Shown here: positions 1-64,000 of the stretch, one piece after another
Layout: each line of letters opens with the position of its first letter
How positions within the stretch are numbered: the first letter of the stretch is position 1
From: Bilabrum cf. latius
Taxonomy: Eukaryota
Direction: 5' to 3'
DNA length: 64,000 bases
Assembly (NCBI GenBank): GCA_965178125.1
Contig: OZ237766.1
Coordinates: forward strand, 186,001-250,000
Made by a program: the position numbers and the translations under genes
The notes under the pieces: generated by a model
Told to the model about the DNA's origin: nothing
The model's database searches: none
Seen by the model: the letters and a program-made list of their open reading frames with translations, nothing else

Positions 1-340
1 GCTTGGGAGCGGGAGAGCTCCTGCTGCAGAGCTCGCTCGCGTGCTGCGCTAGCTGCGTGTGCTGCCATCAGCTTGGCTTCGTTCTCCTGGGCGCGGGAAG
101 CGTCGATGCCGTAGCCCATGGCCGCGGCTTGAGCCTCCCGCAGCTCCCTCGCGAGCTCATGGGCGTGGCCCGACTGAGCAGCTGCCTCTGCCACAAAGCG
201 GCGCTCGTGCTCGGCGGCGGCGCGAGCAGCAGCGGCGGCTGCAGCCTCGCCTACCCCATCGCCAGAGCTTCGAGCTCCGTCAATTGGTCCATGTGAGCCC
301 GCAAGATCGCCTGCAATAGCGCTACCACCTGCGCAACATG
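1..340 (-). CDS. Internal exon of an Ala/Glu-rich coiled-coil protein; the gene runs off the left edge and upstream exons are unresolved
   Basis: Open minus frame reads ...AAARAAAEHERRFVAEAAAQSGHAHELARELREAQAAAMG...QENEAKLMAAHAASAARERALQQELSRSQ to the window edge; heptad-like composition. No family recognised. Confidence 0.5.
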
Positions 341-1294
341 GGCCAGTTGCAGTGAACAGGTATGCGGTGTGAAGCTGTGGAACGGCTCAAATGCTTGCAC
401 AAAAGTGGCATTCATGAGATGGTATGGGGTTAACATATACAAGAGAGCTTGATTTGTACACATTGCTAAGTTATTGTACGTGGGACGGCCATGTTCACCC
501 ATTGTGCAGCAACATCGCTAGCATGTCACGCGCAGAAGTACCGTGCCGTGAAGCATGTGAAACATGCTAAGCAGTCACCCCAACGTGTTATCAATGATAC
601 ATACAACAATGTTTATATCATTGGAAGGAAGAAACATGATGAGCCACGGTTTCGCAGATATTCCAATGGCGTTCCCACGGGACACGACTGAAGCGATCCA
701 ACATTCAAGAGAGCTATGTAGTCAATAGCTTCCCGGCTTAAACCGCATAGACACACAACGAGTCTTACCACCACGACCTGCCACTGAATCCGCGGACCTT
801 CCTGCCATGTTTAGTACTGGAGCTGTGCGCAGAGATGCACAAGCTGCGATCCATTCACGAGCACCGCCCGGTCGCAACGTGAATATGACATATTTCGGAA
901 ATGTAATGAGCAATTTCAACCCTGATCGCGACGCAACGCGAGTGCTTCCTAACCACGCATTCCCACGATTGTATCCAACGACCCGTGAAATACCTTGCTT
1001 TTACAAGGGCTGTACCAAGTCGCGGTGGTCTGGCACTGCAATGCTTTGGGTGGTGGACAGGCGCAGCCGCTCCAGCGCATAGGCTGGATCATCAGCAGGA
1101 TTCAGCCGGCACACGTTCGGAGTTGCTTCTGCGATTGGATTGGCCAACAACGGGAATATCTTCTCTGAAGCAGGCTGCACGAACGTGCCGCCCGACAGAT
1201 TGGACAAGCGGTTGTAACCAGGAGGATCTGCCAGTTCCGGATTTTATAAAATGCGCAGAAGTCATAGATTGACTGACTAAAGTACAGGAATGCA

Positions 1295-4200
1295 ATGCCA
1301 GTGAAGCGCCCGAAGCGTATCACTTCAGCAGCTCGCGGTGGGCGGCGTCGCGCGGGGCCCTCATCTGCAAGCCGACATCCCCTTGCATCGCAAGTAGGCA
1401 CACAGGCAGTGTAGCAGTCGCACAGCCATGGTCATGAAGTGGACACGTAGAACACATAGAGCTCAAAAGGGATTAAGTTTTCAGGGCGTAGCCAGCAGGG
1501 TGTCTCGGATACTGCACGTATCAGCGAGGATGACGAGATGATCTTGTTGCAGGGACGCTTGGCATGCCTCTTAGACATAGGGCAACATTCCGCAGCCTAC
1601 AGCAACGAAGATCTAATGGTACACCCTGACGTATTTCCGGAAATCGTACCTGGCACTCTTGTGGGGCTAGTCAAACTAAATGCTGCCTCAACCCGGCATG
1701 CGGTGTCCCTGGCCGAGCCGACTGGCGCAAGCTCTGTCGAGCCGCAGGTGCCTCCATCCCTGCCGAAATCGGGCATGACGCGACATGCGTACACGAACAC
1801 ATTGGGCGGGACCTATTCAGCGGCAGATCGCGCAAAGAGCCCTCGCATGGGCCCCTCGGCCTCACCTGCAGCCTCGTCCTCCAAACGAGCACTGAAGGGC
1901 CTAGAATCTCTGGGGTTGCGAGGAGAACAGGCTGCCGGCGCCGCGCAAATACTGCGAACCTTGGAGATGCGGGGCATATCTGGAGGGTCCAGTGCAGCCG
2001 CGTGGAGGGAGCGAGCATAGGAGCACTTGCTCGCCCCCTCCTTCCACGATGATGCTCACTCCAACCGCAGCCCGGAAGGCGGAGACGGTGCAGTCAACGA
2101 AGGTGCAGAAGGAGGCGCGGATAGCCCCGAACACGAGACTGGTGCCCCGACTGACGGGGCGCTTGGCACTCGTCACACGGATCCTGCCTCGCTGGCCGTG
2201 CCCGCCCTGGCTGTTCGAGGTCTGTCACCCGCCGCCGCTGCCGCACTGGCGTGCGCCATGCCGGCAGGTGCATCGCATGGTAGTGCGCACTAGTCAGCGC
2301 ATGCCTCCCCCGTGATCGCCTATTTGCGCGCGGGTCGCCTGGGGGCAGGCCGCCGCAGCCGATCCTCCGCAACAGTGTCCAAATCGGTCGCTAGGGCGCT
2401 AGGGCTGGTCGAAGGGCACTCGTCACACGGTGGAGCCTCCCTTCTCAGGCCCAGCCGTCCGATCGGGAGACCGCCCGTGCATGGCAGCGCGTTCGGCGGT
2501 CCAGATGGTGGCATGCGCGGCGCCACGGCTGGGATGGAGCGTGGGGAGGGGTCCGAGCAGGGCGAGGACGAGGGGTGGGGCAGCCGTGTGATGCTATTCG
2601 TAGCCACACCGTCGGACGCAACGGCTGACCGTGCCACGGTTATCATCCGACAGCGGTATTTGAACCGGGAAGACATGCTGAGGGCGCGTGCCGCAGCCTC
2701 CGTGCACGTGGCAGTCCAAGGCAGGCAGCTCAAGGCACTCGCGGGCCAGGACCTCCAGGTACAGGAGCTCTGGAGGGGAGGCGCGCGGCTGCACAGTGGG
2801 CTCCTGGGGGACGGGACCCGGCTTGTGTTCCGCACGAGATGCGCTGACGTCAGGCTGCTGGTGCAGGTCAGTCGCGAGATGTGGGGATGGGAAGAGGGTC
2901 AGGGCCGGCTGATGCTGGAGCGGGCCGTGGAGGGGTTCTTGGCCGATTTGGTGGCGGGTTGGCAGGAGCTGGGTGCTCGCCATAGGGTGACCGTACTGCT
3001 GTTCTCCAGGGCGAGGGTAGACGTGGATCCAGTGGTGGTCAAACTGGCCAACCGCAGGCTGGCGCTGCTGGGGCGTTCAGCAGCAGGCAGTGTGGGCGGT
3101 TCAAGTGGTGATGGCATCACGAGCAGTAGCGGCAGCAGCAGCAGCAGCAGCGATGATCGCAGCGCCAGTGGCAGTCGAAGCAAAGATGAAGATGGGCTGG
3201 GTCGGTGTGACGACGAGGGCATCAATAGCGCAGGAACGACCCCGGAGGTTCCTGCAGCTCGACCAGATCAGGGGGCCATGCCCCAGCTCCCAGCCGCGCT
3301 CCGTAGAATCGACAGGCAGCTGGAACGCACAGAGGGTTTCAAGTTGTGGAGCCGTAGCGGGGTGTACGACGATATTTTCGAAGGAAAGCGCGCGCTGTTC
3401 GTGGGGAAGGACGGGTGCGTGTACGAGGACTTCTACCACACGCTGTGCGAGCAGCAGACGTTTCCTGACTGGCGCCAGCTGCTGGGGCCGGTGATGGCCG
3501 CCATCTTGGACATGCCGCGTAAGGCAGGGTGGGGGATTGGGCCGGCGTGGCAGAGGCTCAGGGGGCTGGAGCGAGGGGAAAGGGGGGCAGGTGACATGGT
3601 CGGCGCACCGACAGCCGCGAGTGAGCAAGGCACCCCAGCAGGAAATGCAGCAGAGGCGCGAGCAGGGACCGAAGGCAGAGCATGCAGCAATGAACCTTTG
3701 CTGCCATCATTGCCTTCCTATCCATACTCAGGAGCAGTCCTCCCCTGCCTTGCTATGCAGGGAAACTTCCTGTAGGCCATCAACTTGTGCTTGAACTCCT
3801 TCGAGACTCATTTCCTGCGGAGAGAATTCGAGCACACGGGGCAGTTCATTGCGTGCGTGTCTGCGGGTCAGGGCGCATTTGCCGTTGACACCGAGCTGGC
3901 ACGGCTTACCAAGCTGAGGATGATGGACAATGGGATTGGCTGCGACTTGGTGTGCCTCTCAAAGCCGCCGCTGCACAACACACCCATATTCATCCATCCG
4001 CAGACAGGCAGCAAGGGACAGGCCTGCGCAGGCGCTGCTTCGAAGAAAATGAGCAAGGCAAAGGACCGAGCAACAGCTCACGCTTCTGCTCGGGCGCAGC
4101 CCAAGTCCAGCGCCCGCCCCCCCTCGTCCCGCTTCTCTATGCCCTACTGGATGCATTGCAGCTTCTACCAGGAGGCTGCACCGGGGGAACTGCCAGCGTG

Positions 4201-7200
4201 GGCGCAGGCAGCCGGCATCGACAGAGATGTGTTTGGTGTGGGGAGGGCAGGCCCGGGGGCTGGCCTCTCCTCTGCAGCACCCTCGCGGGCTCGCTCCATG
4301 CAGCCACCGGGCGGCGGAAGGCGGCAGTCGAGCGGGATGATCACAGAGGCGGGAGGTGCGAGCGGTGCAGTGAGAGAAAGCGGTCCTGCCTTGGATCTAG
4401 GGCTGGCCCCGCTGCTGCCAGCCAGGGATGGCGTGGTACCCATCCTCCCAGCGCTGAGGCAAGCTGCGATGCATGGACTCTCAGCCATTGATATGCCCGG
4501 TGGTGCTACTGGTGCTGGTGCTGGTGCTAGTGGGCTTGGGTCGCAGCACCCGTGGGCCCTTGCTACCACGCTGGGCAGAGGGCCAAGCACGGACATCGAC
4601 CGACTGCTGTCCATGTATCTGCCCCGACTAGCCCCGGGAGGCACTGAGGTGCCTTGGGCGCTCCTTGGTCAGTTGAAACTGGAGCGGCTGGTGAGCGTGC
4701 TGCCGATGCCGCACGGGCTAGGTACATCCAGAGTGACCGGTGATAGCGCGGGGTTGATCGAAGACGAAGTAGCCCAAGCAGGCAAGGATGCGGCCCCAGG
4801 TGACATTGAAGTCGATGGCAGCGGCTGGGCCGCATCTCCTCGACTAGGGCGGTGGCACGGCCGGGGCATCTCGAGCGCATCACGAGCTGGGTCCAGTGAT
4901 GGGCAGGCCAAGCCTCGCGCTGATGCACCCTCTATTTCGCTCGGGGATGCGATGCGCCGCGCTCGCGTCAAGATCGCTGGCTTGACCCCCTTCAGGGTCG
5001 TTGATCTGGAGAGATCAAGCGTTGTGGCAACAGCCAGCAAGGCGGGAACTGCGGTGGCGCCTGCCTCGGCTGCAGTAGGGGCTACCCCCCGTGCTGCCGG
5101 AGTGGCATTGGAGCCAGGCAGGGCCCAAGCGGCGGTACGCGGAGAGGCGCAGGCCGCCATTGGAGGGACTTCCTCCAGCCTGCTGGCCCCCACGTCTTTG
5201 CCCGCCGGTTTCCCTGGCTCCATTGCAGCGGGAGCGGCAGCCAGGGTCGCGGCCGGGGGTCGGCCTGTGGGAACTGGCCGGCTCAGCCCGCCCCCAGCGT
5301 CAGAAAGGTCAGCAAGTGCGGCCACATGCCCCACTCAATCTAGTGTGACGAGTGCCACCAACGCCCCTGTACTTGGCGCATCTGAAGCCCTCCCGACTAG
5401 GCAGGTGTCGCCCATGGTGCTGCCTCCCGCGGAGGCGCTTGGCCTGGGCCTTGGGGAGGATGCAAGCGGCAGGATGATGTCCGCAGCCAGTGCAGCCAGT
5501 GCCACGGAGGAGCCTGCAGAGGTGCGCAGAACAGTCCCGGCAGGTCAAGGTGCAGAGCCTGCTGATAAGAGGTCTGGTGCCTGTGCTCAAGCGCAGCATG
5601 TCGGCTCCGGTGTCGCGGCCTCACAGCGCACGGCGGGCGCTGGTCGTATTCAAACGTTCGCACGCAACACCCATTCGCTCGAGCTGCGTGCCACCGTGAT
5701 CGGCACACAGGCAATGCTGACGGGGCTCGTTGATGACGAGGGTGATGCCGAGCATGGCGTGGGTGAAGAAGACGAAGACGAGGACGGCGACGGCGAAGGC
5801 GAAGGCGAGGGGCTGGCTGGTACCCGGTCCACAGCCACGACTGCGGAGATGGCGAAGAAACAGGGCAGCAGCGAACGGAAGGATGGAATCATCGGAGGCG
5901 ATGCATACGCTGCAGATAGTCTGAATAGTGAAAATAGTGAGCTTGCTGTTGGTACTGGGCCTGGACCTGCCGATGGGCGTGCAGTGTCCGGGTCAGGTGG
6001 ACCTGGGCTCGGCAAGGGTGGTGTGAGCACCACGGCAGGTGGCAGCAGCGGTCCAGGGTAGTAGCCGGGGGTTGTGACAGGGGCGCGTACGGAGGAACGG
6101 GGTGCATGGGGACGAGAGGGTGCATCGCACGGCCGTGACGCGGCGGCGGATGCAGTGGCAAGGCGAAGGAGAGAGGACGGCAGGACGCCGCACCTGGGAC
6201 CCTTGGGCAGTGACGCAGACACTCGTCACACCCAAGACGCCAAACACGAGAAGCACGCTCTCCTGCCGAGCCATGGGGCCGGCGGCCGCGGTTCCGAGCA
6301 TGCAGCTGTCGGCCAGTCTCCTCCCAGCGGAGGCGTTGCTCCCATCACGCCGAAGAGTGACTCCACCTGGAGATCTGGGTCAGGGTCAGGCTCGCAGCGC
6401 ACTCGTCACAGCATGGGCAAAGGCAGTGCATTGGGGCGGAGGCGCAGGCGCACAAGGGCGCGAGTGGCGGTTCCGGTGGCGCATTTATGGCTCCGAACGC
6501 CCCAAGGAGTCCCTGTGTGCGCGGTGTCTCTCGAAATGGCGCTCCATATGCTGGCACAGCTGCGGGTGTCCTTCAGCGGCAAAGGAACCGGCAGCCACGG
6601 GGTGGTCGCTGGTGCTAGTGCTGGGGCTGGGGCTGGGGCTGGGTTTTGGGGCGCTGGGTCGCACGGTTCTCTGGATAGCCGATTCATGGTCGGCAGGATT
6701 GGGGATGCTTTGCGCGGCGCCGTTGTTCCGCTGGCCTCTGTCTCCGGGCTTGGGTCGAGCGGTGTGCTTGGCGGGCACAGCTCGTCCGGCACCGAGGCCG
6801 GGGCCGACAACAGCAGCGCCGGGGAGGGCGTCGGGTTGGGCCTGGGGCTTGGCATTGGGCTTGGGATCGGGATGGGGGCGGCGTCTGCTACCAGCACTTG
6901 GGGAGATGCGGAAGGGGCCAGCAGGAGCAGCGACTCTGCAGCAGCACAGCAGCAACAAGAAGGCAGCTCCGTTGACACGCATGTGCGACATGCAGCGGGA
7001 GCAGGGGCCGATGGAGGAGGAGGACGAGAAGGAGAAGGAAAAGGAGCGCACGCTGGCGATGGTGGTCTAGATGATTCACCCCACCTGGATGCCGATAGCT
7101 CTAACAAGGTCGGTACAGGTCTGAATGCCGAGGACGGCGCGATGCACCGGCACGCTTCCGAATCTGACAAGGCCAAGCGGACTGCCGCCGTACCCACTGG

Positions 7201-10200
7201 GGCGCACCAGGCAGTGATCGACGCAGTGGACCGATCTGTGTCATCCCCGGGGCCACGGGGCATGCACGGGTCTGCAAGCATGTCTTCTCTGCCATCCGCG
7301 CTGGTACCCGGTTGGAGTGGCGGAAGCGGGGCCAGGGGCCGCGGCGCCCATCGCGGGAGGGGTGCAAGGCCTAGGGGCAGGGGCGTGCTTCGAGTCACCA
7401 GCAGCAGCAGCCGAGGCCGAGCCACCGCGAGGCGGACCCCAGGTGGGAGCGTTCTGCCTGCACGATCCGTTGGGTTCCATGACCATGGCGGCGGTGGAGA
7501 AGACAGCACCCAGGATCGAACGGCCGCTAGCAGTGGCAGCAGCACGAACGGCGATCTCTCCGGGCCTAGTGCGGCGTCAGGCAGCCAAGGAGGCAGCTCC
7601 GGTGCGCGTGACATCAGCGGCGGGCTGAACGCAGATAGTAAGCCGGGCGACCGTGCAGCGGGCTCGCTGCCTGGCGCTGGCGCTGGTGCGGCCGATCTGG
7701 ATCTAGTGCGGCCGCTGACAGGGGGTCGGCAGCGAGCGAGCAGCGCGGGTTATGCTGGTCTGAGCAAGGTAGGCATGAGGAGAGGTATAGGAAGTGGCGG
7801 GACTCCCAGGTCCAGATCCAGTTCAAGGGGAGGGGTGAGGGGGTGGGTGCCCAGGCGGCGCCGCGCCGGAAGTCGACTCTCGGTCAGCTCTGGCGGGTCT
7901 GCCGGGCCTGCCCGCCTCATGTCCAGCGGAGGCGTGGGCGCCCCGCAGCTCTTCGGGGAGTCCCGGCTGGCCATGCTGCAGGGGAGGGTGCGGGAGGGTC
8001 TGCAGGCTGTGGCGGTGGACGGCGTGCTGGTGGCGGTCGACCGCGGAGAGCCATGGGTGGATTTCACGGTGGGGGGTGGCGGCGGTGTGACGAGTGGCGA
8101 CGAGGCCGGCGGTGCGGTGATCGAGAGGGGTGCCGGGTCCGTTGGGGCGCTGCTTCGGTTTGAGCACTGGGCGGTGCGCGGCGCCGTCGGTTCCGCTGAA
8201 ATGTACTGCGTGCGGGACTTGCTGGCGGGCGGCGTGGGTGCTCCAAGAGAGGTTGCCGTGGTGCTGGACGAGCACGGCACCGGTGGAGCACACGACGAGG
8301 AGGAGGATCGCGACGGTGGAGAGCAAAACGAGGGCGAGGAGCCGGATGCGAGCCACGCCGCCAAGAAGCTGGGCTCGCCGGCTGGTGGTCACGGCGAGGC
8401 GGATGGCACCGTCGCACTTGGGGTGGCGCGGGTGCTGGCCGGGCTGACCCTGGTTCAAGTTCCGGTTTGGTCGCAGGCAGATGCCCCCCCGCGCGTCGCG
8501 GGTCTTTCTGTGAGTGACAGGGCGCCGTTTGTGGCCCGGTTGGGGTTTGCCGACAGCCCTGCAGGTGGGTTTGGCAGGGCCGGGCCGAGGGTTGGACTGC
8601 CCGTAAACGGCGGCTGGATGCGGGGCACTGTGGATGGAGAAAGGTCCACCCCTGCCGGTAAAGCGAGTTGGTCCACAGCACTGCGGCTGCTTCGCCACTC
8701 GGTTCGGTCAACCAGAAAGGCAGCCGACCTTGCATCGCGCCACGTGGGCGGGGTGCTTCAGACTGGCAGTGAAGAGGCCGGTGACTTGCAGCTCGCGGTG
8801 TAGCAATCCCATAGCAGCCGATATCAGCAGCATGGTGCGGTGGTTGCCTCCCGCTGGGCAGAGGAGTCAGGCATAGGGGTGTAGGATAGAGACAAAACAA
8901 CAGATTCCCGACACAGACACACTGGTGGTCCGGCCACCGCCATCGACAGGACCATGCGGCAGGAGCTGATGCTCGGGGCCAGGGAACACATTTTGGACGA
9001 GGCGCGGGTGCCCGGGGAGGTTCATGTCGCAACCATTGCGCGCGCGTCCGACCGTATGTTCCCATCCTGCGTGTATGCAAGCGGCGGTGCGACCGGCAAA
9101 GAAGCAGATGGCATCGGCTCCAGAGATACTCGATTGCTGCAACGTCTCGGAGACGAGTCAATCTTCCGGCCAAGGATTTAGGGCCTACGGAATCTTCGGA
9201 ATCCCAATGTTGTCCTGCTAGAGACGGTGGGAGTTCTGCTGGCCGAGGGAGCAGGCGTGCGGCGCGTCTCGAAGTCTGCGCTGCAGCAGCAGCTGGCTCA
9301 TCAGGGTTAGGGCCTCGGAGATGCAAGCCACTCGGAGCACAGAGGTGTCTCTAGTATCAGGTCCGGACACGACGTGGCTTCCCTTCGTATCCGTGTGACA
9401 GGGGCCGGTCACGGCCGCCAGCACGAAGATGCCAAGGGGCCGGCGCATGGGCACGAGCCGTGTCCTCCCACCCAGGGACAGTTGGACCGCAGAGAGAGGG
9501 TTCTGTCGGAGCCAGCCCTATCCCAGAGGAGCAGGTACGATACAGAGTCGCAGCCTGGATCTCGGGGTTCTGATTCCGAGTCCCGCGGGGACCTGACCCC
9601 CACCGCCCCCCCACTGCAGTCGAAGGATGGCGCTGGCGTCGCTTCCACAGGACGTGAGGGGGCCAGCAGGAGAAGCCAGGTAGATAGCCACTCGGTCAGC
9701 GGTCGGTCCACCGGTGGATCGGAGTCGAGGCGTGGAGTGTCCCGGTGGCGCGGGCGGGCAGACAGCACCGGATCTGGGAGTGCGGTGGGACTGCCAGTGG
9801 ACGGGCCAGCTGGCCGCAGCGGCGCGCAGTCGCAGTCTGTGCCGCACTCGCCTACGTCTGTTCGGGATGAAAAGGACGATGTCGCACTCAAAGGGAATGC
9901 GCAGCATGGTGCCATCGGAGGTATACGCGCAGAGGCAGGGGGTCGAGGATCGATGGCTATGCTTGGATCTGGGCCGCATGACAGTAGCAGTGGCCGCAAC
10001 AGCAGCACCGGCAGTGGTGGTGGTGGTGGTGGTGGTGGTGGTGGGGTAGCAAGCTCGCAGGTCATGGCTCGCCGCGGCATACAGGTACAGGGTACTCGGC
10101 ACTCCTACCCAAGATCACCACTGGCCAAACCCGTCCAAGTTCCGGGGTCTCAGTCTGGCAGGTGGCCTAACACGGCTAGTCGAGTCGCGGCAACTGCATC

Positions 10201-13200
10201 TGACCTGCAGGGGCTTGAGCGTGGGCCGGCGTACGGATCAGCGGGGTCGGGATCGCTTCCCAATTCTTCATCTTTTAGTGGCGTGGGTCTTGTCCGTGGT
10301 ATGGGCATGGGTGCCGTGCAAAGGCAAGGGGTCAGCCTCAGTGGGTCGGACCTAGGACGAAACGCCTGGGGCACCCTCGGCTCTTAGCTGCCGAGCGTAG
10401 TGGAAGAGGTTGCAACCGGCGCTGAGGACCCGCAGCGGGAAGACTCAGCGCAGCCTTCCGGCTCCGGATCCGCGCCTCGTCTCCGGGAGAGATCAAGCTC
10501 AACACCAGGCAGGAGCAGGAGCAGGAGCAGGAGCAGGGCATCCGACAGTGCCAGCACATCCCCCGTCGACAGCGGCTTCGGTTCCCCTGCCACGCTGGCG
10601 GTTGCAACCGATCGTGCGGGAGACGAGGGGGGCACCTCAACGGCCCCCGTTCCCATCCGAGGCGCGGGGGAGCCGGGCAGCCGCCGCAGCAGCCTAACCA
10701 TGGAGCCTCCCAGGGAACAAGGAGGATCCTCAAGGAGCTCTCCTCTGCATGAAGGCCCGCTGCCTCCCGAGGCCATCTCGATGGTGAAGCTCGAGCCGGC
10801 CGTGCCTGCATAGTCTAATCATAATGTTGCAGCGAGGCATGGACAGCTGCCTACCAGTGCTGTGCCCGTCCTGGCAAACTCCAGATCCATCGTCGTACAG
10901 GCGGATGGCGGGAACCAGCAACAGGACGACGATACCGTCGTCATGTCGCTGCCTCCTCCACCCGGGCCTGGGGCCATGTCCAGCAGCTTACCCAGCTCGC
11001 CCGTGTCCGGGCTGCGACAGAGTAGGCATACGAGCCAGTCTAGGTCCAGGCCAGAGTCACCAGTGTAGTCAGCTGATCTGCAGGGAGCTGGCAGGCAGGG
11101 GTAGGGCGACAGCCTGGCTGGCCCAAGCTCAACGGTACTATCCTCAATGCGGGCCCAGAACTAGAGCTAGCAGGGCCAGACGCCATCCCACGTCCAGGGC
11201 AGCCACCAAGCCTCAGAACTGAATACGGTGAAGCTTGCCGCACGGGACGCAGCTGCAGACTCTCTCTCGAGGTCGCATGATCCGAGTGGTGCTGACGCGC
11301 ACTCATCACACCAGTAGGTGCTCCACCCCATGGAGCCGCCCCCCATGACACTCGGCGTGTCAGCCTCCTCTTCTGCCGCATCGTCAACTAGTGGCCACCT
11401 GTCTCAGGATCCCAAGCAGCCGGCAAAACAGCGGCTTCAGCACCAGCCCCCTGTGGGACAGACAGCTTCGCTACATGAACCTGGGCCCGGCAGCACACAG
11501 CCTGCAGCATTTAGTGATCAAAGGACACAACATGCAAGTGCAGCTCCGGCTCCGGCCCAGGGCACGGCTCAGGCTCCGAGCCGACCTGCACATGCAGCCC
11601 ATGCATCGCAGCCAGCCCCCACCCCCAAGCCGGCGCACGGCAGGCTGAACTGGAGGGGCATCAACCCATTCCGTCGCAGGGCAGATTTCGACACGGCCGT
11701 GTCAGGCAACCGTAGCCGCTGGCAGCACATCTTCCCCGCCCTGACGTTTGCTGCGACGGCTGAAGGCTGGGAGGCAGCGGACGCCGCCGGGCCCGCACTC
11801 GCCGCTGCCATGGCTTCTTCCAAGGGGGACGGCTGGGCCAGGCTAAACGAAGCCCTGGAGAGGGGCGAGGGTGACGCGCTGGGCATGCTGGCGGGGGATG
11901 GCGCCGCGCGGACTGCGGAACCGGCTCGGCTGCTCGGTTCGTTCAAGCCGAACTGGCCCGGACTTCTGTAGCCAGCCGTGCTGCCGCTCACCACTGGGTA
12001 CATGCCCACCCCTCAGCAAATCGATTCCGAGTTCGCCATGCACACGTACTCCGTTACGCTACCGAGGAGCATCCTTCGTCTCGAGGACGACGAGGAGATG
12101 GAGGGCGCGGGGGATTGGCAGCGGCTGGGACAGGGAGACGGCCTGCAGGACAGTAGCAGGGCAGGCGTCCCGGCCCCGGTCGCAACCTCGGATCGTGCCT
12201 CCAGGGAACAACAGCGGCTCAGTGGGGCGGTACAGGCGGTGACCGCGTTTCTAGAGATGGTGGGGCAGCGCCTCATGCACGAATACCAGCTCGTCGTTGT
12301 TCCCCAGGGAACACAATCCCCATCCCAAAGTGGTGCTGGCAGCGCGGGGGCTGCTCGTGGCCACCGCGAGAGTGGTGGGACTTGGTCCCAGGGGGAACAC
12401 CTGGCCCAGCGGTCCCGCGGCACAACGGTCCGACAGGCGGTGCTTCGGGAGGTGCGCGTGGCTCTTCAGGCCCTGGGCGTGTCTGGCACTTGGGGCGGGC
12501 TGGGGGCAGGGGCGATGGGCGGGGGGGTGGCCCGGCGGCAGGTGGCCGGCTCGTCGATCCTGGGTGGGATCGATAGCGCGACATTGCGCGGCGCCGGCGG
12601 AGTCGGTTCCGCAGGGTCAGGTCCCGGGGCAGCGGGCCACGACACCGTCACGGTTCGCGCCACCCTGGGAACGTCCATCCACGTGCTGACCCTGGACCTG
12701 GGCCAGGCCACGGTGAGGGTGGCGCTGCACACGCGGGTGGCAAAAGCACGACCAAGCCGGCCAGCGCAGCAGCGGAACGGTGCTTCGGCCGCGGGGCAGC
12801 ATGGAGTATCGAGAGATCTGATTGGCGACGCTTCTGACGCGCGGTCGCAAATATCTGCGACCAGCCGGGACAGGCACTTGCTTCGCCAGGGTGGTCGCAG
12901 GGGCTCCAGCAGCAGCGCTTGGGGAGCGCAGTCTGTGGGGGGCCGCAGCAGCCATGGACCCGGAGCCGATGCAGGCGGCGAGCCTGCCAGGCGGTACGGC
13001 AGGCGCGGGTCCCTGCTGGCAGCGCAGCAGTCACCCGGCAGGTCCACGGTGGTGGACTATGGGCTCTCTGGGCGGGACCAGGACGGTGGCGGCGGCGGCG
13101 GCCGGGAAAGCTCGCAGTCGCTGGTCGTGAGAGGGAGTGTGACGAGTGCGGGGGCTGGGGTAGGTGCCGGTGTGCCCATCCCCAGGCAGGGATCGCAACC

Positions 13201-16200
13201 CGCGGCTGGCGGTATGCTGGCTGGTACAGGCTGTACTAGGGCCCCAAGCAGCAGCGCTAGCCTGGCGTCTGCTGACGGGTCCGTGAGGGCGACAGTGGCT
13301 CCGGGTCCTCTGTCGCCGCCTCTGATCGGATCGGGGCCCGCGATCGGTTCCGCAATCCGCGCGGCACCAGCCACCAGCTGGACCCCCATCGCACGGACTG
13401 GGGTCGGTTCCCTGTCTTCTGCTCGTCGGTCCTCGGGGCTGCTGCCGCCGCCAGGTGTGACGAATGCGGTGTAGGGAGCTGGCACCCCGCCTGGTGTCCT
13501 GCGCCACTCGTCACACCACCGACGGAAGGCATCCAAGGGTCTCGCCAGGAGGTCGCATCTCAGGCTGGGGAGCGGGAGGGCAGGGGGTGGGGCGGCGGCG
13601 GCAGCGGCAGCAGGAGTGGGGGAGGGCGCGGGGGGTGGGCCTGATGGTGGGCAGGCAGGGGATGGCTCGGGGAGGACGTCTCGGTAGAGGAATCGGCCCC
13701 TCTCCCGCCTGCAGCGCGGCGCCGCGCAATCGGCGATGCCTGGTTCCGCTGCGTCCCTGTCTCTCCTCTCGGACCTCCAGGCCGAGACTGAGGCTGCTGA
13801 TGCTGCTGCTGATGGTACTGATGGTACTGCCGCTGCGGGGTCTCCTGCAGCATCAGATGCAGCAACCGCTCGATTGGCGCATGGTTGGGACAGGTCGCCG
13901 CGGTTGGGTGCAATGCACGGCGGTACGCCGGGCGGCACGACCGGTGAAGTGCAAGAGGCCGATTCTTCCATAGCGCTACGACTGCCGCCAGCGCCGCGCA
14001 TCATGAGGTTCCGCGTGTGGTCATCGCAGCGAGGTGCCGCAGTACCCAGCGAGGACGTCGTGGCTGCTTCGCTCAGCGCTCGCGCAGCTCGGGTGAGGCG
14101 GGCTCGACTCCTGGCACTGCAACGGGTGGCGGGCTGGCACACTGTCCGGGATGGGGATGGGGATGGGGATGGGGATGGGGATGGGGATAGGGGTGGGGTT
14201 ATTCTACCTGCGTATGGGAGATGGCCAGCACCAGGCGTGGATGGGGGTGGGCCAGCACCAGGAGTGGAGTAGACTTAGGCTGCAGGCAGTTCTGCTGGTC
14301 CTGCTGCTGTTGCCTCTGATGCTGCTGCTGCTGCCCGCACCTTGGCGCAGACGAAGGGAGCAAGCGCCGCAGGAGGAGGAGCGTCCTCGTCCCTGAGCCT
14401 GGTGTCCTTCGGCTCAACGGACATATCCCCCAGGAGGCCAGGACACGGGAGGCCTCGCGGGACCATCGAAGGTGAAGCGTCCAGCCCGTCGAGGCCGGTG
14501 CACCGCAATTCAATGCGCCCAGATCCGGGCTTGCCTATTGCCCCGCAGCGGCTGCAGGATGACATTGATTGGAATGGGCTCGATTCGATCGTGGGAGGAG
14601 ATACGGGATCGGACGCAGGCTCATCGTCATCCGCCTCGTCGGCGACCAGCACCGCGCTCACCGACTCACTCCGTTACCGCAGGCTCGTACTCGTCACACT
14701 GCTGCGCGACAGCACCATCGAGGACCCCGCCGCCAATGCCAGAGAGCGACTCGACCAGCGGAGCAACGCTCCCAGGGTCAGACACTCGTCACGCGCGGAT
14801 GGGGTGGATCCGCAGCCGGGTGCGCTGGCCATGCAGCGAGACGTTTTTAGCAGCTCGACCGCTCTAGGCCCCGCGCAGTCGTCACACCACATCCCGCCGG
14901 CCTGGTGGCATGATACGTGGACGGCCTACTGCGCGTTTCGCTCGGTTGCGGAATCGGGATCGGCGCCGCGCGTTCCTGATGGGGGCCCGGCTTGGTCTCG
15001 CTGGGGCAGCCGCGTGCTCCCGGGTCCATCCAGCTGCACTGCTTTGCACTGCACACCCATGCAGCGCCCACGCTGGCTGCAGAGCCCCAGCGTATTCGCC
15101 CGGCGCCCCGTAGCGTTGGACGCGGCTTACCAGGCCGTTCGGGGCAGGCAGCACGCCGCCAGGGGGCCAGGGGCGGGGTATGCCTCGTGGCGGCTGAGGG
15201 CGTGGGAGGCAGGGGCGAGGGCGGCGCTTCGTAGGGCGGTTGCAACCGCGTGTGCGATCAGCTGGGTGCTGCTGCCGATTGCGCGGGCCACTGGGCTGCT
15301 AGGACGCGCATCTTCGACCTCGTCTGCGGCTGCTTCGACTTGGAACCCGTCCTCGGCACAGGCAGGTGCAAGCCAGGGGCAGGGGCAGGCGCGTCCGGGA
15401 CCTCTGCAGCCGCAGTAGCAGCCAACCGCTGCAGTCGTCACGCATGCATCCGACGGGCGATCCGTCGCCGGCAGCAGCATCATCACCGCCCACTCCGGGG
15501 CCCTGATTTTTGGCTCCGGGTCCAACTCCAGGCAGGAGGCATCCTCCGTGAGCCGCAGCGGGAGCCGCCGACGGGCGATCTACCTGGTCGTCGATGGCCT
15601 GGTTGTGCTGACGCTGAGCCGATCCATGGCGGACGAGCTCGGGCACGTGTCTTTGAGCGCAGGATCGAATCCCGGTGCACGAGATCCGGACCTGGCACCA
15701 GGATTCTTTTTGGGGCAGGTGCAGCTGAGCCGGGACTCGATCCCGCGCACGGGCTTCGTGTCTCCCCGGGTGGTGACAGTGGGCGCTTCGCTGCGGAGCA
15801 GGGGTTTGGCGAGCGGTTCTGGGCAGGGTACCGGCGGGGCATCGCACTCGTCACACCCTCCATCGTGGGGAGTCGCTTGCTTCAAGCGGGTGCTGCAGCT
15901 GGGGGGACGGGCAGACGTCGTGATTCCGCGGTCCGTGCAAACCGGAACCGCGATGAACATCGAGTTCCGGTGGGTTGCGGCCAGCGCCGAGCCGCTCCGA
16001 AACCTCGTGCACTCGTCACACTAGGGGGCCCGCCGCGGCGGTCTCGCGTGCTGCATCGCCCCCTCGGAGGCCGTGGCCCCTTCCCTTCCCCCATCTGCGT
16101 GGACTCTGGCCCGCACTGCACTGCCGCGCTGGATGAAGAACCGCGATGGCACAAATGCGACCAACGACACCAGCGGCGCCGCGCACTTTGTCCCCCCTTC

Positions 16201-17380
16201 GGTTCCGCTGCCGGACCAGAACGCCTCCTTGAGCGATCTATGGCCCTCCCTGCACCCCCCACTGGCCGTGGGCCCCAGCCACAGGGCCATGAGGACCGAC
16301 GGGGGCTGGCTGTCCACCGTGCCGCCCCACGAAGTGGTGGGCGTGGGTGTACCAGGGTCGTACAGAGGACAGGCGCCGCGCGATTTGGAATAGGCTTCCG
16401 CAATGGCCTGGTATCCCGGGCCGCTCATGCGCGTGGTGCTGGAGGGTGCCATGGTGAGGTTCCGCTTCGCATTCCAGGACGGCGCGGCGCCGCCCCCGGC
16501 CAGGGACACCAGTGTGAATGAATCTTGGAGAACAAGCGCAGCGGTTGCAACCACTCCTCCCCGCCAGGGGGGGGCAGGGTAGAAGATTCCTGACGCTGCA
16601 ACACCAACGTCCGCTCTAGCCCTGTCTCAGGCCGGGACACCCGGCACCCCTGCGTCCTCCTTGACCCCCGCACGGGGTCACCAGCGCGGCAAATCCAGGA
16701 GCCGAAACCAGTCCACGGATCTCCTGACGAGCAGGGTCACTCTTGGCTGGTACCTGCAGCTCGTGCTTACGTCAGATGGGGGCCCGCGGCCAGTCGCAGT
16801 TGCCGATCACGGTGATTTGGACCGAAGGCAAGGGCAAGATCTCGGACTGCCTCGCCCGGTGGGTCCGTGGGGAGACACGGGAGCGCCCAACTCCTTGCCA
16901 CTCGTCACACCCTCGCACTCCTGGCGCACCCCCAAGGTGTCCCGCATGCTCGTCACACCTTCGCGCGTGCGGCCGGCGGCTGGCGCTGCTTTCCTGAGGG
17001 CCAGCCCGCTGGGGCTGCATTGGATCGAGAACCGGTCTCCAGACGTGCTGGGGTATGGCCAGAATGCGTAGCGGTGTTCAGTCATCACAGGTGAAATCGG
17101 CGGGGCGGGTGCCCAGGGACCAGCAGCAGCTCCAGCTCTGGCCCGGGTGGGCAGCACTGGAGGGGGCAGGAATGGTGCTGGAGGGTCGGAGGGAGGCGCG
17201 GCTTCCGATGACGGTCGAATCGCAGTTGCGGCCGGGCGGCAGGAGGCGACTGCGGATGCCGCCGCGGGTGCGATTCGTGCTGCTCTGGGGGAGTTTTCGG
17301 GCGTGTGCTCGCTCTGCTGGGAGGTTGTGCAGGATGCGATGGAGGAGGCAGTGCGTAGGGCGAAAGACAGTAGGGATTGA
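1295..17380 (+). CDS. DEPDC5: GATOR1 subunit DEPDC5/IML1 orthologue; giant (about 5,361 aa), intronless, about 29 in-frame TAG read as sense
   Basis: Track ORFs 1538, 2027, 2312, 3785, 6074 ... 17147 share one frame and are joined only by TAG; ATG at 1295, TGA at 17378-17380. Family motifs in order: NEDLMVHPDVFP; QRYLNREDM; LLVQVSREMW; YEDFY; GNFL*AINL...FEHTGQ...TKLRMMDNGIGCDLVCLSKPPLH; SGNRSRWQHIFP; NWPGLL*PAVLPLTTGYMP; EMVGQRLMHEYQLV; EFRWVAAS. Confidence 0.92.
14147..14188. repeat. (GGGGAT)n coding microsatellite encoding a Gly-Asp run in DEPDC5
   Basis: Directly visible. Confidence 0.9.
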
Positions 17381-18312
17381 ACGGGCCAGCTTCGAGTCAT
17401 GACTTGCTCATTTCATTTCACAATATATGGCGCATGGATTGCAGTGCCATGCATGGAAGCACGCTTGCATGCATACTTCTCGTCATGGTACACCCGTTTG
17501 TCAGCTGCAGTCGCTGCCCAGCAAGCGGCTGCGGCCCGAGAGCGCCATTGCCGCCCTGTGAGCCCTGCTGTACGGGCCCGGGAGCTGGGAGCAGGTGCAG
17601 CGGACCGCTGCCCAGGGATCGAATGCCAGCGAGGATGCGGGCGCTGGGGGATCGGGCGAATGTGCTGGAGATGCTTTGGGTGCCGGTGCAGAGGATCCCT
17701 CCGGTTCTTCCTCGGCATGCCGATCGGGGAGGAGGCGTATGGGGAGTTCGGGTGGGGCGAGCGGCGGTGTGTCCCGGTAGAGGCGAGCCTGTGGGACCGG
17801 TTCCTGCGGCGGGAGGCGCTGCTGCGGGGGGACGGGCCGGATGGCTCGGTGGCCTGTCTGGCTCGAGATTGTAGGGAGTTATCAGAGACAGGGAGGTGGT
17901 TTGGCCAAATGGACCGATAACCTAATTACTCCTTGAAGTAGAGGTAGTACTCTGCTACAAGCAGCACCCCGACGCAATCAGTGCCGCTCGACGCAGATCA
18001 CGAACATTATCTCCCGGATACGGAGAATGTATTATTGACCTGATGAAGCTCTTAAACTCAACGAGACTATGTATGAATGAAGCTAGCATCAACGGGGCTG
18101 CTATGTTGGTTTGCAGGCTACAGATTTCAACATCAAGCTGAACACTGTACATGAAAGTATTGTTTTATTGATATACGTCTGCATGATACGATACATCGAC
18201 TACGTTGGAATTTTAGGCAGACAATTGACGAGAAATGTTGTACGGTGTACTTACTGATTTATGCATCGTCGTCGCACTGTGGGCCAGGCCATTCAGACTG
18301 GTCTTGATTATC

Positions 18313-19846
18313 ATGCGCACCGTAGCTTTGTTGGCCGGATCCATCGGATATGTACTTGCTGCTGACACGGGCGGAGCTGGGAGCTGCGACCCTAGGTAAG
18401 ACACACTGTTGCACAGCAGGTTCAAGAAATAGCCAAGCTTCTGTCCTATGTCATGTGGTATGTACTGGAAGTAGTGCGCTGCAAAGCATCCAGTATGGTG
18501 GTATGTAGTATGAAAGTATTTGAATTGAACGGATTTGTCGATTTGATCCACGTAAACTAGCCTTCGATGCCGATCTTAGCGTAAACGTTTTGGACGGATG
18601 CGTCACTCGTAGTAGTTGGCTGTACCAGAGGCATTCATTCCAATCAGTTTAACGCGCATCGCAGTTATGATTGCAAGTTCCATTTCCGTGAGCACAAGGC
18701 GCCCCGAATCTGCCGCCTGCTGAACTGCATCAGCGCATGGGCCGGCGGTACGCATCCGTCGACGCGTCCCGCAGAGATGCAGCTCATGCGGCGCTCCGGC
18801 TTCATACAGCATTTCTATCCGTGCAATGTGATATGCCAGTGCATGTGCCGTTCCATCCCGTGTCACACTCCGTCATCCACCGCAGAGACGAGCAAGGACC
18901 TGTGGTACTGGGATTTCACTCCCCTTTGCAACCCCGACCACTGGTCTACCAAGGAGAAGAACCCCGCCTTGAATGACACAATCCATTTCAACTTCTGCGG
19001 ATATGCAGACACCCTGTGCTCTCCCTCCTGGGGCCCCGATTTCAAGGCCGGCGCCGCCATCCAGATCTGGGGCCAGCCTCCCGGCCCCCCGGGTTCCGCC
19101 AACTGCAAGGACCTCAACAATAAGGACATCCCGTGCACCGCTGACTGCCAGGTCCTGGGCCGTGGCCTCCCCAACTACTTTGTGGTGGACCCCAACAACC
19201 CCCAGTACGGGGGCATCAACATCACCCATGACCCCGTTCCCTCCGGGGACGAGATCGGCCACGGGGAGTGCCCCCCTGACTACGAGAGGGGTGGGGCGCC
19301 CGGGGACCGTACGGTGACCTACAACATCCAGTGCGACAAGAAGGGGAAGAAGGGAGGCCGTGAGTGTCTGGTGTATCGGGAATATTGAGAGCTTTGCTGC
19401 CGCTTTCCAGTGCTCCCTATTCGCTGCCTTGCCCTTGCACCCTTCCTCGTGCCCGCCTATCCCACTCGTCACATGCAACCACTCGTCACACGCCCGCAGT
19501 CCAGGTGCTCAAGTTTGAGGAGGGTCCGGCGTGCCACTACACGCTCTACCTCAGGTCCGTCCACGGGTGCGCCGTCAAGTACAACGGACCCGACTCGTTC
19601 AAGTCGGCGGGCGGTGCCATCGCAGGGGGATTCTTCGGGGGAATGTTCCTTGCCGTGCTCATCTGCGGCGGGCTGTACTACTACTACGCCGTCATGGGCG
19701 GGTCTGCGGGTGGATTCATGCCCTTCGGCAGCAGCGGTGGCGGCGGTGCCTCGAGCAGCTCGGCGGACACGTCGGCGTTCACGGGCGGCAGCGGCGGTGC
19801 CTCCACTCCTTCCTCCTCGGCATACACTGCCGTGGGGGCCTCGTGA
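18313..19846 (+). CDS. ATG27 / mannose-6-phosphate-receptor-homology type I membrane protein (spliced)
   Basis: Signal-peptide-like exon MRTVALLAGSIGYVLA with donor GTAAG at 18396. Main exon 18886-19359 (WDFTPLC...IHFNFCG...RTVTYNIQCD). Intron 19360-19499 (GTGAGT...CCGCAG). Last exon has CHYTLYLRSVHGC, a TM helix and C-terminal YTAV (YxxPhi); TGA at 19846. Linkage of the 5' exon is uncertain. Confidence 0.7.
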
Positions 19847-20369
19847 AGTGAGGTGTGACGAGTTGTTTTTTTGTGACGGCGGTTGCTTGGGTGCGTGACG
19901 AGTGCGATGTGTTCCCTGGCCTCTCCGGGCGCCCGGCCTGGCTCCGGACCAGTTGCAGTGCGCGCGCGTGTGGCATGTTCCAGACACGGCGATGGGGGGC
20001 GGTAGGAGGAGCATGAGACGCAGCGAGGGGGGGGGGGGGCTCGAAGGTTTTCTCTTGCATGAGCCCGTCCAGTGTGTGTGTGTGTGTGTCCTTGCGCGCG
20101 TGCTGCGTGGTTGTAGTAGCATGCCGGGGGAGGGTCAGTGCGAGCGGCTTGAAGGCGGTCCAACGTGTGACGAGTGCGCTGTGCGCGTGGGGCCGCGATG
20201 CTGAGCGTGTGTCGATCGAGTGTGAGGGACGCGACGTGTGGTTGGTTCCGTCTCGTGGCTCGGTTGGTGTGACGAGTGGCTGAATGCACGGATCCAAGCA
20301 ATGATTATCTAGATCTAGCCACCTAGCAATTCGGGTTGATCAGGCGAATGACACGACAATATGCCCACA

Positions 20370-21371
20370 TTAATCGTTATACCCGACTCTGATCCGTTGC
20401 TTCATCCGCTTGCCCCACTTCCCCTCCTTCGGGCGGGTACGGTCCAGACTCCAGGACCCCCGAGGGTGAGGGTGGAGCGAGGTGCTGTATTCAACCGCTT
20501 TGGCTCGCACCACCAACTCATCAGGCAGCCTGCACCTAGGAACGATGCCGGTCGCAGGCGGTGGAGTGGGGCAAGCATCGCTCTCGGCCAAAATGCTCTC
20601 AGACAGGGAGGTGCGCCTGCCACGCTTCGATCGCTTGGGTCGCTTGGATCGCTTGGTCCCTTTGCGAGGTGCCGCGCGCGCCCCCACACGAGCCTTCGAA
20701 CGGGTGCCGCGCCCGCTCTTCCTTCCCTTCGTTCCTGTGGCTAGCAGCATTTCCCCCGTAGAGAGGGGCACCGGCGGCAGGTCAAGGACCGGCGAGAACT
20801 TGCTCCCGTCTTTGCGGAGCACCTGCACGATTGCCCTGCGACGACGGGCGAAATCGGTCTCTCCTTTTCTGAGCGCGCTACTGACAGCCTCCACAACGGT
20901 TGGCAGAAGCTCCAATGCCAAGGCCATCCTTGGGCAAGCTTGCATCGCTTGAATTGCTGGACGAGTGCCTGGACCAATCTGGATAGTGTCTCTCCAGCCC
21001 GACACGAAATTCCACGATGGATGACCCGTGTGTTCGGTCGGCACTACGCATTCCAAAGCAGATATCATATTACCGAGATACCATATATGATAATGCTCCC
21101 TATACAGTCGGAGTGATGATATTTGCCTAGTAGGGATACGACTAACTACATGATTGACCACAGTCTCAATAGAATGCGACGCATCGACCGCCCTTCGCCG
21201 CCGGCCTCGGATCTTGATGTCATCGTCTATGATATCTGGTCGATTGATCACCCTGTCGCATGCATGTCCGGCTAGGATAGGAGGCTAGGCTGCTGTGGAT
21301 TGCAGTTCTGCTTTTCCGCCGGAACAAGCTACTGCATGTTCGATGCACTTGCCAGCAGTATATTTTGCCAT
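20370..21371 (-). CDS. Hypothetical basic protein (orphan paralogue A), one in-frame TAG, ends TAA
   Basis: ATG at 21371 joins track ORF 20370..21251 through one TAG. Shares the motif RRRRAIVQVLRKDGSKF...LPPVPLSTGEML with the neighbouring gene. Confidence 0.55.
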
Positions 21372-21580
21372 GATACTGCCTCAGATGTGGCCAGTTACAA
21401 CACTTAAATCCCACAAAGTACGCGTAGGATACCGAATAGTGAATTGCATGCGCCCCGAGACTTTTAATACTGTAAACCGGAATCATTAGATCGGATCGAA
21501 CGAGGCAAGGAAACTTCCGCGGAATGAATTAAGCCGCCAGTATATGCGGTGCAACTGACGAATCGGACCGCTGCTCTCCA

Positions 21581-22624
21581 TCATCCAAGGGCTATCATGC
21601 CGGCACGCTCCCTGCCGCGGTCCCGACGTCGGCTGGCTCTCCTGCAGGAACGGCGGTACCTGTGGTAGTATGCCAGCTCCCCTGGCATTCCAGTCACCTT
21701 CACACGCGACCCGGCAGGCAGACAGTCACCATTGAGGCACTTACTATCCATCTCAGGCACATCGGTTGCGGTCGATTCGCCAGTGCGGACGTGCGAATTC
21801 CTGCCCCTTCTTCCACCCCTGGCCCTGCACCCTGCCTTGGGCCTCTTGCCATCAGAGCGCATCGGTGATTTCAAGCCGTTCTTGCTCCTAGGACCCTTGG
21901 TAAATGCTAGCATTTCTGCGGTGGAACGAGGCACCGGAGGCAGCCCATGGCCGTGCCAGTGGCCGTGGCGGGCGCCCCTGAACTTGCGACCATCAGGGCC
22001 GAGCACCTTGGCTCGGCGCCTGTTCCACCTCTCCGTGTGCATCCACGCCTTCCCCCTGCCCTCGCTTTCAAGCGCGTCAGTGGCAGCCATCAGAAAGGCG
22101 ATGCTGCTTCCTGAGAGCTTCTCGGCCCGAACGCGCTCACCCTTCCAGTGCCCGGGGCACCCGGGCAGGACCCGCAGAACGTCGTAGTAGACCTTTCGCC
22201 GCTCAAGGCGCGCGAGATCCTCCTTTGTGCCTCTGACATGCTACACGTCTACGGTTTTGCTCCACTTGTGCTGCTCTGCCAGTGCTCTTCGGCGCCGCCG
22301 CGTATCCTTTCGAGCAGACAAACGAGCAGGAGAGCGAGCAACTGCTCCGGCCTCGTGATCATGCTCGGTCGGTTTTGCAACCACCGGCGTGGATCCAAGG
22401 TCTTGGCGATCAAATTTGATGATTGGCTTATCCATAGTTGTACGCCCGCCGGGATGAAGCGACGCCGCTGCTTCCGGGTGGATGCCGGTTGCAGAGTCTT
22501 CGCAGACGTCAGCCGTTCCTGCCCTGCCACTGGCAGTCCAGGCAACTGTTGCCCACTGTGTGGCTGCCTTTTGGACTCCTCCTGAAGCACATGCCAGTTG
22601 GGATAAATCGCACAATATGGGCAT
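21581..22624 (-). CDS. Hypothetical basic protein (orphan paralogue B), one in-frame TAG, ends TGA
   Basis: Track ORFs 22241..22882 and 21581..22090 are joined in frame by TAG at 22241. Motif RRRAKVLGPDGRKF...LPPVPRSTAEML. Start could be ATG 22624 or 22435. Confidence 0.55.
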
Positions 22625-23012
22625 TGTTCTTGCGTAAAGGAGTTTGCTGGGATAAATCGGAGATGTACAGCTACTTTTTCGCGTTGCAATTGTGCCGGGT
22701 GGCCCGCTCCCGCATGATCTAGTCAAACCGGAACCAGCTGCCAAAACCGGGAGTCTTGGTCCGGACACGGATCTCGTTGTACAGGTGCCCAACGAGCTCA
22801 CAAGAACGCCATCTGCCCTCCAAAACGATACGTTTATACAACATTGTATTGATCTAGGGTCAGACTGCCCTAGATTACTCAATAACGTGGCAACGACGAA
22901 ATACTGGCGTGGCCCAGTTGGATCGGAAGGCCCTCTATCTATCCGAATCAGTCAAGCGTTTGGAGTATTATCAGCGAATTGTCCAGCATTGGCTGCCAAT
23001 AACGAAAGCATC

Positions 23013-24041
23013 ATGGCATCAGCTGGATCTGAAAAGTCAAAGGCGGTGCCACTCATGAAGTTCCCGCGCACGCCGCACTTGGCAGACCTCGGAGGCAAGG
23101 CGGTCACAAGAGACGACTTGCTTTTCTCAAAGAAGGATGCCGAGAAGTGGATAGGAGATCACGTCATTACTGTGGAAGAAAAGGTTGACGGGGCCAACCT
23201 GGGCTTCTCCATCTGCCCGGACACGCTCAAGATCATGGTGCAGAACCGCTCCCACTTCGTAAACAGCTCCACCGCGAAGCAGTTCGCTAGGCTCGATGAG
23301 TGGCTGGACAAACACGCCATGGAGCTGCATGCGGTGCTCAAACCCGGCAGGCACGTCCTATTCGGCGAATGGCTCGCCCTCCAGCACTCGGTCCACTACA
23401 CTGCCCTCCCCGACGTGTTCCTGGCCTTTGACGTGTTCGACAAGAAAAAAAGAAGGTTCCTTAGCAAGGCCAGGAGGGATCGACTGCTTGCCAAAACCAC
23501 CGTGCGCGCAGTCAGGTGCATTGCGCGGCGGCGCTTCCCAGGCGGCGTGAAAGAGATCGCCGCACTGTTGGAGGCCACTCCAAGCGGGTACTGCGAGAGA
23601 GAGGGGGGGGAGAGGGGTGTCCCCATGGAGGGGGTCTACCTCCGGAGGGAGTGTGTGACGAGTGATGATGCCGGGAGAGGTGCAGAGACCCGCGCTGATG
23701 GGAGGGCGGCTGATGCATCGCCAGCTTCTGCAGCTGCGGCTGTGAGAGAGGTCGTGCCTGTGGCGCCTGTGGTTGCTGCTGCCAGTAAGGCTGGATCTGG
23801 GACAGGTGCCGGGGCCGCGGCCGGCCCAGGGGCAAGAGCGGGCAAGGCAGAAGCAGATGATAGACAGGGTGGAGACAAAGGCTATGACAGGGAAGACGAG
23901 CCCAGGTGGCTAGAAAGCCGCTGCAAGCTGGTGAGAGCCGAGTTCGTGGCCGGGATCGACGGCCACTGGAGCAAGGGCGTGGCTGTCAAGAACAAGGTGC
24001 TCGTTGGGGAGGACAGGGAATCATGGGGGGACACGGAGTGA
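23013..24041 (+). CDS. ATP-dependent RNA ligase-family nucleotidyltransferase (stand-alone adenylation domain)
   Basis: KFPRTPHL, motif I EEKVDGAN, VQNRS, motif III LFGEW, IIIa FLAFDVFD, IV EGVYLR, V CKLVRAEF...HWSK; ends TGA. Confidence 0.85.
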   Translation: MASAGSEKSKAVPLMKFPRTPHLADLGGKAVTRDDLLFSKKDAEKWIGDHVITVEEKVDGANLGFSICPDTLKIMVQNRSHFVNSSTAKQFARLDEWLDKHAMELHAVLKPGRHVLFGEWLALQHSVHYTALPDVFLAFDVFDKKKRRFLSKARRDRLLAKTTVRAVRCIARRRFPGGVKEIAALLEATPSGYCEREGGERGVPMEGVYLRRECVTSDDAGRGAETRADGRAADASPASAAAAVREVVPVAPVVAAASKAGSGTGAGAAAGPGARAGKAEADDRQGGDKGYDREDEPRWLESRCKLVRAEFVAGIDGHWSKGVAVKNKVLVGEDRESWGDTE

Positions 24042-24166
24042 GAGAGCATTCCTTCAAGGGTGTCATGGAGCAGGAGGTTGCAGCACGCAAAATTGCAATC
24101 GTCACGATTCGGAGCATCGCGCAGAGCACTTTCCGTTGGTTGTCGCCTCGCACGGTTGCGGGCACC

Positions 24167-27100
24167 ATGTCCGGTGCAGTAGACACTCAGCCCGATGAAT
24201 CGTCTGAAATATTGAATATATCTGGAAATGGAGCCGCTGCAGGCTCAGAGACGGGTGACACCGGCGGCGCAGTCTCCAACTCGCCTCGAAACCCAACGGT
24301 AGAGACAGATGCGCCGAGCCGCCCTTCAGACGACAAGAAGCAAGCACCATCCCCGGCTGCACTAGCTAGACAGAAGGCTGCTGCCGAAGCATTGGAAATG
24401 AGGCAGAGGATGCAGTAGGCGCAAGCAGCGCTGGTGCTTCCACTCGCAACTATCCACCGACAGTTGTGCGTCCTTGCGGTAAAGTCCCATGGTACCAAGC
24501 CCCGTGCAGATGCAACCGTGTACGCAACTGCTGTCGTCGAATCTCTCCTTCACATGCTTCTGACACACGCCGTTCGCCTGGCGATGGATGCCGCCAACAG
24601 CCGGTACCGCCGGCCGAATCGCCCCGAAGACCGCATGGGGGGCGGGTACGTGCAGCTGGCACTGCGCCGAGCTCCCGTGGTCTCGGAATTGTTTTCGAAT
24701 TGGAAGCCATTGCGAGAATTGAGCGAGCATTTCCTGGATCAGCACACGAGGAGCGCGCTGGAGGCAGACGGCGAAACCGCGGGAACCTCCAGCGGGATGA
24801 TCCGGGGAACTGCGGGGGGGCCGGGCAGCCCCGCTGCTACCGGTGGTCCTGGGTCCGGTCTGGATGGTGTGACGAGTGCGGTTGCGGGCACGGCAGAGCG
24901 TCTCGCGAGTGCAGGGTCATCTGCCCGTCGCGTGGATTCGGCTGGCCTGCCCTCTGTGGTGGAGGGGGAGGATGACGAGGACGAAGAAGAGGATGAAGAT
25001 GAGGAGGAGGAGGGGGAGGGAGGCGATGAGGGGCGCGCGAGCGGAGCAGCATCGGCTGGTACTGGCGCCTCTCCAAAGAGTCCAGCAGCTTCTGCAGCAA
25101 CGACAGCAGCAACATCGGCCGCTGGTCCGGAATCGAGCGGCGGTCCGTCTAGCGGAACCGGCGCCGGGCAATCCGATATCATGACCCCCTCGGGGGTCCC
25201 CCTGCCCCCCACTGATGAAGAGGTGGCCAGGGCACAAGAAGCCAGCGCGGCGCGATGGTCCCGCAAGCCGGGCGATTCCATCGCTGAGGTGGAGGCTGCC
25301 TCCCTGCTGCAGTCCGCGCACCCGTGCCTCATGCCGGACCACGACTGTTCCCTGCTCGTGGCGGCCATCGGCAGGCAGCTGCTGCAGGAGGTCGCGAGGA
25401 GGGCGGGTATCATCGGTTCCGCAGGCGCCGCGCCTTCGACGGTTCCGCAGACGGGCGCCGCGCTGGACGCGCACAGGATTGCTGCCGCCATCCGCGGCTG
25501 GCTGCCGTCCCCTGCCCTCAAGAAAGCCGTGGCTCTTGGGTCCTTTGCCATGCAGGTGTTCGCATACGTGTGGAAGCCTCCGCCTGCTGTGGCGGTGCGG
25601 CTCTGCATGGTGAAGGGGCACGGGGTGCAGGGCACTGCAGCGGTCGAGGTGCCCGCTGACGTCCCGCTAGCACCGGCCCTTGCCGAGCAGCTCTCGTACC
25701 GATTCCGGATCCAGCCCAAGGAGGCAGTTCTGGTGTGGAGGGGCTAGCCGCTGCCCACCCGAGGCGGTGGAGGTGCAGGTGCAGGTGCCGGTCTGGGCTC
25801 CCCTGGGGGGTCGTCGACTGCATCGCATGGTGGTGCGCCCTCCGCCCAGGACCTGGTCATGCCGCCCGCCTGCGACGTATTCGTCGTCAGGAAGGCGCAA
25901 TGGGCGAACGTTCGCCGAGAGTTCGCTCGACTGGGCCTCGCAACGAGTACCCGGTCCAACACGGGCACTGTGCGCGGCATCCGGAGAGGGGCCCAGTCCA
26001 AGGTCAGGGGCATGCGGACGGACCCATACAGCTACCTGTCTCCGCCTCGTCAGGCGAGGGGCACGTCCGACGGCATGGGTCCGGGGAGTGGTGGTCCCTC
26101 GGGGAGTGGTGGTCGAAGAAACGGCCGAAAGCGACGCAGGGAGAACACCGAGGGTGGCCAATCCGGCGGTAGGGCGGGCGAGGGAGCGGAAGGAGGCCCC
26201 GACTTGCAGGCATCCACTGGTGGATTCAGGCCCGGTCCCAGGGCCCTCCGTGCCGGCGACCCGGAATCGAAATCGAAGCACGGGTCACCCGCAGGTAGGG
26301 GAAGGGGAAGGGGCCGAGGCGGGGGCGGGGGCAACCTGCCTCGGCTCAGGGGCTCGAAACGCGCCGTACCCTCCGGCAGCAAAGCCGGCTCTGGGCCCAG
26401 GCTCATTGCCAGCCCAGAGGCGGGGCACGTGGATGCTTCAGCCGTGGATGGCCTGCCCAGCGCGCGTGGGGCGGAGGACTACGGTAAGAGGTTTCAGGGG
26501 CGCGCGGGGGACGCGAGCCTGTAGGGTGCATCGCATGGTGGTAGCCAAGGCCGGGGGCACCGCCGGCGCAGGGGCCCGGGGTCCGGCGTGTCTTCCTCTG
26601 GGTACGGCCAGCAGTCTCCTTCGGCTCCGAATCGCTGGAAGAGGATGAGGAAGAAAGATCAAACGGTAGCGGAGAGGAAAGAGAGGGAGAAGCAGCAGGG
26701 GGAACCGTCGGGTGCATCGCATGGGGGTGGAAGGGGTAGGCGCGGGCGGGGCCGTGGTCGCAGCCGGCTGGCAGGGGCGGGTGCTTCCGTCGTCGGCGGC
26801 AGCCCCACTCGTCACACCGACCACCCTTACGGCCGGGGCATCCGTGCGGGTGCATCGCACGGTGGTGCAGGCCGACCGGCCAGGGACTGGCGCGCGCGTC
26901 CCCGCGTCGCTTAGAAAGCGACTGCCGCCCTGCTGCAGTCCGTAGAGGGCGCTGTGCCTCGGTTCGAACAGGCGCTTGAGGCGCTGAAGAGAGCTAAAGA
27001 GGCGGCTGGGGGAGTAACAAATACCGGTTATGGCGGTGGCGATGGTGCCGATTCAACTAGCGCGCAGGATGCCCGGCCCTCGACTGCAGCCATGAGCGGC

Positions 27101-27916
27101 CTCTCCCAGGAGGTACTGGCGGTCAGGGATGCACTTGGGCCTCTGCAGGAAGCGGCGGAGGGTGCCATGGCGCTGATCCGGAAGATGGAGAGAGCGGGGC
27201 TTGTTGGGGAACAGGCTGTGCTAGGTGGCAGGGGCAAGGATAGAGGATCGGGCAAAGTTGACGGGACCGACCGGGAACCCAAGGAGCTTGCCAGCGGTGA
27301 GGATCCGTCCTAGGCTGCACTGCAGGGCAGTGCACCCAAGGAGGATCCGTCCCCCGCCATCACCCCGGTGTACCAGGCAACGCGTTCCCCAAGTCCGGGC
27401 GAGCATTCCGACTCCGAGTCGCGGAGACCCAGCAAGCCCGGTGGTGGGGGCAATGGGTCTGCTGCAGCGAGTGGGCTCGTGGTTGCAACCGGCACTGGAG
27501 GAGGGAGTGCTGCGCCAAAACAGCCGAATGAACCTCTTGACTCCGGTATTACCCAATCTGATTCCGAGTCGGTTGCAAGCGGGTCACCTCTCGGTGCATC
27601 TAATGGAGCCTCCAGCGAGCCCGATGGGGGTAGCAGCGAGGGGCAGGAAGCTGCCGGGGTGACCAGCGGCGAGGATACAGCGCAAGGGCCCGGAGGTGAT
27701 GATCCAGGGAGATAGGACGCATCGAGCCCCGCCCCACAGGCGGCCGATGTTTAGATGGATGCGCTTGAAGCGGCTGGTGCAGGCCTGGGGGAGGCCAGCG
27801 CAGACAGCAGCGATGTTGGAGGAGGCATCGAGGAAGGCAACCGGGCCGCGGAGGACGGCGGCCTGGGGGCTGCAGCGGCTGCTGTCAGCCTGAGTGCGGA
27901 TAGTTTGGACGGATGA
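24167..27916 (+). CDS. Histone-fold doublet (H2A-like then H2B-like) fused to a ubiquitin-like domain, with a long disordered tail; about 1,249 aa, 7 in-frame TAG
   Basis: Single frame from caccATG 24167 to TGA 27914-27916, interrupted only by TAG (24416, 25745, 26522, 26912, 27311, 27713, 27752). H2A-like about 24419-24703; acidic tract about 24960-25030; H2B-like about 25277-25573; Ubl-like about 25586-25900. Confidence 0.75.
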
Positions 27917-27983
27917 TCTGTGATTCTGGCGCGGTGTTTTCCATGCGAGCATCATCTCTGTTGCAAAACTGCGAGAGATTTCG

Positions 27984-30508
27984 GGGGGGATCTGATATTT
28001 TGTGGACTCAACTCAAAAGCGCACGCTATCACGAAGAAACATCTGGAACGAGGGCCCGGGACCTACCAGACTTCACGCTTCAGCTGCAATGGCCTAAACC
28101 ACCTAAGCTCCACCCTGGGGACCCATTTCCCCATGGAGAGCGTCAGCATTCACGTTCCCTCCGGCGCCCGCTGCCGGCACCCCGTCCTGCTGCCCGTTCT
28201 GAGCCAACCCTGCCTTGACGTTGGCGATCGCCACGGCGAGGTTGTTGTTTTCGGCTGCCCCTACAGCCAGGCTGGCAAAGTCCTCTCGGATCGCCCTTGC
28301 GAGCGCCCGTTTGGCCTTCGCTGCAGCCCTCCTCGATCCCTTCGAGACAAAATCGAGGATCCTTGAGTGGTCCTGCATGACCCGTGAGTACATAGTGTGG
28401 TACACACGCTGTTCCCCGCGCACGTGCTGGTGCTAGGCGGCAACAGAGAGGCGAGCCTTTGCCACGGAAGACCACGAGAGGCGCGCGTTGGCCGGACGAG
28501 TCGGAACCCGCCGCCCTTTGTCCTCCTGCCTCTTCTTCCGCAGCTTATCGAGCACCTACAGGAACTCGACCGACTTCTCCCCGATCCCCCCCAACACGTC
28601 CACCACAAAGGGTACGACCCGCACGCCACTGCGTACCGCCCCTTTCTGCGTCCTCACGGTCCCAGGACACCACTTGTCTTCTCCTCCGATCCGGACGCCG
28701 AGCGCTCCGAGGTCGACGGGCCTGCCGTAGCTGGCCAGCTTCGTGGCATGCGCGGCCCGCAGAGCAGACCCCTCTTGCCAGTCGCTGCCAATCCTCCACG
28801 ACGAGCGGTCCCACCGGTAAGTTGCCGCAGTGGAATCAACCACCGTGACATCGATGAGATAAGCCGTCCCCTCGTGCTCAAAGAATAGGTCGCCTCGTGG
28901 CACGAGCGGACCGCGCCGACCCGGCAGCCGGGCCACTTGGCCCTCTGGCTCCCGGATAGGGCGTCTGCCCGTGGCCTCGCGGACCACCTGCTCGAGCACG
29001 TTGAGCACCCGGAAGTGCCTGCGGCCTGGAAGGCCTCCGCAGACACGCTTGTCCTTGCACGTGGCACCGTGGCGAACTGACTAGATCAGTTCGACTACCT
29101 TGCCCTGCTTCCGGCACCCCGGGCAGATCTGCGTGACGCGCCACGCCTCCCCACATGCACCGTGCGTTGCCCCAAGAGGTTGTGGGGGACAGCTGCACGG
29201 CTGTGGGATGGCGAGGCGCTGGCAGAACATGCCCCGGGCATCTTCAGGCTGGACTCGGCTCAGGACAGAGAGCGGCGCATGCAGCCAAGACCCGGCTCCT
29301 TGGGACCTGGCGGCGCGGATTGTGGCTCGCGCCACTCCTGCGTACTCTCTGGTGACTGCATCGACTGGAGCGAGTCTGTCGTGCGCAAGCGGAGATGAGG
29401 CATCCCAGAGGAGCCTCTCCACCTGCACTCGCTCAGCCAGTGCCGTCACATGGCTCTGGTTGTGCCCTCCTGCGGCACCTTCGAGAAAACGAATAACCGC
29501 CTGCGATGCGGTGGGTGCCGGCTGCTCCCCAGCCAGCTGCCTCGTCACCCATGCCCGAAGGTCCTTCACCTCCAGGCGCCAGGGTTCAGTGGCCCCACCG
29601 CACAGCTCCATACGGGCTGCCTTCTCGGCTGGGCTGCCCAGGAGTTCCGAAGTGCGGGCTGTGTCCCACACCATACCATAGCGTGGGGGGACGTCAGCCT
29701 CCGGAACAAGTGGAAGCAACGGACTCGGGAAACCAGCCATCCCGAAATTGTCTTGCTTCCCCTCTTGTACGAGTCTCCCGTACTTCGAGATTGCGGTCAT
29801 CACAGTGTCCACAAGGGAGTTCAGGCGCGCGGTGCGCCCTCGCAGTGGGTTCAGCAGAGGGGGTGCCTCCCCGGCACCTGCCGCCGCACCTTCCCCGACC
29901 TCCTCCGCCGGGTCCCACTGGTTGAGCGCCACCTGCAGGTGTGGCAGGTTGAAGTCGCGTGCTACCCTCGCCAACCAGGGCCACACATCCAACAACCCCC
30001 CGACGCACATTGCCTCCCGGGTTAAATCGGCAGGCACGAGCCCCACTCCGAGGCCCCCACGGGCAACGGATAGCGGACCCAGCACGTCCAACACCTGTCT
30101 CTGGGCCTGCGAGAGAGCGCTTACACGCATCCCTGTCAGGAACTCCAGAAACGCTCCCTACACCTCCTTCAAATGGGGTGTCACCCCGTCCTTGAGCTCG
30201 GGCAAGAGGCACCCGCTCCTGTGCACGTGCGTCCACGCCGGCACAACGCACCGGGCAAACAGTGCGCGCGCACTGATTGGGTCCAGGTAGGCCAGGCGAA
30301 AAGCCTGAACCACCGTCTCTTCCAAGCGTCCCTTCAAGACTTGTTCGGCCACTCCGACGTCGGTCCCTACCGGGACGCCCAGGATCCTCAGCCCATGCTC
30401 GTGGACCACTCCTTCGAGCCTATCCTCCTGGTCTGGCGCCAATAGGTGGACCAGGCGCTAATAGGTGGCTCGGGAGGGGGAGAAGAACGACGTTTTCTTC
30501 TAGTTGAT
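27984..30508 (-). mobile_element. 5'-truncated non-LTR retrotransposon, CRE-like, with restriction-like endonuclease; 10-bp TSD
   Basis: Direct repeat AGAGATTTCG at 27974-27983 and 30509-30518 flanks the element. ORF homology starts exactly at the 5' boundary. Confidence 0.85.
28073..30508 (-). pseudogene. Retrotransposon ORF remnant: end of RT, thumb, Cys/His knuckle and REL endonuclease; RT catalytic core missing; 8 in-frame TAG
   Basis: IN*KKT (RT motif 6), GLRILGVPVG (motif 7), LSVARGGLG, GSWLHAP, Cys/His cluster...RRH, RGDL...IDVTV...KLASY, PFVVDVLGGIG, RLSVAA*; ends TGA at 28073. Confidence 0.8.
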
Positions 30509-30592
30509 AGAGATTTCGTTGAAATGTTTGTGGCGTGAAGTTTTATGTAATTCAGATTGGGGCAGCGCCAATAACTTCATGTTCACATCAAC

Positions 30593-32762
<2,170 letters not shown>

Positions 32763-33183
32763 TTGCGATCACCGTCGATGCTATAGTCTCGTGTGCTTGG
32801 TCTCGTGTGCTCGGTGCGTGATTTCGCCACAGACCACATGCTTTTGGGGGGCCTTCGATTTCGATTGGATGACCCGAGATACCTTTCTGATCGCCAAAAC
32901 TGCTTCATGTTATCCCTCTGCCCTCCTTCAAATGTGGACCCGGGCACCACGGAACCACCGTGACGTCTGCGCGGCGCCGACCCCCCCAAGGCAACACTTG
33001 TTTCATAGGCAGCACACCAAAGGGATCACACATTTGGTACTATTGTTTTGAAGTACCGTTACACTATTGTAGTGGGAACAACTGCTGAAGCCCTTCGAAG
33101 GCGTCACTTAAACCATCGCGCTTGCAAATAAGCTCACAACCAGAACTGCAGCCTTGCCAAAGTCTGCTAGCACGACACCGTGC

Positions 33184-36100
33184 ATGGATCCGAAGCAAAA
33201 CAAAAGCGAGATAGAGATGGACAAGCGCTAGACTGGTGCAGCTGGACTGGTGCAGCTCGCTACCCCGGGTCCACCAAGATCAGACATTGAGATCTTGGAC
33301 GACCACTTTAAGGACATTAAGGCAGAGCTTCAGGACCTTGGTATCCTATCTGGCTCTGAAAACAATTCGAAAGTAGTATCTTTGATTGCTGCAGTGATTC
33401 TTGGCTCGAGGTCTTGGCCGGAGCAGCCTTCCGAGAAGCAGCCCAAGCCCGATTATCTCGGGATACAAAGACCATCCACGGCAATGATCAAAGCAGCCAA
33501 GAAGCTGAGGATGGTATTGGACCCAAGTACGTCGCAATCTAGCAGCGCTGGTTCAAGAACATCGGATCAGCGAGCTGCCCGACCCGACAGAGGCGAAAAC
33601 CCCAGGCGCACCACGAAGCACGATCATCGCAATGGACCCTAGGATAACCAGCCGGCCCAGTCTCCAGACCTGGATCGTGGCCGGTCAAGTGGCAACCGCT
33701 CCGATCCGCGATCCGACTCGATCGAGACGGTCAACGCCGGTCCCACGGGCGAGCAGCAGGTGCACCTCGGAACCAGGGAGTGGTTCATGCGGGTCACAGA
33801 GGCAGCGTCATGCGCCTGCATGTGCGAGCCGGGCAAGGTAAGAAGCAAGGTGTGCTGCGGCTACTGCCGCAGACGACTAGCGCCTTGCTGCGACTGCGTG
33901 CGCACGTGTTGCTGCAACTTCGGGCCAAGATACGCGCTAGGCCACTCCACGGCCATGTACAGCAAGCAGGAGGGGCTGGTTGTGTCCACCAACATGCACT
34001 CGGAGCAGACCAAGATGGTTCTGGGCATCACGTTTGTGCTGTTCGGTCTGATGTGGTTGGTCGTGCTGGTAGTGTCTCTCGTGCTGAGGCTGAGCATACC
34101 GGAGTACAGAGACGCGTAGGGAGAGAACCTGGCTCTGGAACAGAATGTCGTGTACATTTTCGTCCTGTTCTTGACTGATGTCTTCCCGGGCTCTTTTCGG
34201 TACGACACAACAGTCGCGATGGTTGTGTCCATCCTGGTCGTTGTCGCGCAATGCGTGCGGTACGTGCTTCGGAGGTCACCCGACCAGCTGCAGCCCAATA
34301 CCGTATCTGTGTCAGACCGTCTGCTGAGCATCGCGCCCGTAAGTGCCCATCGTTTTTTCGTTTCTTACAAGTGGGAACACCCAAAGGGGTCGCTTGTCGA
34401 GATTCAGGGTGTCAACACAGAATCCCACAATGCAGACGACAGGACCAAGCTGCCAACTGAGATGCTTGGATCACGTGGGCCTGATCCAACGCCAGGACTA
34501 AAGCAGTACCTCAGTTCAACAGCGGGTGCCGAGGGCCTCGCTCGCAGCCTTGCACGTGCCCTCCCCAACGCGTGGGTGGACGTCATGAAGCTGCCCAACG
34601 CCGCATCGCTTCATGCTTCCATCTACACGGACCTGAAAGGGGCCATGTCCACCATCGTGCTGATGACACCTGGATATTTGGGGAGCGTGAACTGCAATTT
34701 CGAGCTGCTGTGTCTCCTGAGGATGCACGCCGATGCTATCAGCAGGGGGGAGCGGTCTCGCCTGACCCAGGCGTCCAGGGTGGTGGTGTACCTCCCTGTG
34801 GATGGGGACATGCCTGGACTTAAGTGGCCAGAGTGGACTGATACGGCTGATATCTGGAAAAAGTACAACCGCGAAAGGATCAAGTCATGCTTGCTAGCGA
34901 TGGGTGTGTCAGTGGTAGAGACTGGCTACGATTTGTTGCGGCACATCCACGACCGCATGTTCATGGGGATACGAGGGGACTTGGTGCAGGCACCAAAGCA
35001 CAGCGCAGATGAATAGGACTCAGACTCAGTGGCGAGCTTGCACGCCTGGTGGAGCACAGCCGGCAGGGTTAGGGCTTCGGCCAAATCGGCCGTGGCTGGG
35101 ACAATCGTGCCTGTTGAAATGCCCGGTGGATATGAAGCTCAATGCTGTGCCCTGTGCCCGGCTACGTTTTCCTGCTCCGGGCGCGCGTGCCCTCCCCCGA
35201 AGGCAACGTATGCTGGCAATTTATGGATCGCCCCTGATGGATCCAGCCGGGGCCGCATGCACCGGGTGGCGCCCGGGCTGTGGTTCATAGTGTCGATCAC
35301 TGCGACGCTCTTGTACGGGGTAGTTCACATTGTTTGGGAGGACAGGAAGCTGAATGTCGGGTGGTTGAATGGGATTGACCCGCCGCTGCTTGGCACGGCG
35401 TTAGTGCTGTTGATCATGTCGTGGCTCCTTGCTGACGGAGCTGCTGACCTCAATTGGAGGTACCAGCACAGCCCGTGCATGAACAAGATCTTGCTGGCAG
35501 GGCAGCTGCAGCACGGTTCCAAGAAAGGCTCCTCTAGCTCTAAAGTCTCAGGAGTTGAGAGCTGGGGCGAGAGCAAATCGACAAGGCAAATTACTGGTAG
35601 TGAGGGGACTATTGCTCGGATCCAGGCCTCGCACGAGTATGTGGGTCACCACGTTCGCTACAAACTCAGGTTTGCCTTCATGATGGGTGGTGCAGATGAG
35701 GCAAGCATCCTAGTGGAGAAGGATACGAGAGAGAAGGAGATGAATGCAAAGCAGACATCTGGCAAGGCCGGCGGCAAGTCAGCCTCCGTCCCTTCCAGAC
35801 AGCAGTCTACAGAGCTTCCTATGACGACGGAGCAGGCCATGTCCATTGTGCGGCCTGCTGCAGCTGTAAATACCTGCATGATGCTGCGCGAGCTCGACTT
35901 CTAGGCGATGGAGTACACGTTCCACCCTGGGTCCCGCAATTGGATTCGAAACAGAACGTCTGCCGGGAGCGATACGGATGATATTGATGACGAGCAAGGT
36001 GGTGCAGGCCAGGCATCGCTCGCTCGCTCATCTGTAAGGCGTAGTGGTGACCTAGACCATTCCACCCAGTCTCCACTGGCCCTTCTGAGCCGCGACAACG

Positions 36101-36840
36101 AAGCGACCGGCGGCTCACACAACGGTGGTGCGGCAAGTGCTGCACTTGCCTCCATCAACCATGCCGCCAGCAGCGGCTCGGTTCAAGACGGTGCCCCGGG
36201 AGAGTCACCGGCCGCCCAGTCACCCCGCGCCGTGTTTGCCCACCAATCCGGAGGCGGAGGCGGGATCGGGCAGATCCGTCGCCTCGACACTTCAGCAGCG
36301 TTTGTGGATGCCGTACGTGACGAGGCGGATATTAAGCCTGGTGTGATATACTGCTTCGTGATCTCCACAGTGGCTCAGGCGGAGGCATATCTTGACTTCA
36401 TCTACGGCAGGGATAAAGCGCAGATCGTGCTGATGGTGCACAGCTCGGTGCCGCGCGAAGTTAACAGGATATACGATGCACTCTACGTGGGATACGATAC
36501 CGACAAACGGAGCGACCAGGAAAAACTGCCGCAGGACAGCGTTAAGTCTTGCATTTCGTACATGTGCTGGAGGTTCGGTCCATCTGTATGCTATAGCCAG
36601 TGCCCCTCCTGCTGCCCGTCTTGCTTCTGCGGGTGCTGCTGCTGGCTGGGCATGTGCTGTGGCTTCTGCGGCTACTCGCGGGACAGCGAGTTCAAATCGG
36701 AGGATAGGTGCTGCAATGGCAGGTGGCGTTGCTGCGGAGGGCTGCCTAGTTCGCGTGTTCCCCCCCAAAATCAGGATTTGGCGCAGAATCTGCTCGAGGC
36801 TCTATCGTCCAAGGTGGCGAGTGCCCTGCATCCGGGCTGA
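33184..36840 (+). CDS. Multi-pass membrane protein with TIR domain and Cys-rich segments, copy 1 (about 1,218 aa, 5 in-frame TAG)
   Basis: One frame with TAG at 33229, 33640, 34117, 35014 and 35902; ends TGA. About 3 hydrophobic helices precede FFVSYKW...LARSLARAL...WVDV...IVLMTPGYLGSVNCNFEL (TIR_2-like); two more helices follow. Confidence 0.8.
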
Positions 36841-37674
36841 AGCAATGTCGGGACTTGATCAAAGCAAATGTCGTCCAAGGTGGCGAGTGCGGATGGCGCC
36901 AATAGAAGCAATGTGGATCCATGCCATCTAGCCCGACTGGTCAGCAAGCAAGCGATCCAAGGATTGCACAGGCTCTGTTTACCCAAATATAAAATATGTA
37001 ACACTTCGCGTGATCGCATGGATGCATGTAACATTCATACATGAGAAATCAGTCCTGCGCACAGTTTGCAGCAACCAGGCGGAGCGGTGTTTCTCAATCA
37101 TTACCAAGCATTTGTTGGTGGAGCCAGCAAGGCCTCTATATTGAGGTAGTGAAGTGGGCTCAGGTCCCGCTCTAGGTGCAGGCACTGCAGGCTCAGATGC
37201 AACGTAGCGAAGCGGAGGAGAACGAGAGTGCGTTAAATGAGGCTACGTTAGTGATGAAGCGCAGGGGCGGCGGCTAGGGAGGGCCATGGCGCGGGATGAG
37301 GGCAGAGTAGAGCAGGTGAGAGCATTGAGGAAGCGAAGAGGATTGGTGGGGTCATCGGGTTGATACGGCGGATTGGAAGTGGGAGGCATAGGCCGGGCAG
37401 GTAGGGGTACCCGGTACGGGCATGTGTGTGACGAGTGGCTCGGATTAGGGGATCAGATCACATGCGGATGAGGAAGTTGAGAGGTCACAATTAGACTCGA
37501 GCGGCAATCAAGCTGCGTGCTATTCGGGCACTGAGGGGCAGCGTTCGCCAGTTTTCTTTCTTGGTAACTTTGAGGATGGGCTCTCGGAGGAAACCAACTG
37601 CAACCATGTGTGACTGTCTGCGAGATTAGGGTGCTGTGTACAACGTGTGATCTCACGACATAAATCGAGATAGA

Positions 37675-37722
37675 TCGCAACTATTAATTGCTCGCAACTA
37701 TTAATTGCTCGCAACTATTAAT
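37675..37722. repeat. Short tandem repeat, about 2.8 copies of 17-bp TCGCAACTATTAATTGC
   Basis: Directly visible in the spacer between the two TIR genes. Confidence 0.85.
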
Positions 37723-37996
37723 GTATTTCTCCATCACCGGACCGGTGACAACGGCAAATCCACTCACTTCACAGATAACCTGGGTTGCGCATTGATCACA
37801 GCCTATTCGAAACATTGTGTAGTTTTTGCTACTATCTGGATCAAAGTACTCGAGAGTCACTGCCGTGGTTGCCCCGGGGCCTCACTGCAAAATCGGTATT
37901 TACGAAGCCGGCGTAACAAGCGAGCTTCTACCATTGCAGTGTAGATTATTTTACGATTCTATGCTTGAAATCGATTTAGACTAAGGAAAGAACAGT

Positions 37997-40900
37997 ATGG
38001 TCTCGCGCTTAGCTGGAACGGCTAGACAGGTGCAACTAAACACGGGTGGTACTACTGAAAAGGCGATCCTGAGCACTTTTTTCGAGAACACCTAGAAGGA
38101 GCTGATCGGACTCAAAGTTCTTGAACGAATGGGTTCGAAGGAATTGATCGTTGCAATGATGCTTGGTTCAAGATCTTGGCCGCAAGACAAATTCAAAGTA
38201 GGCCCTGCTCTCACTCCAATTGCTCAGAATGGGACAAGTGTACAGTAGACCGCAATGCACGAAGCAGCTGAGAAATTGAATGACGTGTTGAGAACAGAAG
38301 ACTCTGCTCATAGAAAGGATGCGTCCACAGCCTCAGACAAGCAAGACACGAGCTCGACGAAGGGATACGACCCCAACGAATCCAACAAAAATCAGCCGAG
38401 CAAATCTCCATGCCATGCACCGTAGATGGAGAACGCATCTTCTTCAGAGCGCCAGCATGCGAACGACTTCGTCGAACACGGCCACTCCAGTCGCAACCGC
38501 TCGGACCCAAGAGCCGACTCGATCGAGACCGTCAACGCCGGCCCCACGGGCGAGCAGCAGGTACACCTCGGAACCAGGGAGTGGTTCATGCGGGTCACAG
38601 AGGCAGCGTCATGCGCCTGCATGTGCGAGCCGGGCAAGGAAGGAAGCAAGGTATGCTGCGGGTAGTTGCGAAGGTGCCTCGCCCCGACATGCGACTGCGT
38701 GCGCACTTGTTGCTGCAACTGCGGGCCAAGATACGCGCTAGGCCACTCCACGGCCATGTACAGCAAGCAGGAAGGGCTGGTTGTGTCCACCAACATGCAC
38801 TCGGAGCAGACCAAGATGGTTCTGGGCATCACGTTTGTGCTCTTTGCCTTACTCTGGCTGGCTGCACTCGTGGTGTCTCTCGTGCTGAGGCTCACCGTCT
38901 CGGAGTACAGAGACGCGGCGGGCGACGGCCTAGCTCTGAACCAAAACGTGGTGTATATCCTAGTTCTTCTCGTCGCAGAGACATTTCCGGGCTCTTTTCG
39001 GTACGACACCACAGTCGCGATGGTTGTGTCCATCCTGGTTTTTATCGCGCAATGCGTGCGATACATGCTCATGAGGTCATACGACCAGCTGCAGCCCACC
39101 ACAGTATCCGTATCAGACCGATATCTGGGAATTGCGCCAGTGACAGCTCATCGCTTCTTTGTGTCCTATAAGTGGGGGCATCCAAGCAGTAGGAGCAAGC
39201 TGCGGAATGCCAATCGCAGCTCCACGGCAGGTGCCGAGGGCCTCGCTCGCAGCCTGGTACGGGCCCTCCCCAACGCGTGGGTGGACGTCATGAAGCTGCC
39301 CAACGCCGCATCGCTTCACGCTTCCATCTACACGGACCTGAAAGGGGCCATGTCCACCATCGTGCTGATGACTCCTGGATATTTGGGGAGCGTGAACTGC
39401 TTGTTCGAATTCTTGTGCCTCCTGAGGATGCACGCCGATGCCATCAACAGAGGGGAGCGGTCTCGCCTGACCCAGGCGTCCAGGGTGGTGGTGTACCTCC
39501 CTGTGGATGGGGACATGCCTGGACTCAAGTGGCCTGAATGGACTGATACGGCTGATATCTGCAAAAAGTACAACCGCGAAAGGATCAAGTCATGCTTGCT
39601 AGCGATGGGTGTGTCTGTGGTAGAGACTGGCTACGATTTGTTGCGTCACATCCACGACCGCATGTTCATGGGGATGCGAGGTGCCTTGATGCAGGCACGG
39701 GCTCCAGTGCAAGACTGGGGAGGGGCGGGAGGCAATACCAAAGAACACTCAGACCCAGGGGGTCCTCTTATGCACGATGCAGATGAATAGGACTCAGACT
39801 CAGTGGCGAGCTTGCACGCCTGGTGGAGCACAGCCGGCAGGGTCAGGGCTTCGGCCAAATCGGCCGTGGCTGGGACAATCGTGCCTGTTGAAATACCCTT
39901 AAATATTGCAGATTCCACTCAGGGTTGCTGCAGCCCGTGCCTGGCCGCATTCTCCTGCTCCGGGCATGTGTGCCCCCCGCCCAGGGCAATCTACGCTGGA
40001 AATCTTTGGATCGCCTGGGACGGGTCGAGTTCGGGCAAAATTTGCCGTGTGGCGCCCGGGCTGTGGTTTCTGGTGACGATCGCAGCGACGCTTGCGTACG
40101 GAGTAGCTCACATTGTTTGGGAGGACAGGAAGCTGAATGTCGGGTGGTTGAATGGGATTGATCCGCCGCTGCTTGGCACGGCGTTAGTGCTGTTGATCAT
40201 GTCGTGGCTCCTTGCTGACGGAGCTGCTGACCTCAATTGGAGGTACCAGCACAGCCCGTGCATGAACAAGATCTTGCTGGCAAGGTAGCTGCAGCCCGCA
40301 TACAAGATCAAGTCGACTAGCTCTGAGGTCCCTACAGTGGCTAGCCAAGGTGGTAATACACCTGAAGAGCATGGTAACGGCGCCGACGAGCCCGTCGCTC
40401 GTCACCACCACCTCAGGTTTGCATTCATGATGGGGGGCAGCTGTGAAACAGCAGAGTCAATCGTGTAGAACGACGTGAATAGGAAGCAACGGAGGAGGGA
40501 GAGTGAAAGGATGCCGAATACGTGGGCGAACGCCAAGCTGTCACCAGACAAAGCCGCTGGCAAGTCAACGTGTGCCGCAGCTGTATCGGAGCATGCAGAG
40601 CCACAAGTTTTGAAAGACGATGCTAAGGCTATTGTGCGTCCTAACGCCGTCGTTAATGTGTGTCAAATGCTTCGCGAGCTTGAGTTCGAGACACATGAGT
40701 ACCACTTTGACCTCGAGGACTCGAGCTGGAAGGAGAAAAGCGGCGCACACTAGAAAGCAGGCCAAACGTCGCCGAAAAAAATTCCATGCGGTCCCCTCTG
40801 CATGACCAAGGTGTTCGAGGTTTGAGGTCGATTAACGGTGGTAGCGGCGGTGGTGCGGCAGGTGCATCCGGATCGCCTTACTCTGTCCCCTTACTATCAG

Positions 40901-41506
40901 CCTCAATCAATGACGTTAACAGCGGCAAGCAAGACGGTGTCCCAGGGGAACCACTAGTCGCTGTATCGCCACAAAATACTAGTACTGGAAGTAGTTCTGA
41001 GGAGCCCCGGAAGGGCGCTTCGCGGTCTTCGGTAAACTTTGTGAAGAACGGAAAGGATCTCAAGCCCGGTATGATCTACTGTTTTGTGATCTCCACCGTG
41101 GCCCAGGCGAAGGCGTACTTGAAATCAATCTACGGATAGGACAACGCGCAGGTCGTGCTGTTGGTACACAATGAGGTGGCCGAGGAGTTGAATGTGCTGT
41201 TCGACGTCCTTCACGTGGGATACAAGACGGATAGGCGGAGTGAAGCAGAGAAGCGGCCACACCGTTGCTTTTATGCTTTCACCTAGTATATGTGCTGGCG
41301 CTTTGGTCCATCTGTGTGCTACACCCAGTGCCCATCATGCTGCCCTTCGTGTTTCTGCGGGTGCTGCTGCAAGTGCTGCAGTAGCAGGTGCTGTTGCAGT
41401 TGCGTATCGTGCAAGGCAGGTGCCCCCCCCCCAAAATCAGGATTTGGCGCAGAATCTGCTCGAGGCTCTATCGTCCAAGGTGGCGAGTGCCCTGCATCCG
41501 GGCTAA
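37997..41506 (+). CDS. Transmembrane TIR protein, copy 2 (tandem paralogue); two apparent frameshifts at homopolymers
   Basis: Collinear with copy 1, with many in-frame TAG. The frame changes near the A-run at 40775-40781 and again at the C-run at 41423-41432. Ends ALHPG-TAA where copy 1 ends ALHPG-TGA. Confidence 0.75.
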
Positions 41507-41605
41507 ACGCGGCCCCGTGTTGCATCATATTTGCCTGTCCGGCTTACTTGCTTGCTGACCTTAGGTTGCCTAGAAGGATCCGGTTGCGGGTGATCCATGC
41601 CAGGA

Positions 41606-41656
41606 TGGTGGGCTGGTGAAGAAGCAGTCGTTCGGGGTGAAGCCCAGTGGTTCCGC
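41606..41656 (-). repeat. 51-bp dispersed repeat, inverted relative to 50158-50208
   Basis: 47/51 identity by manual alignment. Confidence 0.85.
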
Positions 41657-42601
41657 GGGGCCGGGGGCAGTAATTTTTATATGGAGAAGTAGTGATGAGG
41701 TTCGAATTTAAACTGACCAAGCTTGAATGAATGAGCTCTCCAGTGGACTCTCCACGACACCCAAGGTGGAGGTATCTTGCACGCATCTAGAATGAATAGC
41801 GCGCGTTGAATGCCCGTGGCCTTCCACGATGAATCGTCGATATTCTCCACCAGCATGGGACACTTGTTCTTTTGCCTCATTACCGCCACCTTTCATGCCT
41901 GCAAAGCGTTGTTCCTTGCGGAGGGGCATAGGTTGCTGGCAGCCTTCGTGGCAGGCTCGGTAGCGGCAGGTTAAGTGATCCCAGTGGAGCCACGTATGCG
42001 GCTACCACCGCAGTATTCGTCATCATTTCGACCTTGCATGCCACCGTTATTGGTTCGGTAGATATGTACGTATACGTGAGGCCAACGCGGGTGCAGCCGC
42101 CCGTTGGTGACCCACGCAGCTATTCCCGCCCGTGTCCAATTCGCCGGGCGTGCAGTTTAATATCGAGTCAATCACAATGAGCGTCCCCGGGGTCCGTTCT
42201 TGATCGCTTCGTTGCTCGTAGGCTCGGCGTCAGCTCTCTCATTCACGGTGCTACACAGTACACTGTGGCAAGGTTGTGGCGTCCTCGTCTACGTACCGAT
42301 CCGGATCGACATATCGCTTTGCATGTCAGTTGTCACTGAGATAGTAGATGAATGACCTCCCAGGAAACCTAATGACACGATGGGCCCCTGCCCAGGCATC
42401 TAAATCCAGTCGTGGTTTAGCCCCTCGGCAGTTGTCCCCTTTCATCCAGGCCCAGGCCGCCTTACCAGCAGCGAAATGCGCAGCACAAAGACGGTTCTAA
42501 ATCTCGTTAGCGGCAAAAGTATGCTTGGAGTTATCACTTTGGCTTGCCGATTCAGTACAGATAGAATAGGCCTACTTCTTGTTTGACGAGAAGGAGATCC
42601 A

Positions 42602-45600
42602 ATGCAGCACCCAATCCACTGGCGGGTTGACGACCCACCTCGCGAATCCTACCCCAATCTGGTTCCAGTAAACATGGCATACAGTGCATGTAAAATAGAT
42701 GTATGTACTGGAGGCCGCGAAAGCATTCCTTTTGATGATTACGTTTGGCAATCGAGAATCCAAGCCCTACCACGGAGAATCCAGGCAGCGACGTCACTAC
42801 CCATTGATTTCCTGACGGAAAGGCAATTGTTGAGCTCAAATAGAGCCTACGGTGACAATTGTAGAAGTTGTGCAGCTGCGATCTGTGCCATAAACCTTAC
42901 TGCGGGACAGCTTGACGAAAGCGGGTTGCGTGGCGTGTCCTCCACAGTCGAGAGGCTTCAAGCACAAGATGCTTTCTTCATGAATTTTGCCCTCCTCATT
43001 AGTATGGGAGCCAGTTACACTGAGTGCTTGCTTCTGCCACAGCTCGAAGCTGACCTCGCCGAGGCTTCGATTGAACGAAACTCAATCGTAGTGCAACGCA
43101 TTCTACGGGATCACTACAATAAGTAGTCACATGACGGCAGTGTATCTGATGATGAGCCAAGTAAATGTTCACTTTGGAAAGGTCTTGTTCCGGCAACTGG
43201 ACCGACCGGAGAACGTAGCATCGTTGCACTGGCTGCTGCCATGGGCAGCGAGCGGATTCTGGAAGAGGCGATGGACCATGCTGCGGATGTAGACTGCGCG
43301 TTAGACTATGAGACCAGAATTCACACTGTGAGGCCAGTAGGCGCCAGATCGCTCGCTTCCAAGCGTCGAGCGATGGCAGCCATTGAGCGAAAGGCGCGTG
43401 CAGTGCTCCACGAGGCAGGTGCAGGAACAGCAGCAGAAGTTTCAGAGCAGAACTGCAGAGCAGGAGCAGGAGCAGGCGCAGAGCAGGCAGCAAGTGCTGC
43501 ATAGACGCCGGGTGCAGTTCCAGTCAATATCAGCGCGTTGCCGGAGGCTGCACACGCGGCCTTGGCTTCCCAAGAGAGTAGGTCTAGCAAGCACCGGGCG
43601 TCGCCAGTGTATCAACCCACGCAGTACACCGAAGCTCAGGCCACTTCAATGAAGTAGGCTGGGCCTCCTTCCAGTCCTCTTGTTCTCGCCGTGCGCAGCG
43701 GTTGCATGGGCTCAGTTGGAGCCATTCAGGACCAGTGGCCCATCGATCTGGATTCCCCTTGGAATGCGCTCGACGAGGCGGCATGGCATGGGGACAAGTC
43801 ACTGTTCAATTGTCTTCTCATGCGATATGAGCACAAGGTGGATATCCTCTTTCGCAAGTCGGGAATGGGCTCGCAGCACAGGCCGTCATGGTTCTCGCCC
43901 CTTGTGCATGCCGCCAATCGAGGGCAACACCAGGTCGTGTTTGTCATCACTGATCTTCTGTTGGACGAATATGCCAGGTGCAGCAGTAGCCTGTCACACT
44001 GCCAGGTAGGGGAGGAGGGAGTTCGCTAGATTCTAGGAATGGCAATCGCTGGTGCCATACGGAACGCGCGGGTCGCCGCATTGCAAATGCTCCTCTCTGC
44101 GACATCCCGCCTGTCAATCGACTGCATAATCGACGGACACATCTCCACGGACACAATCAGCAGCAGATCGCCCTTCATGCTATCGCCCCAAGGCCATTGG
44201 GGCCTGGCAGGGTGCAGTCGATTGGACGCTGCCTGCTGCACAGGCACCGTCCAAGTCCTGCTTGAGAGCGGACACGAGCGGATGTGCGACAGGATCGTGC
44301 AGCTGCTCGCCATGCAAAGGATGCACGGTGCACTGCAAGCGCTCGCGGGGGATGGCCGCATTGCCCATGTCGTCATCCAACAAGCAGCGAGGTGGTGGGC
44401 GCAGCTTGACGGAGATTACAGCGACCCAGACATGGATTTCTACGAAGATATGTAGGCCGGGGTGCAGATGTGCTGGTCCAAGTTCCTGGCAATGGGTATC
44501 GTGGAGGTCATGGTCGGTACTGCATCCTTACCCAGTCACGTGCTGACCAAGCATGCCGGTGAGTTGCGCCCCAAGGAGGCCATCGTGTTGCTCCTGAACA
44601 ATTTCATGTAGTTTGGACCTACCAAGCTGCTCATCGGAAACAGAGCCAGCGAGACGCATGCTGCCCAGAGAGACGAGTACGGCCGCCCCGTGCCTTTGGC
44701 GTACAATGGCGCCACAAGGGCCGAGCAGGACGGGTACTTTGCATGGTATATGGCCGATCGAGTGGAACGACTCATGCGGCATCCACTTAGCCTTAACGAT
44801 GCAGACCATGCTGGCGCTGGTACCGGTCCTGGTCCTGGAGCTGGAGCTGGAGCAGGAGCTGGAGCTGGAGCTACTGGTGGTGAGCCTTCATGTGCTCGCG
44901 AACTAGGAGATGATGAGGAATCGGACCCTTGCCTACTTGGAGATGTGTATGGCGAGGATGAATCCTTGCTGGAGCTTCTGACTGGGCAATACGAAGCTGC
45001 AGCTGTCCTTGCCGGCGAGCAGCGTGACGGAGACACGGGTGTCGTGACCTTGTCTGCGATCGATGAAGAGGTGCCCGGGGAACAAGACGAGCCGTTCGAT
45101 GATTTCGATGCAAGAATGCTCCAAGCACTGTTGATGAAGCCTTGTGGAGGTCTGAGCGCAAAGAACCTCTGGGCTGTGCCTGTGTTGCATGCCCTGCTGA
45201 GGGGCGGCTGGTGTCCGTTCAGCTGCAGCGAAGCCAAGAGACACCGGTTGGCCCAGACAGTGGCTCCACTGCTGCAGTCGCCCGGAATGGGGAGATACCC
45301 ATGGTTTAGGGCGCTGCTCTGCATGATGCTGTCGCTTGGATGGCCGTTGTATCGATCTGTAGATACTGAAGGTATCCCAACGCTCTGGGACAGCTACAGC
45401 TGGAATCCAGCAAAGCGGGCGGCACTCAGTACTGCGACTTAGCGCGGCGCTTGGCGCGACGTAGGACGGATCCTAGGCGACAATGAGGCCGTTGAGCTGC
45501 TTCGGCGGAAGGCAGGTACTACCAGCCGGCCAAGGCAGAGTGCTATGGTGCTGTGGATGGAGGCCAAGCGAGCCAAAGACGCGACCGAGCAGGTCTGGCG

Positions 45601-45958
45601 CACTGCACTGGGGTGGCAGCCGCTCCGGCTCGGCCGATTCCTCAGTGGTGGCACGCGGGGCTCGTGCATGGCAGTCCGTGGGGTGCTTCCACCAAGCGGG
45701 CCTGAGAAGCCAGACGCCGCACCCACAGAGGGGGACCCTGACGGCGTTCCCCCCAGGGATGGCTGCACGCTGCTCATGGCAGCTGCTTTCAGTGGATGCG
45801 AGGACTCGGTGCGGGTACTGCTTGAGGCTGGTGCGAGCCCCAGTGCAGTCGATGATTTGGGTCGAAACGCTCTCTGGTGGGCCTCGGCGAGTACAGGGAA
45901 TAGGAAGGGCTCAGCTGGGGCTGGGTCTGCCTCAATCATCAGAGAGTACTTGCAGTAA
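42602..45958 (+). CDS. Ankyrin-repeat protein (about 1,118 aa, 7 in-frame TAG, ends TAA)
   Basis: Track ORFs 42602, 43241, 43691, 44039, 44690 and 45545 are in one frame joined by TAG. Ankyrin-like NALDEAAWHG, SPLVHAANRGQ, DGCTLLMAAAFSGCEDSVRVLLEAGASPSAVDDLGRNALWWA. Start uncertain. Confidence 0.78.
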
Positions 45959-46087
45959 GTGACGAGTGTTGACTCAACATGAGGACTTGCGTTCATTACA
46001 ACGGATAGCTATCAGTTGCACTGGACTCGCGGTCTGGATCGAGGATCCCCAGGGGGATGCAACCTGATCTGTGACGCAGAACCAATC

Positions 46088-49000
46088 TCAGCTAAGCGGC
46101 CGCCCGACACGCACCGCAGCTTGGTACATTTCCAATGCGCTGGCCGGCTTGCCCAGCACGCCATCCAGCCCAGCAGCCTTGAAAGACTCCAGGTCCGAAC
46201 CCAGAGCATCCCCCGTCAGGCCGAGGATCAAGAACCTCGACCCGTGCTCGGCTCGGATGGCCCGCGTTGCTTCGATGCCGTCCATCACTGGCATGGACTT
46301 GTCCATCGTGATCAGCCCCAACGGGGCAAGATCCCCTCGTGTTGCACTGCCATGCACTGCACCCGCATCCACCGCAGCCGCTCGCGCCCTCGCAGCCTAC
46401 ACAGCTTCCTTTCCGTCCGCAGCCAGCTCCGTGTCGAACCCGATCCTGCGCATGCCCCTGGCGAGCAGCTTCCTGTTGGTGGATACGTCGTCAACAACGA
46501 GGCACCAGCCTGGTCCGGAGCCGCCGCCTGACTTGCCGCCTGTACCACGACCCCTCGTCGTGGAAGCCTTGGTTGTGCCCTTCTCCATTTTCTTCTTCTT
46601 CTTCACAACCCGCCTGCGGGTCTTGCCCTCGGGCTTTCCTGCGATAGCACCCGCCCCTGCACGTGTCCCAGAAACTGCCCTACCGCTGGAATCTCCCGAT
46701 GACTTAAGCCCGGACTAGTTGTTGCATATAGCAGCCGCGGTGCCACCCGAGTCCGTCAGGATTACAACCGGCTCGGCCTACGTACCCGGCGTTGGTTCAA
46801 CAGCACTGTCACCTCCTACGCCAGCCCCCGCCACTAGAACGCTCTCGACCTCCTTGCCATTGGCTGCCTTGTCATCCCAGTACGCATGCTCCTGCTCGTT
46901 GGGACCTGACCCGCTAGCAAGTTCAACCGAGCCTGTTGCTCGGAGCATTCTCCTGAGATCGGTGGCGACTCGTGTTACAGCTTCTGATTCGGTATGCTCA
47001 ATCTCACCCCCTGTGCTCGTTGTATTGTCGCCATCATCATCATCCGAGTCGGTAGTGCGACCACCCATTGTGTTAGTCAGCTCCGATCGAAATGAGGCAC
47101 CATCCGACACGCTGCTGGGCTTCCACCTCCTCGACATCGTCGAGTCGCCTGCCAGCATGGCCCCAGTCTCGCCACCAACGCGCCGATCGCCATCACCCCC
47201 ACCCAGCCTGCCAGCCATCGCCTGAAAGGTGAACGTAAACACGCTGCCCTTGCCCTCTCCCTCGCTCGATGCCACCAGATCGCCCCCCATCTGTCGAGCG
47301 ATCCCGCGCGAGATGTACAGGCCCAGACCGGAGGAAGAGCCCGTGTACGCCACGCCGTGCCTGGCCTGCTTGTAGGGCATGAAGAGCCCATTGATGTCTT
47401 CACTCGTCATCCCACAGCCAGTGTCGCGAACAGCCATCGCGATCACAACGCTAGTAGGCATGTCATTTGATTCCTTTCCCTCGGCAGTTCTCGTCGATTC
47501 AGACGAGCTTGCGGTCTCCAAGTACGCGGTACCATCGGAGCCTGCCCCCCTCCCGATCGATCCTACCCCGTGCTGTTCCGTACCAGGCCGCATGACTGGC
47601 AATTCAACATGACCGGCGCCTTCGGTACGGCTATCTATCCCGTGGCTCGCTCCATCCATGCCCACACCCTCACTGGCCCAAGTCTCCACCATGATCGTGC
47701 CGCCCGCCGGCGTGAACTTGATCGCATTCGACACCAGGTTGGCGAGCACCTGCTTGATCCTGACCCCGTCACCCACGACCCGACGGGGCACGCTGCCCTT
47801 GTTCACAGCCGATAGCTTCACCCTCTTGGCCCAGGCACTCCTCCGGAACACCGTCCTGATGTCTCGTAGCAGGCCACTCGGACTCACCGTGTCTTGCCGC
47901 AGCTTGAGCCTGCCCTGCTCGATGCGCTGTGCCTCTAGCACGTCGTCGAAAATGTGCTGCAGTCCCTTGCACCCTTCCTTCTGTGAATTTAATACGTCCA
48001 CACCTTCCTCTAAGTTGCGGTACATGTCCTCCACCAGCTGGCTCAAGGGATGCTACATGCTGGGTGCCCTTCCAATGGCAGGCGACATGGGAGCCGCACC
48101 GCCCTCTCCATCAGCCTGCTGTTCCTCCTGCAACTACTCCTGCTACTGCGCGCCCTCAGTGCCCTAGCGCCCTGCCGTCCCGTCTTTAGCACCATCGTCT
48201 TCGATGCGCACCCCGCCGACTCTCCTCCTCAGCTGGATAGATTGTTCCCTGACCTCCTGCAGCGTGATGCCAAGCTCGTCCACAGCCAAGGACACGGCCT
48301 AAAGGGGCACCCGGGCCTCGTGGAAGATGTACCTGGTGAACTGCTGGATGGTCTGCAGGCGGGCCGTGGTGGCCTTACGCCTCCACTCCTACGCCTCGGC
48401 TGCCTGCTTTGCCACGGCGGTCACGTCCGCCCTCACGATGACGAGGGCGAGCGTGCACCTCAGAACGACCAACATCATGTCAGTCGCAGCGGCGGCAGCG
48501 GCTGCATCCTCGTCTTTGACGCCAAGAGGGCCCGTTGCAATGAATTCGATGATAAATGATGCGGTGAAAGCAATGTATACCAGCGCCATCCAGTGCACCA
48601 AAGAGATGCTGGTGCACCTGCAGTCGTGCTGGCTCTCGTCACAGACGTCCTGCTCGCTTCCCAAGTACGGGTGCTGCGCCCCTCCCAGGATCGTATCGGG
48701 TATGTCAGCGGATAGCTGTCTGTCCTCTGATAGCATGGGAGCGCTCTTCATGCGCTCTGGTGCTTCACCACGCGCATCTGAGCCAGCCCGAGCGGCCCGG
48801 GGGTGTGTGCTGGCTCCCGACTTGCTCACCCCGTGCCTGCTCAACGAATTGACCTATACGGTGTCTTGCAGTGGCGTCACGCTCGCGTCCTTTGCATGGA
48901 CTGCACGATCATGGCTTGAACAGCACCACTGTACATCAAATCGAGCTGGGACCGAACAGCTTTCTGTGTCCCGGTTGGGATGTCTTCTGTCCATGCTGAA

Positions 49001-49896
49001 GCACGTGGTTGCCGGGTATGACATGATGCAGTCTAGCCATTGGTCGAGGGATCCACGGAATACTTCAAGAAATACGTACAGCATTGCAAACACATAAGCG
49101 ATGTCCGCAATGATAAGGACTAGCGCTTCAATCGCGCTTGGCCATTGCAACGTCAAAGCTGGTACGAGCATGCCGACCAGCGCGGTAGAAATCAGGAATC
49201 CTGGCAGCCGCCGATCGCGAAAACCAATTGCTAGATTCAAATCGTTTGCCATAGAGAAGCTAAGGGAACCAACAATAAGACCCCGCTGCTACCACAGGGT
49301 GAAGCCGCCCGGCGCAACCGCTCGAGTTGAGCTCTCAAGAGCTAGAAATAGCACATGGACTCCAAGCTGCGGAGATTGGGTATAAAATGGACATATTCGC
49401 AAAGCAGGGCACTATAAACAACGAGATAAGGAAGCACCCGCTGTCGCTGTTGGCTCACTGCTGTGTTCAATACGGTTGCACTTGCGAAGAACCAAGCCAG
49501 ACGGGGCCTGAGCCCAGAGAAAAGGCCATAACACATAAACAGAGCCTGCACAAACAAGATGGTAGCCTCAGACTGTCTTGCCCATGACAAGTGGAAGTCT
49601 TCTGGCTTCCCGCATGATGCAAGTGCGGTGCTGGTGTCCATGCAACCATTCCCATCGATCATCGAGAGAATCAGGAAAACTATGCCCATGAATATAGCAA
49701 CAACATGCCATGTTCTATACCAGTCCTAAATTGGGACAGGAAACATAGCAAATGTGATTTCCACTTCAGGTTCGCGATGGTCGCAGTAATGCCGACGACA
49801 CGCATGGGCTTCAAGTTGGTCGCATCTCAATGCAGCATGGCATGAGCATGCCTTGCATCCCGCCATGCAGCCTCGGCCGCGAAGGCAAGTCGACAT
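46088..49896 (-). CDS. Hybrid histidine kinase: multi-pass TM sensor, HisKA, HATPase_c and receiver; one probable intron (49367-49458); about 12 in-frame TAG
   Basis: H-box RYIFHEARVPL*AV, N-box QVLANLVSNAIKFT, G1 VRDTGCGM, F-box LFMPYKQ, G2 SGLGLYIS, receiver LVVDDVSTNRKLL...ITMDKSMPVMDG...LGKP; ends TGA at 46088. Confidence 0.88.
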
Positions 49897-50157
49897 GTGT
49901 GCAATATCGCATCATCATGATCACGGTGACTGAGTCTTGATACTTTCAGGTTTTACACTAGCGAAAGATTGCCCTCGTGCTGGCTGGGCCTCATGAAGCC
50001 GTCAGACTGGGCGATCATCTGCCCTCCTGGAGCGAGAGCCCGAGCTACCGGGGGCCCACCGCAGAATCATACGCGTAATTCGGAGGGGCATATTACGTGA
50101 GGCCGCGTACGCTTCGCCCATGCCGCGTCGTAGCCCCGGGCCCCATTCGAATGTGAT

Positions 50158-50208
50158 GCGGACCCACTGGGCTTCACCCCGAACGACTGGTTCTTCACCG
50201 GTCCACCA
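50158..50208 (+). repeat. 51-bp dispersed repeat, inverted relative to 41606-41656
   Basis: 47/51 identity by manual alignment. Confidence 0.85.
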
Positions 50209-51400
50209 GAATGCGGTATTCATCTGACACTACGAATGTACACACCACTTTCCCCATGCACCCGACTGGCCTCGTCGCCACATGGCTTCCTGTTCCTGTT
50301 CCCCGCCCTAGGGACCGTGTGCTTTGCTCCCAGCATCGCCACCTTGGCCCTATCCTTTCAGCTTGCACGCGCCGGTCCTGGCCGACCTGCCGTGCGCCCC
50401 ATCTGTCCACCCACCTGTTGGCCTTCTGCGTGCTGCTGGCCATGCAGTCCGCTGCCACCCGCGTCTCCCTCGTGCCTTGCACCTGGAGCCCCCATTCCTC
50501 CCGTTGTGTTCTCCCTGTTGACACCGCACTGTCGTCGCCTGTGCCGGTGTCCCCCTCTTCTTCTCCACCTCCTGTCCTCCCGCCTCGTCTTCCGTCTCAC
50601 CTCTGCTCCCCGTTGCTTCAATCCTGATGTCCGAGTACATATAACAAGATCCCGTGAGCCTGGTGCGTTCGACACGCCAGACGTAGACTGCGCAATCCAT
50701 GTACAAATCATGACTTAATGAAAGGGGGAGTCAAGGACGCATGCCTGTGCCATGCACAAATATGCACGCGGTCTATTGTGCAGTGTACTTATATTCACAA
50801 AATCGGTATTGTACTTGCACCACTGGTTGATAGTCCACCTCACAAGAAATCGAAAGCGATTTTGTGGTAACAGTGCGCGTATCACGACGAAGATGAATAC
50901 ATGTGTCTGGTTTTCAGTGAGTCCATTACATCCTGACGCCTGATACTCCTGCAAATGACGGATGATGATTGGTGTGTCTTCAACACGATCTCTCCCATAT
51001 ACCTTGTGTGGGCGGGCAAGTGCAGTCAGCCTCCACGAGCTCGATGAAATTGTGTATGCACTTACTCTAGCAGAGTATGTTGTGCCATGCATTGCCCTAA
51101 TTGTCGTCTATTTATGCCTCACATCGAGCACGCGCCACAACTACTGTTCTGCGTTTTGCATGCTTTGTCTGAAAGCATGGAGACTTCACACTTGTATTGT
51201 GGAAAGACGCATTAAAAACCTAATATATCTATTCTCGGCCTGTGGGTCGCTTATTTGCGGTGGCAGCTGTCCGGGTGTACTTGTCTTTCCCGAGTAGGTC
51301 ACAAGTCCTGACTTCAGTTACGTCATTTGATACATCTGGCCAGGCAGTACGGTAGCACCACTTCTAGTACGCATATTATATTGATTTGAAGTGATCGCAG

Positions 51401-54400
51401 GGCGGAATCGTCGCTTTGATTGGCATCATTGCGATCGTGGTCGGTTTGGTGGTGCCCACCATCGTTGATAACGCCTTCGAAGACATCCTTAAGGACAACA
51501 CATACCTGACTCCCGGTTCCGAGGCATTTGAAAATCGGATGGAACCCGTCAAGCGCGGCCTCGCAACCGTGCGGGCCGACCAGATCGACAGCATCGACCT
51601 GGACGACGACCAGTACGAGGACGGCGGCGTGCGCAACATCGTGTACATCAGCAACATCACGAACCCCGAGGCAGCCCTCTACGGCGGCGCACGACCGGAG
51701 CAGACCAACGTGCCGTACGCGTTCCGCAAGTACACCAGGTACGAGAACGCGACCCACTCCAACGGCGACGACAGCCTCACTTGGGACAGCCAGTCCGAGT
51801 ACGTCTACGTGGATGACCCGGCCCGGCTGGACAACGAGGTCCTGGTCGTGCCCAACGTGGGATTCGCGGGGTTCGGGGCCCTCCTACCCACACTGGTGGG
51901 CGCGGCCCGGGCGGTAGACCGGAACTAGGAGCAGGCGGTGTCTCTCCGCGGCAGCGACCCCATCCAGGTGGACGACATCGCCATCCCGCTGTTCGTCTCT
52001 CAGTTCTTGCGGGCGGGAGTGCCCTCTCTCGTGGGTCTCCTCAAAGCATCCGTCCTGCCCGTGGTGCTGCCCATGCGCCTCATGCAGCTCAGGGCACCCA
52101 ACAGCACGTCGCTCGCGGACCAGGCGGAGGCTCAGGTGGGAGGGACCGCGGCTGGCTACACGGCGGATCCAGCGGTGGCTCTCTCCCCCGCGCTGCCGGG
52201 GGGCACCCGAGTCACCGCCGGGGTCTACATGGACCTGATGAACTCTTCCTCCACGTCAGGAGTCGCCCTCATTTCCGCGGCGGGACTCCCCAAGTGGATC
52301 GCAGTGACGTCATCCTTCGCCTCTGTGGACGCGACCGACGCCGCAGCCGTGCAGGCGGCCATGAGCACCCCGGCCTACATGGGGCTGACCCAGGAGTTCG
52401 CCACTGCCTACATCGGCCTGGACGCCTCCTACTCCGACCCCCAGGTGGCCGCGGGCCACGTGCTTCAGGTCGTCCTCATGATGGGCGGGCTCATGGGACC
52501 CGACACCACGACCGCTGGCCAGGTCGTGCCTCAGGTCTTCAACGCATACCTGGGTAGCCTAGGGCAGGCCAGCGTGGAGCTTCCAGCGGCATCTGACGTG
52601 GGCATGGCAGCGGCACAGTTCGGCAGCAACACCATCACGGGAGCTCTTGCACATGCCGGGGGGCAGCTGCCAGGCACCATCACGCTTCCCATGGCAGCGG
52701 GCAGCGCCGCCACCGACGCCAACACCTGCCTGAATGGACCCGCCTCCCTCTTCGCCTCCATCAACGACCCCAACACGCTCAACAGCTTCCCCGAGTTCTC
52801 GTGTCTGGCCAACGCCCCGCCCACCATCTACAGCCAGAGGGCGCACCCCTCCAGCAACGGGCTCGTGTTCGCTGGTAGCAAGCTGCCAGGCATGACGGCC
52901 ATGGCTCTCCTAGGACAGTTTTCTTCGTCTCCTTCTCTCTTCAACGAGGCATCTGCCGTGCTTGGCAGCGCGCTCCCCGATTTCGGGGCGGGCAGCGAGG
53001 CCGTGTGGAGGTTCCGAGCTGCGTACCTGAAGCACATCGCCACCAACGCGACGATGATGACTGCGATCGACGCGCAAGTTGCCAGGCAGTCCGCCTACAT
53101 CGCCGCGCTGGCCGCCAATGGGGACGTGGCGACGACCCTGGGAGCCAAGGTGACCGGGTATGCCACCTCGCTGGCGGCAGATGCAGGGCTCCACGCAGCG
53201 TGCGGGCAGGCCATCCAAGACACGGTATCGAGCAGCATCCCAGCGATGGACTGCTTCCAGGTGCACGACGTGTTCCGCTGGCTGGAGCACAGCAGCAACG
53301 CGCTGGTGTATTTCCCCAATCTGGTGGAGACGTACTACGGCACCGAGGCCACGCCCGCCACCACGCCGGGCAGGTCGAGCGGGAACCTCGCAACGGGGCC
53401 GTACATCAGGGCCACCCCGCGCATGCTGCTGCTGGACGGCTTCCGGGACTCGATCCTGGCCTCGTTGAACGCGGGCATGGTGCCTCCGCTGGTGTCCAAC
53501 GCCACTGCAGGCACCACGGAGACGATCGGCACTGGCAACGGCGGCCGTGACACGTTCTGGCAGATCCAGTCGGTGGAGGGCCAGACGGAGCTGAGGGACT
53601 GGTCTGGGATGGGGGCTGACCCCACCCCCATTGAGGGGTCATACGACGGGCTGAGGCACCCCTACGGCGAGAATCTCGCGGATACTAAGCCAAGCGACCT
53701 GCCTCTCCGGTTCAAGATCTGGGTGTCCCAAGCATCGAGGTTCATGTGGCTGTACAAGGACGTGGTGCCGGGCACCAACGAGCCGCGGGGTGCCATCAAG
53801 GGCCCCAACGGCAAGCTGGAGAACATCCAGAGGTACGCCATCCACGTGGAGAGTGTGACGAGGGCGGCCTACGGGGACGAGGGCAGTCCCCCTTTCGAGC
53901 GGTACGAGAACGACGTTCTCTTCAACTCGCCCGAGGGCTGCATGGTCAGCGTGCGGTCCCACCCCGAGTACGTGCTGGCCCAGGCCACTGCATCCAACCC
54001 CGACAGCACCACTGAGTTCGATCTCTTCCTCACGCAGCCCAACAACCTGGCCTGCAACGAGACCATCCGGGCACTGAGCTCCAGATACGCCGAGGAGCCC
54101 ACGCAGGAGGCCCACGGCTCGTTCATCGACGTGGACCCGGTCTCGGGGCGGTCCATCGGTGCCGCGAGGAGGCTCGCGGGTGTGCTCCGACTGCGCCCCT
54201 TCGGCATGTACCCGCGCCTGGCGGATGGCACGGGCGGGGAGCAGGTGTACGTGCAGCTGCAGTGGGTGGAGGAGAGCAACGAGGCCACCTCGGGGACGGA
54301 GAAGGACCTAAAGGATGCGTACGATTCGGTGAGGAACGTCCGGCTTGGGGTAACCGTGGGGCTGCTTGTCCTCGGGGCCATTCTGCTGATCGTGGGTGTG

Positions 54401-54508
54401 ACGATCATCTTTTTCTGTGGGGGCTCGGCCTCTGGTGCTTCGCGGGCTGGCAAGGACGCACCCTCGGCTGATGTTCGCGCAGGCGGCGCGCACGCCGAGG
54501 TGGCATGA
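51401..54508 (+). CDS. CD36/LIMP-2 (scavenger receptor class B) family protein with enlarged lumenal domain; first exon unresolved
   Basis: Acceptor cgcag at 51400, N-terminal TM, YISNITNPEAALYGGARP...PYAFRKY, HGSFIDVDPVSGRSIGAARRL, QWVEES, C-terminal TM. One TAG (51926) joins the two track ORFs; TGA at 54508. Confidence 0.8.
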
Positions 54509-54921
54509 AGTTTTGGCTCGACGCGATGCCTTCCCTCTTCTCTTCGTGTAGGGCACTGGCTGACGAAATCGGGTGCCGGCAGTAGTCGGCCTAATCGATT
54601 GTCTCAGGGTGGTGTGAGGCGGGTACTGTGCCTGCATGCGCCGATGCCACACTGTAGTCGGAGTATAGGGCTTCCGCAGGTGCGGCTTCAGCGGTTGGTA
54701 TCCACGGTGTGGTTGCCGACAGTCTCGTGGTTTCACGAGGGCTCTATGTGTTTGCATTTGTTTTTTTCGCTCTCCAATACGGCAATTTCTTGATATTGCA
54801 TTGATTCATTGCTCGCATAGACGGATTTGTTTTAAAGCGCTATAGTGGCCAATCTCCGTGTCGATTGGTAATTCCTTGTTCTTTGGATCTAGCCTTCGAA
54901 TCAGCACCTTCGAACAATCCG

Positions 54922-57700
54922 GATCCCCTTGCGACCATAACTGTCCCAAGCTGAACGGCAAAATTCCCAACTTCAGTCGCAAAATTCGGAGCAATAATGT
55001 CCAACTATGGCCCTGTCCTTTTCGGTAATGAAGCAGGTTTTCAAGGAGATTTCAAAACTGTAACCAGATTTTCAGGACGACATGTTCTCTTCAAGCTATG
55101 ACCGACCAAAGATGGCGGCCTTGGCGGCCGGCATGATCGCGCCTGGTAAAAATCACAACTGTCCCAACTTCAAAGTCCTAAATATCTCGCATTTCACACT
55201 TTTTTTTCAGGTTTCCAGTATAATATCAGTATAATCATATATAAAAATATTAAGTTCGACGCTTCTTTGAAGCTGGCATGGCCCTCTTGTTGCTTGCAGC
55301 CTAGATCTTCGCGATCTTGGCCTTGAGGGCCTGATTCTGAGCTCTCATTGCGTCCAGGTTGACTCTAGCCTCCTCAAGCTGCTCAATAATCTCATCTGTG
55401 GACTGATCCTAGAGTGGGCGGTCGCGCATCTGATTTTTCCGCAGCTAAGCGGCGTCACCCCCGCCCCCCCGGGGCCCGATGGCCCCACGGTTGCCTTGCA
55501 GCCCCTTCAGCCTTGGTCGCCTTTTCTGAGATTGTTGTGCCCGAGCTGCGCTTTCAATCTTTGCTTGAAGCCCCAAACCTGCTAATCTCAGGAATGCAGC
55601 CGTGTTGGGGCGTCTCTTCGCCAGGGCATCATGGGCGCTCACCACGCGCTGGGCGCTCGCCAGTCCCCCGAGGTTGTCAGCCGTGGCAGGCCCAAGCACA
55701 GCAGACGAGGATGATGACTACGGCTCAGATGCGCCTGCTCCACTGGCAGCCGTAGTACTCTTCACGAAAGATCCTGACTCTGTCGGGATACTCTCCAGTA
55801 TTTTGGCTACGTCTGACAGCTCACTACCACTGGCCCCCTCCCGGGCCCTCTGCAGCGTGGCCCTGTGCTGCTTGACTTTGTCCATGTCAACTACAACGGA
55901 AGGGTTGAACGGGAGAAGTCCGCACTTCTTGAATCCACTAGCAGCATTCGAAGCTCGAAAGCTGTGGCTTGCACAGGTCAAGACCAGCGGTGCGATCCAC
56001 TCCTCCCCGATCGCGTCACACGACGCCTTCGCTAGTGCCGACTTCTTCGCCTCCGGGGCAGACGCCATGAATGCTTCCATGAAATGAAGCTAGCTCAGAT
56101 AGACACAGAAGTCTTTCTTAACACCACGAAGCTCTGCTTTGAAGGACGACATGCACGCGACGTCCAGGGGCTGCAGGAAGTGGGTGCTCATTGGAAGGAG
56201 GAGCTCGATGTCGATGTTGTTGGCAGCGCAGAACTTCCTGAGGCTCCGCTGGTCATGCGTCGAGTGGTTGTCCATCGTGAGCAGTACTCTAGCTGTGGGA
56301 GGGAGCCTCTCTTCCCTTCGCACTCTAGCTGCGTACTCCACGATCTTTGGAAGCAGCAGGGACAAGGACCCGACGTTGCTGTAGCCGGAGGGGGTCGCAC
56401 AGAACACGATGATGTCGAGGAGCTCGATGTCCGTCTTGGCTAGCACCAAGAAGAGTTTCTGGACAGACGAGGGGTCCACAACATTCCCAGATAGCCTTAC
56501 CTCAGCTAGAATATCCTCGAGCTCCGCCTTCAGGCCGTCGTCGTCGAGCTTGCCCGCATCGCGCTGGGCTTGCGCACGTTGCAACCGGGCTGCCACATAT
56601 TCCTGCTCGCGCTGGATCTCGCGTTTGACCTTTTGAGACTTGCCATCGTAGCGGAAAACGAGAAGGCCAGCAACAATTCCATCCTTCGCTGATACAACAG
56701 GAACGAATGATACGTTTGTATTGGAAAAATGCGTCGCGCGAAGCGCAGCACGGGGCGATTCGGCCCTGACCACCAGACCGGTCCGCCCCGTCAACCCTTG
56801 CGCCCTACCCTGGCTGGGCATGCAGTATGATCACAGTCTCATCTATGTTTAACTACAATCGTTCGTGATAAATGCACGTCCCTGACACGACGACGCCAAG
56901 CTCAGTATTGAGTACCAGGCCTCGTTTTGCTGCTCCTTCGCCAAACCAGTCCAGCAAGCACGTGTGGCTCTCCGCCACGCTACGATTGATTGTCTTCTCT
57001 TCACCTTGCAAATCCTTCAGTTTATGAGCCTTTAGAAATCTGGTTGACCACACACGCGATAGTGGCACCCCATCCTTGTGTGAACCAGCACAAAAGTCGT
57101 TGCGAAGGCCTGTTGCAGTTCGGCGCAGTCCTTCAAGCGTGAACGGCACCTTCTCATCCTCTCGCAATATGACCAGCTTCGCAAGTGCCCGTTCAACATA
57201 CTAGGGCAAATCTGTTCGCCAACACAAATCCTGTAGGGGGCACGTTAATCGTTGCTAGATTCGCTGGAATCGCTTCCGGACAGCGCTAAACGTCTTTTCT
57301 GGGTACACCTCATTTTGAATCTCTCGGTAGATTTCACTGTCATTTTGAACCTTACCGGGATTTCTCTCCCTCCACACCTAAAGCTTTTGCTTGTAAATTA
57401 TATAATCTGCTTGCTGCGCTTCATATAGTCGCATCTCAGGCTGCTCAGCTGTGCATTCTTCTACCGATTGCTCCAAGGCCGTGCGCCAAGCGAGCACACG
57501 ATTCACGTCATCCACAGACACCTGAAGGATAGCCCGAGTATCCGAGTCGTCAATTGCGTCGAGTATTGATGATTCTTTAGAACTGGAGGAGGATGCTTGC
57601 ATAACTCTAGAATTGAGACCTGTATGAGCTCAAGAAGTGGTCGCATTTGAATCTTGGGACAGTTGCAGTTGGTTGGGACAGTTATGGTCGCAAGGGGATC
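54922..57700 (-). mobile_element. pogo-type (Tc1/mariner superfamily, DD35D) DNA transposon with perfect terminal inverted repeats
   Basis: GATCCCCTTGCGACCATAACTGTCCCAA (54922-54949) is the exact reverse complement of 57673-57700. Subterminal AACTGTCCCAA copies lie near 55158 and 57654. Encloses a transposase. Confidence 0.9.
55250..57602 (-). pseudogene. DDE_1 transposase, about 9 in-frame TAG plus one apparent frameshift near 56830; ends TAA
   Basis: CENP-B-like HTH region (LSRVWSTRFLKAHKL), LNIDET (D1), LLTMDNHSTH (D2), LLPMSTHFLQPLDV (D3, 35 residues between D2 and D3), SGFKKCGLLPFNP. Confidence 0.82.
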
Positions 57701-57804
57701 TTAAACCTGCTGGCTCTAGGCCTCTACTAGATAGTAGGCCTACCCGGATTCCGGATTCCGGATCGGTTCCAAAACGATTCAGAGGCATCAATCAAACCCT
57801 TTAC

Positions 57805-58587
57805 TCAAGTTTCTTCTACTGTCCTTGGCTCTTGGAACTCATCCGACGCCCGTTTCAAGAACCCTTCAACGTCATCGGTGCATTGTCTGCCTGCTTTTTC
57901 AAGTGCTATGCAACCCTCGCAAGGGCAGACAATATTAATATCCCCAAAAAATCCGCGGAGATGGTTTGCTAGGTCAATCATGCTGCAGCAAGGGGCCCAT
58001 TTCAGTCCACCCTTCGGGGTATCCAGGCACGCCACCCCATCAGGACGCACATAAGGATTGTATGGGACCTGCTTAAAAGTACAGAATGGCATTTTGAAGG
58101 GATACTCCTTCGGTAGCAGAACTTTGACGTCTACCATGCGTCCCTTGTACGGGCTCTCGTAGGTCTTGCCCTGAATCTTGATCTCATCCTGCACGACCAG
58201 AAGATGAAAACCTGGGTCATTTAAATGGTGACCGGGTTAACCATATGAGGATGAACAATTTGTGATACTTAATGCTAGTTTTCCCTGAATGGCAGTTCTC
58301 ACTGGTAGGGACAGGTGTATCACCAGCTTGCGTAGGTTGGTGCCATCCACTTCAATGGAACACCCACTTGTGCGTTTTGAAAAAACTGGTAAGGCCCACA
58401 TACGGCTCTCCTGTGATGATAGAGAGTAATTGATGCTGAAATGCCAACAATTTGCATGCAAACACTGAAAGCAGCATTTCACGAATGCATGGACATTCTT
58501 CCACACATTCCGTAGGCGAACAGCTGTTTGCTCTTCAGCGCTCATTTTTGTGCCAACTGGTACTTTAACGGAGCTTGTGGCTGCCAT
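57805..58587 (-). CDS. Divergent ubiquitin-conjugating enzyme (E2), spliced
   Basis: SPYKGRMVDVKVLLPKEYPFKMPFCTF...YNPYVRPDGVACLD...WAP. Upstream exons in 58237-58587 have GT-AG-compatible boundaries; ends TGA. Confidence 0.8.
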
Positions 58588-59736
58588 TATCGGGCGTAGA
58601 AATGCGAAAACAGAATGTGTATTGGACCCTGGACAATCCCGGCAAGTTCTTTTTCATCATGCAGAACGTTCGTCTACTAGGCTGGATTTCGGCCAAATCT
58701 GATTTCGGCACTGGTTGCTCGAAAATCAAGATTCGTTCGTTCATTCATTCGGTAAAAATCTGGCAGACACAGTTCGTTGTAGATAGCACGCCAAGGTTGC
58801 ATATAGTTTCGGCAGGACGCGGCTACTTTCTCCGTGAAGAACGTTGGCTGCGGACCTAGAGTGCCCGCCGTGCTCTGCCATGCAGGACCCGCATTGCAGG
58901 TGTGCCGAGGTGGGTTTTACTTGAAGTAGGCATGTAGCGTCGCCCATCTTGAATGCAATACTTTCATTTTGGCACCCAAATTGTCCGGATAGGGTCTCAT
59001 TCGGTCTACTGGTGGAGTAGGCCCCAATCAGTGGGTACGTATGCTATGCCATGCGCCGCAAACAGTGCGTGGAACTTCGAGAAGTCGCTCAGCATGGTAG
59101 TGCGTGAGGGGCTTGCGCCTCTGATGCTGAGGTCGCGCGCCAGGCGCAGCGCTTGCGCGAATCGACAAGTCGTGTGGCATGATTGAGGTGAAAGGAAAAG
59201 GGGGTTGGGTGGAATAGAGGACAGGTGGACAAGGTGGACGGGGTGGATGAAGCGGGAGGCACAGACAGAGGGGTTCCGGGTTAGGATGTGGGGTAGGAGG
59301 GGCTACAGTCCCCCAATCCATATGCTTTCATCGGAAGGATCGGCAGTCGCAGGTATGTCGGACGCGGTGTTACAGCCGCAGGCGACAAGAGAGCGAGGTG
59401 GAGTACTATGATTTTCACTGATCTACTAGTGTATCCTGTCGTCTTTGGACGACGATAAGTGCTGTGTGCACTGTACAGTGCGTGATCTCAGGGCTAGGCA
59501 CCCAAGATCCCTCTATCAGCCAATCCCCCAGCCATGCTTCCCCTCCGTAGACATTCTCTTTTCTTGAGCAGCTTTCGTTCTAGTGCTTCGCCAGCATAAC
59601 GACCAGCTTCATCCGTAGCTCCGCTGCGCCGCATCCGTTCCACCACCTTGAGCTGTATCTGTGTAGGGATCCAGCAATATATCCGGATCCTCGTTGACGG
59701 AAGCAACGTTGAGTTTCCACGACTTAATCCGAATAG

Positions 59737-62700
59737 TCAGTCCCACAAGCCTGGTCGCCACATAGCAACAGCTCTGCTCGCCAGACTTGGAATTAGGACC
59801 ACCGCCAAGCAGAAAAGTCCTGATCCAACGTTTGACACTCGATGTGCGTCACTCGTGGATCGTACAGCAACTCTGATCGTTGGCTCACTCACCTCGACCC
59901 CTGCATCACCAAATTGCTCGGAAAGCAATGTTCGCAGACCAGGATGCATGGAATCGATGATAGCTTCGACTCGACGCTTCCTCTCGCTGGTCGCATCTTT
60001 GCCGTCAGGTAGTTCTCCAGATAACTGGAGCACGAGGTTTACCCTGGGTGTTTGCTGCAAGTGGCCACTAGTAGTCTCTGCTAGCCACGCAGCAGGAGCA
60101 GCAACGTCTGCCAGCATGTCGGCAAAATGCAGTATAGGTCCACAGTCGATCTCATGAAGCCGTGTATAGGTAAACTGCAGATGGACCTCGACGACGACAT
60201 TGCTCTGCTAGAGGTCAGCCGCTGCTGCGCGACAGCTCCTGCCGTGCCGATCATGATCCAAAGCAAAATCCGTTGCTGTCCAAACTGGATAGTTGTGTTC
60301 GTCGGGGCTCTGGCTTGGCTGCGATACAGTCGTCACAGACGGTACACTTCCTCGCTATGGCTATGCAGTGATAAATGATCCTTCCAAAGGGCCACTAGAG
60401 CTGGCACTCGGGCTGGGACTTTCGCTGCTACTCGGGCTTGTTGATGCGATGGGCACCTGCGGTGGGTACACTGCAATTGTGTACGCTGTAACTCCGATTG
60501 AACCGGGAGTGTGGCCGCCACTACCAGCATCTTGTATGGTCACGGCAATGGTGCGGTTGAAGCCATGCTCTGCACGAGGATCTAGCTGCAGGTCGATGCG
60601 TTGAAGCAGGCTCCCAACCGTCTAGAGAGGTCCAGCCTGGATCTACATGGCTTGACCATTCGGGAGCACCCATACCGTGCGGCCCTGCTGGTCGAGTACA
60701 TCCCCAAGCTCTCGCAGTACGAGCCTATCTACAGCCGCCTGACCATGGCTCCCAATCAGTTCTACAATTGCTGACACCTCATCATCGTCTGCATCCACTA
60801 GCACAACGCCCTCCATGATCGACACAGTGTTAGGAGAGTGACCAGCTGTACCTGCACACTCAGACTACAATGCGATGCCAAGCAGAGCCGGTGGATCGTT
60901 CATCGGTAGCACTTGCAGAGTGATTTCAAACGGCTAGAAATTCGGTGCTGTGTGCGGCTGCGGCGCAAAACTCTGGAACAGCCGGCCTGTAATGCGCCTC
61001 GACGGCAGGTGCTACTCGTCAGCATAAAATGCGATTCGGCCGAGCAGGGCTGTGGCTTCGCCCGAGCTCATGTAATCTCGGGTCTATGCAGACGTGACCC
61101 CTGAAAGATCTAGATCGGCACCTCCAGGCAGCGGCTCGCCCGCAAGGACAAGCTTGTCGCCTTGCCGCGGGTCCTGAATAGACACTATGAACCTGACAGA
61201 GTCCTACTCTTCATCTGTGACGCTGACCCCTTCGAACAATCGTGCAGGTGGCGACTCTTCAAAATAGGCCAAAGGATCCTAGTTGGCCGTGCGAAGACCA
61301 TGCACCTGCGGTGGATCATTCCTGTTTTGTACAATGGCCGAGACACTGGCTTCTCGGGACGTACCATCTGAGAATTCACCCCTGATCAGAATAGTCCGGA
61401 ATCCAGCGATTGCATCACCCAAGCAGCGCATGCCAATACCAGCAAGACCTGCCTGTGTGATGATGCCGCTAGGTCCACCTGACACGGTAGCCCACTGACC
61501 ATCCTCACTGATGCCGATACGGTCTGAGTTGGGATCACCAGACAAGTACAGCTCATCTGTTGCAGTGTCGCCGTATTGAATGCTCACAGTGCAGCGCAGC
61601 ATCGGTGAGCCTGGCAGCCGAAACCCCGCAAACAGCCGAGCGCCCGCAACGTCGTCCTCGTCGACGTGGTAGACAGAGTCACGAAAGCCGAATGAATCTG
61701 GTAGATCCACCGCGGTACGGACAGGTGTGACGCCCATGGTGGGGAAGTCGGCTAGGACCAGTGCACCATGCGTGGAGGCAGGATCGTTGGCAATCGCGTG
61801 CACTCGTCCCATGCGAGGAGTACTTGCACTCGAAATCTTGACAACGCCGTCCTGTGGAGTACCCCACGTATCGCAGTGCAGTGCATCTCCGCGCTGCTCA
61901 TCGAAGGCGGACCAGCAGATCCAGCCGCTATCAAGCACCTCCACCACGACCCGTCCAGATCGGACAAGGAAGGTGTGACTACTGTCCTTGATGCTGCCGG
62001 TGTATGGGTCAATGCTGACGACACCGCCAGTGTAGATATGAAGCCTGCCCTGCAAAACTGGATACGATGACCTTGTTACGGCCAGAACGTCGGTGGATCC
62101 TCGGCTGCTGTAGAGCTCGCGCACCTCGATCAGAGTGTCTGCCGCTTCGGGGAGGTGGGCCACTCTCGCATGAATGTTTCGCAGCTGGCTTCTTGGAGTA
62201 AACACTCGTACTGTCACCTCATCGTGATCGTTGGGTGCGAATACCACGGCCTCGCCAAGCCTGCTTGTCGAGTGACCGGCGCGAATAGGCCAGTGGTCCA
62301 GGCCAATAGCGTTCAAGCCGACTTGAAGCTCTCCTTGGTTCTGCTGACCCTGGAATAGTCCAAGAACATGTGTCTCGCGGAATGTGTCCATCCGAAGGAC
62401 GAACCCGGGAGGCAGGAATTCACTCGTCTACACCCGTTCCACGAGAGAGTCTGCTGGCGGCGTGAGCGGACGCGGGACTGCTAGCTGGTCTAGAACGTCC
62501 CAGTAGAATAGCTACCTACCAGACGGGCTCCGATAGAAACTAGTGACCACATCAAACAGCACGAAACGATCGCTGATTAGTCCAACGTACTCAGCGCGGT
62601 AGCGAAGTACAGGTGCATCGGCCGCAGCCTCCGCAATGCCGGGTATCTGGCCATGCCTGACGACACCCGTGTCGAGATCTACAGCAGCTGGTGTGAACCT

Positions 62701-64000
62701 CGTGCTCCACTTCTCAATGAACAGGAACCTGCTTCGCACCAGCACACCACCAGCGGTGTGCCCCTCTGCTGCATCCGGCTTACCGACCCAAACAGGCCGT
62801 TTCACGCCGTCAAAGTACCACGCGTCTTGATTGCAACCCTGCAGCAGGTACCCGCCGTGCTAGACAGTAGCCACATAGTTCCCTTGCATGCATCTCACAT
62901 CATCGTGGGATACGTTCCGTCGGGGCTGAGAACAGCCCCTGTCGCTGCCTGCATCGTACCCATCGCGCCCTTCAGTCGTGGACACTGGGGGCAGGCTAAG
63001 AAGATCGATGGGCCCCTCGCCTTCGCGCCCAAAGCACAAAAACGTAGGCCCAGAATTCGGCTTTCCATAGCTGTGCCAGCATGTCACCCCGACCTTGGTG
63101 ATCTCGTGCTTGCGAGCATCAATCTGCTAGAATGCGAACCGGGTGTCGATCCAATCCACCGTTGCTTGCTGTACGTCGGGGATATGAACACGGTGCGACA
63201 CCGAGGCTTCGCTGGTCATTCCGATCTCACTGTTCCAATCAATGCTAGTGACACCAAGGCCAGAAACTCTGTCCGGGGACAGAGAGCGTGATAGCACAAC
63301 TAGCGGAGGGTGGCCTGTGCTAGGGACAGCCACAGTCATCTCTGCGGCGGGCCACGAAGCGATTGCCACTGTTCCAACTGTGAGGAGCTCTGTGTTTCCA
63401 ATGCTGGTGGTGACTGGCACCATCAGCTGGGATGGAGTCGATCGGGTCATCATCAACATGCTAGGCCATCCAGTGCTAGCATCGGTTGGTTTTAGCTGCA
63501 CCACTGATTCGATGTCGCTGTCGAGTCGCCTGACATGCTGCAAAGCAGGAGGCTCAGACCCGTCCTAGACTGCGGCATACACATCATAGTACGTGGCAGA
63601 GCCCCACCGCCATGAACGAAGATATAGAGTCCTGCTGGCATCGGCCGTCCCCAGGAGAGACATCTTGGGGAATTCGTCCGGGGTCTGAGGGAGGCACTAC
63701 GCCGTTGCAGAGGCGGTATTCCAAACAAAATTGCACCGTATTGTGGGCTTATTGCGGGGTTTATCCACGTAACCCAACATTAAGCCGGTCCCGGGAGCAG
63801 GTCCGCTCGCGTGCACGTCTCTGGTGTCAGCTAAGTCGAGGGCAGCACCGTCAGTGTTTCGCAAAACGATCTTGGTTTCAGCTCCTGTGTTGAGCTCCAC
63901 GGCGATCTGCAACGTGTAGACGTTGGAGTCTACGTATGCCGCGTATGTCAACCGTGCGTCCCTGTGCGAAGCGCAGTGCAGTGCATCTCTCGACGCACTC
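59737..64000 (-). CDS. Large cell-surface protein with cadherin/Ig-like repeats, Ser/Pro stalk and C-terminal hydrophobic anchor; 5' end outside the window; about 17 in-frame TAG
   Basis: Track ORFs 63697, 63127, 62860, 62512, 61279, 60643, 60361 and 59737 share one frame joined by TAG. VQNRNDPP and VLPMNDPP linkers, VSVTDEE and VLVDADDD motifs, STSPSSSESPSPS, terminal GLFCLAVVLIPSLA; TGA at 59737. Confidence 0.72.

Follow-up and report, generated by a model that had tools for sequence, protein, structure and literature searches.

We conclude with high confidence that UAG has changed from a stop to a sense codon in the DNA analysed here, and that UAA and UGA are its only terminators. That confidence belongs to the reassignment itself and does not extend to the residue, for which glutamate is the probable assignment. 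Reassignment of UAG with both UAA and UGA kept as stops is a rare kind of genetic code change. The window, by which we mean the whole stretch of 64,000 nucleotides, is best explained as nuclear DNA belonging to a GC-rich, intron-poor eukaryote that has undergone this change. A sequence-only reading had reached the same view of the code and had described the genome as unlike that of a ciliate. The first of these claims is borne out by frame statistics, conserved columns, spliced contigs, relatives and paralogue ends, and the second by a GC content of 52-68%, GT..AG introns and the presence of mobile elements.

The genes, frames and individual TAG codons on which the argument draws are as follows.

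1295-17380, forward strand: IML1/DEPDC5 (GATOR1) gene, one open frame from ATG 1295 to stop TGA 17378-17380.
3773-3775, forward strand: TAG at IML1 codon 833, in the conserved GN(F/I)L-E-AINL core (here GNFL-TAG-AINL).
11969-11971, forward strand: TAG at IML1 codon 3565, in the NW..L.PA.LPLTT.Y.P motif.
23010-24041, forward strand: RNA ligase gene (Pfam RNA_ligase, 1.6e-27), no TAG, ending in TGA.
23888-27916, forward strand: low-complexity frame of 1342 codons, 7 TAG, ending in TGA, first called a 'histone-fold gene'.
28073-30880, reverse strand: frame of 935 codons, 8 TAG, ending in TGA, probably part of a retroelement.
31812-32762, forward strand: last exon of a serine carboxypeptidase (Peptidase_S10) gene, no TAG, ending in TGA.
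33112-36840, forward strand: membrane protein with a TIR-like part, copy 1, 5 TAG, ending ALHPG-TGA (36838).
37985-41506, forward strand: TIR-like paralogue, copy 2, in three frames, ending ALHPG-TAA (41504-41506).
42587-45958, forward strand: ankyrin-repeat protein (Pfam Ank and Ank_2, 1.1e-08), 7 TAG, ending in TAA.
46088-49746, reverse strand: hybrid histidine kinase gene, putative ATG at 49746, 12 exonic TAG, stop TGA 46088-46090.
46397-46399, reverse strand: TAG in the receiver domain of the kinase (DGKEAV-TAG-AA), the rest of the domain continuing downstream.
48299-48301, reverse strand: TAG in the kinase H-box (FHEARVPL-TAG-AV).
50893-54508, forward strand: CD36-family gene, ATG 50893, intron 50917-51400, one TAG at 51926-51928, stop TGA.
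55250-57629, reverse strand: pogo/Tc5-like DDE transposon, two overlapping frames, 5 TAG in the DDE frame, ending in TAA.
59737-63999, reverse strand: repeat-containing 'surface' protein, 1420 codons, 17 TAG, stop TGA, open at the window's end.

The lengths of the open frames depend strongly on how TAG is read. When TAG is treated as sense, the window contains stop-to-stop frames of 5367, 1420, 1342, 1242, 1159, 1123 and 1037 codons. The first of these is reached only in this way: the standard code gives stop-to-stop frames of at most 912 codons, a maximum that a sense reading of TAA leaves at 912 and one of TGA raises to 1194. Eleven frames, 15,491 codons in all, contain TAG 98 times in-frame and neither TAA nor TGA, which answers the concern that in-frame TAA and TGA might prove as common as TAG; the two off-frames of the same 11 frames hold 113-114 TAG, 33-50 TAA and 266-291 TGA. 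The frequency of TAG in-frame (0.63%) is close to that off-frame (0.73%), and TAG therefore behaves as an ordinary codon. The gene-by-gene counts of TAG in the sequence-only reading were right (29 in DEPDC5, 7 in the histone-fold frame, 5 in TIR copy 1, 7 in the ankyrin gene, 12 in the kinase and 17 in the surface protein), as was its mention of TAG-bearing transposons, the two mobile-element frames having 8 and 5. Within genes, TAG makes up about 0.6% of codons, conserved motifs included, and is rarer in compact, strongly codon-biased genes. It is absent from the Peptidase_S10 exon and the RNA ligase gene, and the strongly codon-biased CD36-family gene has a single TAG in 1037 codons (GC3 0.85).

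The IML1/DEPDC5 gene provides the longest test of the frame. Counted from position 1277, the frame has 5367 codons, 29 TAG and no TAA or TGA, and it matches Pfam IML1 (PF12257) at 3.3e-60. With a profile made from 60 homologues, matches were obtained at codons 437-583, 705-967 and 3253-3818 (1.7e-33), all in the same frame, with a further weak match at codons 4889-4932 (E 0.036), also in that frame; a DEP domain was not detected in this gene by Pfam. The stretch that separates the conserved blocks of codons 437-967 and 3253-3818 holds 14 TAG, and the TAG at codon 3565, 2700 codons past the N-terminal domain, is still in the same frame. The columns flanking codon 3565 are W in 60/61, P in 60/61 and P in 61/61 homologues, and the window agrees with all of them.

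In all, TAG falls at five alignable conserved columns: IML1 codons 833, 3565 and 4916, codon 423 in the kinase H-box and codon 1057 in the receiver domain. The TAGs that had been placed inside the DEPDC5 core and the H-box are real. The H-box motif is present in 117/120 homologues, and the Pfam matches of the kinase are HATPase_c (7.7e-19) and Response_reg (6.5e-11). Its main frame holds 12 TAG, one of which (codon 52) falls in a spliced-out intron of 92 nt (49367-49458, GTGAGC..CCGCAG); one extra TAG lies in the upstream exon. The CD36-family gene (Pfam CD36, 4.2e-20) has an intron of 484 nt (50917-51400, GTGAGT..CGCAG).

Both introns were found removed in assembled contigs. X5 and X6 both have contigs with the kinase joint 49366/49459, and an X6 contig has the CD36 joint and also crosses the TAG of that gene with 0 differences. 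These GT..AG introns belong to two genes on opposite strands, and X1 has neither joint. Because the two joints are absent from X1 and the depth of X5 and X6 is very uneven, we read these runs as holding transcripts; the evidence consists of contigs rather than raw reads, and the kinds of the two runs were guessed ('RNA?', with X5 'probably DNA'). The TAGs at 49726, 49289, 48854, 48389 and 51926 are kept in the spliced X5 and X6 contigs with 0 differences, so the expectation that TAG is retained after splicing holds for these five. A relative that is 93% identical (P0292) has a predicted protein that ends exactly before TAG-178 of the CD36-family gene, so TAG is conserved between the two.

Annotation of the remaining frames is uneven. 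The gene names 'histone-fold' and 'TIR' given earlier are unsupported by Pfam at its own cut-offs: the 1342-codon frame matches no Pfam family, which leaves its name unconfirmed, and copy 1 of the TIR-like pair scores 17.5 bits with TIR_2 against a cut-off of 28. Pfam searches with the 935-codon frame and with the 'surface' protein frame also found no family match. The Peptidase_S10 exon matches its profile at 6.9e-44 over positions 178-417 of 420, and the exons that precede it occupy other frames within about 30720-31800. Since this gene is on the forward strand, the 680-codon frame at 30983-33025 on the reverse strand is spurious, and we rejected it as a gene because it is antisense of the serine carboxypeptidase gene. 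The pogo/Tc5-like transposon matches DDE_1 (1.5e-07) and, under its cut-off, HTH_Tnp_Tc5 (0.013); its depth is about 432 vs about 43 in X1, and this copy has frame changes. Frame changes also occur in TIR-like copy 2, for example at a C run near 41430. Its two long frames hold 10 TAG, and the TAG at 39788 is common with that at 35014 in copy 1.

The frames end in TGA in 11 cases and TAA in 3 (n=14). The claim that every end is TGA or TAA holds for 14/14 frames but is true by construction, as frames were defined by TAA and TGA, and homology stands behind three or four of the ends, including those marked by the receiver domain of the kinase, the end of the Peptidase_S10 profile and the C-terminal membrane helix of CD36. 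The TIR-like paralogues are more informative about UAA, in that they end at the same residue, copy 1 with TGA at 36838 and copy 2 with TAA at 41504, just as had been described. This bears on whether UAA is also sense and rare merely through the GC-richness of the genome. UAA and UAG usually change together, at least in the lineages that the available accounts cover (PMC5304391; PMC11687900), and TAA is the rarest stop triplet in the window. We nevertheless consider it very improbable that UAA is sense here. No TAA occurs in-frame where each off-frame has 33-50, and the off-frames of IML1 alone have 6-9 vs 0. Reading TAA as sense extends no supported gene and gives large gains only in antisense frames, the TAA of copy 2 stands exactly at the TGA of copy 1, and a TGA follows the terminal TAA of the ankyrin frame after 8 codons and that of the transposase frame after 5. 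That UAG is mostly sense yet terminates some genes by context is improbable. Such a code has precedents described for Condylostoma, karyorelicts, Blastocrithidia and Amoebophrya sp. ex K. veneficum (PMC12005148). It is also compatible with the 14 frame ends, because these are defined by TAA and TGA, and two frames have a TAG fewer than 10 codons from the end (codons 926 and 929 of 935). However, the frames whose C-termini are marked by a conserved domain reach a TGA, and no TAG stands close to their ends (the kinase, Peptidase_S10 with its match up to profile position 417 of 420, and CD36), and the in-frame frequency of TAG is about that of the off-frames.

The idea that there is no code change at all, and that the TAGs reflect assembly errors, pseudogene mutations, RNA editing or leaky readthrough, we regard as scarcely credible. 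Nothing was found for it, and the decay or error that does exist in the window is that of the frame changes in TIR-like copy 2 and the transposon. Against it, contigs from four runs, which belong to four studies, cover TAG-bearing stretches with 0 differences, and spliced contigs carry TAG unchanged. Variant contigs differ mostly synonymously, in 13/23 and 9/11 changed codons, on both sides of TAG. Pseudogenes would also gather TGA and TAA, neither of which occurs in the 15,491 codons. Moreover, 29 readthroughs in a single protein would need near-complete decoding, which is to say reassignment.

Under the reassignment of UAG, the identity of the residue, which the sequence-only reading had not named, rests on a small number of columns, and these favour glutamate. 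Of 150 homologues at IML1 codon 833, 140 have E, 7 have Q, 2 have P and one has D. E is also the residue in P0121 and L001, the closest relatives; the codon of L001 is GAG, while P0121 is known only as a protein. All of the further clade members examined (P0121, P0184, P0179, P0215 and P0128, 5/5) have E as well. The column at codon 3565 has S 19, T 19, E 9 and Q 2 among 61 aligned residues, the H-box column has N 48 and T 3 in 51 distinct homologue motifs, and the receiver-domain column has E 79, L 53, D 11 and A 10 in 171 rows (weighted emission E 0.164, Q 0.066). With a flat prior, the five window columns give a posterior of 0.79 for E, with N next at 0.08; S has 0.025, and Q and L are outside the best six. 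E:Q emission ratios at the five are 11.6, 1.9, 1.0, 2.5 and 1.9. Among paralogue pairs, TAG stands opposite GAG in two, CAG in one and TAC in one. Leucine and serine are unsupported as the meaning of UAG, neither L nor S occurring among the 150 homologues at IML1 codon 833.

Glutamine, presumed to be inserted by a tRNA-Gln(CUA), is a possible but less likely reading of the same reassignment. It is the commonest outcome of UAG or UAR reassignment in other lineages, and precedents are described for Iotanema, Protocruzia and phyllopharyngeans (PMC11687900). L001, a more distant relative represented by an 1813-base metagenome contig with 604 open codons, 3 TAG and no TAA or TGA, has one TAG on a (I/V)-Q-(M/V)-S-x-E-M-W column where 143/147 homologues have Q and none E, and the window has CAG there; where its second alignable TAG falls, the window has CAG as well. 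Adding the first of these columns changes the posterior to E 0.71 and Q 0.14, and that single column alone gives Q 0.67. In the window itself, the paralogue pair with TAG opposite CAG adjoins a conserved block, some TAGs lie in Q-rich runs (for example IML1 codon 4714, in CAG CCG CAG TAG CAG CCA), and the column at IML1 codon 4916 has R in 50 of 58 homologues and Q in one, with no E. The 7 Q sequences at codon 833, however, form a separate group that shares GN(F/Y)LQ(V/A) and includes a tick (P0122), whereas the window's own clade is all E; the emission ratios and the two TAG/GAG paralogue pairs also stand against glutamine. The best columns of the two organisms do conflict, with the window's TAG on a column that is E in 140/150, the TAG of L001 on one that is Q in 143/147, and the other organism having a standard codon at each site (GAG and CAG). 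If UAG were glutamate here and glutamine in L001, or were read ambiguously as both, a reassigned stop codon would have changed or blurred its sense meaning within one non-ciliate lineage. The posteriors of the window and of the L001 column, each taken alone, point that way, but we give such a split little credence. There is one strong column per organism, and L001 is no more than its short contig. A single E-to-Q or Q-to-E replacement (profile probabilities 0.05 and 0.03) removes the conflict, and there is little precedent for a change between two sense readings.

Drawing on what is established for such codes (PMC5304391), we hypothesize that UAG would be decoded by a tRNA with anticodon CUA, which would pair with UAG and not with UAA. 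This tRNA may have derived from tRNA-Glu(CUC) or tRNA-Gln(CUG) by one anticodon change, and eRF1 would no longer recognise UAG. Within the 64-kb window there are no tRNA or rRNA genes and no eRF1 gene, and an Rfam search of the window gave no match.

The code in which UAG is glutamine is NCBI table 15, and UAR reassignments make up tables 6 and 27-31; peritrich ciliates and Blastocrithidia read UAR as glutamate (tables 30 and 31), and Blastocrithidia has reassigned UGA as well. Decoding of a stop codon as glutamate by a tRNA-Glu-derived suppressor is described for peritrichs and Blastocrithidia (PMC12153298), which reassign UAA together with UAG, whereas neither TAA nor TGA occurs in-frame here. 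UAR reassignments are reported from many ciliates, ulvophytes, hexamitids and the aphelid Amoeboaphelidium. Amoeboaphelidium protococcarum is an alga-associated non-ciliate from the Amorphea side of the tree, and its TAG and TAA appear to stand for glutamine (PMC6299283); TAA is reported as sense there and is a stop here. Separately, one of the runs with a small share is labelled 'algae metagenome', which we did not count as evidence.

Of the lineages with UAG-only reassignment, the sequence-only reading had named Iotanema, a rhizarian and some ciliates. That list was incomplete, and Scotinosphaera, phyllopharyngeans, Protocruzia and a ciliate in which UAA is lysine and UAG glutamate are to be added (PMC11687900). 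In the green alga Scotinosphaera UAG is serine and UAA a stop, in phyllopharyngean ciliates UAG is leucine or glutamine, and in Protocruzia it is glutamine (PMC11687900); the present case resembles these independent reassignments in that UAG alone has changed. It differs from Scotinosphaera in that serine is unsupported by either the posterior or the column at codon 833. A 16-kb single-exon gene would also be unusual for a green alga. The rhizarian 'exLh' (Sainouroidea) reads UAG as leucine with UAA and UGA as stops, and UAG is rarest in its highly expressed genes (PMC5304391). The scarcity of TAG in the codon-biased CD36 gene and its absence from the S10 exon and RNA ligase recall this pattern, and our organism, like exLh, was detected inside runs labelled with other organisms, although leucine is unsupported here. 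The nuclear code of Iotanema spirale (Fornicata), with UAG as glutamine and UAA and UGA as stops (PMC5304391), is similar in that UAG alone is reassigned in a non-ciliate, with a CUA tRNA and an altered eRF1 predicted; the residue here is more likely glutamate, and the evidence is genomic with spliced contigs rather than a transcriptome. Set beside Iotanema, the window has GATOR1 IML1, CD36-family and hybrid kinase genes at 52-68% GC.

Literature searches found no description of a code with UAG as glutamate and UAA and UGA as stops, and in the available text of the sources we found no case of UAG alone as glutamate beyond the oligohymenophorean ciliate PL0344, in which UAA is lysine, UAG is glutamate and UGA is the sole stop (PMC10553269; PMC11687900). 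The favoured reading of the window shares with PL0344 the decoding of UAG as glutamate and a different fate for UAA; it differs in that UAA is a stop, and in that PL0344 is a ciliate whereas the window is not ciliate-like.

UAG has been reassigned from stop to sense in this genome. Under the standard code no stop-to-stop frame of the window (GC 52-68%, without N) exceeds 912 codons; once TAG is taken as sense, the largest run to 5367, 1420, 1342, 1242, 1159, 1123 and 1037 codons. Taking TAA as sense instead leaves the maximum at 912 and extends antisense frames alone, and taking TGA as sense yields a maximum of 1194 codons, because the commonest stop triplet is then removed from GC-rich DNA. 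Across 11 frames totaling 15,491 codons there are 98 in-frame TAG, no TAA and no TGA; read in the two off-frames, this DNA shows 113-114 TAG, 33-50 TAA and 266-291 TGA. In other words, TAG occurs in frame (0.63%) about as often as out of frame, and TAA and TGA are excluded. These zero counts are partly circular since the frames are delimited by TAA and TGA; the real evidence is frame length and homology together, rather than the zero counts. The sequence-only reading had proposed UAG as a sense codon, and frame lengths, homology across TAGs and the retention of TAG in spliced contigs bear this out. Its TAG counts are exact (29 in DEPDC5, 7 in a supposed histone-fold gene, 5 in TIR copy 1, 7 in the ankyrin gene, 12 in the kinase and 17 in a surface protein); the mobile elements add 8 and 5.

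The long frames that match known families are eukaryotic nuclear genes.

Genes of the window with Pfam matches (E-values)
1295-17380 (+), IML1/DEPDC5 homologue: PF12257, 3.3e-60
30700-32762 (+), serine carboxypeptidase S10: 6.9e-44
RNA ligase: 1.6e-27
CD36: 4.2e-20
Hybrid histidine kinase: HATPase_c 7.7e-19, Response_reg 6.5e-11
Ankyrin repeats: 1.1e-08
DDE_1 transposase: 1.5e-07

Two earlier labels are unsupported by Pfam: "TIR" reaches 17.5 bits where the cut-off is 28, and no family matches the "histone fold". The RNA ligase has no relative in PDB by sequence. The S10 gene switches frame between its short exons, four or more in number, and the visible ones contain no TAG. With TAG read as sense, a frame of 680 codons, 30983..33025(-), lies open on the strand antisense to the S10 gene; it is no gene itself, and shows that spurious frames can run long in this GC-rich DNA. 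The IML1 homologue is a single exon of about 5360 residues, roughly three times the usual 1400-1900, owing to long Ala/Gly/Ser-rich inserts; its nearest neighbors in the IML1 tree (database proteins P0128, P0184 and P0179) have 2438-3223 residues and are long as well. In the IML1 frame the motif A-V-TAG-Q-S-H-S appears at two places, codons 46 (1412-1414) and 2509 (8801-8803) (+), which may be coincidence.

Homology continues across the TAGs. A profile built from 60 homologues places the N-terminal domain of IML1 at codons 437-583 and 705-967 and the central DEPDC5 block at codons 3253-3818 of the same frame (E 1.7e-33), with 14 TAGs between these blocks and the frame unbroken; codons 4889-4932 give a weak C-terminal match. 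Five TAGs can be aligned with homologues.

Alignable window TAGs, numbered by codon of the frame, with the residues of the homologue column and the emission probabilities of profiles built from homologues only
IML1-833, 3773-3775 (+), in GNFL-x-AINL: E 140, Q 7, P 2, D 1 of 150 homologues; emission E 0.60, Q 0.05
IML1-3565, in NW..L-x-PA.LPLTT: S 19, T 19, E 9, Q 2 among 61 aligned residues; emission E 0.098, Q 0.053
IML1-4916: R in 50 of 58; emission E 0.050, Q 0.050
Kinase 423, 48299-48301 (-), in the H-box HEARVPL-x-AV: N 48, T 3 of 51 distinct motifs; emission E 0.032, Q 0.017
Kinase 1057, in the receiver domain, which continues past the TAG: E 79, L 53, D 11, A 10 of 171 rows; emission E 0.164, Q 0.066

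A search of sequencing runs with 44001-54000 listed 12 runs, six of which contain at least half of the sampled words, and contigs from four runs (X1, X5, X6 and X7) were aligned to 42001-58000. Contigs of X5 and X6 skip 49367-49458 (92 nt, GTGAGC..CCGCAG on the kinase strand), and an X6 contig skips 50917-51400 (484 nt, GTGAGT..CGCAG on the CD36 strand); X1 has a flat depth near 43 and neither joint. The skips in X5 and X6 (runs labeled "RNA?" by guess; none of those listed is recorded as RNA) mean spliced RNA, because their ends are canonical for introns and each agrees with the strand of its gene, the two genes being on opposite strands. There are 0 differences where the spliced X5 contig spans the TAGs at 49726, 49289, 48854 and 48389, and likewise 0 where its X6 counterpart spans the CD36 TAG at 51926 and where X6 contigs span 46111-49366. 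TAG is thus neither edited nor spliced out, and its retention in mRNA, a check proposed by the sequence-only reading, holds in these contigs to the extent that the guessed RNA label of the runs is right. The joints also fix the starts of two genes at putative ATGs, MFPVPI-TAG-D at 49746 for the kinase and MNTCVWFS at 50893 for CD36.

In variant contigs, 13 of 23 changed codons in X5 and 9 of 11 in X6 are synonymous, on both sides of TAG, with 73 further differences unread. None of these 34 readable changed codons turns TAG into another codon. In the kinase gene X5 is an exact match, whereas its CD36 gene, at 51465-54100 (+) and a high depth of 260-355, is a variant about 97% identical to the window and may represent a strain, a paralogue or a second allele.

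Of 14 frame ends examined, 11 are TGA and 3 are TAA, a small sample in which occasional UAG termination is possible. Gene ends at TGA or TAA had been claimed from the sequence, and the agreement is to be read with the fact that TAA and TGA themselves delimit the frames. The use of TAA as a terminator, also claimed there, finds support in the TIR-like paralogues, whose common identical tail of 79 bases ends in ALHPG-TGA (36838) in copy 1 and ALHPG-TAA (41504) in copy 2. These tandem cysteine-rich membrane paralogues (33112-41506 (+)) are 74-94% identical in blocks. Three frames are required to read copy 2, one of the shifts falling in a C run (7 in copy 1, 10 in copy 2), and introns, decay or mis-assembly may be responsible.

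The trait is not confined to the window. The 179-residue database protein P0292 is 93% identical to the CD36 product and ends exactly before TAG-178, as expected of a standard-code gene caller that meets a conserved TAG; it looks like the same CD36 variant as that of X5. A metagenome contig, L001 (1813 bases, 55% GC), encodes the corresponding IML1 region, 46% identical, and stays open over 604 codons that contain 3 TAG but neither TAA nor TGA; a fairly distant relative therefore shares in-frame TAG. Its fragments, cut at TAGs, are present in public protein collections (P0203, P0291). Searches for more relatives gave one fragment only with the CD36 gene and none with TIR copy 1, and an IML1 alignment search of genome contigs and viral contigs found nothing.

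We consider glutamate the probable meaning of UAG. With a flat prior, the window alone gives posteriors of 0.79 for E, 0.08 for N and 0.04 for T. At IML1 column 833, E is found in all members of the window's own clade, and L001 has GAG there. Glutamine is a possible reading, clearly the less probable of the two, and its best evidence comes from L001, whose first TAG falls on an (I/V)QxSxEMW column with Q in 143 of 147 homologues, E in none, and CAG in the window; the second alignable TAG of L001 also lies opposite a window CAG. Adding the Q column of L001 changes the posterior to 0.71 for E and 0.14 for Q. Our ranking of the two residues also allows for glutamine being the usual outcome elsewhere. 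A real difference or ambiguity in the meaning of UAG between the window organism and L001 is very improbable in our view, and Leu or Ser is not supported.

Other comparisons add little to the choice between glutamate and glutamine. The paralogue pairs are noisy, with TAG opposite GAG twice and opposite CAG, TAC, GCG and TAG once each, and by eye also opposite R and S in the C-terminal part. A neighbor-context likelihood ranks E first, and its E-Q score is reached in 22% of hidden-Q and 48% of hidden-E sets. This statistic is nearly uninformative for the residue, and we place almost no weight on it because calibration shows the method to be weak. Kinase TAG codons 468, 475 and 478 in a low-complexity insert and CD36 TAG codon 178 within an insert are likewise uninformative.

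Because UAG but not UAA is decoded, the tRNA responsible would carry the anticodon CUA, an argument made for UAG-only decoding in PMC5304391, and eRF1 would have lost UAG recognition. Neither a tRNA gene nor any Rfam family, rRNA included, was found within the 64-kb window, and the eRF1 gene lies outside it. TAG is scarce in compact, strongly codon-biased genes (one TAG per 1037 codons in the CD36 gene, GC3 0.85; none in the S10 exon and the RNA ligase gene) and common in long low-complexity genes, a pattern resembling that reported for the rhizarian exLh in PMC5304391.

In a tree of IML1 alone the window and L001 group together, followed by long forms and the EukProt entry P0215, with support of 0.76-0.91. 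The gene prefix of P0215 is presumably that of Corallochytrium, and the named neighbors are amoebozoans and animals. As evidence of lineage the tree is too weak. In the Atlas, the rows of the RNA ligase and the S10 exon yielded no usable taxon.

Changes of the nuclear genetic code are rare, and UAG changing without UAA is rarer still. Two papers give as UAG-only cases the rhizarian exLh (Leu) and Iotanema (Gln) (PMC5304391), and Scotinosphaera (Ser), phyllopharyngean ciliates (Leu, Gln), Protocruzia (Gln) and a ciliate with UAA=Lys and UAG=Glu (PMC11687900). Amoeboaphelidium is reported to read both TAG and TAA as Gln (PMC6299283), and the AT-rich Amoebophrya sp. ex K. veneficum has all three stop codons in use (PMC12005148). 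Among these described codes none combines high GC content, UAG read as Glu or Gln, and UAA kept as stop. In the literature, supplements aside, we found no description of UAG alone meaning Glu or Gln in a GC-rich organism outside the ciliates; a paper of 2025 on Heterolobosea codes may bear on this.

The window organism would thus be a further case of UAG-only nuclear reassignment; its genome, GC-rich and containing introns and mobile elements, is not ciliate-like. UAG=Glu with UAA as stop, if true, would be a code variant for which we found no description. UAG-only cases serve to test whether UAA and UAG evolve as a pair, and show which changes in tRNA and eRF1 suffice to uncouple them. There is also a practical consequence, as standard-code gene callers truncate the proteins of this organism at every TAG. 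Such fragments are already in public protein collections (P0292, P0121, P0291), and genes are therefore mis-annotated wherever the organism occurs, including runs labeled as other organisms.

The contigs also point to several repeats. A pogo/Tc5-like DDE transposon at 54923-57699 (-) has an X1 depth of about 432 against 43 in its surroundings. Contigs of X1, X5 and X7 are one base short at 56778 relative to the window; by frame arithmetic, the missing base would fuse frames 56502-57629 and 55250-56830, so that the window copy of the transposon, or the assembly, would be frameshifted. Between the kinase and CD36 genes, 50011-51078 reaches an X1 depth of up to 5293 against about 43, with many joints and with loose ends at 50158, 50493, 50579 and 50646, and is probably a dispersed repeat. 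Inside the ankyrin gene, depth spikes at 44671-45204 (1357 in X1, 1172 in X7) and contigs step back by 33-38 bases at 44835-44872, suggesting that the coding sequence contains a variable repeat, short tandem or low-complexity.

Follow-up and report, generated by a model that had tools for sequence, protein, structure and literature searches.

Which amino acid is inserted at TAG when this triplet recurs inside long reading frames? The question is raised by the window, i.e., the whole stretch of 64,000 nucleotides analysed here. Glutamine is the most likely reading of in-frame TAG in this GC-rich eukaryotic DNA, a code change of a rare and already known type.

TAG in the reading frames of the window

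The ORFs, and one intron, were assigned as follows (# stands for TAG in all motifs).

1277..17380, plus strand: 5367-codon ORF, IML1/DEPDC5-like (Pfam PF12257, E 6.8e-61; DEPDC5 matches in PDB), 29 in-frame TAG, TGA end
23888..27916, plus strand: 1342-codon ORF, no family found, 7 TAG including the one in LVWRG#PL at 25745
28073..30880, minus strand: 935-codon ORF, putative 'CRE element', 8 TAG including the one in RLSVAA# at 28433-28435
33112..36840, plus strand: paralogue A, membrane protein weakly matching TIR_2, 5 TAG
37985..41616, plus strand: paralogue B, 8 TAG as far as 40825 and another 2 within the continuation ORF 40711-41616
42587..45958, plus strand: 1123-codon ankyrin-repeat ORF, 7 TAG, TAA end
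46088..49366, minus strand: hybrid histidine kinase (HATPase_c and receiver domain by Pfam, 150 homologues), 11 in-frame TAG
49367-49458, minus strand: 92-nt intron upstream of the kinase ORF, from spliced contigs
51395..54508, plus strand: CD36-family ORF, 1 TAG
55250..56830, minus strand: DDE_1 (pogo-like) transposase ORF, 5 TAG, TAA end
59737..63999, minus strand: 1420-codon ORF, open at the window edge, no family found, 17 TAG

The PDB search gave no match for the ORF at 59737-63999 or for the C-terminal third of the DEPDC5-like protein. A further minus-strand ORF (30983-33025, 7 TAG) was rejected as a gene, being antisense to exons of an S10 carboxypeptidase. Introns were seen in some window genes, such as those for the S10 carboxypeptidase and E2.

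In-frame stops were counted in ten ORFs (526-5367 codons) comprising 15,030 codons. TAG occurred 98 times, and TAA and TGA 0 times each. The two shifted frames of the same DNA held 109 and 110 TAG, 32 and 47 TAA, and 261 and 279 TGA, i.e., TAG was as frequent in frame as out of frame. The TAG at 49414 was left out of the count because the spliced contigs place it within the 92-nt GT..AG intron. The length of the 5367-codon ORF is reached only if TAG is read as sense, and the IML1, HisKA/HATPase_c and receiver domains all contain TAG codons. Here the triplet codes for an amino acid, beyond chance. UAA is still a stop, with none in frame and three of the ten ORFs closed by TAA, and so is UGA, with none in frame and the other seven closed by TGA. 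When TAA was read through, the ORFs gained only few codons. A code with UAR as glutamine (table 6 type) does not fit, since UAA is absent in frame. Among the TAG, CAG and CAA codons of the window, TAG makes up 98 of 663 (15%).

It is extremely unlikely that the TAGs escape translation by intron removal, by mRNA editing to CAG, or by lying in pseudogenes. In favour of such a reading, the TAG at 49414 does sit in an intron, and other window genes (S10 carboxypeptidase, E2) have introns as well. However, TAGs lie within ungapped conserved blocks, e.g., the 25-residue H-box block, and the absence of TAA and TGA from 15,030 codons means that these are not decayed genes. Spliced contigs, presumed to be RNA, showed 0 differences from the kinase gene over 46453-49735 apart from short uncovered gaps; their pieces cover about half of the in-frame TAGs there, several of them in the kinase. 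This identity, together with the GT..AG junction, speaks against editing and introns at the kinase TAGs. Contigs from four runs over 44000-63999 were identical to the window in pieces of 0.2-2.5 kb, with no strain variation at TAG.

Evidence inside the window

The preliminary description, made from the sequence alone, had favoured glutamine partly for the glutamine-rich surroundings of TAG. Three such runs were located in frame.

11156..11179, plus strand: Gln-rich run CAG AAC TAG AGC TAG CAG GGC CAG
15410..15421, plus strand: CCG CAG TAG CAG, TAG at 15416
48128..48148, minus strand: Gln/Glu-rich linker CAG TAG CAG GAG TAG TTG CAG, TAGs at 48145 and 48136

Beside TAG, 24 of 396 neighbours (positions +-1 and +-2) were glutamine against 14.9 expected (binomial p=0.016). 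This enrichment is real and modest in size, i.e., 1.61-fold beside TAG and 1.52-fold beside glutamine itself. A neighbour-context classifier scored glutamine at 0.0 and glutamate at -0.9 nats, and was weak, recovering true glutamine in 14 of 40 and true glutamate in 3 of 40 trials. Neither the window nor the 12 related metagenome loci yielded a tRNA.

Several motifs had also been named. RLSVAA# (TAG 28435, minus strand) and LVWRG#PL (TAG 25745) are present as strings. The labels given to them, i.e., 'CRE element', 'RLSVALQ motif' and 'Ubl', are putative. Pfam had no match for either ORF at E<=0.01, and the ORF at 28073-30880 had only chance-level matches in PDB (best E 0.13).

Paralogues A and B gave a mixed picture. 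The codons opposite TAG were CAG once, GAG twice, TAC once, GCG once and TAG once, the others being poorly aligned; in the continuation ORF the partners were R and S, in an alignment inspected by eye. The TAG/CAG pair (40286 against 35503) and the two TAG/GAG pairs (TAG 40466 against GAG 35716, and TAG 35902 against GAG 40688) had all been pointed out before and were found as described.

The DEPDC5-like ORF bears on glutamate, i.e., on a reading in which a tRNA-Glu(CUA) decodes UAG. UAG as Glu is reported for one uncultured ciliate (PMC11687900). Two of its TAGs fall in conserved blocks, and both align with Glu in columns based on three homologues and the human protein.

3773..3775, plus strand: TAG in GNFL#AINL; E in human DEPDC5 and in all three homologues (P0001-P0003), against glutamine
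11969..11971, plus strand: TAG in NWPGLL#PAVLPLTT; E in both closer homologues (P0001, P0002), T in human

The first of these had been conceded as normally Glu from the start. There are five all-Glu DEPDC5 columns, and the window protein shows T, E, Q, M and TAG in them. Because such columns are poorly kept, this evidence for glutamate is weak. With the paralogue pairs, the weak context classifier and the DEPDC5 Glu columns pointing different ways, the earlier caution that the window alone could not settle the residue was justified.

The histidine kinase family and other proteins

One metagenome scan yielded 12 contigs of a related organism with paralogues of the hybrid histidine kinase of the window. 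All 12 loci carry in-frame TAG, with 2-14 each. Judging by these frames, the recoding is shown to be common to the window organism and its environmental relative. Nine unique kinase genes were aligned, and a column was taken as conserved when at least five other members agreed at >=80%. Ten TAG cells fell in such columns, of which eight were at Gln, one at Ala, one at Val and none at Glu; the Ala and Val cells both lie within poorly aligned tails. The eight cells represent seven distinct columns, at which the other members have CAG or CAA. Two are TAGs of the window itself (nt 48391 and 48301), and the other six come from the relative. The kinase TAGs of the window with informative columns are as follows.

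48389..48391, minus strand: TAG in AEA#EWRRKA, column 100; Gln in 5/5 other members with a residue, TAG in L007
48299..48301, minus strand: H-box TAG in HEARVPL#AVSLAVDEL, column 130; Gln (CAG/CAA) in 7/7 family members, N in 10-11 distant matches
46397..46399, minus strand: receiver-domain TAG in DGKEAV#AARARA, a variable column; A, A, E, E, D, D in the family, Glu commonest in distant matches (59/176)

P0004, the closest database homologue of the kinase (54% identity), has Q at both 48391 and 48301. The H-box string VPL#A, pointed to earlier, has Gln as its column in the family. At the receiver-domain TAG (46399), the closest match, P0062, has E. Likewise, at position 101 of L010b, a TAG in a second receiver domain of the relative, E was counted 57 and Q 18 times among 125.

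Of the 89 cells of conserved Gln columns, 78 hold Gln codons, 8 hold TAG and 3 some other residue. TAG is therefore commoner there than all replacements combined, and makes up 8/86 (9%) of the TAG, CAG and CAA codons at these columns. None of 81 cells in conserved Glu columns is TAG. The enrichment at Gln columns was significant by the Fisher test, both when compared with all other columns (p=5.4e-10) and when compared with Glu columns (p=0.0048). At the sequence level, the alignment shows TAG replacing CAG/CAA, and not GAG/GAA, in conserved protein columns.

Glutamine over glutamate is decided on this ground, i.e., because the recoded kinase family puts 8 of 10 TAG cells at Gln columns and none at Glu. 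The earlier ranking, with glutamine first and glutamate second, thereby gained the support of a nine-gene alignment. A glutamate reading would need seven separate Gln-to-Glu changes at invariant sites of the H-box and ATP-binding domains.

The same columns bear on a third possibility, that UAG stands for some other residue (Leu, Ser, Tyr, Lys, Trp or Ala) or has an ambiguous meaning with more than one residue inserted. UAG as Leu and as Ser exist in other eukaryotes, according to PMC11687900, one paralogue pair is TAG/TAC, and single TAG cells stand at Ala, Val and Phe columns. Nevertheless, TAG occupied 0 of 252 Leu, 0 of 96 Ser, 0 of 35 Tyr, 0 of 51 Lys and 0 of 14 Trp cells in conserved kinase columns, and the Ala and Val cells are those of the poorly aligned tails. 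This possibility is very unlikely.

Columns from distant kinases, ICMT and PSS add support for glutamine. Of 155 distant kinases, 148 have Q where L006 has its TAG in PYK#ARHG. In ICMT, TAG183 stands at a column with Q in 30/47 and TAG173 at one with Q 18, H 14 and T 12 of 48. TAG251 falls at a Phe column (42/46), which fits neither glutamine nor glutamate. In PSS, TAG243 aligns with Q and TAG367 with E of human PSS2. The Rpn3 TAGs are opposite K, Y, H and E of human PSMD3, a mixture that favours no residue.

Profile-style log-odds were summed over 34 TAG columns. Glutamine came out on top at +4.7 nats, followed by A (-16.6), K (-23.1), S (-30.2) and E (-31.6), i.e., every non-Gln residue lies at least 21 nats under Gln. 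The Q-minus-E margin of TAG was +36.3 nats. Resampled true Gln codons gave 48-97 (5-95%) and true Glu codons -78 to -45, so the margin is under the true-Gln range and far from true Glu. Conservation is lower at the TAG columns than is typical of Gln columns, a point that may be counted for another residue. Glu ranks first in 5 of the 34 TAG columns (15%), compared with 68% of columns for true Glu codons.

UAG as glutamate is thus unlikely. It draws on the two DEPDC5 sites, the receiver-domain columns where Glu is commonest, the two TAG/GAG pairs, the small deficit in the context score and the five Glu-topped columns; against these stand the kinase cells, the summed log-odds and the poor keeping of the all-Glu DEPDC5 columns. 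Glutamine now appears well supported, and the key evidence comes from sequences outside the window. With a probability of about 0.88, the organism reads UAG as glutamine and has kept UAA and UGA as stops.

Origin and meaning of the code

The pattern of UAG as Gln with UAA and UGA as stops is that of NCBI table 15, which crAss-like phages also use. As for its origin, UAG would be decoded by a tRNA-Gln whose anticodon is CUA and which differs from tRNA-Gln(CUG) by a single base, and recognition of UAG by eRF1 may have been lost or weakened. Transitions from CAG to TAG would then be synonymous, and TAG could have spread to ~15% of Gln positions.

Nuclear reassignments of UAG only are few. Among the cases given in PMC11687900 are a single fornicate, a rhizarian, a genus of green algae and some ciliates. 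UAG alone as glutamine is given for Iotanema spirale (fornicate), Protocruzia tuzeti and two phyllopharyngean ciliate lineages (PMC11687900, PMC5304391). The present code is like theirs in UAG as Gln, UAA as stop, and TAG for CAG/CAA at conserved columns. The host here differs in being GC-rich (~60%), with expanded hybrid histidine kinases, CD36, DEPDC5 and spliceosomal introns, and it gives no sign of being a ciliate or a fornicate. An S10 exon could be placed no more closely than Eukaryota, with Streptophyta and Oomycota the commonest groups. Besides Iotanema, no GC-rich non-ciliate eukaryote with UAG as Gln turned up in the literature searches, which does not prove absence.

The crAss-like phages (PMC9523058) have TAG as Gln and TAA and TGA as stops. 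The codon table is alike, whereas those are phages of bacteria and the present DNA is nuclear, eukaryotic and intron-bearing. Both UAA and UAG are Gln in ulvophycean green algae, Hexamita, Streblomastix, Amoeboaphelidium and many ciliates (PMC11687900). Those codes share the change of a stop to Gln, presumably by a mutated tRNA-Gln, whereas UAG alone has changed here (TAA 0/15,030). The same source gives UAG as Ser in Scotinosphaera and as Leu in an uncultured rhizarian. These codes and the Glu code of the ciliate resemble the present one in uncoupling UAG from UAA and differ in the amino acid; no TAG cell of the kinase family alignment lies at a conserved Ser, Leu or Glu column.

The code fits the known UAG-to-Gln one, probably in a new host lineage. 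Somewhat short of an even chance, and put forward tentatively, is the proposal that the window organism and the relative behind the 12 contigs (L001-L012) form a eukaryotic lineage, neither ciliate nor fornicate, not previously known as recoded, with an independent UAG = Gln and UAA/UGA as stops. If true, it would add an independent origin of UAG/UAA uncoupling in a GC-rich genome in which UAG is not depleted. A further GC-rich case would help in testing by what route UAG becomes uncoupled from UAA. It would also bear on whether a codon must become rare before reassignment, TAG not being depleted here.

If this genome or related metagenome contigs are annotated under the standard code, proteins are cut at each TAG, and knowledge that TAG is Gln would allow correct translation of the proteome. 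Of the database fragments, P0062 begins at kinase residue 1034 with V, whereas the start of P0006 directly follows an in-frame TAG of L002. Therefore, annotation truncated at TAG has already occurred.

TAG as a sense codon

The G+C content of the 64-kb window was approximately 60%. With the standard stops its longest ORF was 912 codons, and reading through TAG gave ORFs of 5367, 1420, 1342, 1242, 1159, 1123, 1037, 946, and 935 codons. The following genes and skipped stretches were recognized.

Genes and GT..AG stretches of the window
1277-17380, IML1/DEPDC5-like protein (Pfam)
22656-24038, plus strand, RNA ligase domain (PF09414, E 1.6e-27) in a 461-codon ORF
31070-32759, plus strand, serine carboxypeptidase S10, three ORF pieces in different frames
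46088-49567, minus strand, hybrid histidine kinase (Pfam)
51400-54300, plus strand, CD36-family protein (Pfam)
55250-57629 (region), minus strand, pogo-like DDE_1 transposase (Pfam)
within the window, ankyrin-repeat protein (Pfam)
within the window, ubiquitin-conjugating enzyme fragment
49367-49458, minus-strand gene, 92 nt, GT..AG stretch skipped in the histidine kinase gene
58188-58301, minus-strand gene, 114 nt, GT..AG stretch skipped in the ubiquitin-conjugating enzyme gene
58410-58505, minus-strand gene, 96 nt, GT..AG stretch skipped in the ubiquitin-conjugating enzyme gene

Judged by their domains, the gene types found by Pfam are eukaryotic. The ten long ORFs, i.e., 15,030 in-frame codons, contained 98 TAG and neither TAA nor TGA; in the remaining two frames of these ORFs, the counts were 109 and 110 for TAG, 32 and 47 for TAA, and 261 and 279 for TGA. 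Seven of the ten ORFs ended at TGA and three at TAA. Therefore, TAG is decoded as a sense codon, and TAA and TGA terminate.

Contigs from public runs showed no differences from the kinase gene. One contig junction jumped 49367-49458, with GT..AG on the strand of the kinase gene; TAG 49414 lies inside this stretch, so it was regarded as intronic and left out of the counts. The three skipped stretches look like spliceosomal introns, and the S10 gene, being in three pieces of different frames, also has introns. Several other kinase TAGs were unchanged in the listed contig pieces, from runs which we guess to be RNA. That the TAGs are untranslated is extremely unlikely.

No TAG was present in the S10 exons. 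On the opposite strand, a 680-codon ORF (30983-33025) with seven TAGs was rejected as an antisense artefact. The RNA ligase ORF also had no TAG and overlaps at its 3' end with the beginning of an open frame at 23888-27916.

Gln and Glu signals within the window

The preliminary description had preferred Gln over Glu for UAG and considered that the window could not fully settle the matter. The codon strings it had quoted were all present, in frame and at their coordinates. Pfam gave no confirmation of its 'CRE element' and 'Ubl' labels, and the PDB none of the former. The evidence within the window was indeed ambiguous. Gln occurred 24 times at ±1/±2 of TAG against 14.9 expected (1.61-fold, p=0.016), which is equivalent to the 1.52-fold enrichment of Gln beside Gln itself. 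A context classifier favoured Gln over Glu by 0.9 nats but was unreliable, recovering true Gln in just 14 of 40 trials.

In the tandem paralogues, the partners of TAG were CAG once and GAG twice, as had been noted before, and TAC, GCG, and TAG once each; several further TAG pairs were poorly aligned. These paralogues (33112-36840 and 37985-41616, plus strand) code for large membrane proteins that share long, almost identical blocks and have Cys-rich segments, i.e., CCGxCRRxLAPxCDCVRTCCCN and, at the C-terminus, CPSCCPSCFCGCCC. Their TIR_2 match was weak (E 0.006) and below the Pfam cut-off, and in the second copy another frame carries on past 40825.

Decoding as Glu draws real support from the TAGs aligned with Glu in DEPDC5 and in the receiver domain of the kinase. 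The column of TAG 3773, the counterexample raised earlier, was Glu in human DEPDC5 and in 3/3 database homologues, and that of TAG 11969 was Glu in 2/2 closer homologues and Thr in human. However, the DEPDC5-like protein of the window is, by its alignment, very divergent and keeps Glu columns poorly: just five columns were Glu in all aligned homologues, and at these the window carries T, E, Q, M, and TAG. Even among members of the kinase family, the receiver-domain column of TAG 46399 is variable (A, A, E, E, D, D). Exchange between Gln and Glu is common.

TAG columns in the kinase family and other genes

An exhaustive search with the window kinase gave 150 homologues. The closest, the database protein P0004 (54% identity), has Q at both window TAGs of the dimerisation/H-box region, within a 25-residue identical block. 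Scanning of metagenome contigs with the kinase alignment found 12 loci (L001-L012) with paralogues of the window kinase and a G+C of 0.53-0.60. Each locus had 2-14 in-frame TAGs, whereas TAA and TGA were absent from the frame over up to 1475 codons, and thus a related organism shares the code. This environmental relative has at least eight distinct hybrid histidine kinase paralogues, all TAG-recoded. In-frame TAGs are also present in the Rpn3, DGAT, phosphatidylserine synthase, ICMT, and GH16 genes of its contigs, and the database proteins derived from these contigs are fragments cut at TAG, e.g., P0062, which begins at V inside the receiver domain, and P0006, which begins directly after a TAG.

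Duplicate loci were merged (L003 with L004, L009 with L008, L012 with L002, and L011 with L010), contributing just at gaps of the partner, and nine unique genes were aligned. A column was called conserved when at least five other members agreed at ≥80%. Among 1964 conserved-column cells, ten were TAG, of which eight stood at Gln columns (seven distinct columns) where other members have CAG/CAA, including the window codons 48391 and 48301. The remaining two fell at one Ala and one Val column, both within poorly aligned tails. At conserved columns of other residues, TAG was found in 0/81 Glu, 0/252 Leu, 0/96 Ser, 0/51 Lys, and 0/35 Tyr cells. The enrichment at Gln columns was significant in Fisher's test, both when all other columns served as the reference (p=5.4e-10) and when Glu columns did (p=0.0048). 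The 89 Gln-column cells comprised 78 Gln codons, eight TAGs, and three other residues, which in this alignment is the pattern expected if CAG-to-TAG changes are synonymous. Predominance of Glu at conserved TAG columns, named beforehand as evidence against Gln, was not seen in this family. Since Glu decoding needs seven separate Gln-to-Glu replacements at invariant Gln positions, and conserved Glu positions never carry TAG, it is unlikely.

Conserved genes flanking the loci also carry TAG. In ICMT (48 homologues), the column of TAG183 was Q in 30/47, that of TAG173 was Q in 18, H in 14, and T in 12 of 48, and that of TAG251 was F in 42/46. Against solved structures of phosphatidylserine synthases, one TAG aligned with Q in human PSS2 and A in PSS1, a second with E in PSS2 and M in PSS1, and a third with R. 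The Rpn3 TAGs aligned with K, Y, H, and E of human PSMD3. In L006, the TAG of PYK#ARHG (# marks TAG) lies at a column that is Q in 148/155 distant kinases.

Profile log-odds were summed over all 34 TAG columns with at least five aligned residues, giving Gln +4.7, Ala -16.6, Lys -23.1, Ser -30.2, and Glu -31.6 nats. The top residue of TAG columns was Q in eight, E in five, G in four, A, D, and S in three each, K and L in two each, and N, T, R, and F in one each. In the same alignments, Q was the top residue for 36% of true Gln codons and E for 10%, and E was the top residue for 68% of true Glu codons. The Q-minus-E margin of TAG (+36.3) was far from that of true Glu (-78 to -45) and fell short of the 5-95% interval obtained by resampling true Gln codons (48-97), these control columns being non-independent because family members were used as queries in turn. 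TAG positions are less conserved than the average Gln codon. Decoding as any other residue, or ambiguous decoding, is very unlikely. The kinase columns and the summed score support the earlier preference for Gln: TAG stands where Gln stands, and from these alignments UAG is read as Gln with a probability of roughly 0.9.

Decoding, known codes and neighbouring elements

By analogy with other UAG reassignments described in PMC11687900, a tRNA-Gln with anticodon CUA would decode UAG, and eRF1 may have reduced UAG recognition. Such a tRNA would not read UAA, which would explain why UAA is still a stop. No tRNA was found in the 64-kb window or in the 12 loci.

According to the same source, UAG alone has been reassigned to Gln in Iotanema spirale, in Protocruzia tuzeti, and in two lineages of phyllopharyngean ciliates; UAG is reported as Ser in Scotinosphaera, as Leu in a rhizarian, and as Glu in one ciliate. 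The codon table of crAss-like phages (PMC9523058) is identical to that of the window organism. The code itself is therefore already known. The host, being GC-rich, intron-bearing, and histidine-kinase-rich, seems different from those eukaryotic lineages, and our literature search turned up no account of such an organism with UAG as Gln.

The transposase ORF has five TAGs and a TAA end. Upstream, a 375-codon ORF in another frame (56505-57629, five TAGs) overlaps it, and the two ORFs represent either a single transposase gene interrupted by a frameshift or an intron, or a copy in decay. Summed contig depth at 44667-45333 and 50003-50669 was many-fold higher than in neighbouring bins in all four runs (up to 942 and 839), and contigs that matched in part, as well as loose ends, were numerous there; 44.8 kb codes for a Gly/Ala run. 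These stretches are probably repeated or low-complexity DNA. The CD36-family gene was matched by identical contigs and by contigs approximately 3-13% different with small indels, e.g., 25 differences in 812 bases, suggesting that the gene has close paralogues or a second haplotype.

Follow-up and report, generated by a model that had tools for sequence, protein, structure and literature searches.

The protein encoded at positions 24167-27916 on the forward strand of the window, the whole 64-kb stretch of DNA analysed here, very probably begins with a head of 620 residues in which, as judged from sequence comparisons, an H2A-type histone fold, an acidic linker of variable length, an H2B-type histone fold, a ubiquitin-like domain (Ubl) and an arginine-rich segment follow one another in fixed order and spacing. 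Sequence similarity places the protein in a conserved family, present in oomycetes and several deep lineages, that carries no annotation in the databases. Double histone folds themselves are already known; it is the H2A-H2B-Ubl combination that is conserved and was hitherto unannotated.

Translation with TAG read as a residue gave a single frame of 1249 codons, terminated by TGA (27914-27916) and containing seven in-frame TAG codons (84, 527, 786, 916, 1049, 1183 and 1196). Neither TAA nor TGA occurred within this frame, against 19.3 expected from the base composition of the stretch (probability of none, 4e-9); a frame free of both was obtained in none of 2000 shuffles of the region, and the five other frames contained 7 to 23 of these codons apiece. 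The same usage was found across the window, which is tiled by 12 long frames holding 106 in-frame TAG codons in total and no internal TAA, nine of them terminated by TGA and three by TAA. The longest of these (1277-17377; 5367 codons, 29 of them TAG) strongly matched IML1/DEPDC5, with conserved blocks on either side of its TAG codons. TAG is a sense codon throughout the window, and 24167-27916 is a real, unspliced gene of an organism that decodes TAG as an amino acid. Were TAG instead a true stop, the stretch would be a pseudogene or several small genes in a row, and the continuous protein would be artefactual, a reading that accords with the seven breaks in the frame under the standard code and with the fragmentation of the genes of close relatives (P0002, P0003 and P0006) by database gene callers. 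It is nonetheless exceedingly improbable in view of the missing TAA and TGA codons, the recurrence of the TAG pattern in all 12 frames, including the DEPDC5 homologue, the presence of all domains in one protein in standard-code orthologues, and family conservation that runs on uninterrupted through TAG84 and TAG527 in the alignment.

A preliminary description of this DNA had held that the protein is visible as one only after TAG read-through. Read-through is indeed needed for the N-terminal tail, for the closing part of the Ubl and for all that lies downstream, but for nothing else: positions 24419-25744 are free of TAG and form a 437-residue open reading frame that runs from the H2A-like part through the linker and the H2B-like part into the Ubl, of which it covers the first two thirds. 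The landmarks that the description quoted were all found in the stated places (AQAALVLPL at residue 85, YVQLALRR at 161, the E/D tract from 266, LLQSAHP at 380, GSFAMQVF at 458, VAVRLCMV at 475 and DVFVVRKA at 570). The start codon may be the ATG at 24167 or another in-frame ATG at 24065, 24 bases past the stop of an upstream RNA-ligase gene.

An N-terminal tail rich in serine, threonine, proline and acidic residues (aa 1-73; 24167-24385) is not conserved, sharing 0-2 identical residues with relatives where nine positions at most could be aligned, and leads into the H2A-type fold (aa 74-200; 24386-24766; TAG84 at 24416-24418). The latter comprises alphaN, alpha1 to alpha3 and alphaC, followed by a family-specific 'FLD' helix in which F189 and D191 are nearly invariant. 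When a family profile was compared with the PDB, solved H2A chains were matched at E-values of 1e-5 to 1e-6 (4.5e-6 for H2A) and engineered H2B-H2A fusion chains at 6.6e-9, over two stretches, one per fold; the best 60 matches listed were without exception H2A or H2B-H2A fusions. Single-sequence searches alone were insignificant, the H2A segment reaching an E-value of 0.22 at best with phmmer, though all 17 of its PDB matches at E<=10 were H2A chains. In profile-profile comparisons with hhalign, for which ten giant-virus H2B-H2A doublets taken from viral contigs and a set of ubiquitins served as references, the H2A-like half aligned to the viral H2A half with a probability of 95.1 and an E-value of 3e-8, versus 0.36 to the H2B half, the E-values from hhalign here and below being those of single pairwise comparisons without secondary-structure scoring. 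All ten shuffled-column controls gave E-values of at least 0.29. The glutamine of the alpha3 motif 'HLQLA' was kept in 27 of 30 members.

The linker that follows (aa 201-354; 24767-25228) has a net charge of -23 and includes the E/D tract (aa 266-288; 24962-25030), which is encoded by a GGA-type triplet repeat. Its length across the family is 41-172 residues, the linker of the window protein being the longest, and comparisons with histones and ubiquitin in hhalign revealed no similarity (E-values of 0.94 and 0.96). An acidic stretch, SVVEE..DDE, is conserved within the clade of the window protein.

Beyond the linker, the H2B-type fold (aa 355-470; 25229-25576) consists of a conserved lead-in (W364..D370), an alpha1 ending in 'HP' (P386), alpha2, alpha3 and alphaC. 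The proline of the 'HP' motif, found in the window protein as SAHP at residues 383-386, was present in 29 of 29 members. A sub-profile spanning the H2B-like part and the Ubl matched H2B in the PDB from alpha1 to alphaC, with marginal E-values of 0.003-0.02, and the best PDB match of a Phytophthora member was likewise H2B (E 0.071). With hhalign, the H2B-like part aligned to H2B over 88-89 columns with probabilities of 84-94 and E-values of 7e-6 to 1e-7, the references having been selected by a motif partly common to the family; against the viral H2B half the values were 94.2 and 1.1e-7 over 89 columns, versus an E-value of 0.097 against the H2A half, and ten of ten shuffled-column controls lay at 0.15 or above. 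As a single sequence, the H2B/Ubl part alone retrieved no histone or ubiquitin match from the PDB.

In most members the Ubl (aa 471-577; 25577-25897; TAG527 at 25745-25747) starts 11 residues past the C-terminal helix of the H2B fold, adjoining the position aligned with K120, the ubiquitylation site of H2B. At the K120-equivalent position the window protein has valine and 22 of 30 members have arginine, with no lysine counted. The spacings are fixed, with medians of 11 residues from H2B alphaC to the Ubl, 15 from the Ubl to the tryptophan of the Arg-rich segment and 10 from that tryptophan to the glycine, and an insert of 11-52 residues that varies by lineage (Gly-rich in the window protein, aa ~531-560) precedes the last strand. 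A 30-row block of the Ubl aligned to residues 13-72 of ubiquitin with a probability of 81.9 and an E-value of 1.1e-5, and all 20 shuffled-column controls gave at least 0.11; a smaller sub-alignment of 10 rows matched more weakly (probability 37.9, E 3.4e-4). The sub-profile found ubiquitin variants, SUMO and the parkin Ubl in the PDB as single-domain chains at marginal E-values of 0.002-0.008, and its best 60 matches listed were all either H2B or ubiquitin, SUMO or parkin Ubl. No member attained the gathering score of the Pfam ubiquitin clan: Rad60-SLD was seen in five of 32 members (best E 0.0014, all under the cut-off) and ubiquitin in one, whilst among 22 further members a single Ubl-type family was seen once (E 0.013; 15.7 bits versus a cut-off of 25.4).

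The Ubl has no C-terminal Gly-Gly, the chain continuing instead as DVFVVRKAQW... into the Arg-rich segment in all aligned members. This segment (aa 578-620; 25898-26026), in which W579, R583, R584, A587, R588 and G590 are nearly invariant, shows the highest conservation anywhere in the family (W...RR..ARRG), above that of the histone folds. It returned nothing against histones and ubiquitin in hhalign and is without known relative.

Comparison of the family profiles with solved structures thus agreed with the order given in the preliminary description, in which an H2A fold, an acidic linker and an H2B fold are followed by a Ubl directly after the H2B helix, as did the profile-profile comparisons with their negative controls and the orthologues that are single proteins under the standard code. 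It had also proposed profile searches as a check, and these produced both histone-fold and Ubl matches (E-values of 3e-8 for H2A, 1.1e-7 for H2B and 1.1e-5 for ubiquitin). Pairing of the two histone folds in an intramolecular handshake, a beta-grasp fold for the Ubl and docking of the Ubl are predicted from sequence only. The family alignments were mostly of oomycete origin (22 of 32 rows), with a low Neff of 3.2-3.7.

A helical low-complexity protein of some other fold could in principle resemble these domains by chance, and several results are in keeping with such a resemblance: no model reached its curated Pfam cut-off in any member, the single-sequence E-values exceeded 0.05, and the H2A-like and H2B-like halves did not recognise one another when compared directly (hhalign probability 1.2). 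Pfam PF00125 (Histone) scored 13.7 bits in the window protein against a gathering score of 26.4, and was seen in two of 32 members (E-values of at least 0.034, below the cut-off) and none of 22 further members. Chance is very unlikely, however, to have placed three independent domain calls in the right order and register, with match lists as exclusive as 17/17 for the single segment and 60/60 and 60/60 of the best matches listed for the two profiles. The two-by-two comparison of halves was type-specific, and no control, whether linker, cross-domain (E-values of 0.17-0.69) or shuffled, gave a positive result.

Each half of the head resembles a core histone in matching its own type and not the other, and the family retains both the 'HLQLA' glutamine and the 'HP' proline as hallmarks. 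Core histones H2A and H2B are two chains, whereas here the two folds lie in one chain, as a module inside a multidomain protein of 1249 residues, and the family differs further in that the Pfam histone model is not reached and no docking domain is matched. Histone_H2A_C, the Pfam family of that domain, was absent at E<=10 from the window segments and at E<=1 from 32 members. With the acidic-patch positions taken as H2A E56, E61, E64, D90, E91 and E92, the equivalents were acidic in 23/23, 0/24, 1/24, 3/30, 5/30 and 20/30 members, respectively; two of eight patch positions are conserved in the family (E56, and E92 in part) and six are not. In the window protein, the E56 equivalent is the only one of the eight to be retained.

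These two results, a mostly unconserved acidic patch and an undetected docking-domain family, weaken readings that depend on the nucleosome face, and it is because of them that a module acting outside the nucleosome is favoured. It is quite unlikely that the doublet is a nucleosomal variant that replaces the H2A-H2B dimer in some nucleosomes, its Ubl being a permanent, encoded counterpart of H2B mono-ubiquitylation. The halves are specifically of H2A or H2B type and not of a generic histone fold, nucleosomal H2A and H2B are their closest relatives among solved structures, and the Ubl lies at its near-constant 11 residues from the H2B C-terminal helix, by the K120-aligned position. In 20 of 26 members a basic residue occupies the DNA-contact position equivalent to R77, and the E56 equivalent is invariably glutamate (23/23), so that some nucleosome-like function is possible. 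Against replacement of the dimer stand, besides the patch and the family-specific helix found after alphaC in place of a docking domain, the merely mildly basic charge of the two histone folds (net +5 and +4) and the ~630 additional residues of low complexity and coiled coil. There are no long basic histone tails, the tail being acidic or neutral and the linker acidic.

The doublets of Marseilleviridae and other Nucleocytoviricota likewise carry an H2A-type and an H2B-type fold in one polypeptide, and both halves of the family recognised the ten references. The order H2B then H2A, which the preliminary description had given for Marseilleviridae, was seen in all ten examined, and is the reverse of the H2A then H2B of the window family. 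Viral doublets also have a short connector (judged by eye from the ORFs) in contrast to the long family linker, no Ubl, and near-canonical sequence such as the acidic-patch stretch NDEEL, which the family does not share. The portions of PMC8357426 drawn on here describe nucleosome-like particles formed by giant-virus doublets, which speaks for the nucleosomal variant.

Ubiquitylated H2B (H2Bub1) resembles the window family in having a ubiquitin fold beside the H2B C-terminal helix, and the family sub-profile matched two stretches of the 188-residue H2B chain of PDB 8grq at an E-value of 1.7e-6. The linkage differs: in H2Bub1 a reversible isopeptide bond joins the ubiquitin C-terminus to a lysine side chain, whereas in the window protein the Ubl is attached through its N-terminus, by a permanent peptide bond, to the end of the H2B helix. 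The missing Gly-Gly and the valine or arginine at the K120 equivalent set the two further apart, and both the mode of attachment and the valine count against the Ubl as a counterpart of the H2B mark. We consider it distinctly unlikely that a cellular H2A-H2B doublet, passed on vertically in stramenopiles, enters chromatin in nucleosomal or sub-nucleosomal particles, with the Ubl as a permanent stand-in for ubiquitylated H2B that is recognised by the readers of that mark; if this were true, it would amount to a non-erasable histone mark written in the genome and not by enzymes. Further parallels for the Ubl are those of parkin and the SUMO-like domains of Rad60/NIP45, which are also non-conjugatable and integral to larger proteins, and which were among the best solved (parkin, E 0.006-0.009) and Pfam (Rad60-SLD, 5/32) matches, respectively. 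The Ubl of the window protein is distinguished from these by its internal position, with a histone fold before it and the Arg-rich segment after it, and by its variable insert.

The same H2A-H2B-Ubl architecture would also suit a decoy or bait, in which the pseudodimer mimics free H2A-H2B to bind or titrate chaperones, importins or readers of the ubiquitin mark, with the Ubl as a second handle. Histone chaperones cover H2A-H2B by acidic segments, which the linker stretch SVVEE..DDE resembles, compatible with a chaperone-like interaction in cis, and the family sequence is conserved across deep clades of the tree. Such a role is unlikely, given that the acidic patch, the surface used by known binders, is mostly unconserved, and that conservation peaks outside the histone folds, in the Arg-rich segment that follows the Ubl.

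The explanation that best fits the protein as a whole, and which we hold to be somewhat better than evenly supported, is a double-histone-fold module outside the nucleosome, set in a disordered, Arg/Gly-rich and probably nuclear scaffold. The H2A- and H2B-type folds would pair within the chain to give an H2A-H2B-like pseudodimer, against which the Ubl and Arg-rich segment may be held rigidly, and whose basic face the acidic linker may cover in cis. Downstream of the head lies a basic low-complexity region (aa 621-905; 26027-26881; net +35; TAG786 at 26522-26524) with RGRGRGRGGG at aa 711, SSSGYGQQ at aa 809 and RGRGRG at aa 859. Two conserved C-terminal helical segments follow (aa 906-1020; 26882-27226; TAG916 at 26912-26914), common to P0004, P0005 and P0007 (alignment columns 1270-1500), which probably form a coiled coil or serve in oligomerisation, and for which a solved relative was sought and none found. 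An acidic tail rich in serine and glycine (aa 1021-1249; 27227-27913; net -23; TAG1049, TAG1183 and TAG1196) is restricted to the window protein. The RGG and SYGQ low complexity and the terminal coiled coil would make the protein a multivalent, probably nuclear scaffold associated with nucleic acid or chromatin, its histone module serving for binding, as in Sos1 or ABTB2, and not as a nucleosome subunit. The scaffold, nuclear and cis-shielding proposals draw on composition and analogy only; granted the architecture, a non-nucleosomal scaffold function has about an even chance or slightly better.

Precedents for such a module are the H domain of Sos1, ABTB2/Cca3, SPT3 and animal HSIH-DHF, described in the consulted part of a review as H2A/H2B-like pseudodimers that act outside the nucleosome in larger multidomain proteins (PMC13088155). 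Sos1 has the H2B-like fold before the H2A-like fold, the reverse of the window family, whilst the order H2A then H2B also occurs in a few animal HSIH-DHF proteins (PMC13088155). The double-histone-fold families in Table 1 of the review are animal, fungal or from Capsaspora, with none from stramenopiles, and in the text consulted none is joined to a Ubl and the word 'ubiquitin' occurs 0 times; the window family is set apart from Sos1, ABTB2, SPT3 and HSIH-DHF by the descriptions in that part of the review only (PMC13088155).

Searches of 1.84 billion representatives retrieved 14 relatives at E<=1e-3. The Phytophthora member had 42 relatives, none with a precomputed Pfam domain; the 26 that bore an organism name were all from oomycetes and all labelled as hypothetical proteins. 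A search for the architecture in protists and giant viruses, suggested in the preliminary description, thus succeeded for oomycetes, whilst no family members were found in the viral contigs searched. Both histone folds occur in single standard-code proteins of relatives, and the landmark motifs were complete and in identical order in all eight members examined. A public contig of 2530 letters, for which the molecule type is not recorded, was colinear with the window over all three domains.

The reading frame at 24167-27916 of the window (forward strand) translates, with TAG taken as a residue, into 1249 residues ending at a TGA codon, and was found to contain seven in-frame TAG codons and no internal TAA or TGA. 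A total of 19.3 TGA and TAA codons would be expected from the base composition of this stretch (probability of none, 4e-9), none of 2000 shuffles of it was free of both codons, and its other five frames carried 7-23 of them each. The window as a whole is tiled by 12 long frames (including those at 1277-17377, 23888-27913 and 46091-49567, each of which contains TAG), with 106 in-frame TAG codons, no internal TAA, and terminators that were TGA in nine cases and TAA in three. On the basis of these 12 frames TAG is a sense codon in the source organism, whilst TAA and TGA remain stops, and it is next to inconceivable that the seven TAG codons of the present frame are real stops. Reassignment of UAG alone is rare among nuclear codes, the first two cases having been described in 2017 according to the account in PMC5304391. 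As a second in-frame ATG is present at 24065, translation may start at either 24167 or 24065.

It had been claimed in the preliminary description that a single-chain H2A-H2B doublet with a ubiquitin-like domain (Ubl) is visible here as one protein only after TAG read-through. The 1249-codon frame agrees with a single protein, and all of the peptides quoted in that description were located in their places in its translation, but the restriction to read-through did not hold, in that a single TAG-free stretch (24419-25744) encodes both histone-like parts, the linker between them and two thirds of the Ubl, and read-through is needed only for the ends of the protein. Evidence on the residue inserted at TAG is split between Gln and Glu, either of which may apply. 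Gln is favoured by a 96%-identical relative with Q at TAG84, which terminates where the window has CAG192, by CAG at one position in a pair of paralogues and by a 1.33-fold enrichment of Q around TAG codons; Glu is favoured by human DEPDC5, in which E occupies a conserved TAG position, by E in a receiver domain and by GAG at two paralogue positions. No tRNA gene was found within the window. In practical terms, TAG recoding hides genes of this kind, and the fragments that gene callers had made of the genes of close relatives spanned 110-429 residues.

A public contig of 2530 letters was colinear with positions 24159-26688, with the exception of one skipped triplet repeat, and hence runs across all three domains as well as TAG84 and TAG527; it shows continuity of sequence and, its molecule type being unrecorded, is not transcript evidence. 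Joints that skip 118-1966 bases, all landing at 26845-26849 with sides of 20-23 letters, were also seen. These joints were present both in the DNA-type sequencing run X1 and in a second public run, X6, and are tentatively taken as artefacts of low-complexity repeats rather than introns. The sequencing runs consulted were all contig sets; none is catalogued as RNA, although three may be.

Residues 1-618 were utilized as a query against 1.84 billion representative proteins, retrieving 14 relatives with E<=1e-3, of which four had values below 1e-30. Three of the 14 were fragments of close relatives (55-96% identity over the aligned parts), their genes evidently cut by gene callers, and the remainder were full proteins of 478-1120 residues. 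One of these, a "hypothetical protein" of Phytophthora ramorum (P0010), retrieved 42 relatives when used as the query. The 26 of these with named organisms belonged to Phytophthora, Nothophytophthora, Pythium, Globisporangium and Lagenidium, all of them oomycete genera; their records were labelled solely as hypothetical, uncharacterised or unnamed proteins, and no precomputed Pfam domain was present among P0010's relatives. A word-based homologue search returned two rows with the family alignment and three with P0004, a database relative of the window protein, a low yield that is probably due to swamping by low-complexity words. No family relatives were found in viral contigs or in JGI metagenomes, and the Protein Atlas gave no usable match and contained no model for P0010.

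A tree was inferred from 29 aligned rows, the full set of 32 having been reduced by three short fragments. The window protein clustered with relatives P0004, P0005 and P0007 (support 99/96), this group was joined by P0008 and P0009 (98/94), P0012 stood alone, and the oomycetes formed a clade of 22 rows (100/100). The family is shared by at least the oomycetes and several deep lineages, and would be protist-wide. Organisms using the standard code also have all of the parts within a single protein, and read-through therefore cannot have created the fusion artificially.

The order of the blocks was identical across all full-length members, with landmark motifs in order in the eight of eight members checked, and the spacing between blocks was strikingly fixed: 27-30 residues from H2A alpha3 to a helix bearing an 'FLD' motif, 11-17 (median 11) from the C-terminal helix of H2B to the first Ubl strand, 15 from the Ubl to W579 and 10 from W579 to G590. 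The linker between the folds ranged from 41 to 172 residues, and was longest in the window protein. Identity to the relatives was focused on the conserved blocks, as for P0004, with which the window protein shares 41/120 residues in the H2A-like part, 48/116 in the H2B-like part, 22/41 in the Arg-rich segment and 23/103 in the linker.

Pfam searches with the whole window protein and its segments gave no significant match, the Histone model reaching E 0.076 (13.7 bits against a cut-off of 26.4). When the H2A-like segment was searched against the PDB, all 17 chains at E<=10 were H2A (best E 0.22), the H2B/Ubl part alone matched neither histone nor ubiquitin there, and the best match of P0010 among solved structures was H2B (E 0.071). 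Profiles were more informative. A 32-row family profile matched H2A in the PDB at E 4.5e-6, and engineered H2B-H2A fusion chains at E 6.6e-9 in two stretches, with profile positions 7-102 covering H2A and positions 183-266 covering H2B alpha1 to alphaC; the best 60 rows listed were all H2A or H2B-H2A fusions. A 10-row sub-profile lacking the H2A part yielded 60 listed rows, all of them H2B or else ubiquitin, SUMO or the parkin Ubl, with E-values of 0.003-0.02 for H2B and 0.002-0.008 for single-domain ubiquitin, SUMO and parkin Ubl chains, the apparent significance for poly-ubiquitin being inflated by its repeats. Pfam Ubl-type families were matched in only 5 out of 32 members and, by one weak ubiquitin match, in 1 out of 22 further relatives, every time below the cut-off.

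Profile-profile comparisons employed references obtained by short-motif scans of viral contigs, namely ten giant-virus H2B-H2A doublets, four H2B genes and twelve ubiquitin units; the IMG/VR contigs L001, L004, L007-L009, L011-L014 and L018 were brought in by the H2B motif scan. The doublets of the ten giant-virus-type IMG/VR contigs measured 214-241 residues, and four further IMG/VR contigs of 1.8-2.5 Mb encoded lone H2B genes whose products have a long tail at the N-terminus. Against the doublets, the sub-alignment matched over 88 columns, from H2B alpha1 to alphaC (Prob 84.4, E 7e-6), and the whole family over H2A alpha2 to alphaC (Prob 88.3, E 2.9e-6), these and the following E-values being pairwise, with no secondary-structure term and a low Neff. 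The H2A-like block matched the H2A half (Prob 95.1, E 3e-8) and not the H2B half (Prob 0.2, E 0.36), whilst the H2B-like block matched the H2B half (Prob 94.2, E 1.1e-7) and not the H2A half (Prob 0.6, E 0.097); the H2B references were picked by a motif partly common to the family, although the H2B alignment nonetheless extended over 89 columns. The Ubl block (30 rows) matched residues 13-72 of ubiquitin (Prob 81.9, E 1.1e-5); a 10-row tool-made sub-alignment compared with ubiquitin gave a weaker result (Prob 37.9, E 3.4e-4). All controls were negative, with E-values of 0.94 for the linker, 0.88-0.93 for the Arg-rich segment, 0.17-0.69 for cross-domain pairs and 0.32 for ubiquitin against histones, and shuffled-column controls lay at E>=0.11 in 10/10, 10/10 and 20/20 cases. 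The two halves of the family compared with each other by hhalign gave Prob 1.2, and internal similarity therefore lends no support.

The proposed succession of H2A, acidic linker, H2B and Ubl is accordingly borne out at the level of sequence profiles, which show the identities, order and spacing of the domains. A chance resemblance to histones and ubiquitin, with which the sub-threshold single-sequence matches would be compatible, appears highly improbable in view of the profile matches and controls. The two histone-like parts would be expected to pair in an intramolecular handshake and the Ubl to adopt a beta-grasp fold; a Chou-Fasman-type average over the alignment, too crude to carry weight, gave a helix and strand pattern compatible with this domain model.

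The family was mapped onto one near-canonical viral doublet and residues were counted over the alignment, with histone residues numbered as in the nucleosome literature. Retained positions included the H2A alpha3 Gln (27/30 members), the Pro of the H2B 'HP' (29/29), the equivalent of H2A E56 (E in 23/23) and that of R77 (basic in 20/26). Equivalents of the acidic patch were acidic in 0/24 members at H2A E61, 1/24 at E64, 3/30 at D90, 5/30 at E91, 1/15 at H2B E105 and 0/30 at H2B E113, that of E92 being partly retained (acidic in 20/30). The H2A docking-domain family was not detected by Pfam in the window segments or the family members, and H2A alphaC is succeeded by a helix peculiar to the family, in which F189 and D191 are invariant. 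The nearest sequences to the family are nucleosomal H2A and H2B, and the Ubl is fused at the site where H2B is normally ubiquitylated. With the acidic patch so depleted, we consider it quite unlikely that the protein is a genuine nucleosomal variant whose integral Ubl imitates H2Bub, and a decoy for factors that handle H2A-H2B is also unlikely. The reading of the protein as a mimic of the nucleosome face is weakened by these counts and by the lack of a docking-domain match.

Net charge was +5 for the H2A-like fold, +4 for the H2B-like fold and -23 for the linker, and after the Ubl +8 and then +35, the basic region there containing repeats of the RGG type together with the motif SSGYGQ. Conservation across the family was highest not in the histone folds but in the W...RR..ARRG segment after the Ubl. 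Two conserved C-terminal helices were also present, for which no solved relative was found in the PDB. We favour a head formed by a non-nucleosomal double histone fold, an H2A-H2B-like pseudodimer against which the Ubl and the Arg-rich segment would be rigidly held, on a disordered, multivalent and probably nuclear scaffold that may oligomerise via its C-terminus; the acidic linker possibly acts in cis to mask the basic face of this pseudodimer.

Giant-virus doublets likewise have both folds in one chain, yet in the order H2B then H2A, with near-canonical surfaces and without a Ubl, whereas the family has H2A then H2B. As surveyed in a 2026 review (PMC13088155), double histone folds outside the nucleosome occur in archaea, bacteria, viruses, animals, fungi and Capsaspora, and include archaeal and bacterial doublets, the Sos H domain (H2B-like then H2A-like), ABTB2, SPT3 and the animal HSIH-DHF proteins, some of which have the H2A-then-H2B order; none of the families in Table 1 of that review is from a stramenopile or has a ubiquitin-like partner. 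Searches of full-text papers found no description of the family, which would extend double-histone-fold proteins to a further lineage and to a novel domain combination, the rarer H2A-then-H2B order with a Ubl as a previously unreported partner. It is a clean, testable family hitherto without annotation, providing a domain model for unnamed oomycete proteins, many of whose source organisms are crop pathogens, and a natural experiment on the effect of a ubiquitin fold held beside an H2A-H2B surface.

The upstream neighbour (22656-24038, forward strand) belongs to the RNA-ligase family (Pfam RNA_ligase, E 1.6e-27); it has 461 codons, none of them TAG, and its end lies only 24 bases upstream of the earliest start codon available to the histone doublet. 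Just downstream of the doublet gene, from 27927-28500 onward, the summed contig depth in run X1 rose from ~15 to ~2000, and together with the contig breaks this suggests a high-copy repeat; no internal repeats were found around 27800-33200, and a 935-codon frame at 28076-30880 (minus strand) had no Pfam match. Further upstream, an IML1/DEPDC5 (GATOR1) homologue (1277-17377, forward; Pfam IML1 E 7e-61, PDB DEPDC5 E 1e-41 and lower) has 5367 codons, 29 of them TAG, and is more than three times longer than the human DEPDC5 chain (1603 residues), with very long low-complexity inserts.

A pair of paralogous membrane-spanning, Cys-rich genes (33112-36837 and 37985-40822, forward) shared 607 of 883 aligned residues and had a faint TIR_2 match (E 0.006, below the cut-off), with no solved relative of their central region found in the PDB; the second copy has its C-terminal part in a different frame (40711-41616, forward), indicating a frameshift or an intron. 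A hybrid histidine kinase with HATPase_c and receiver domains and 12 TAG codons (46091-49567, minus) and a CD36-family gene (51395-54505, forward), for which a PDB search gave no result, were also identified. Searches of Rfam within the window, and of Pfam with the remaining frames, likewise gave no result. A DDE_1 (pogo/Tigger-type) transposase frame detected by Pfam (55253-56830, minus) seems to extend upstream into a second, overlapping frame (56505-57629, minus), and may represent a decayed or frameshifted transposon copy. With main frames apparently lacking introns and a G+C content of ~60%, the window looks like part of a compact protist genome.
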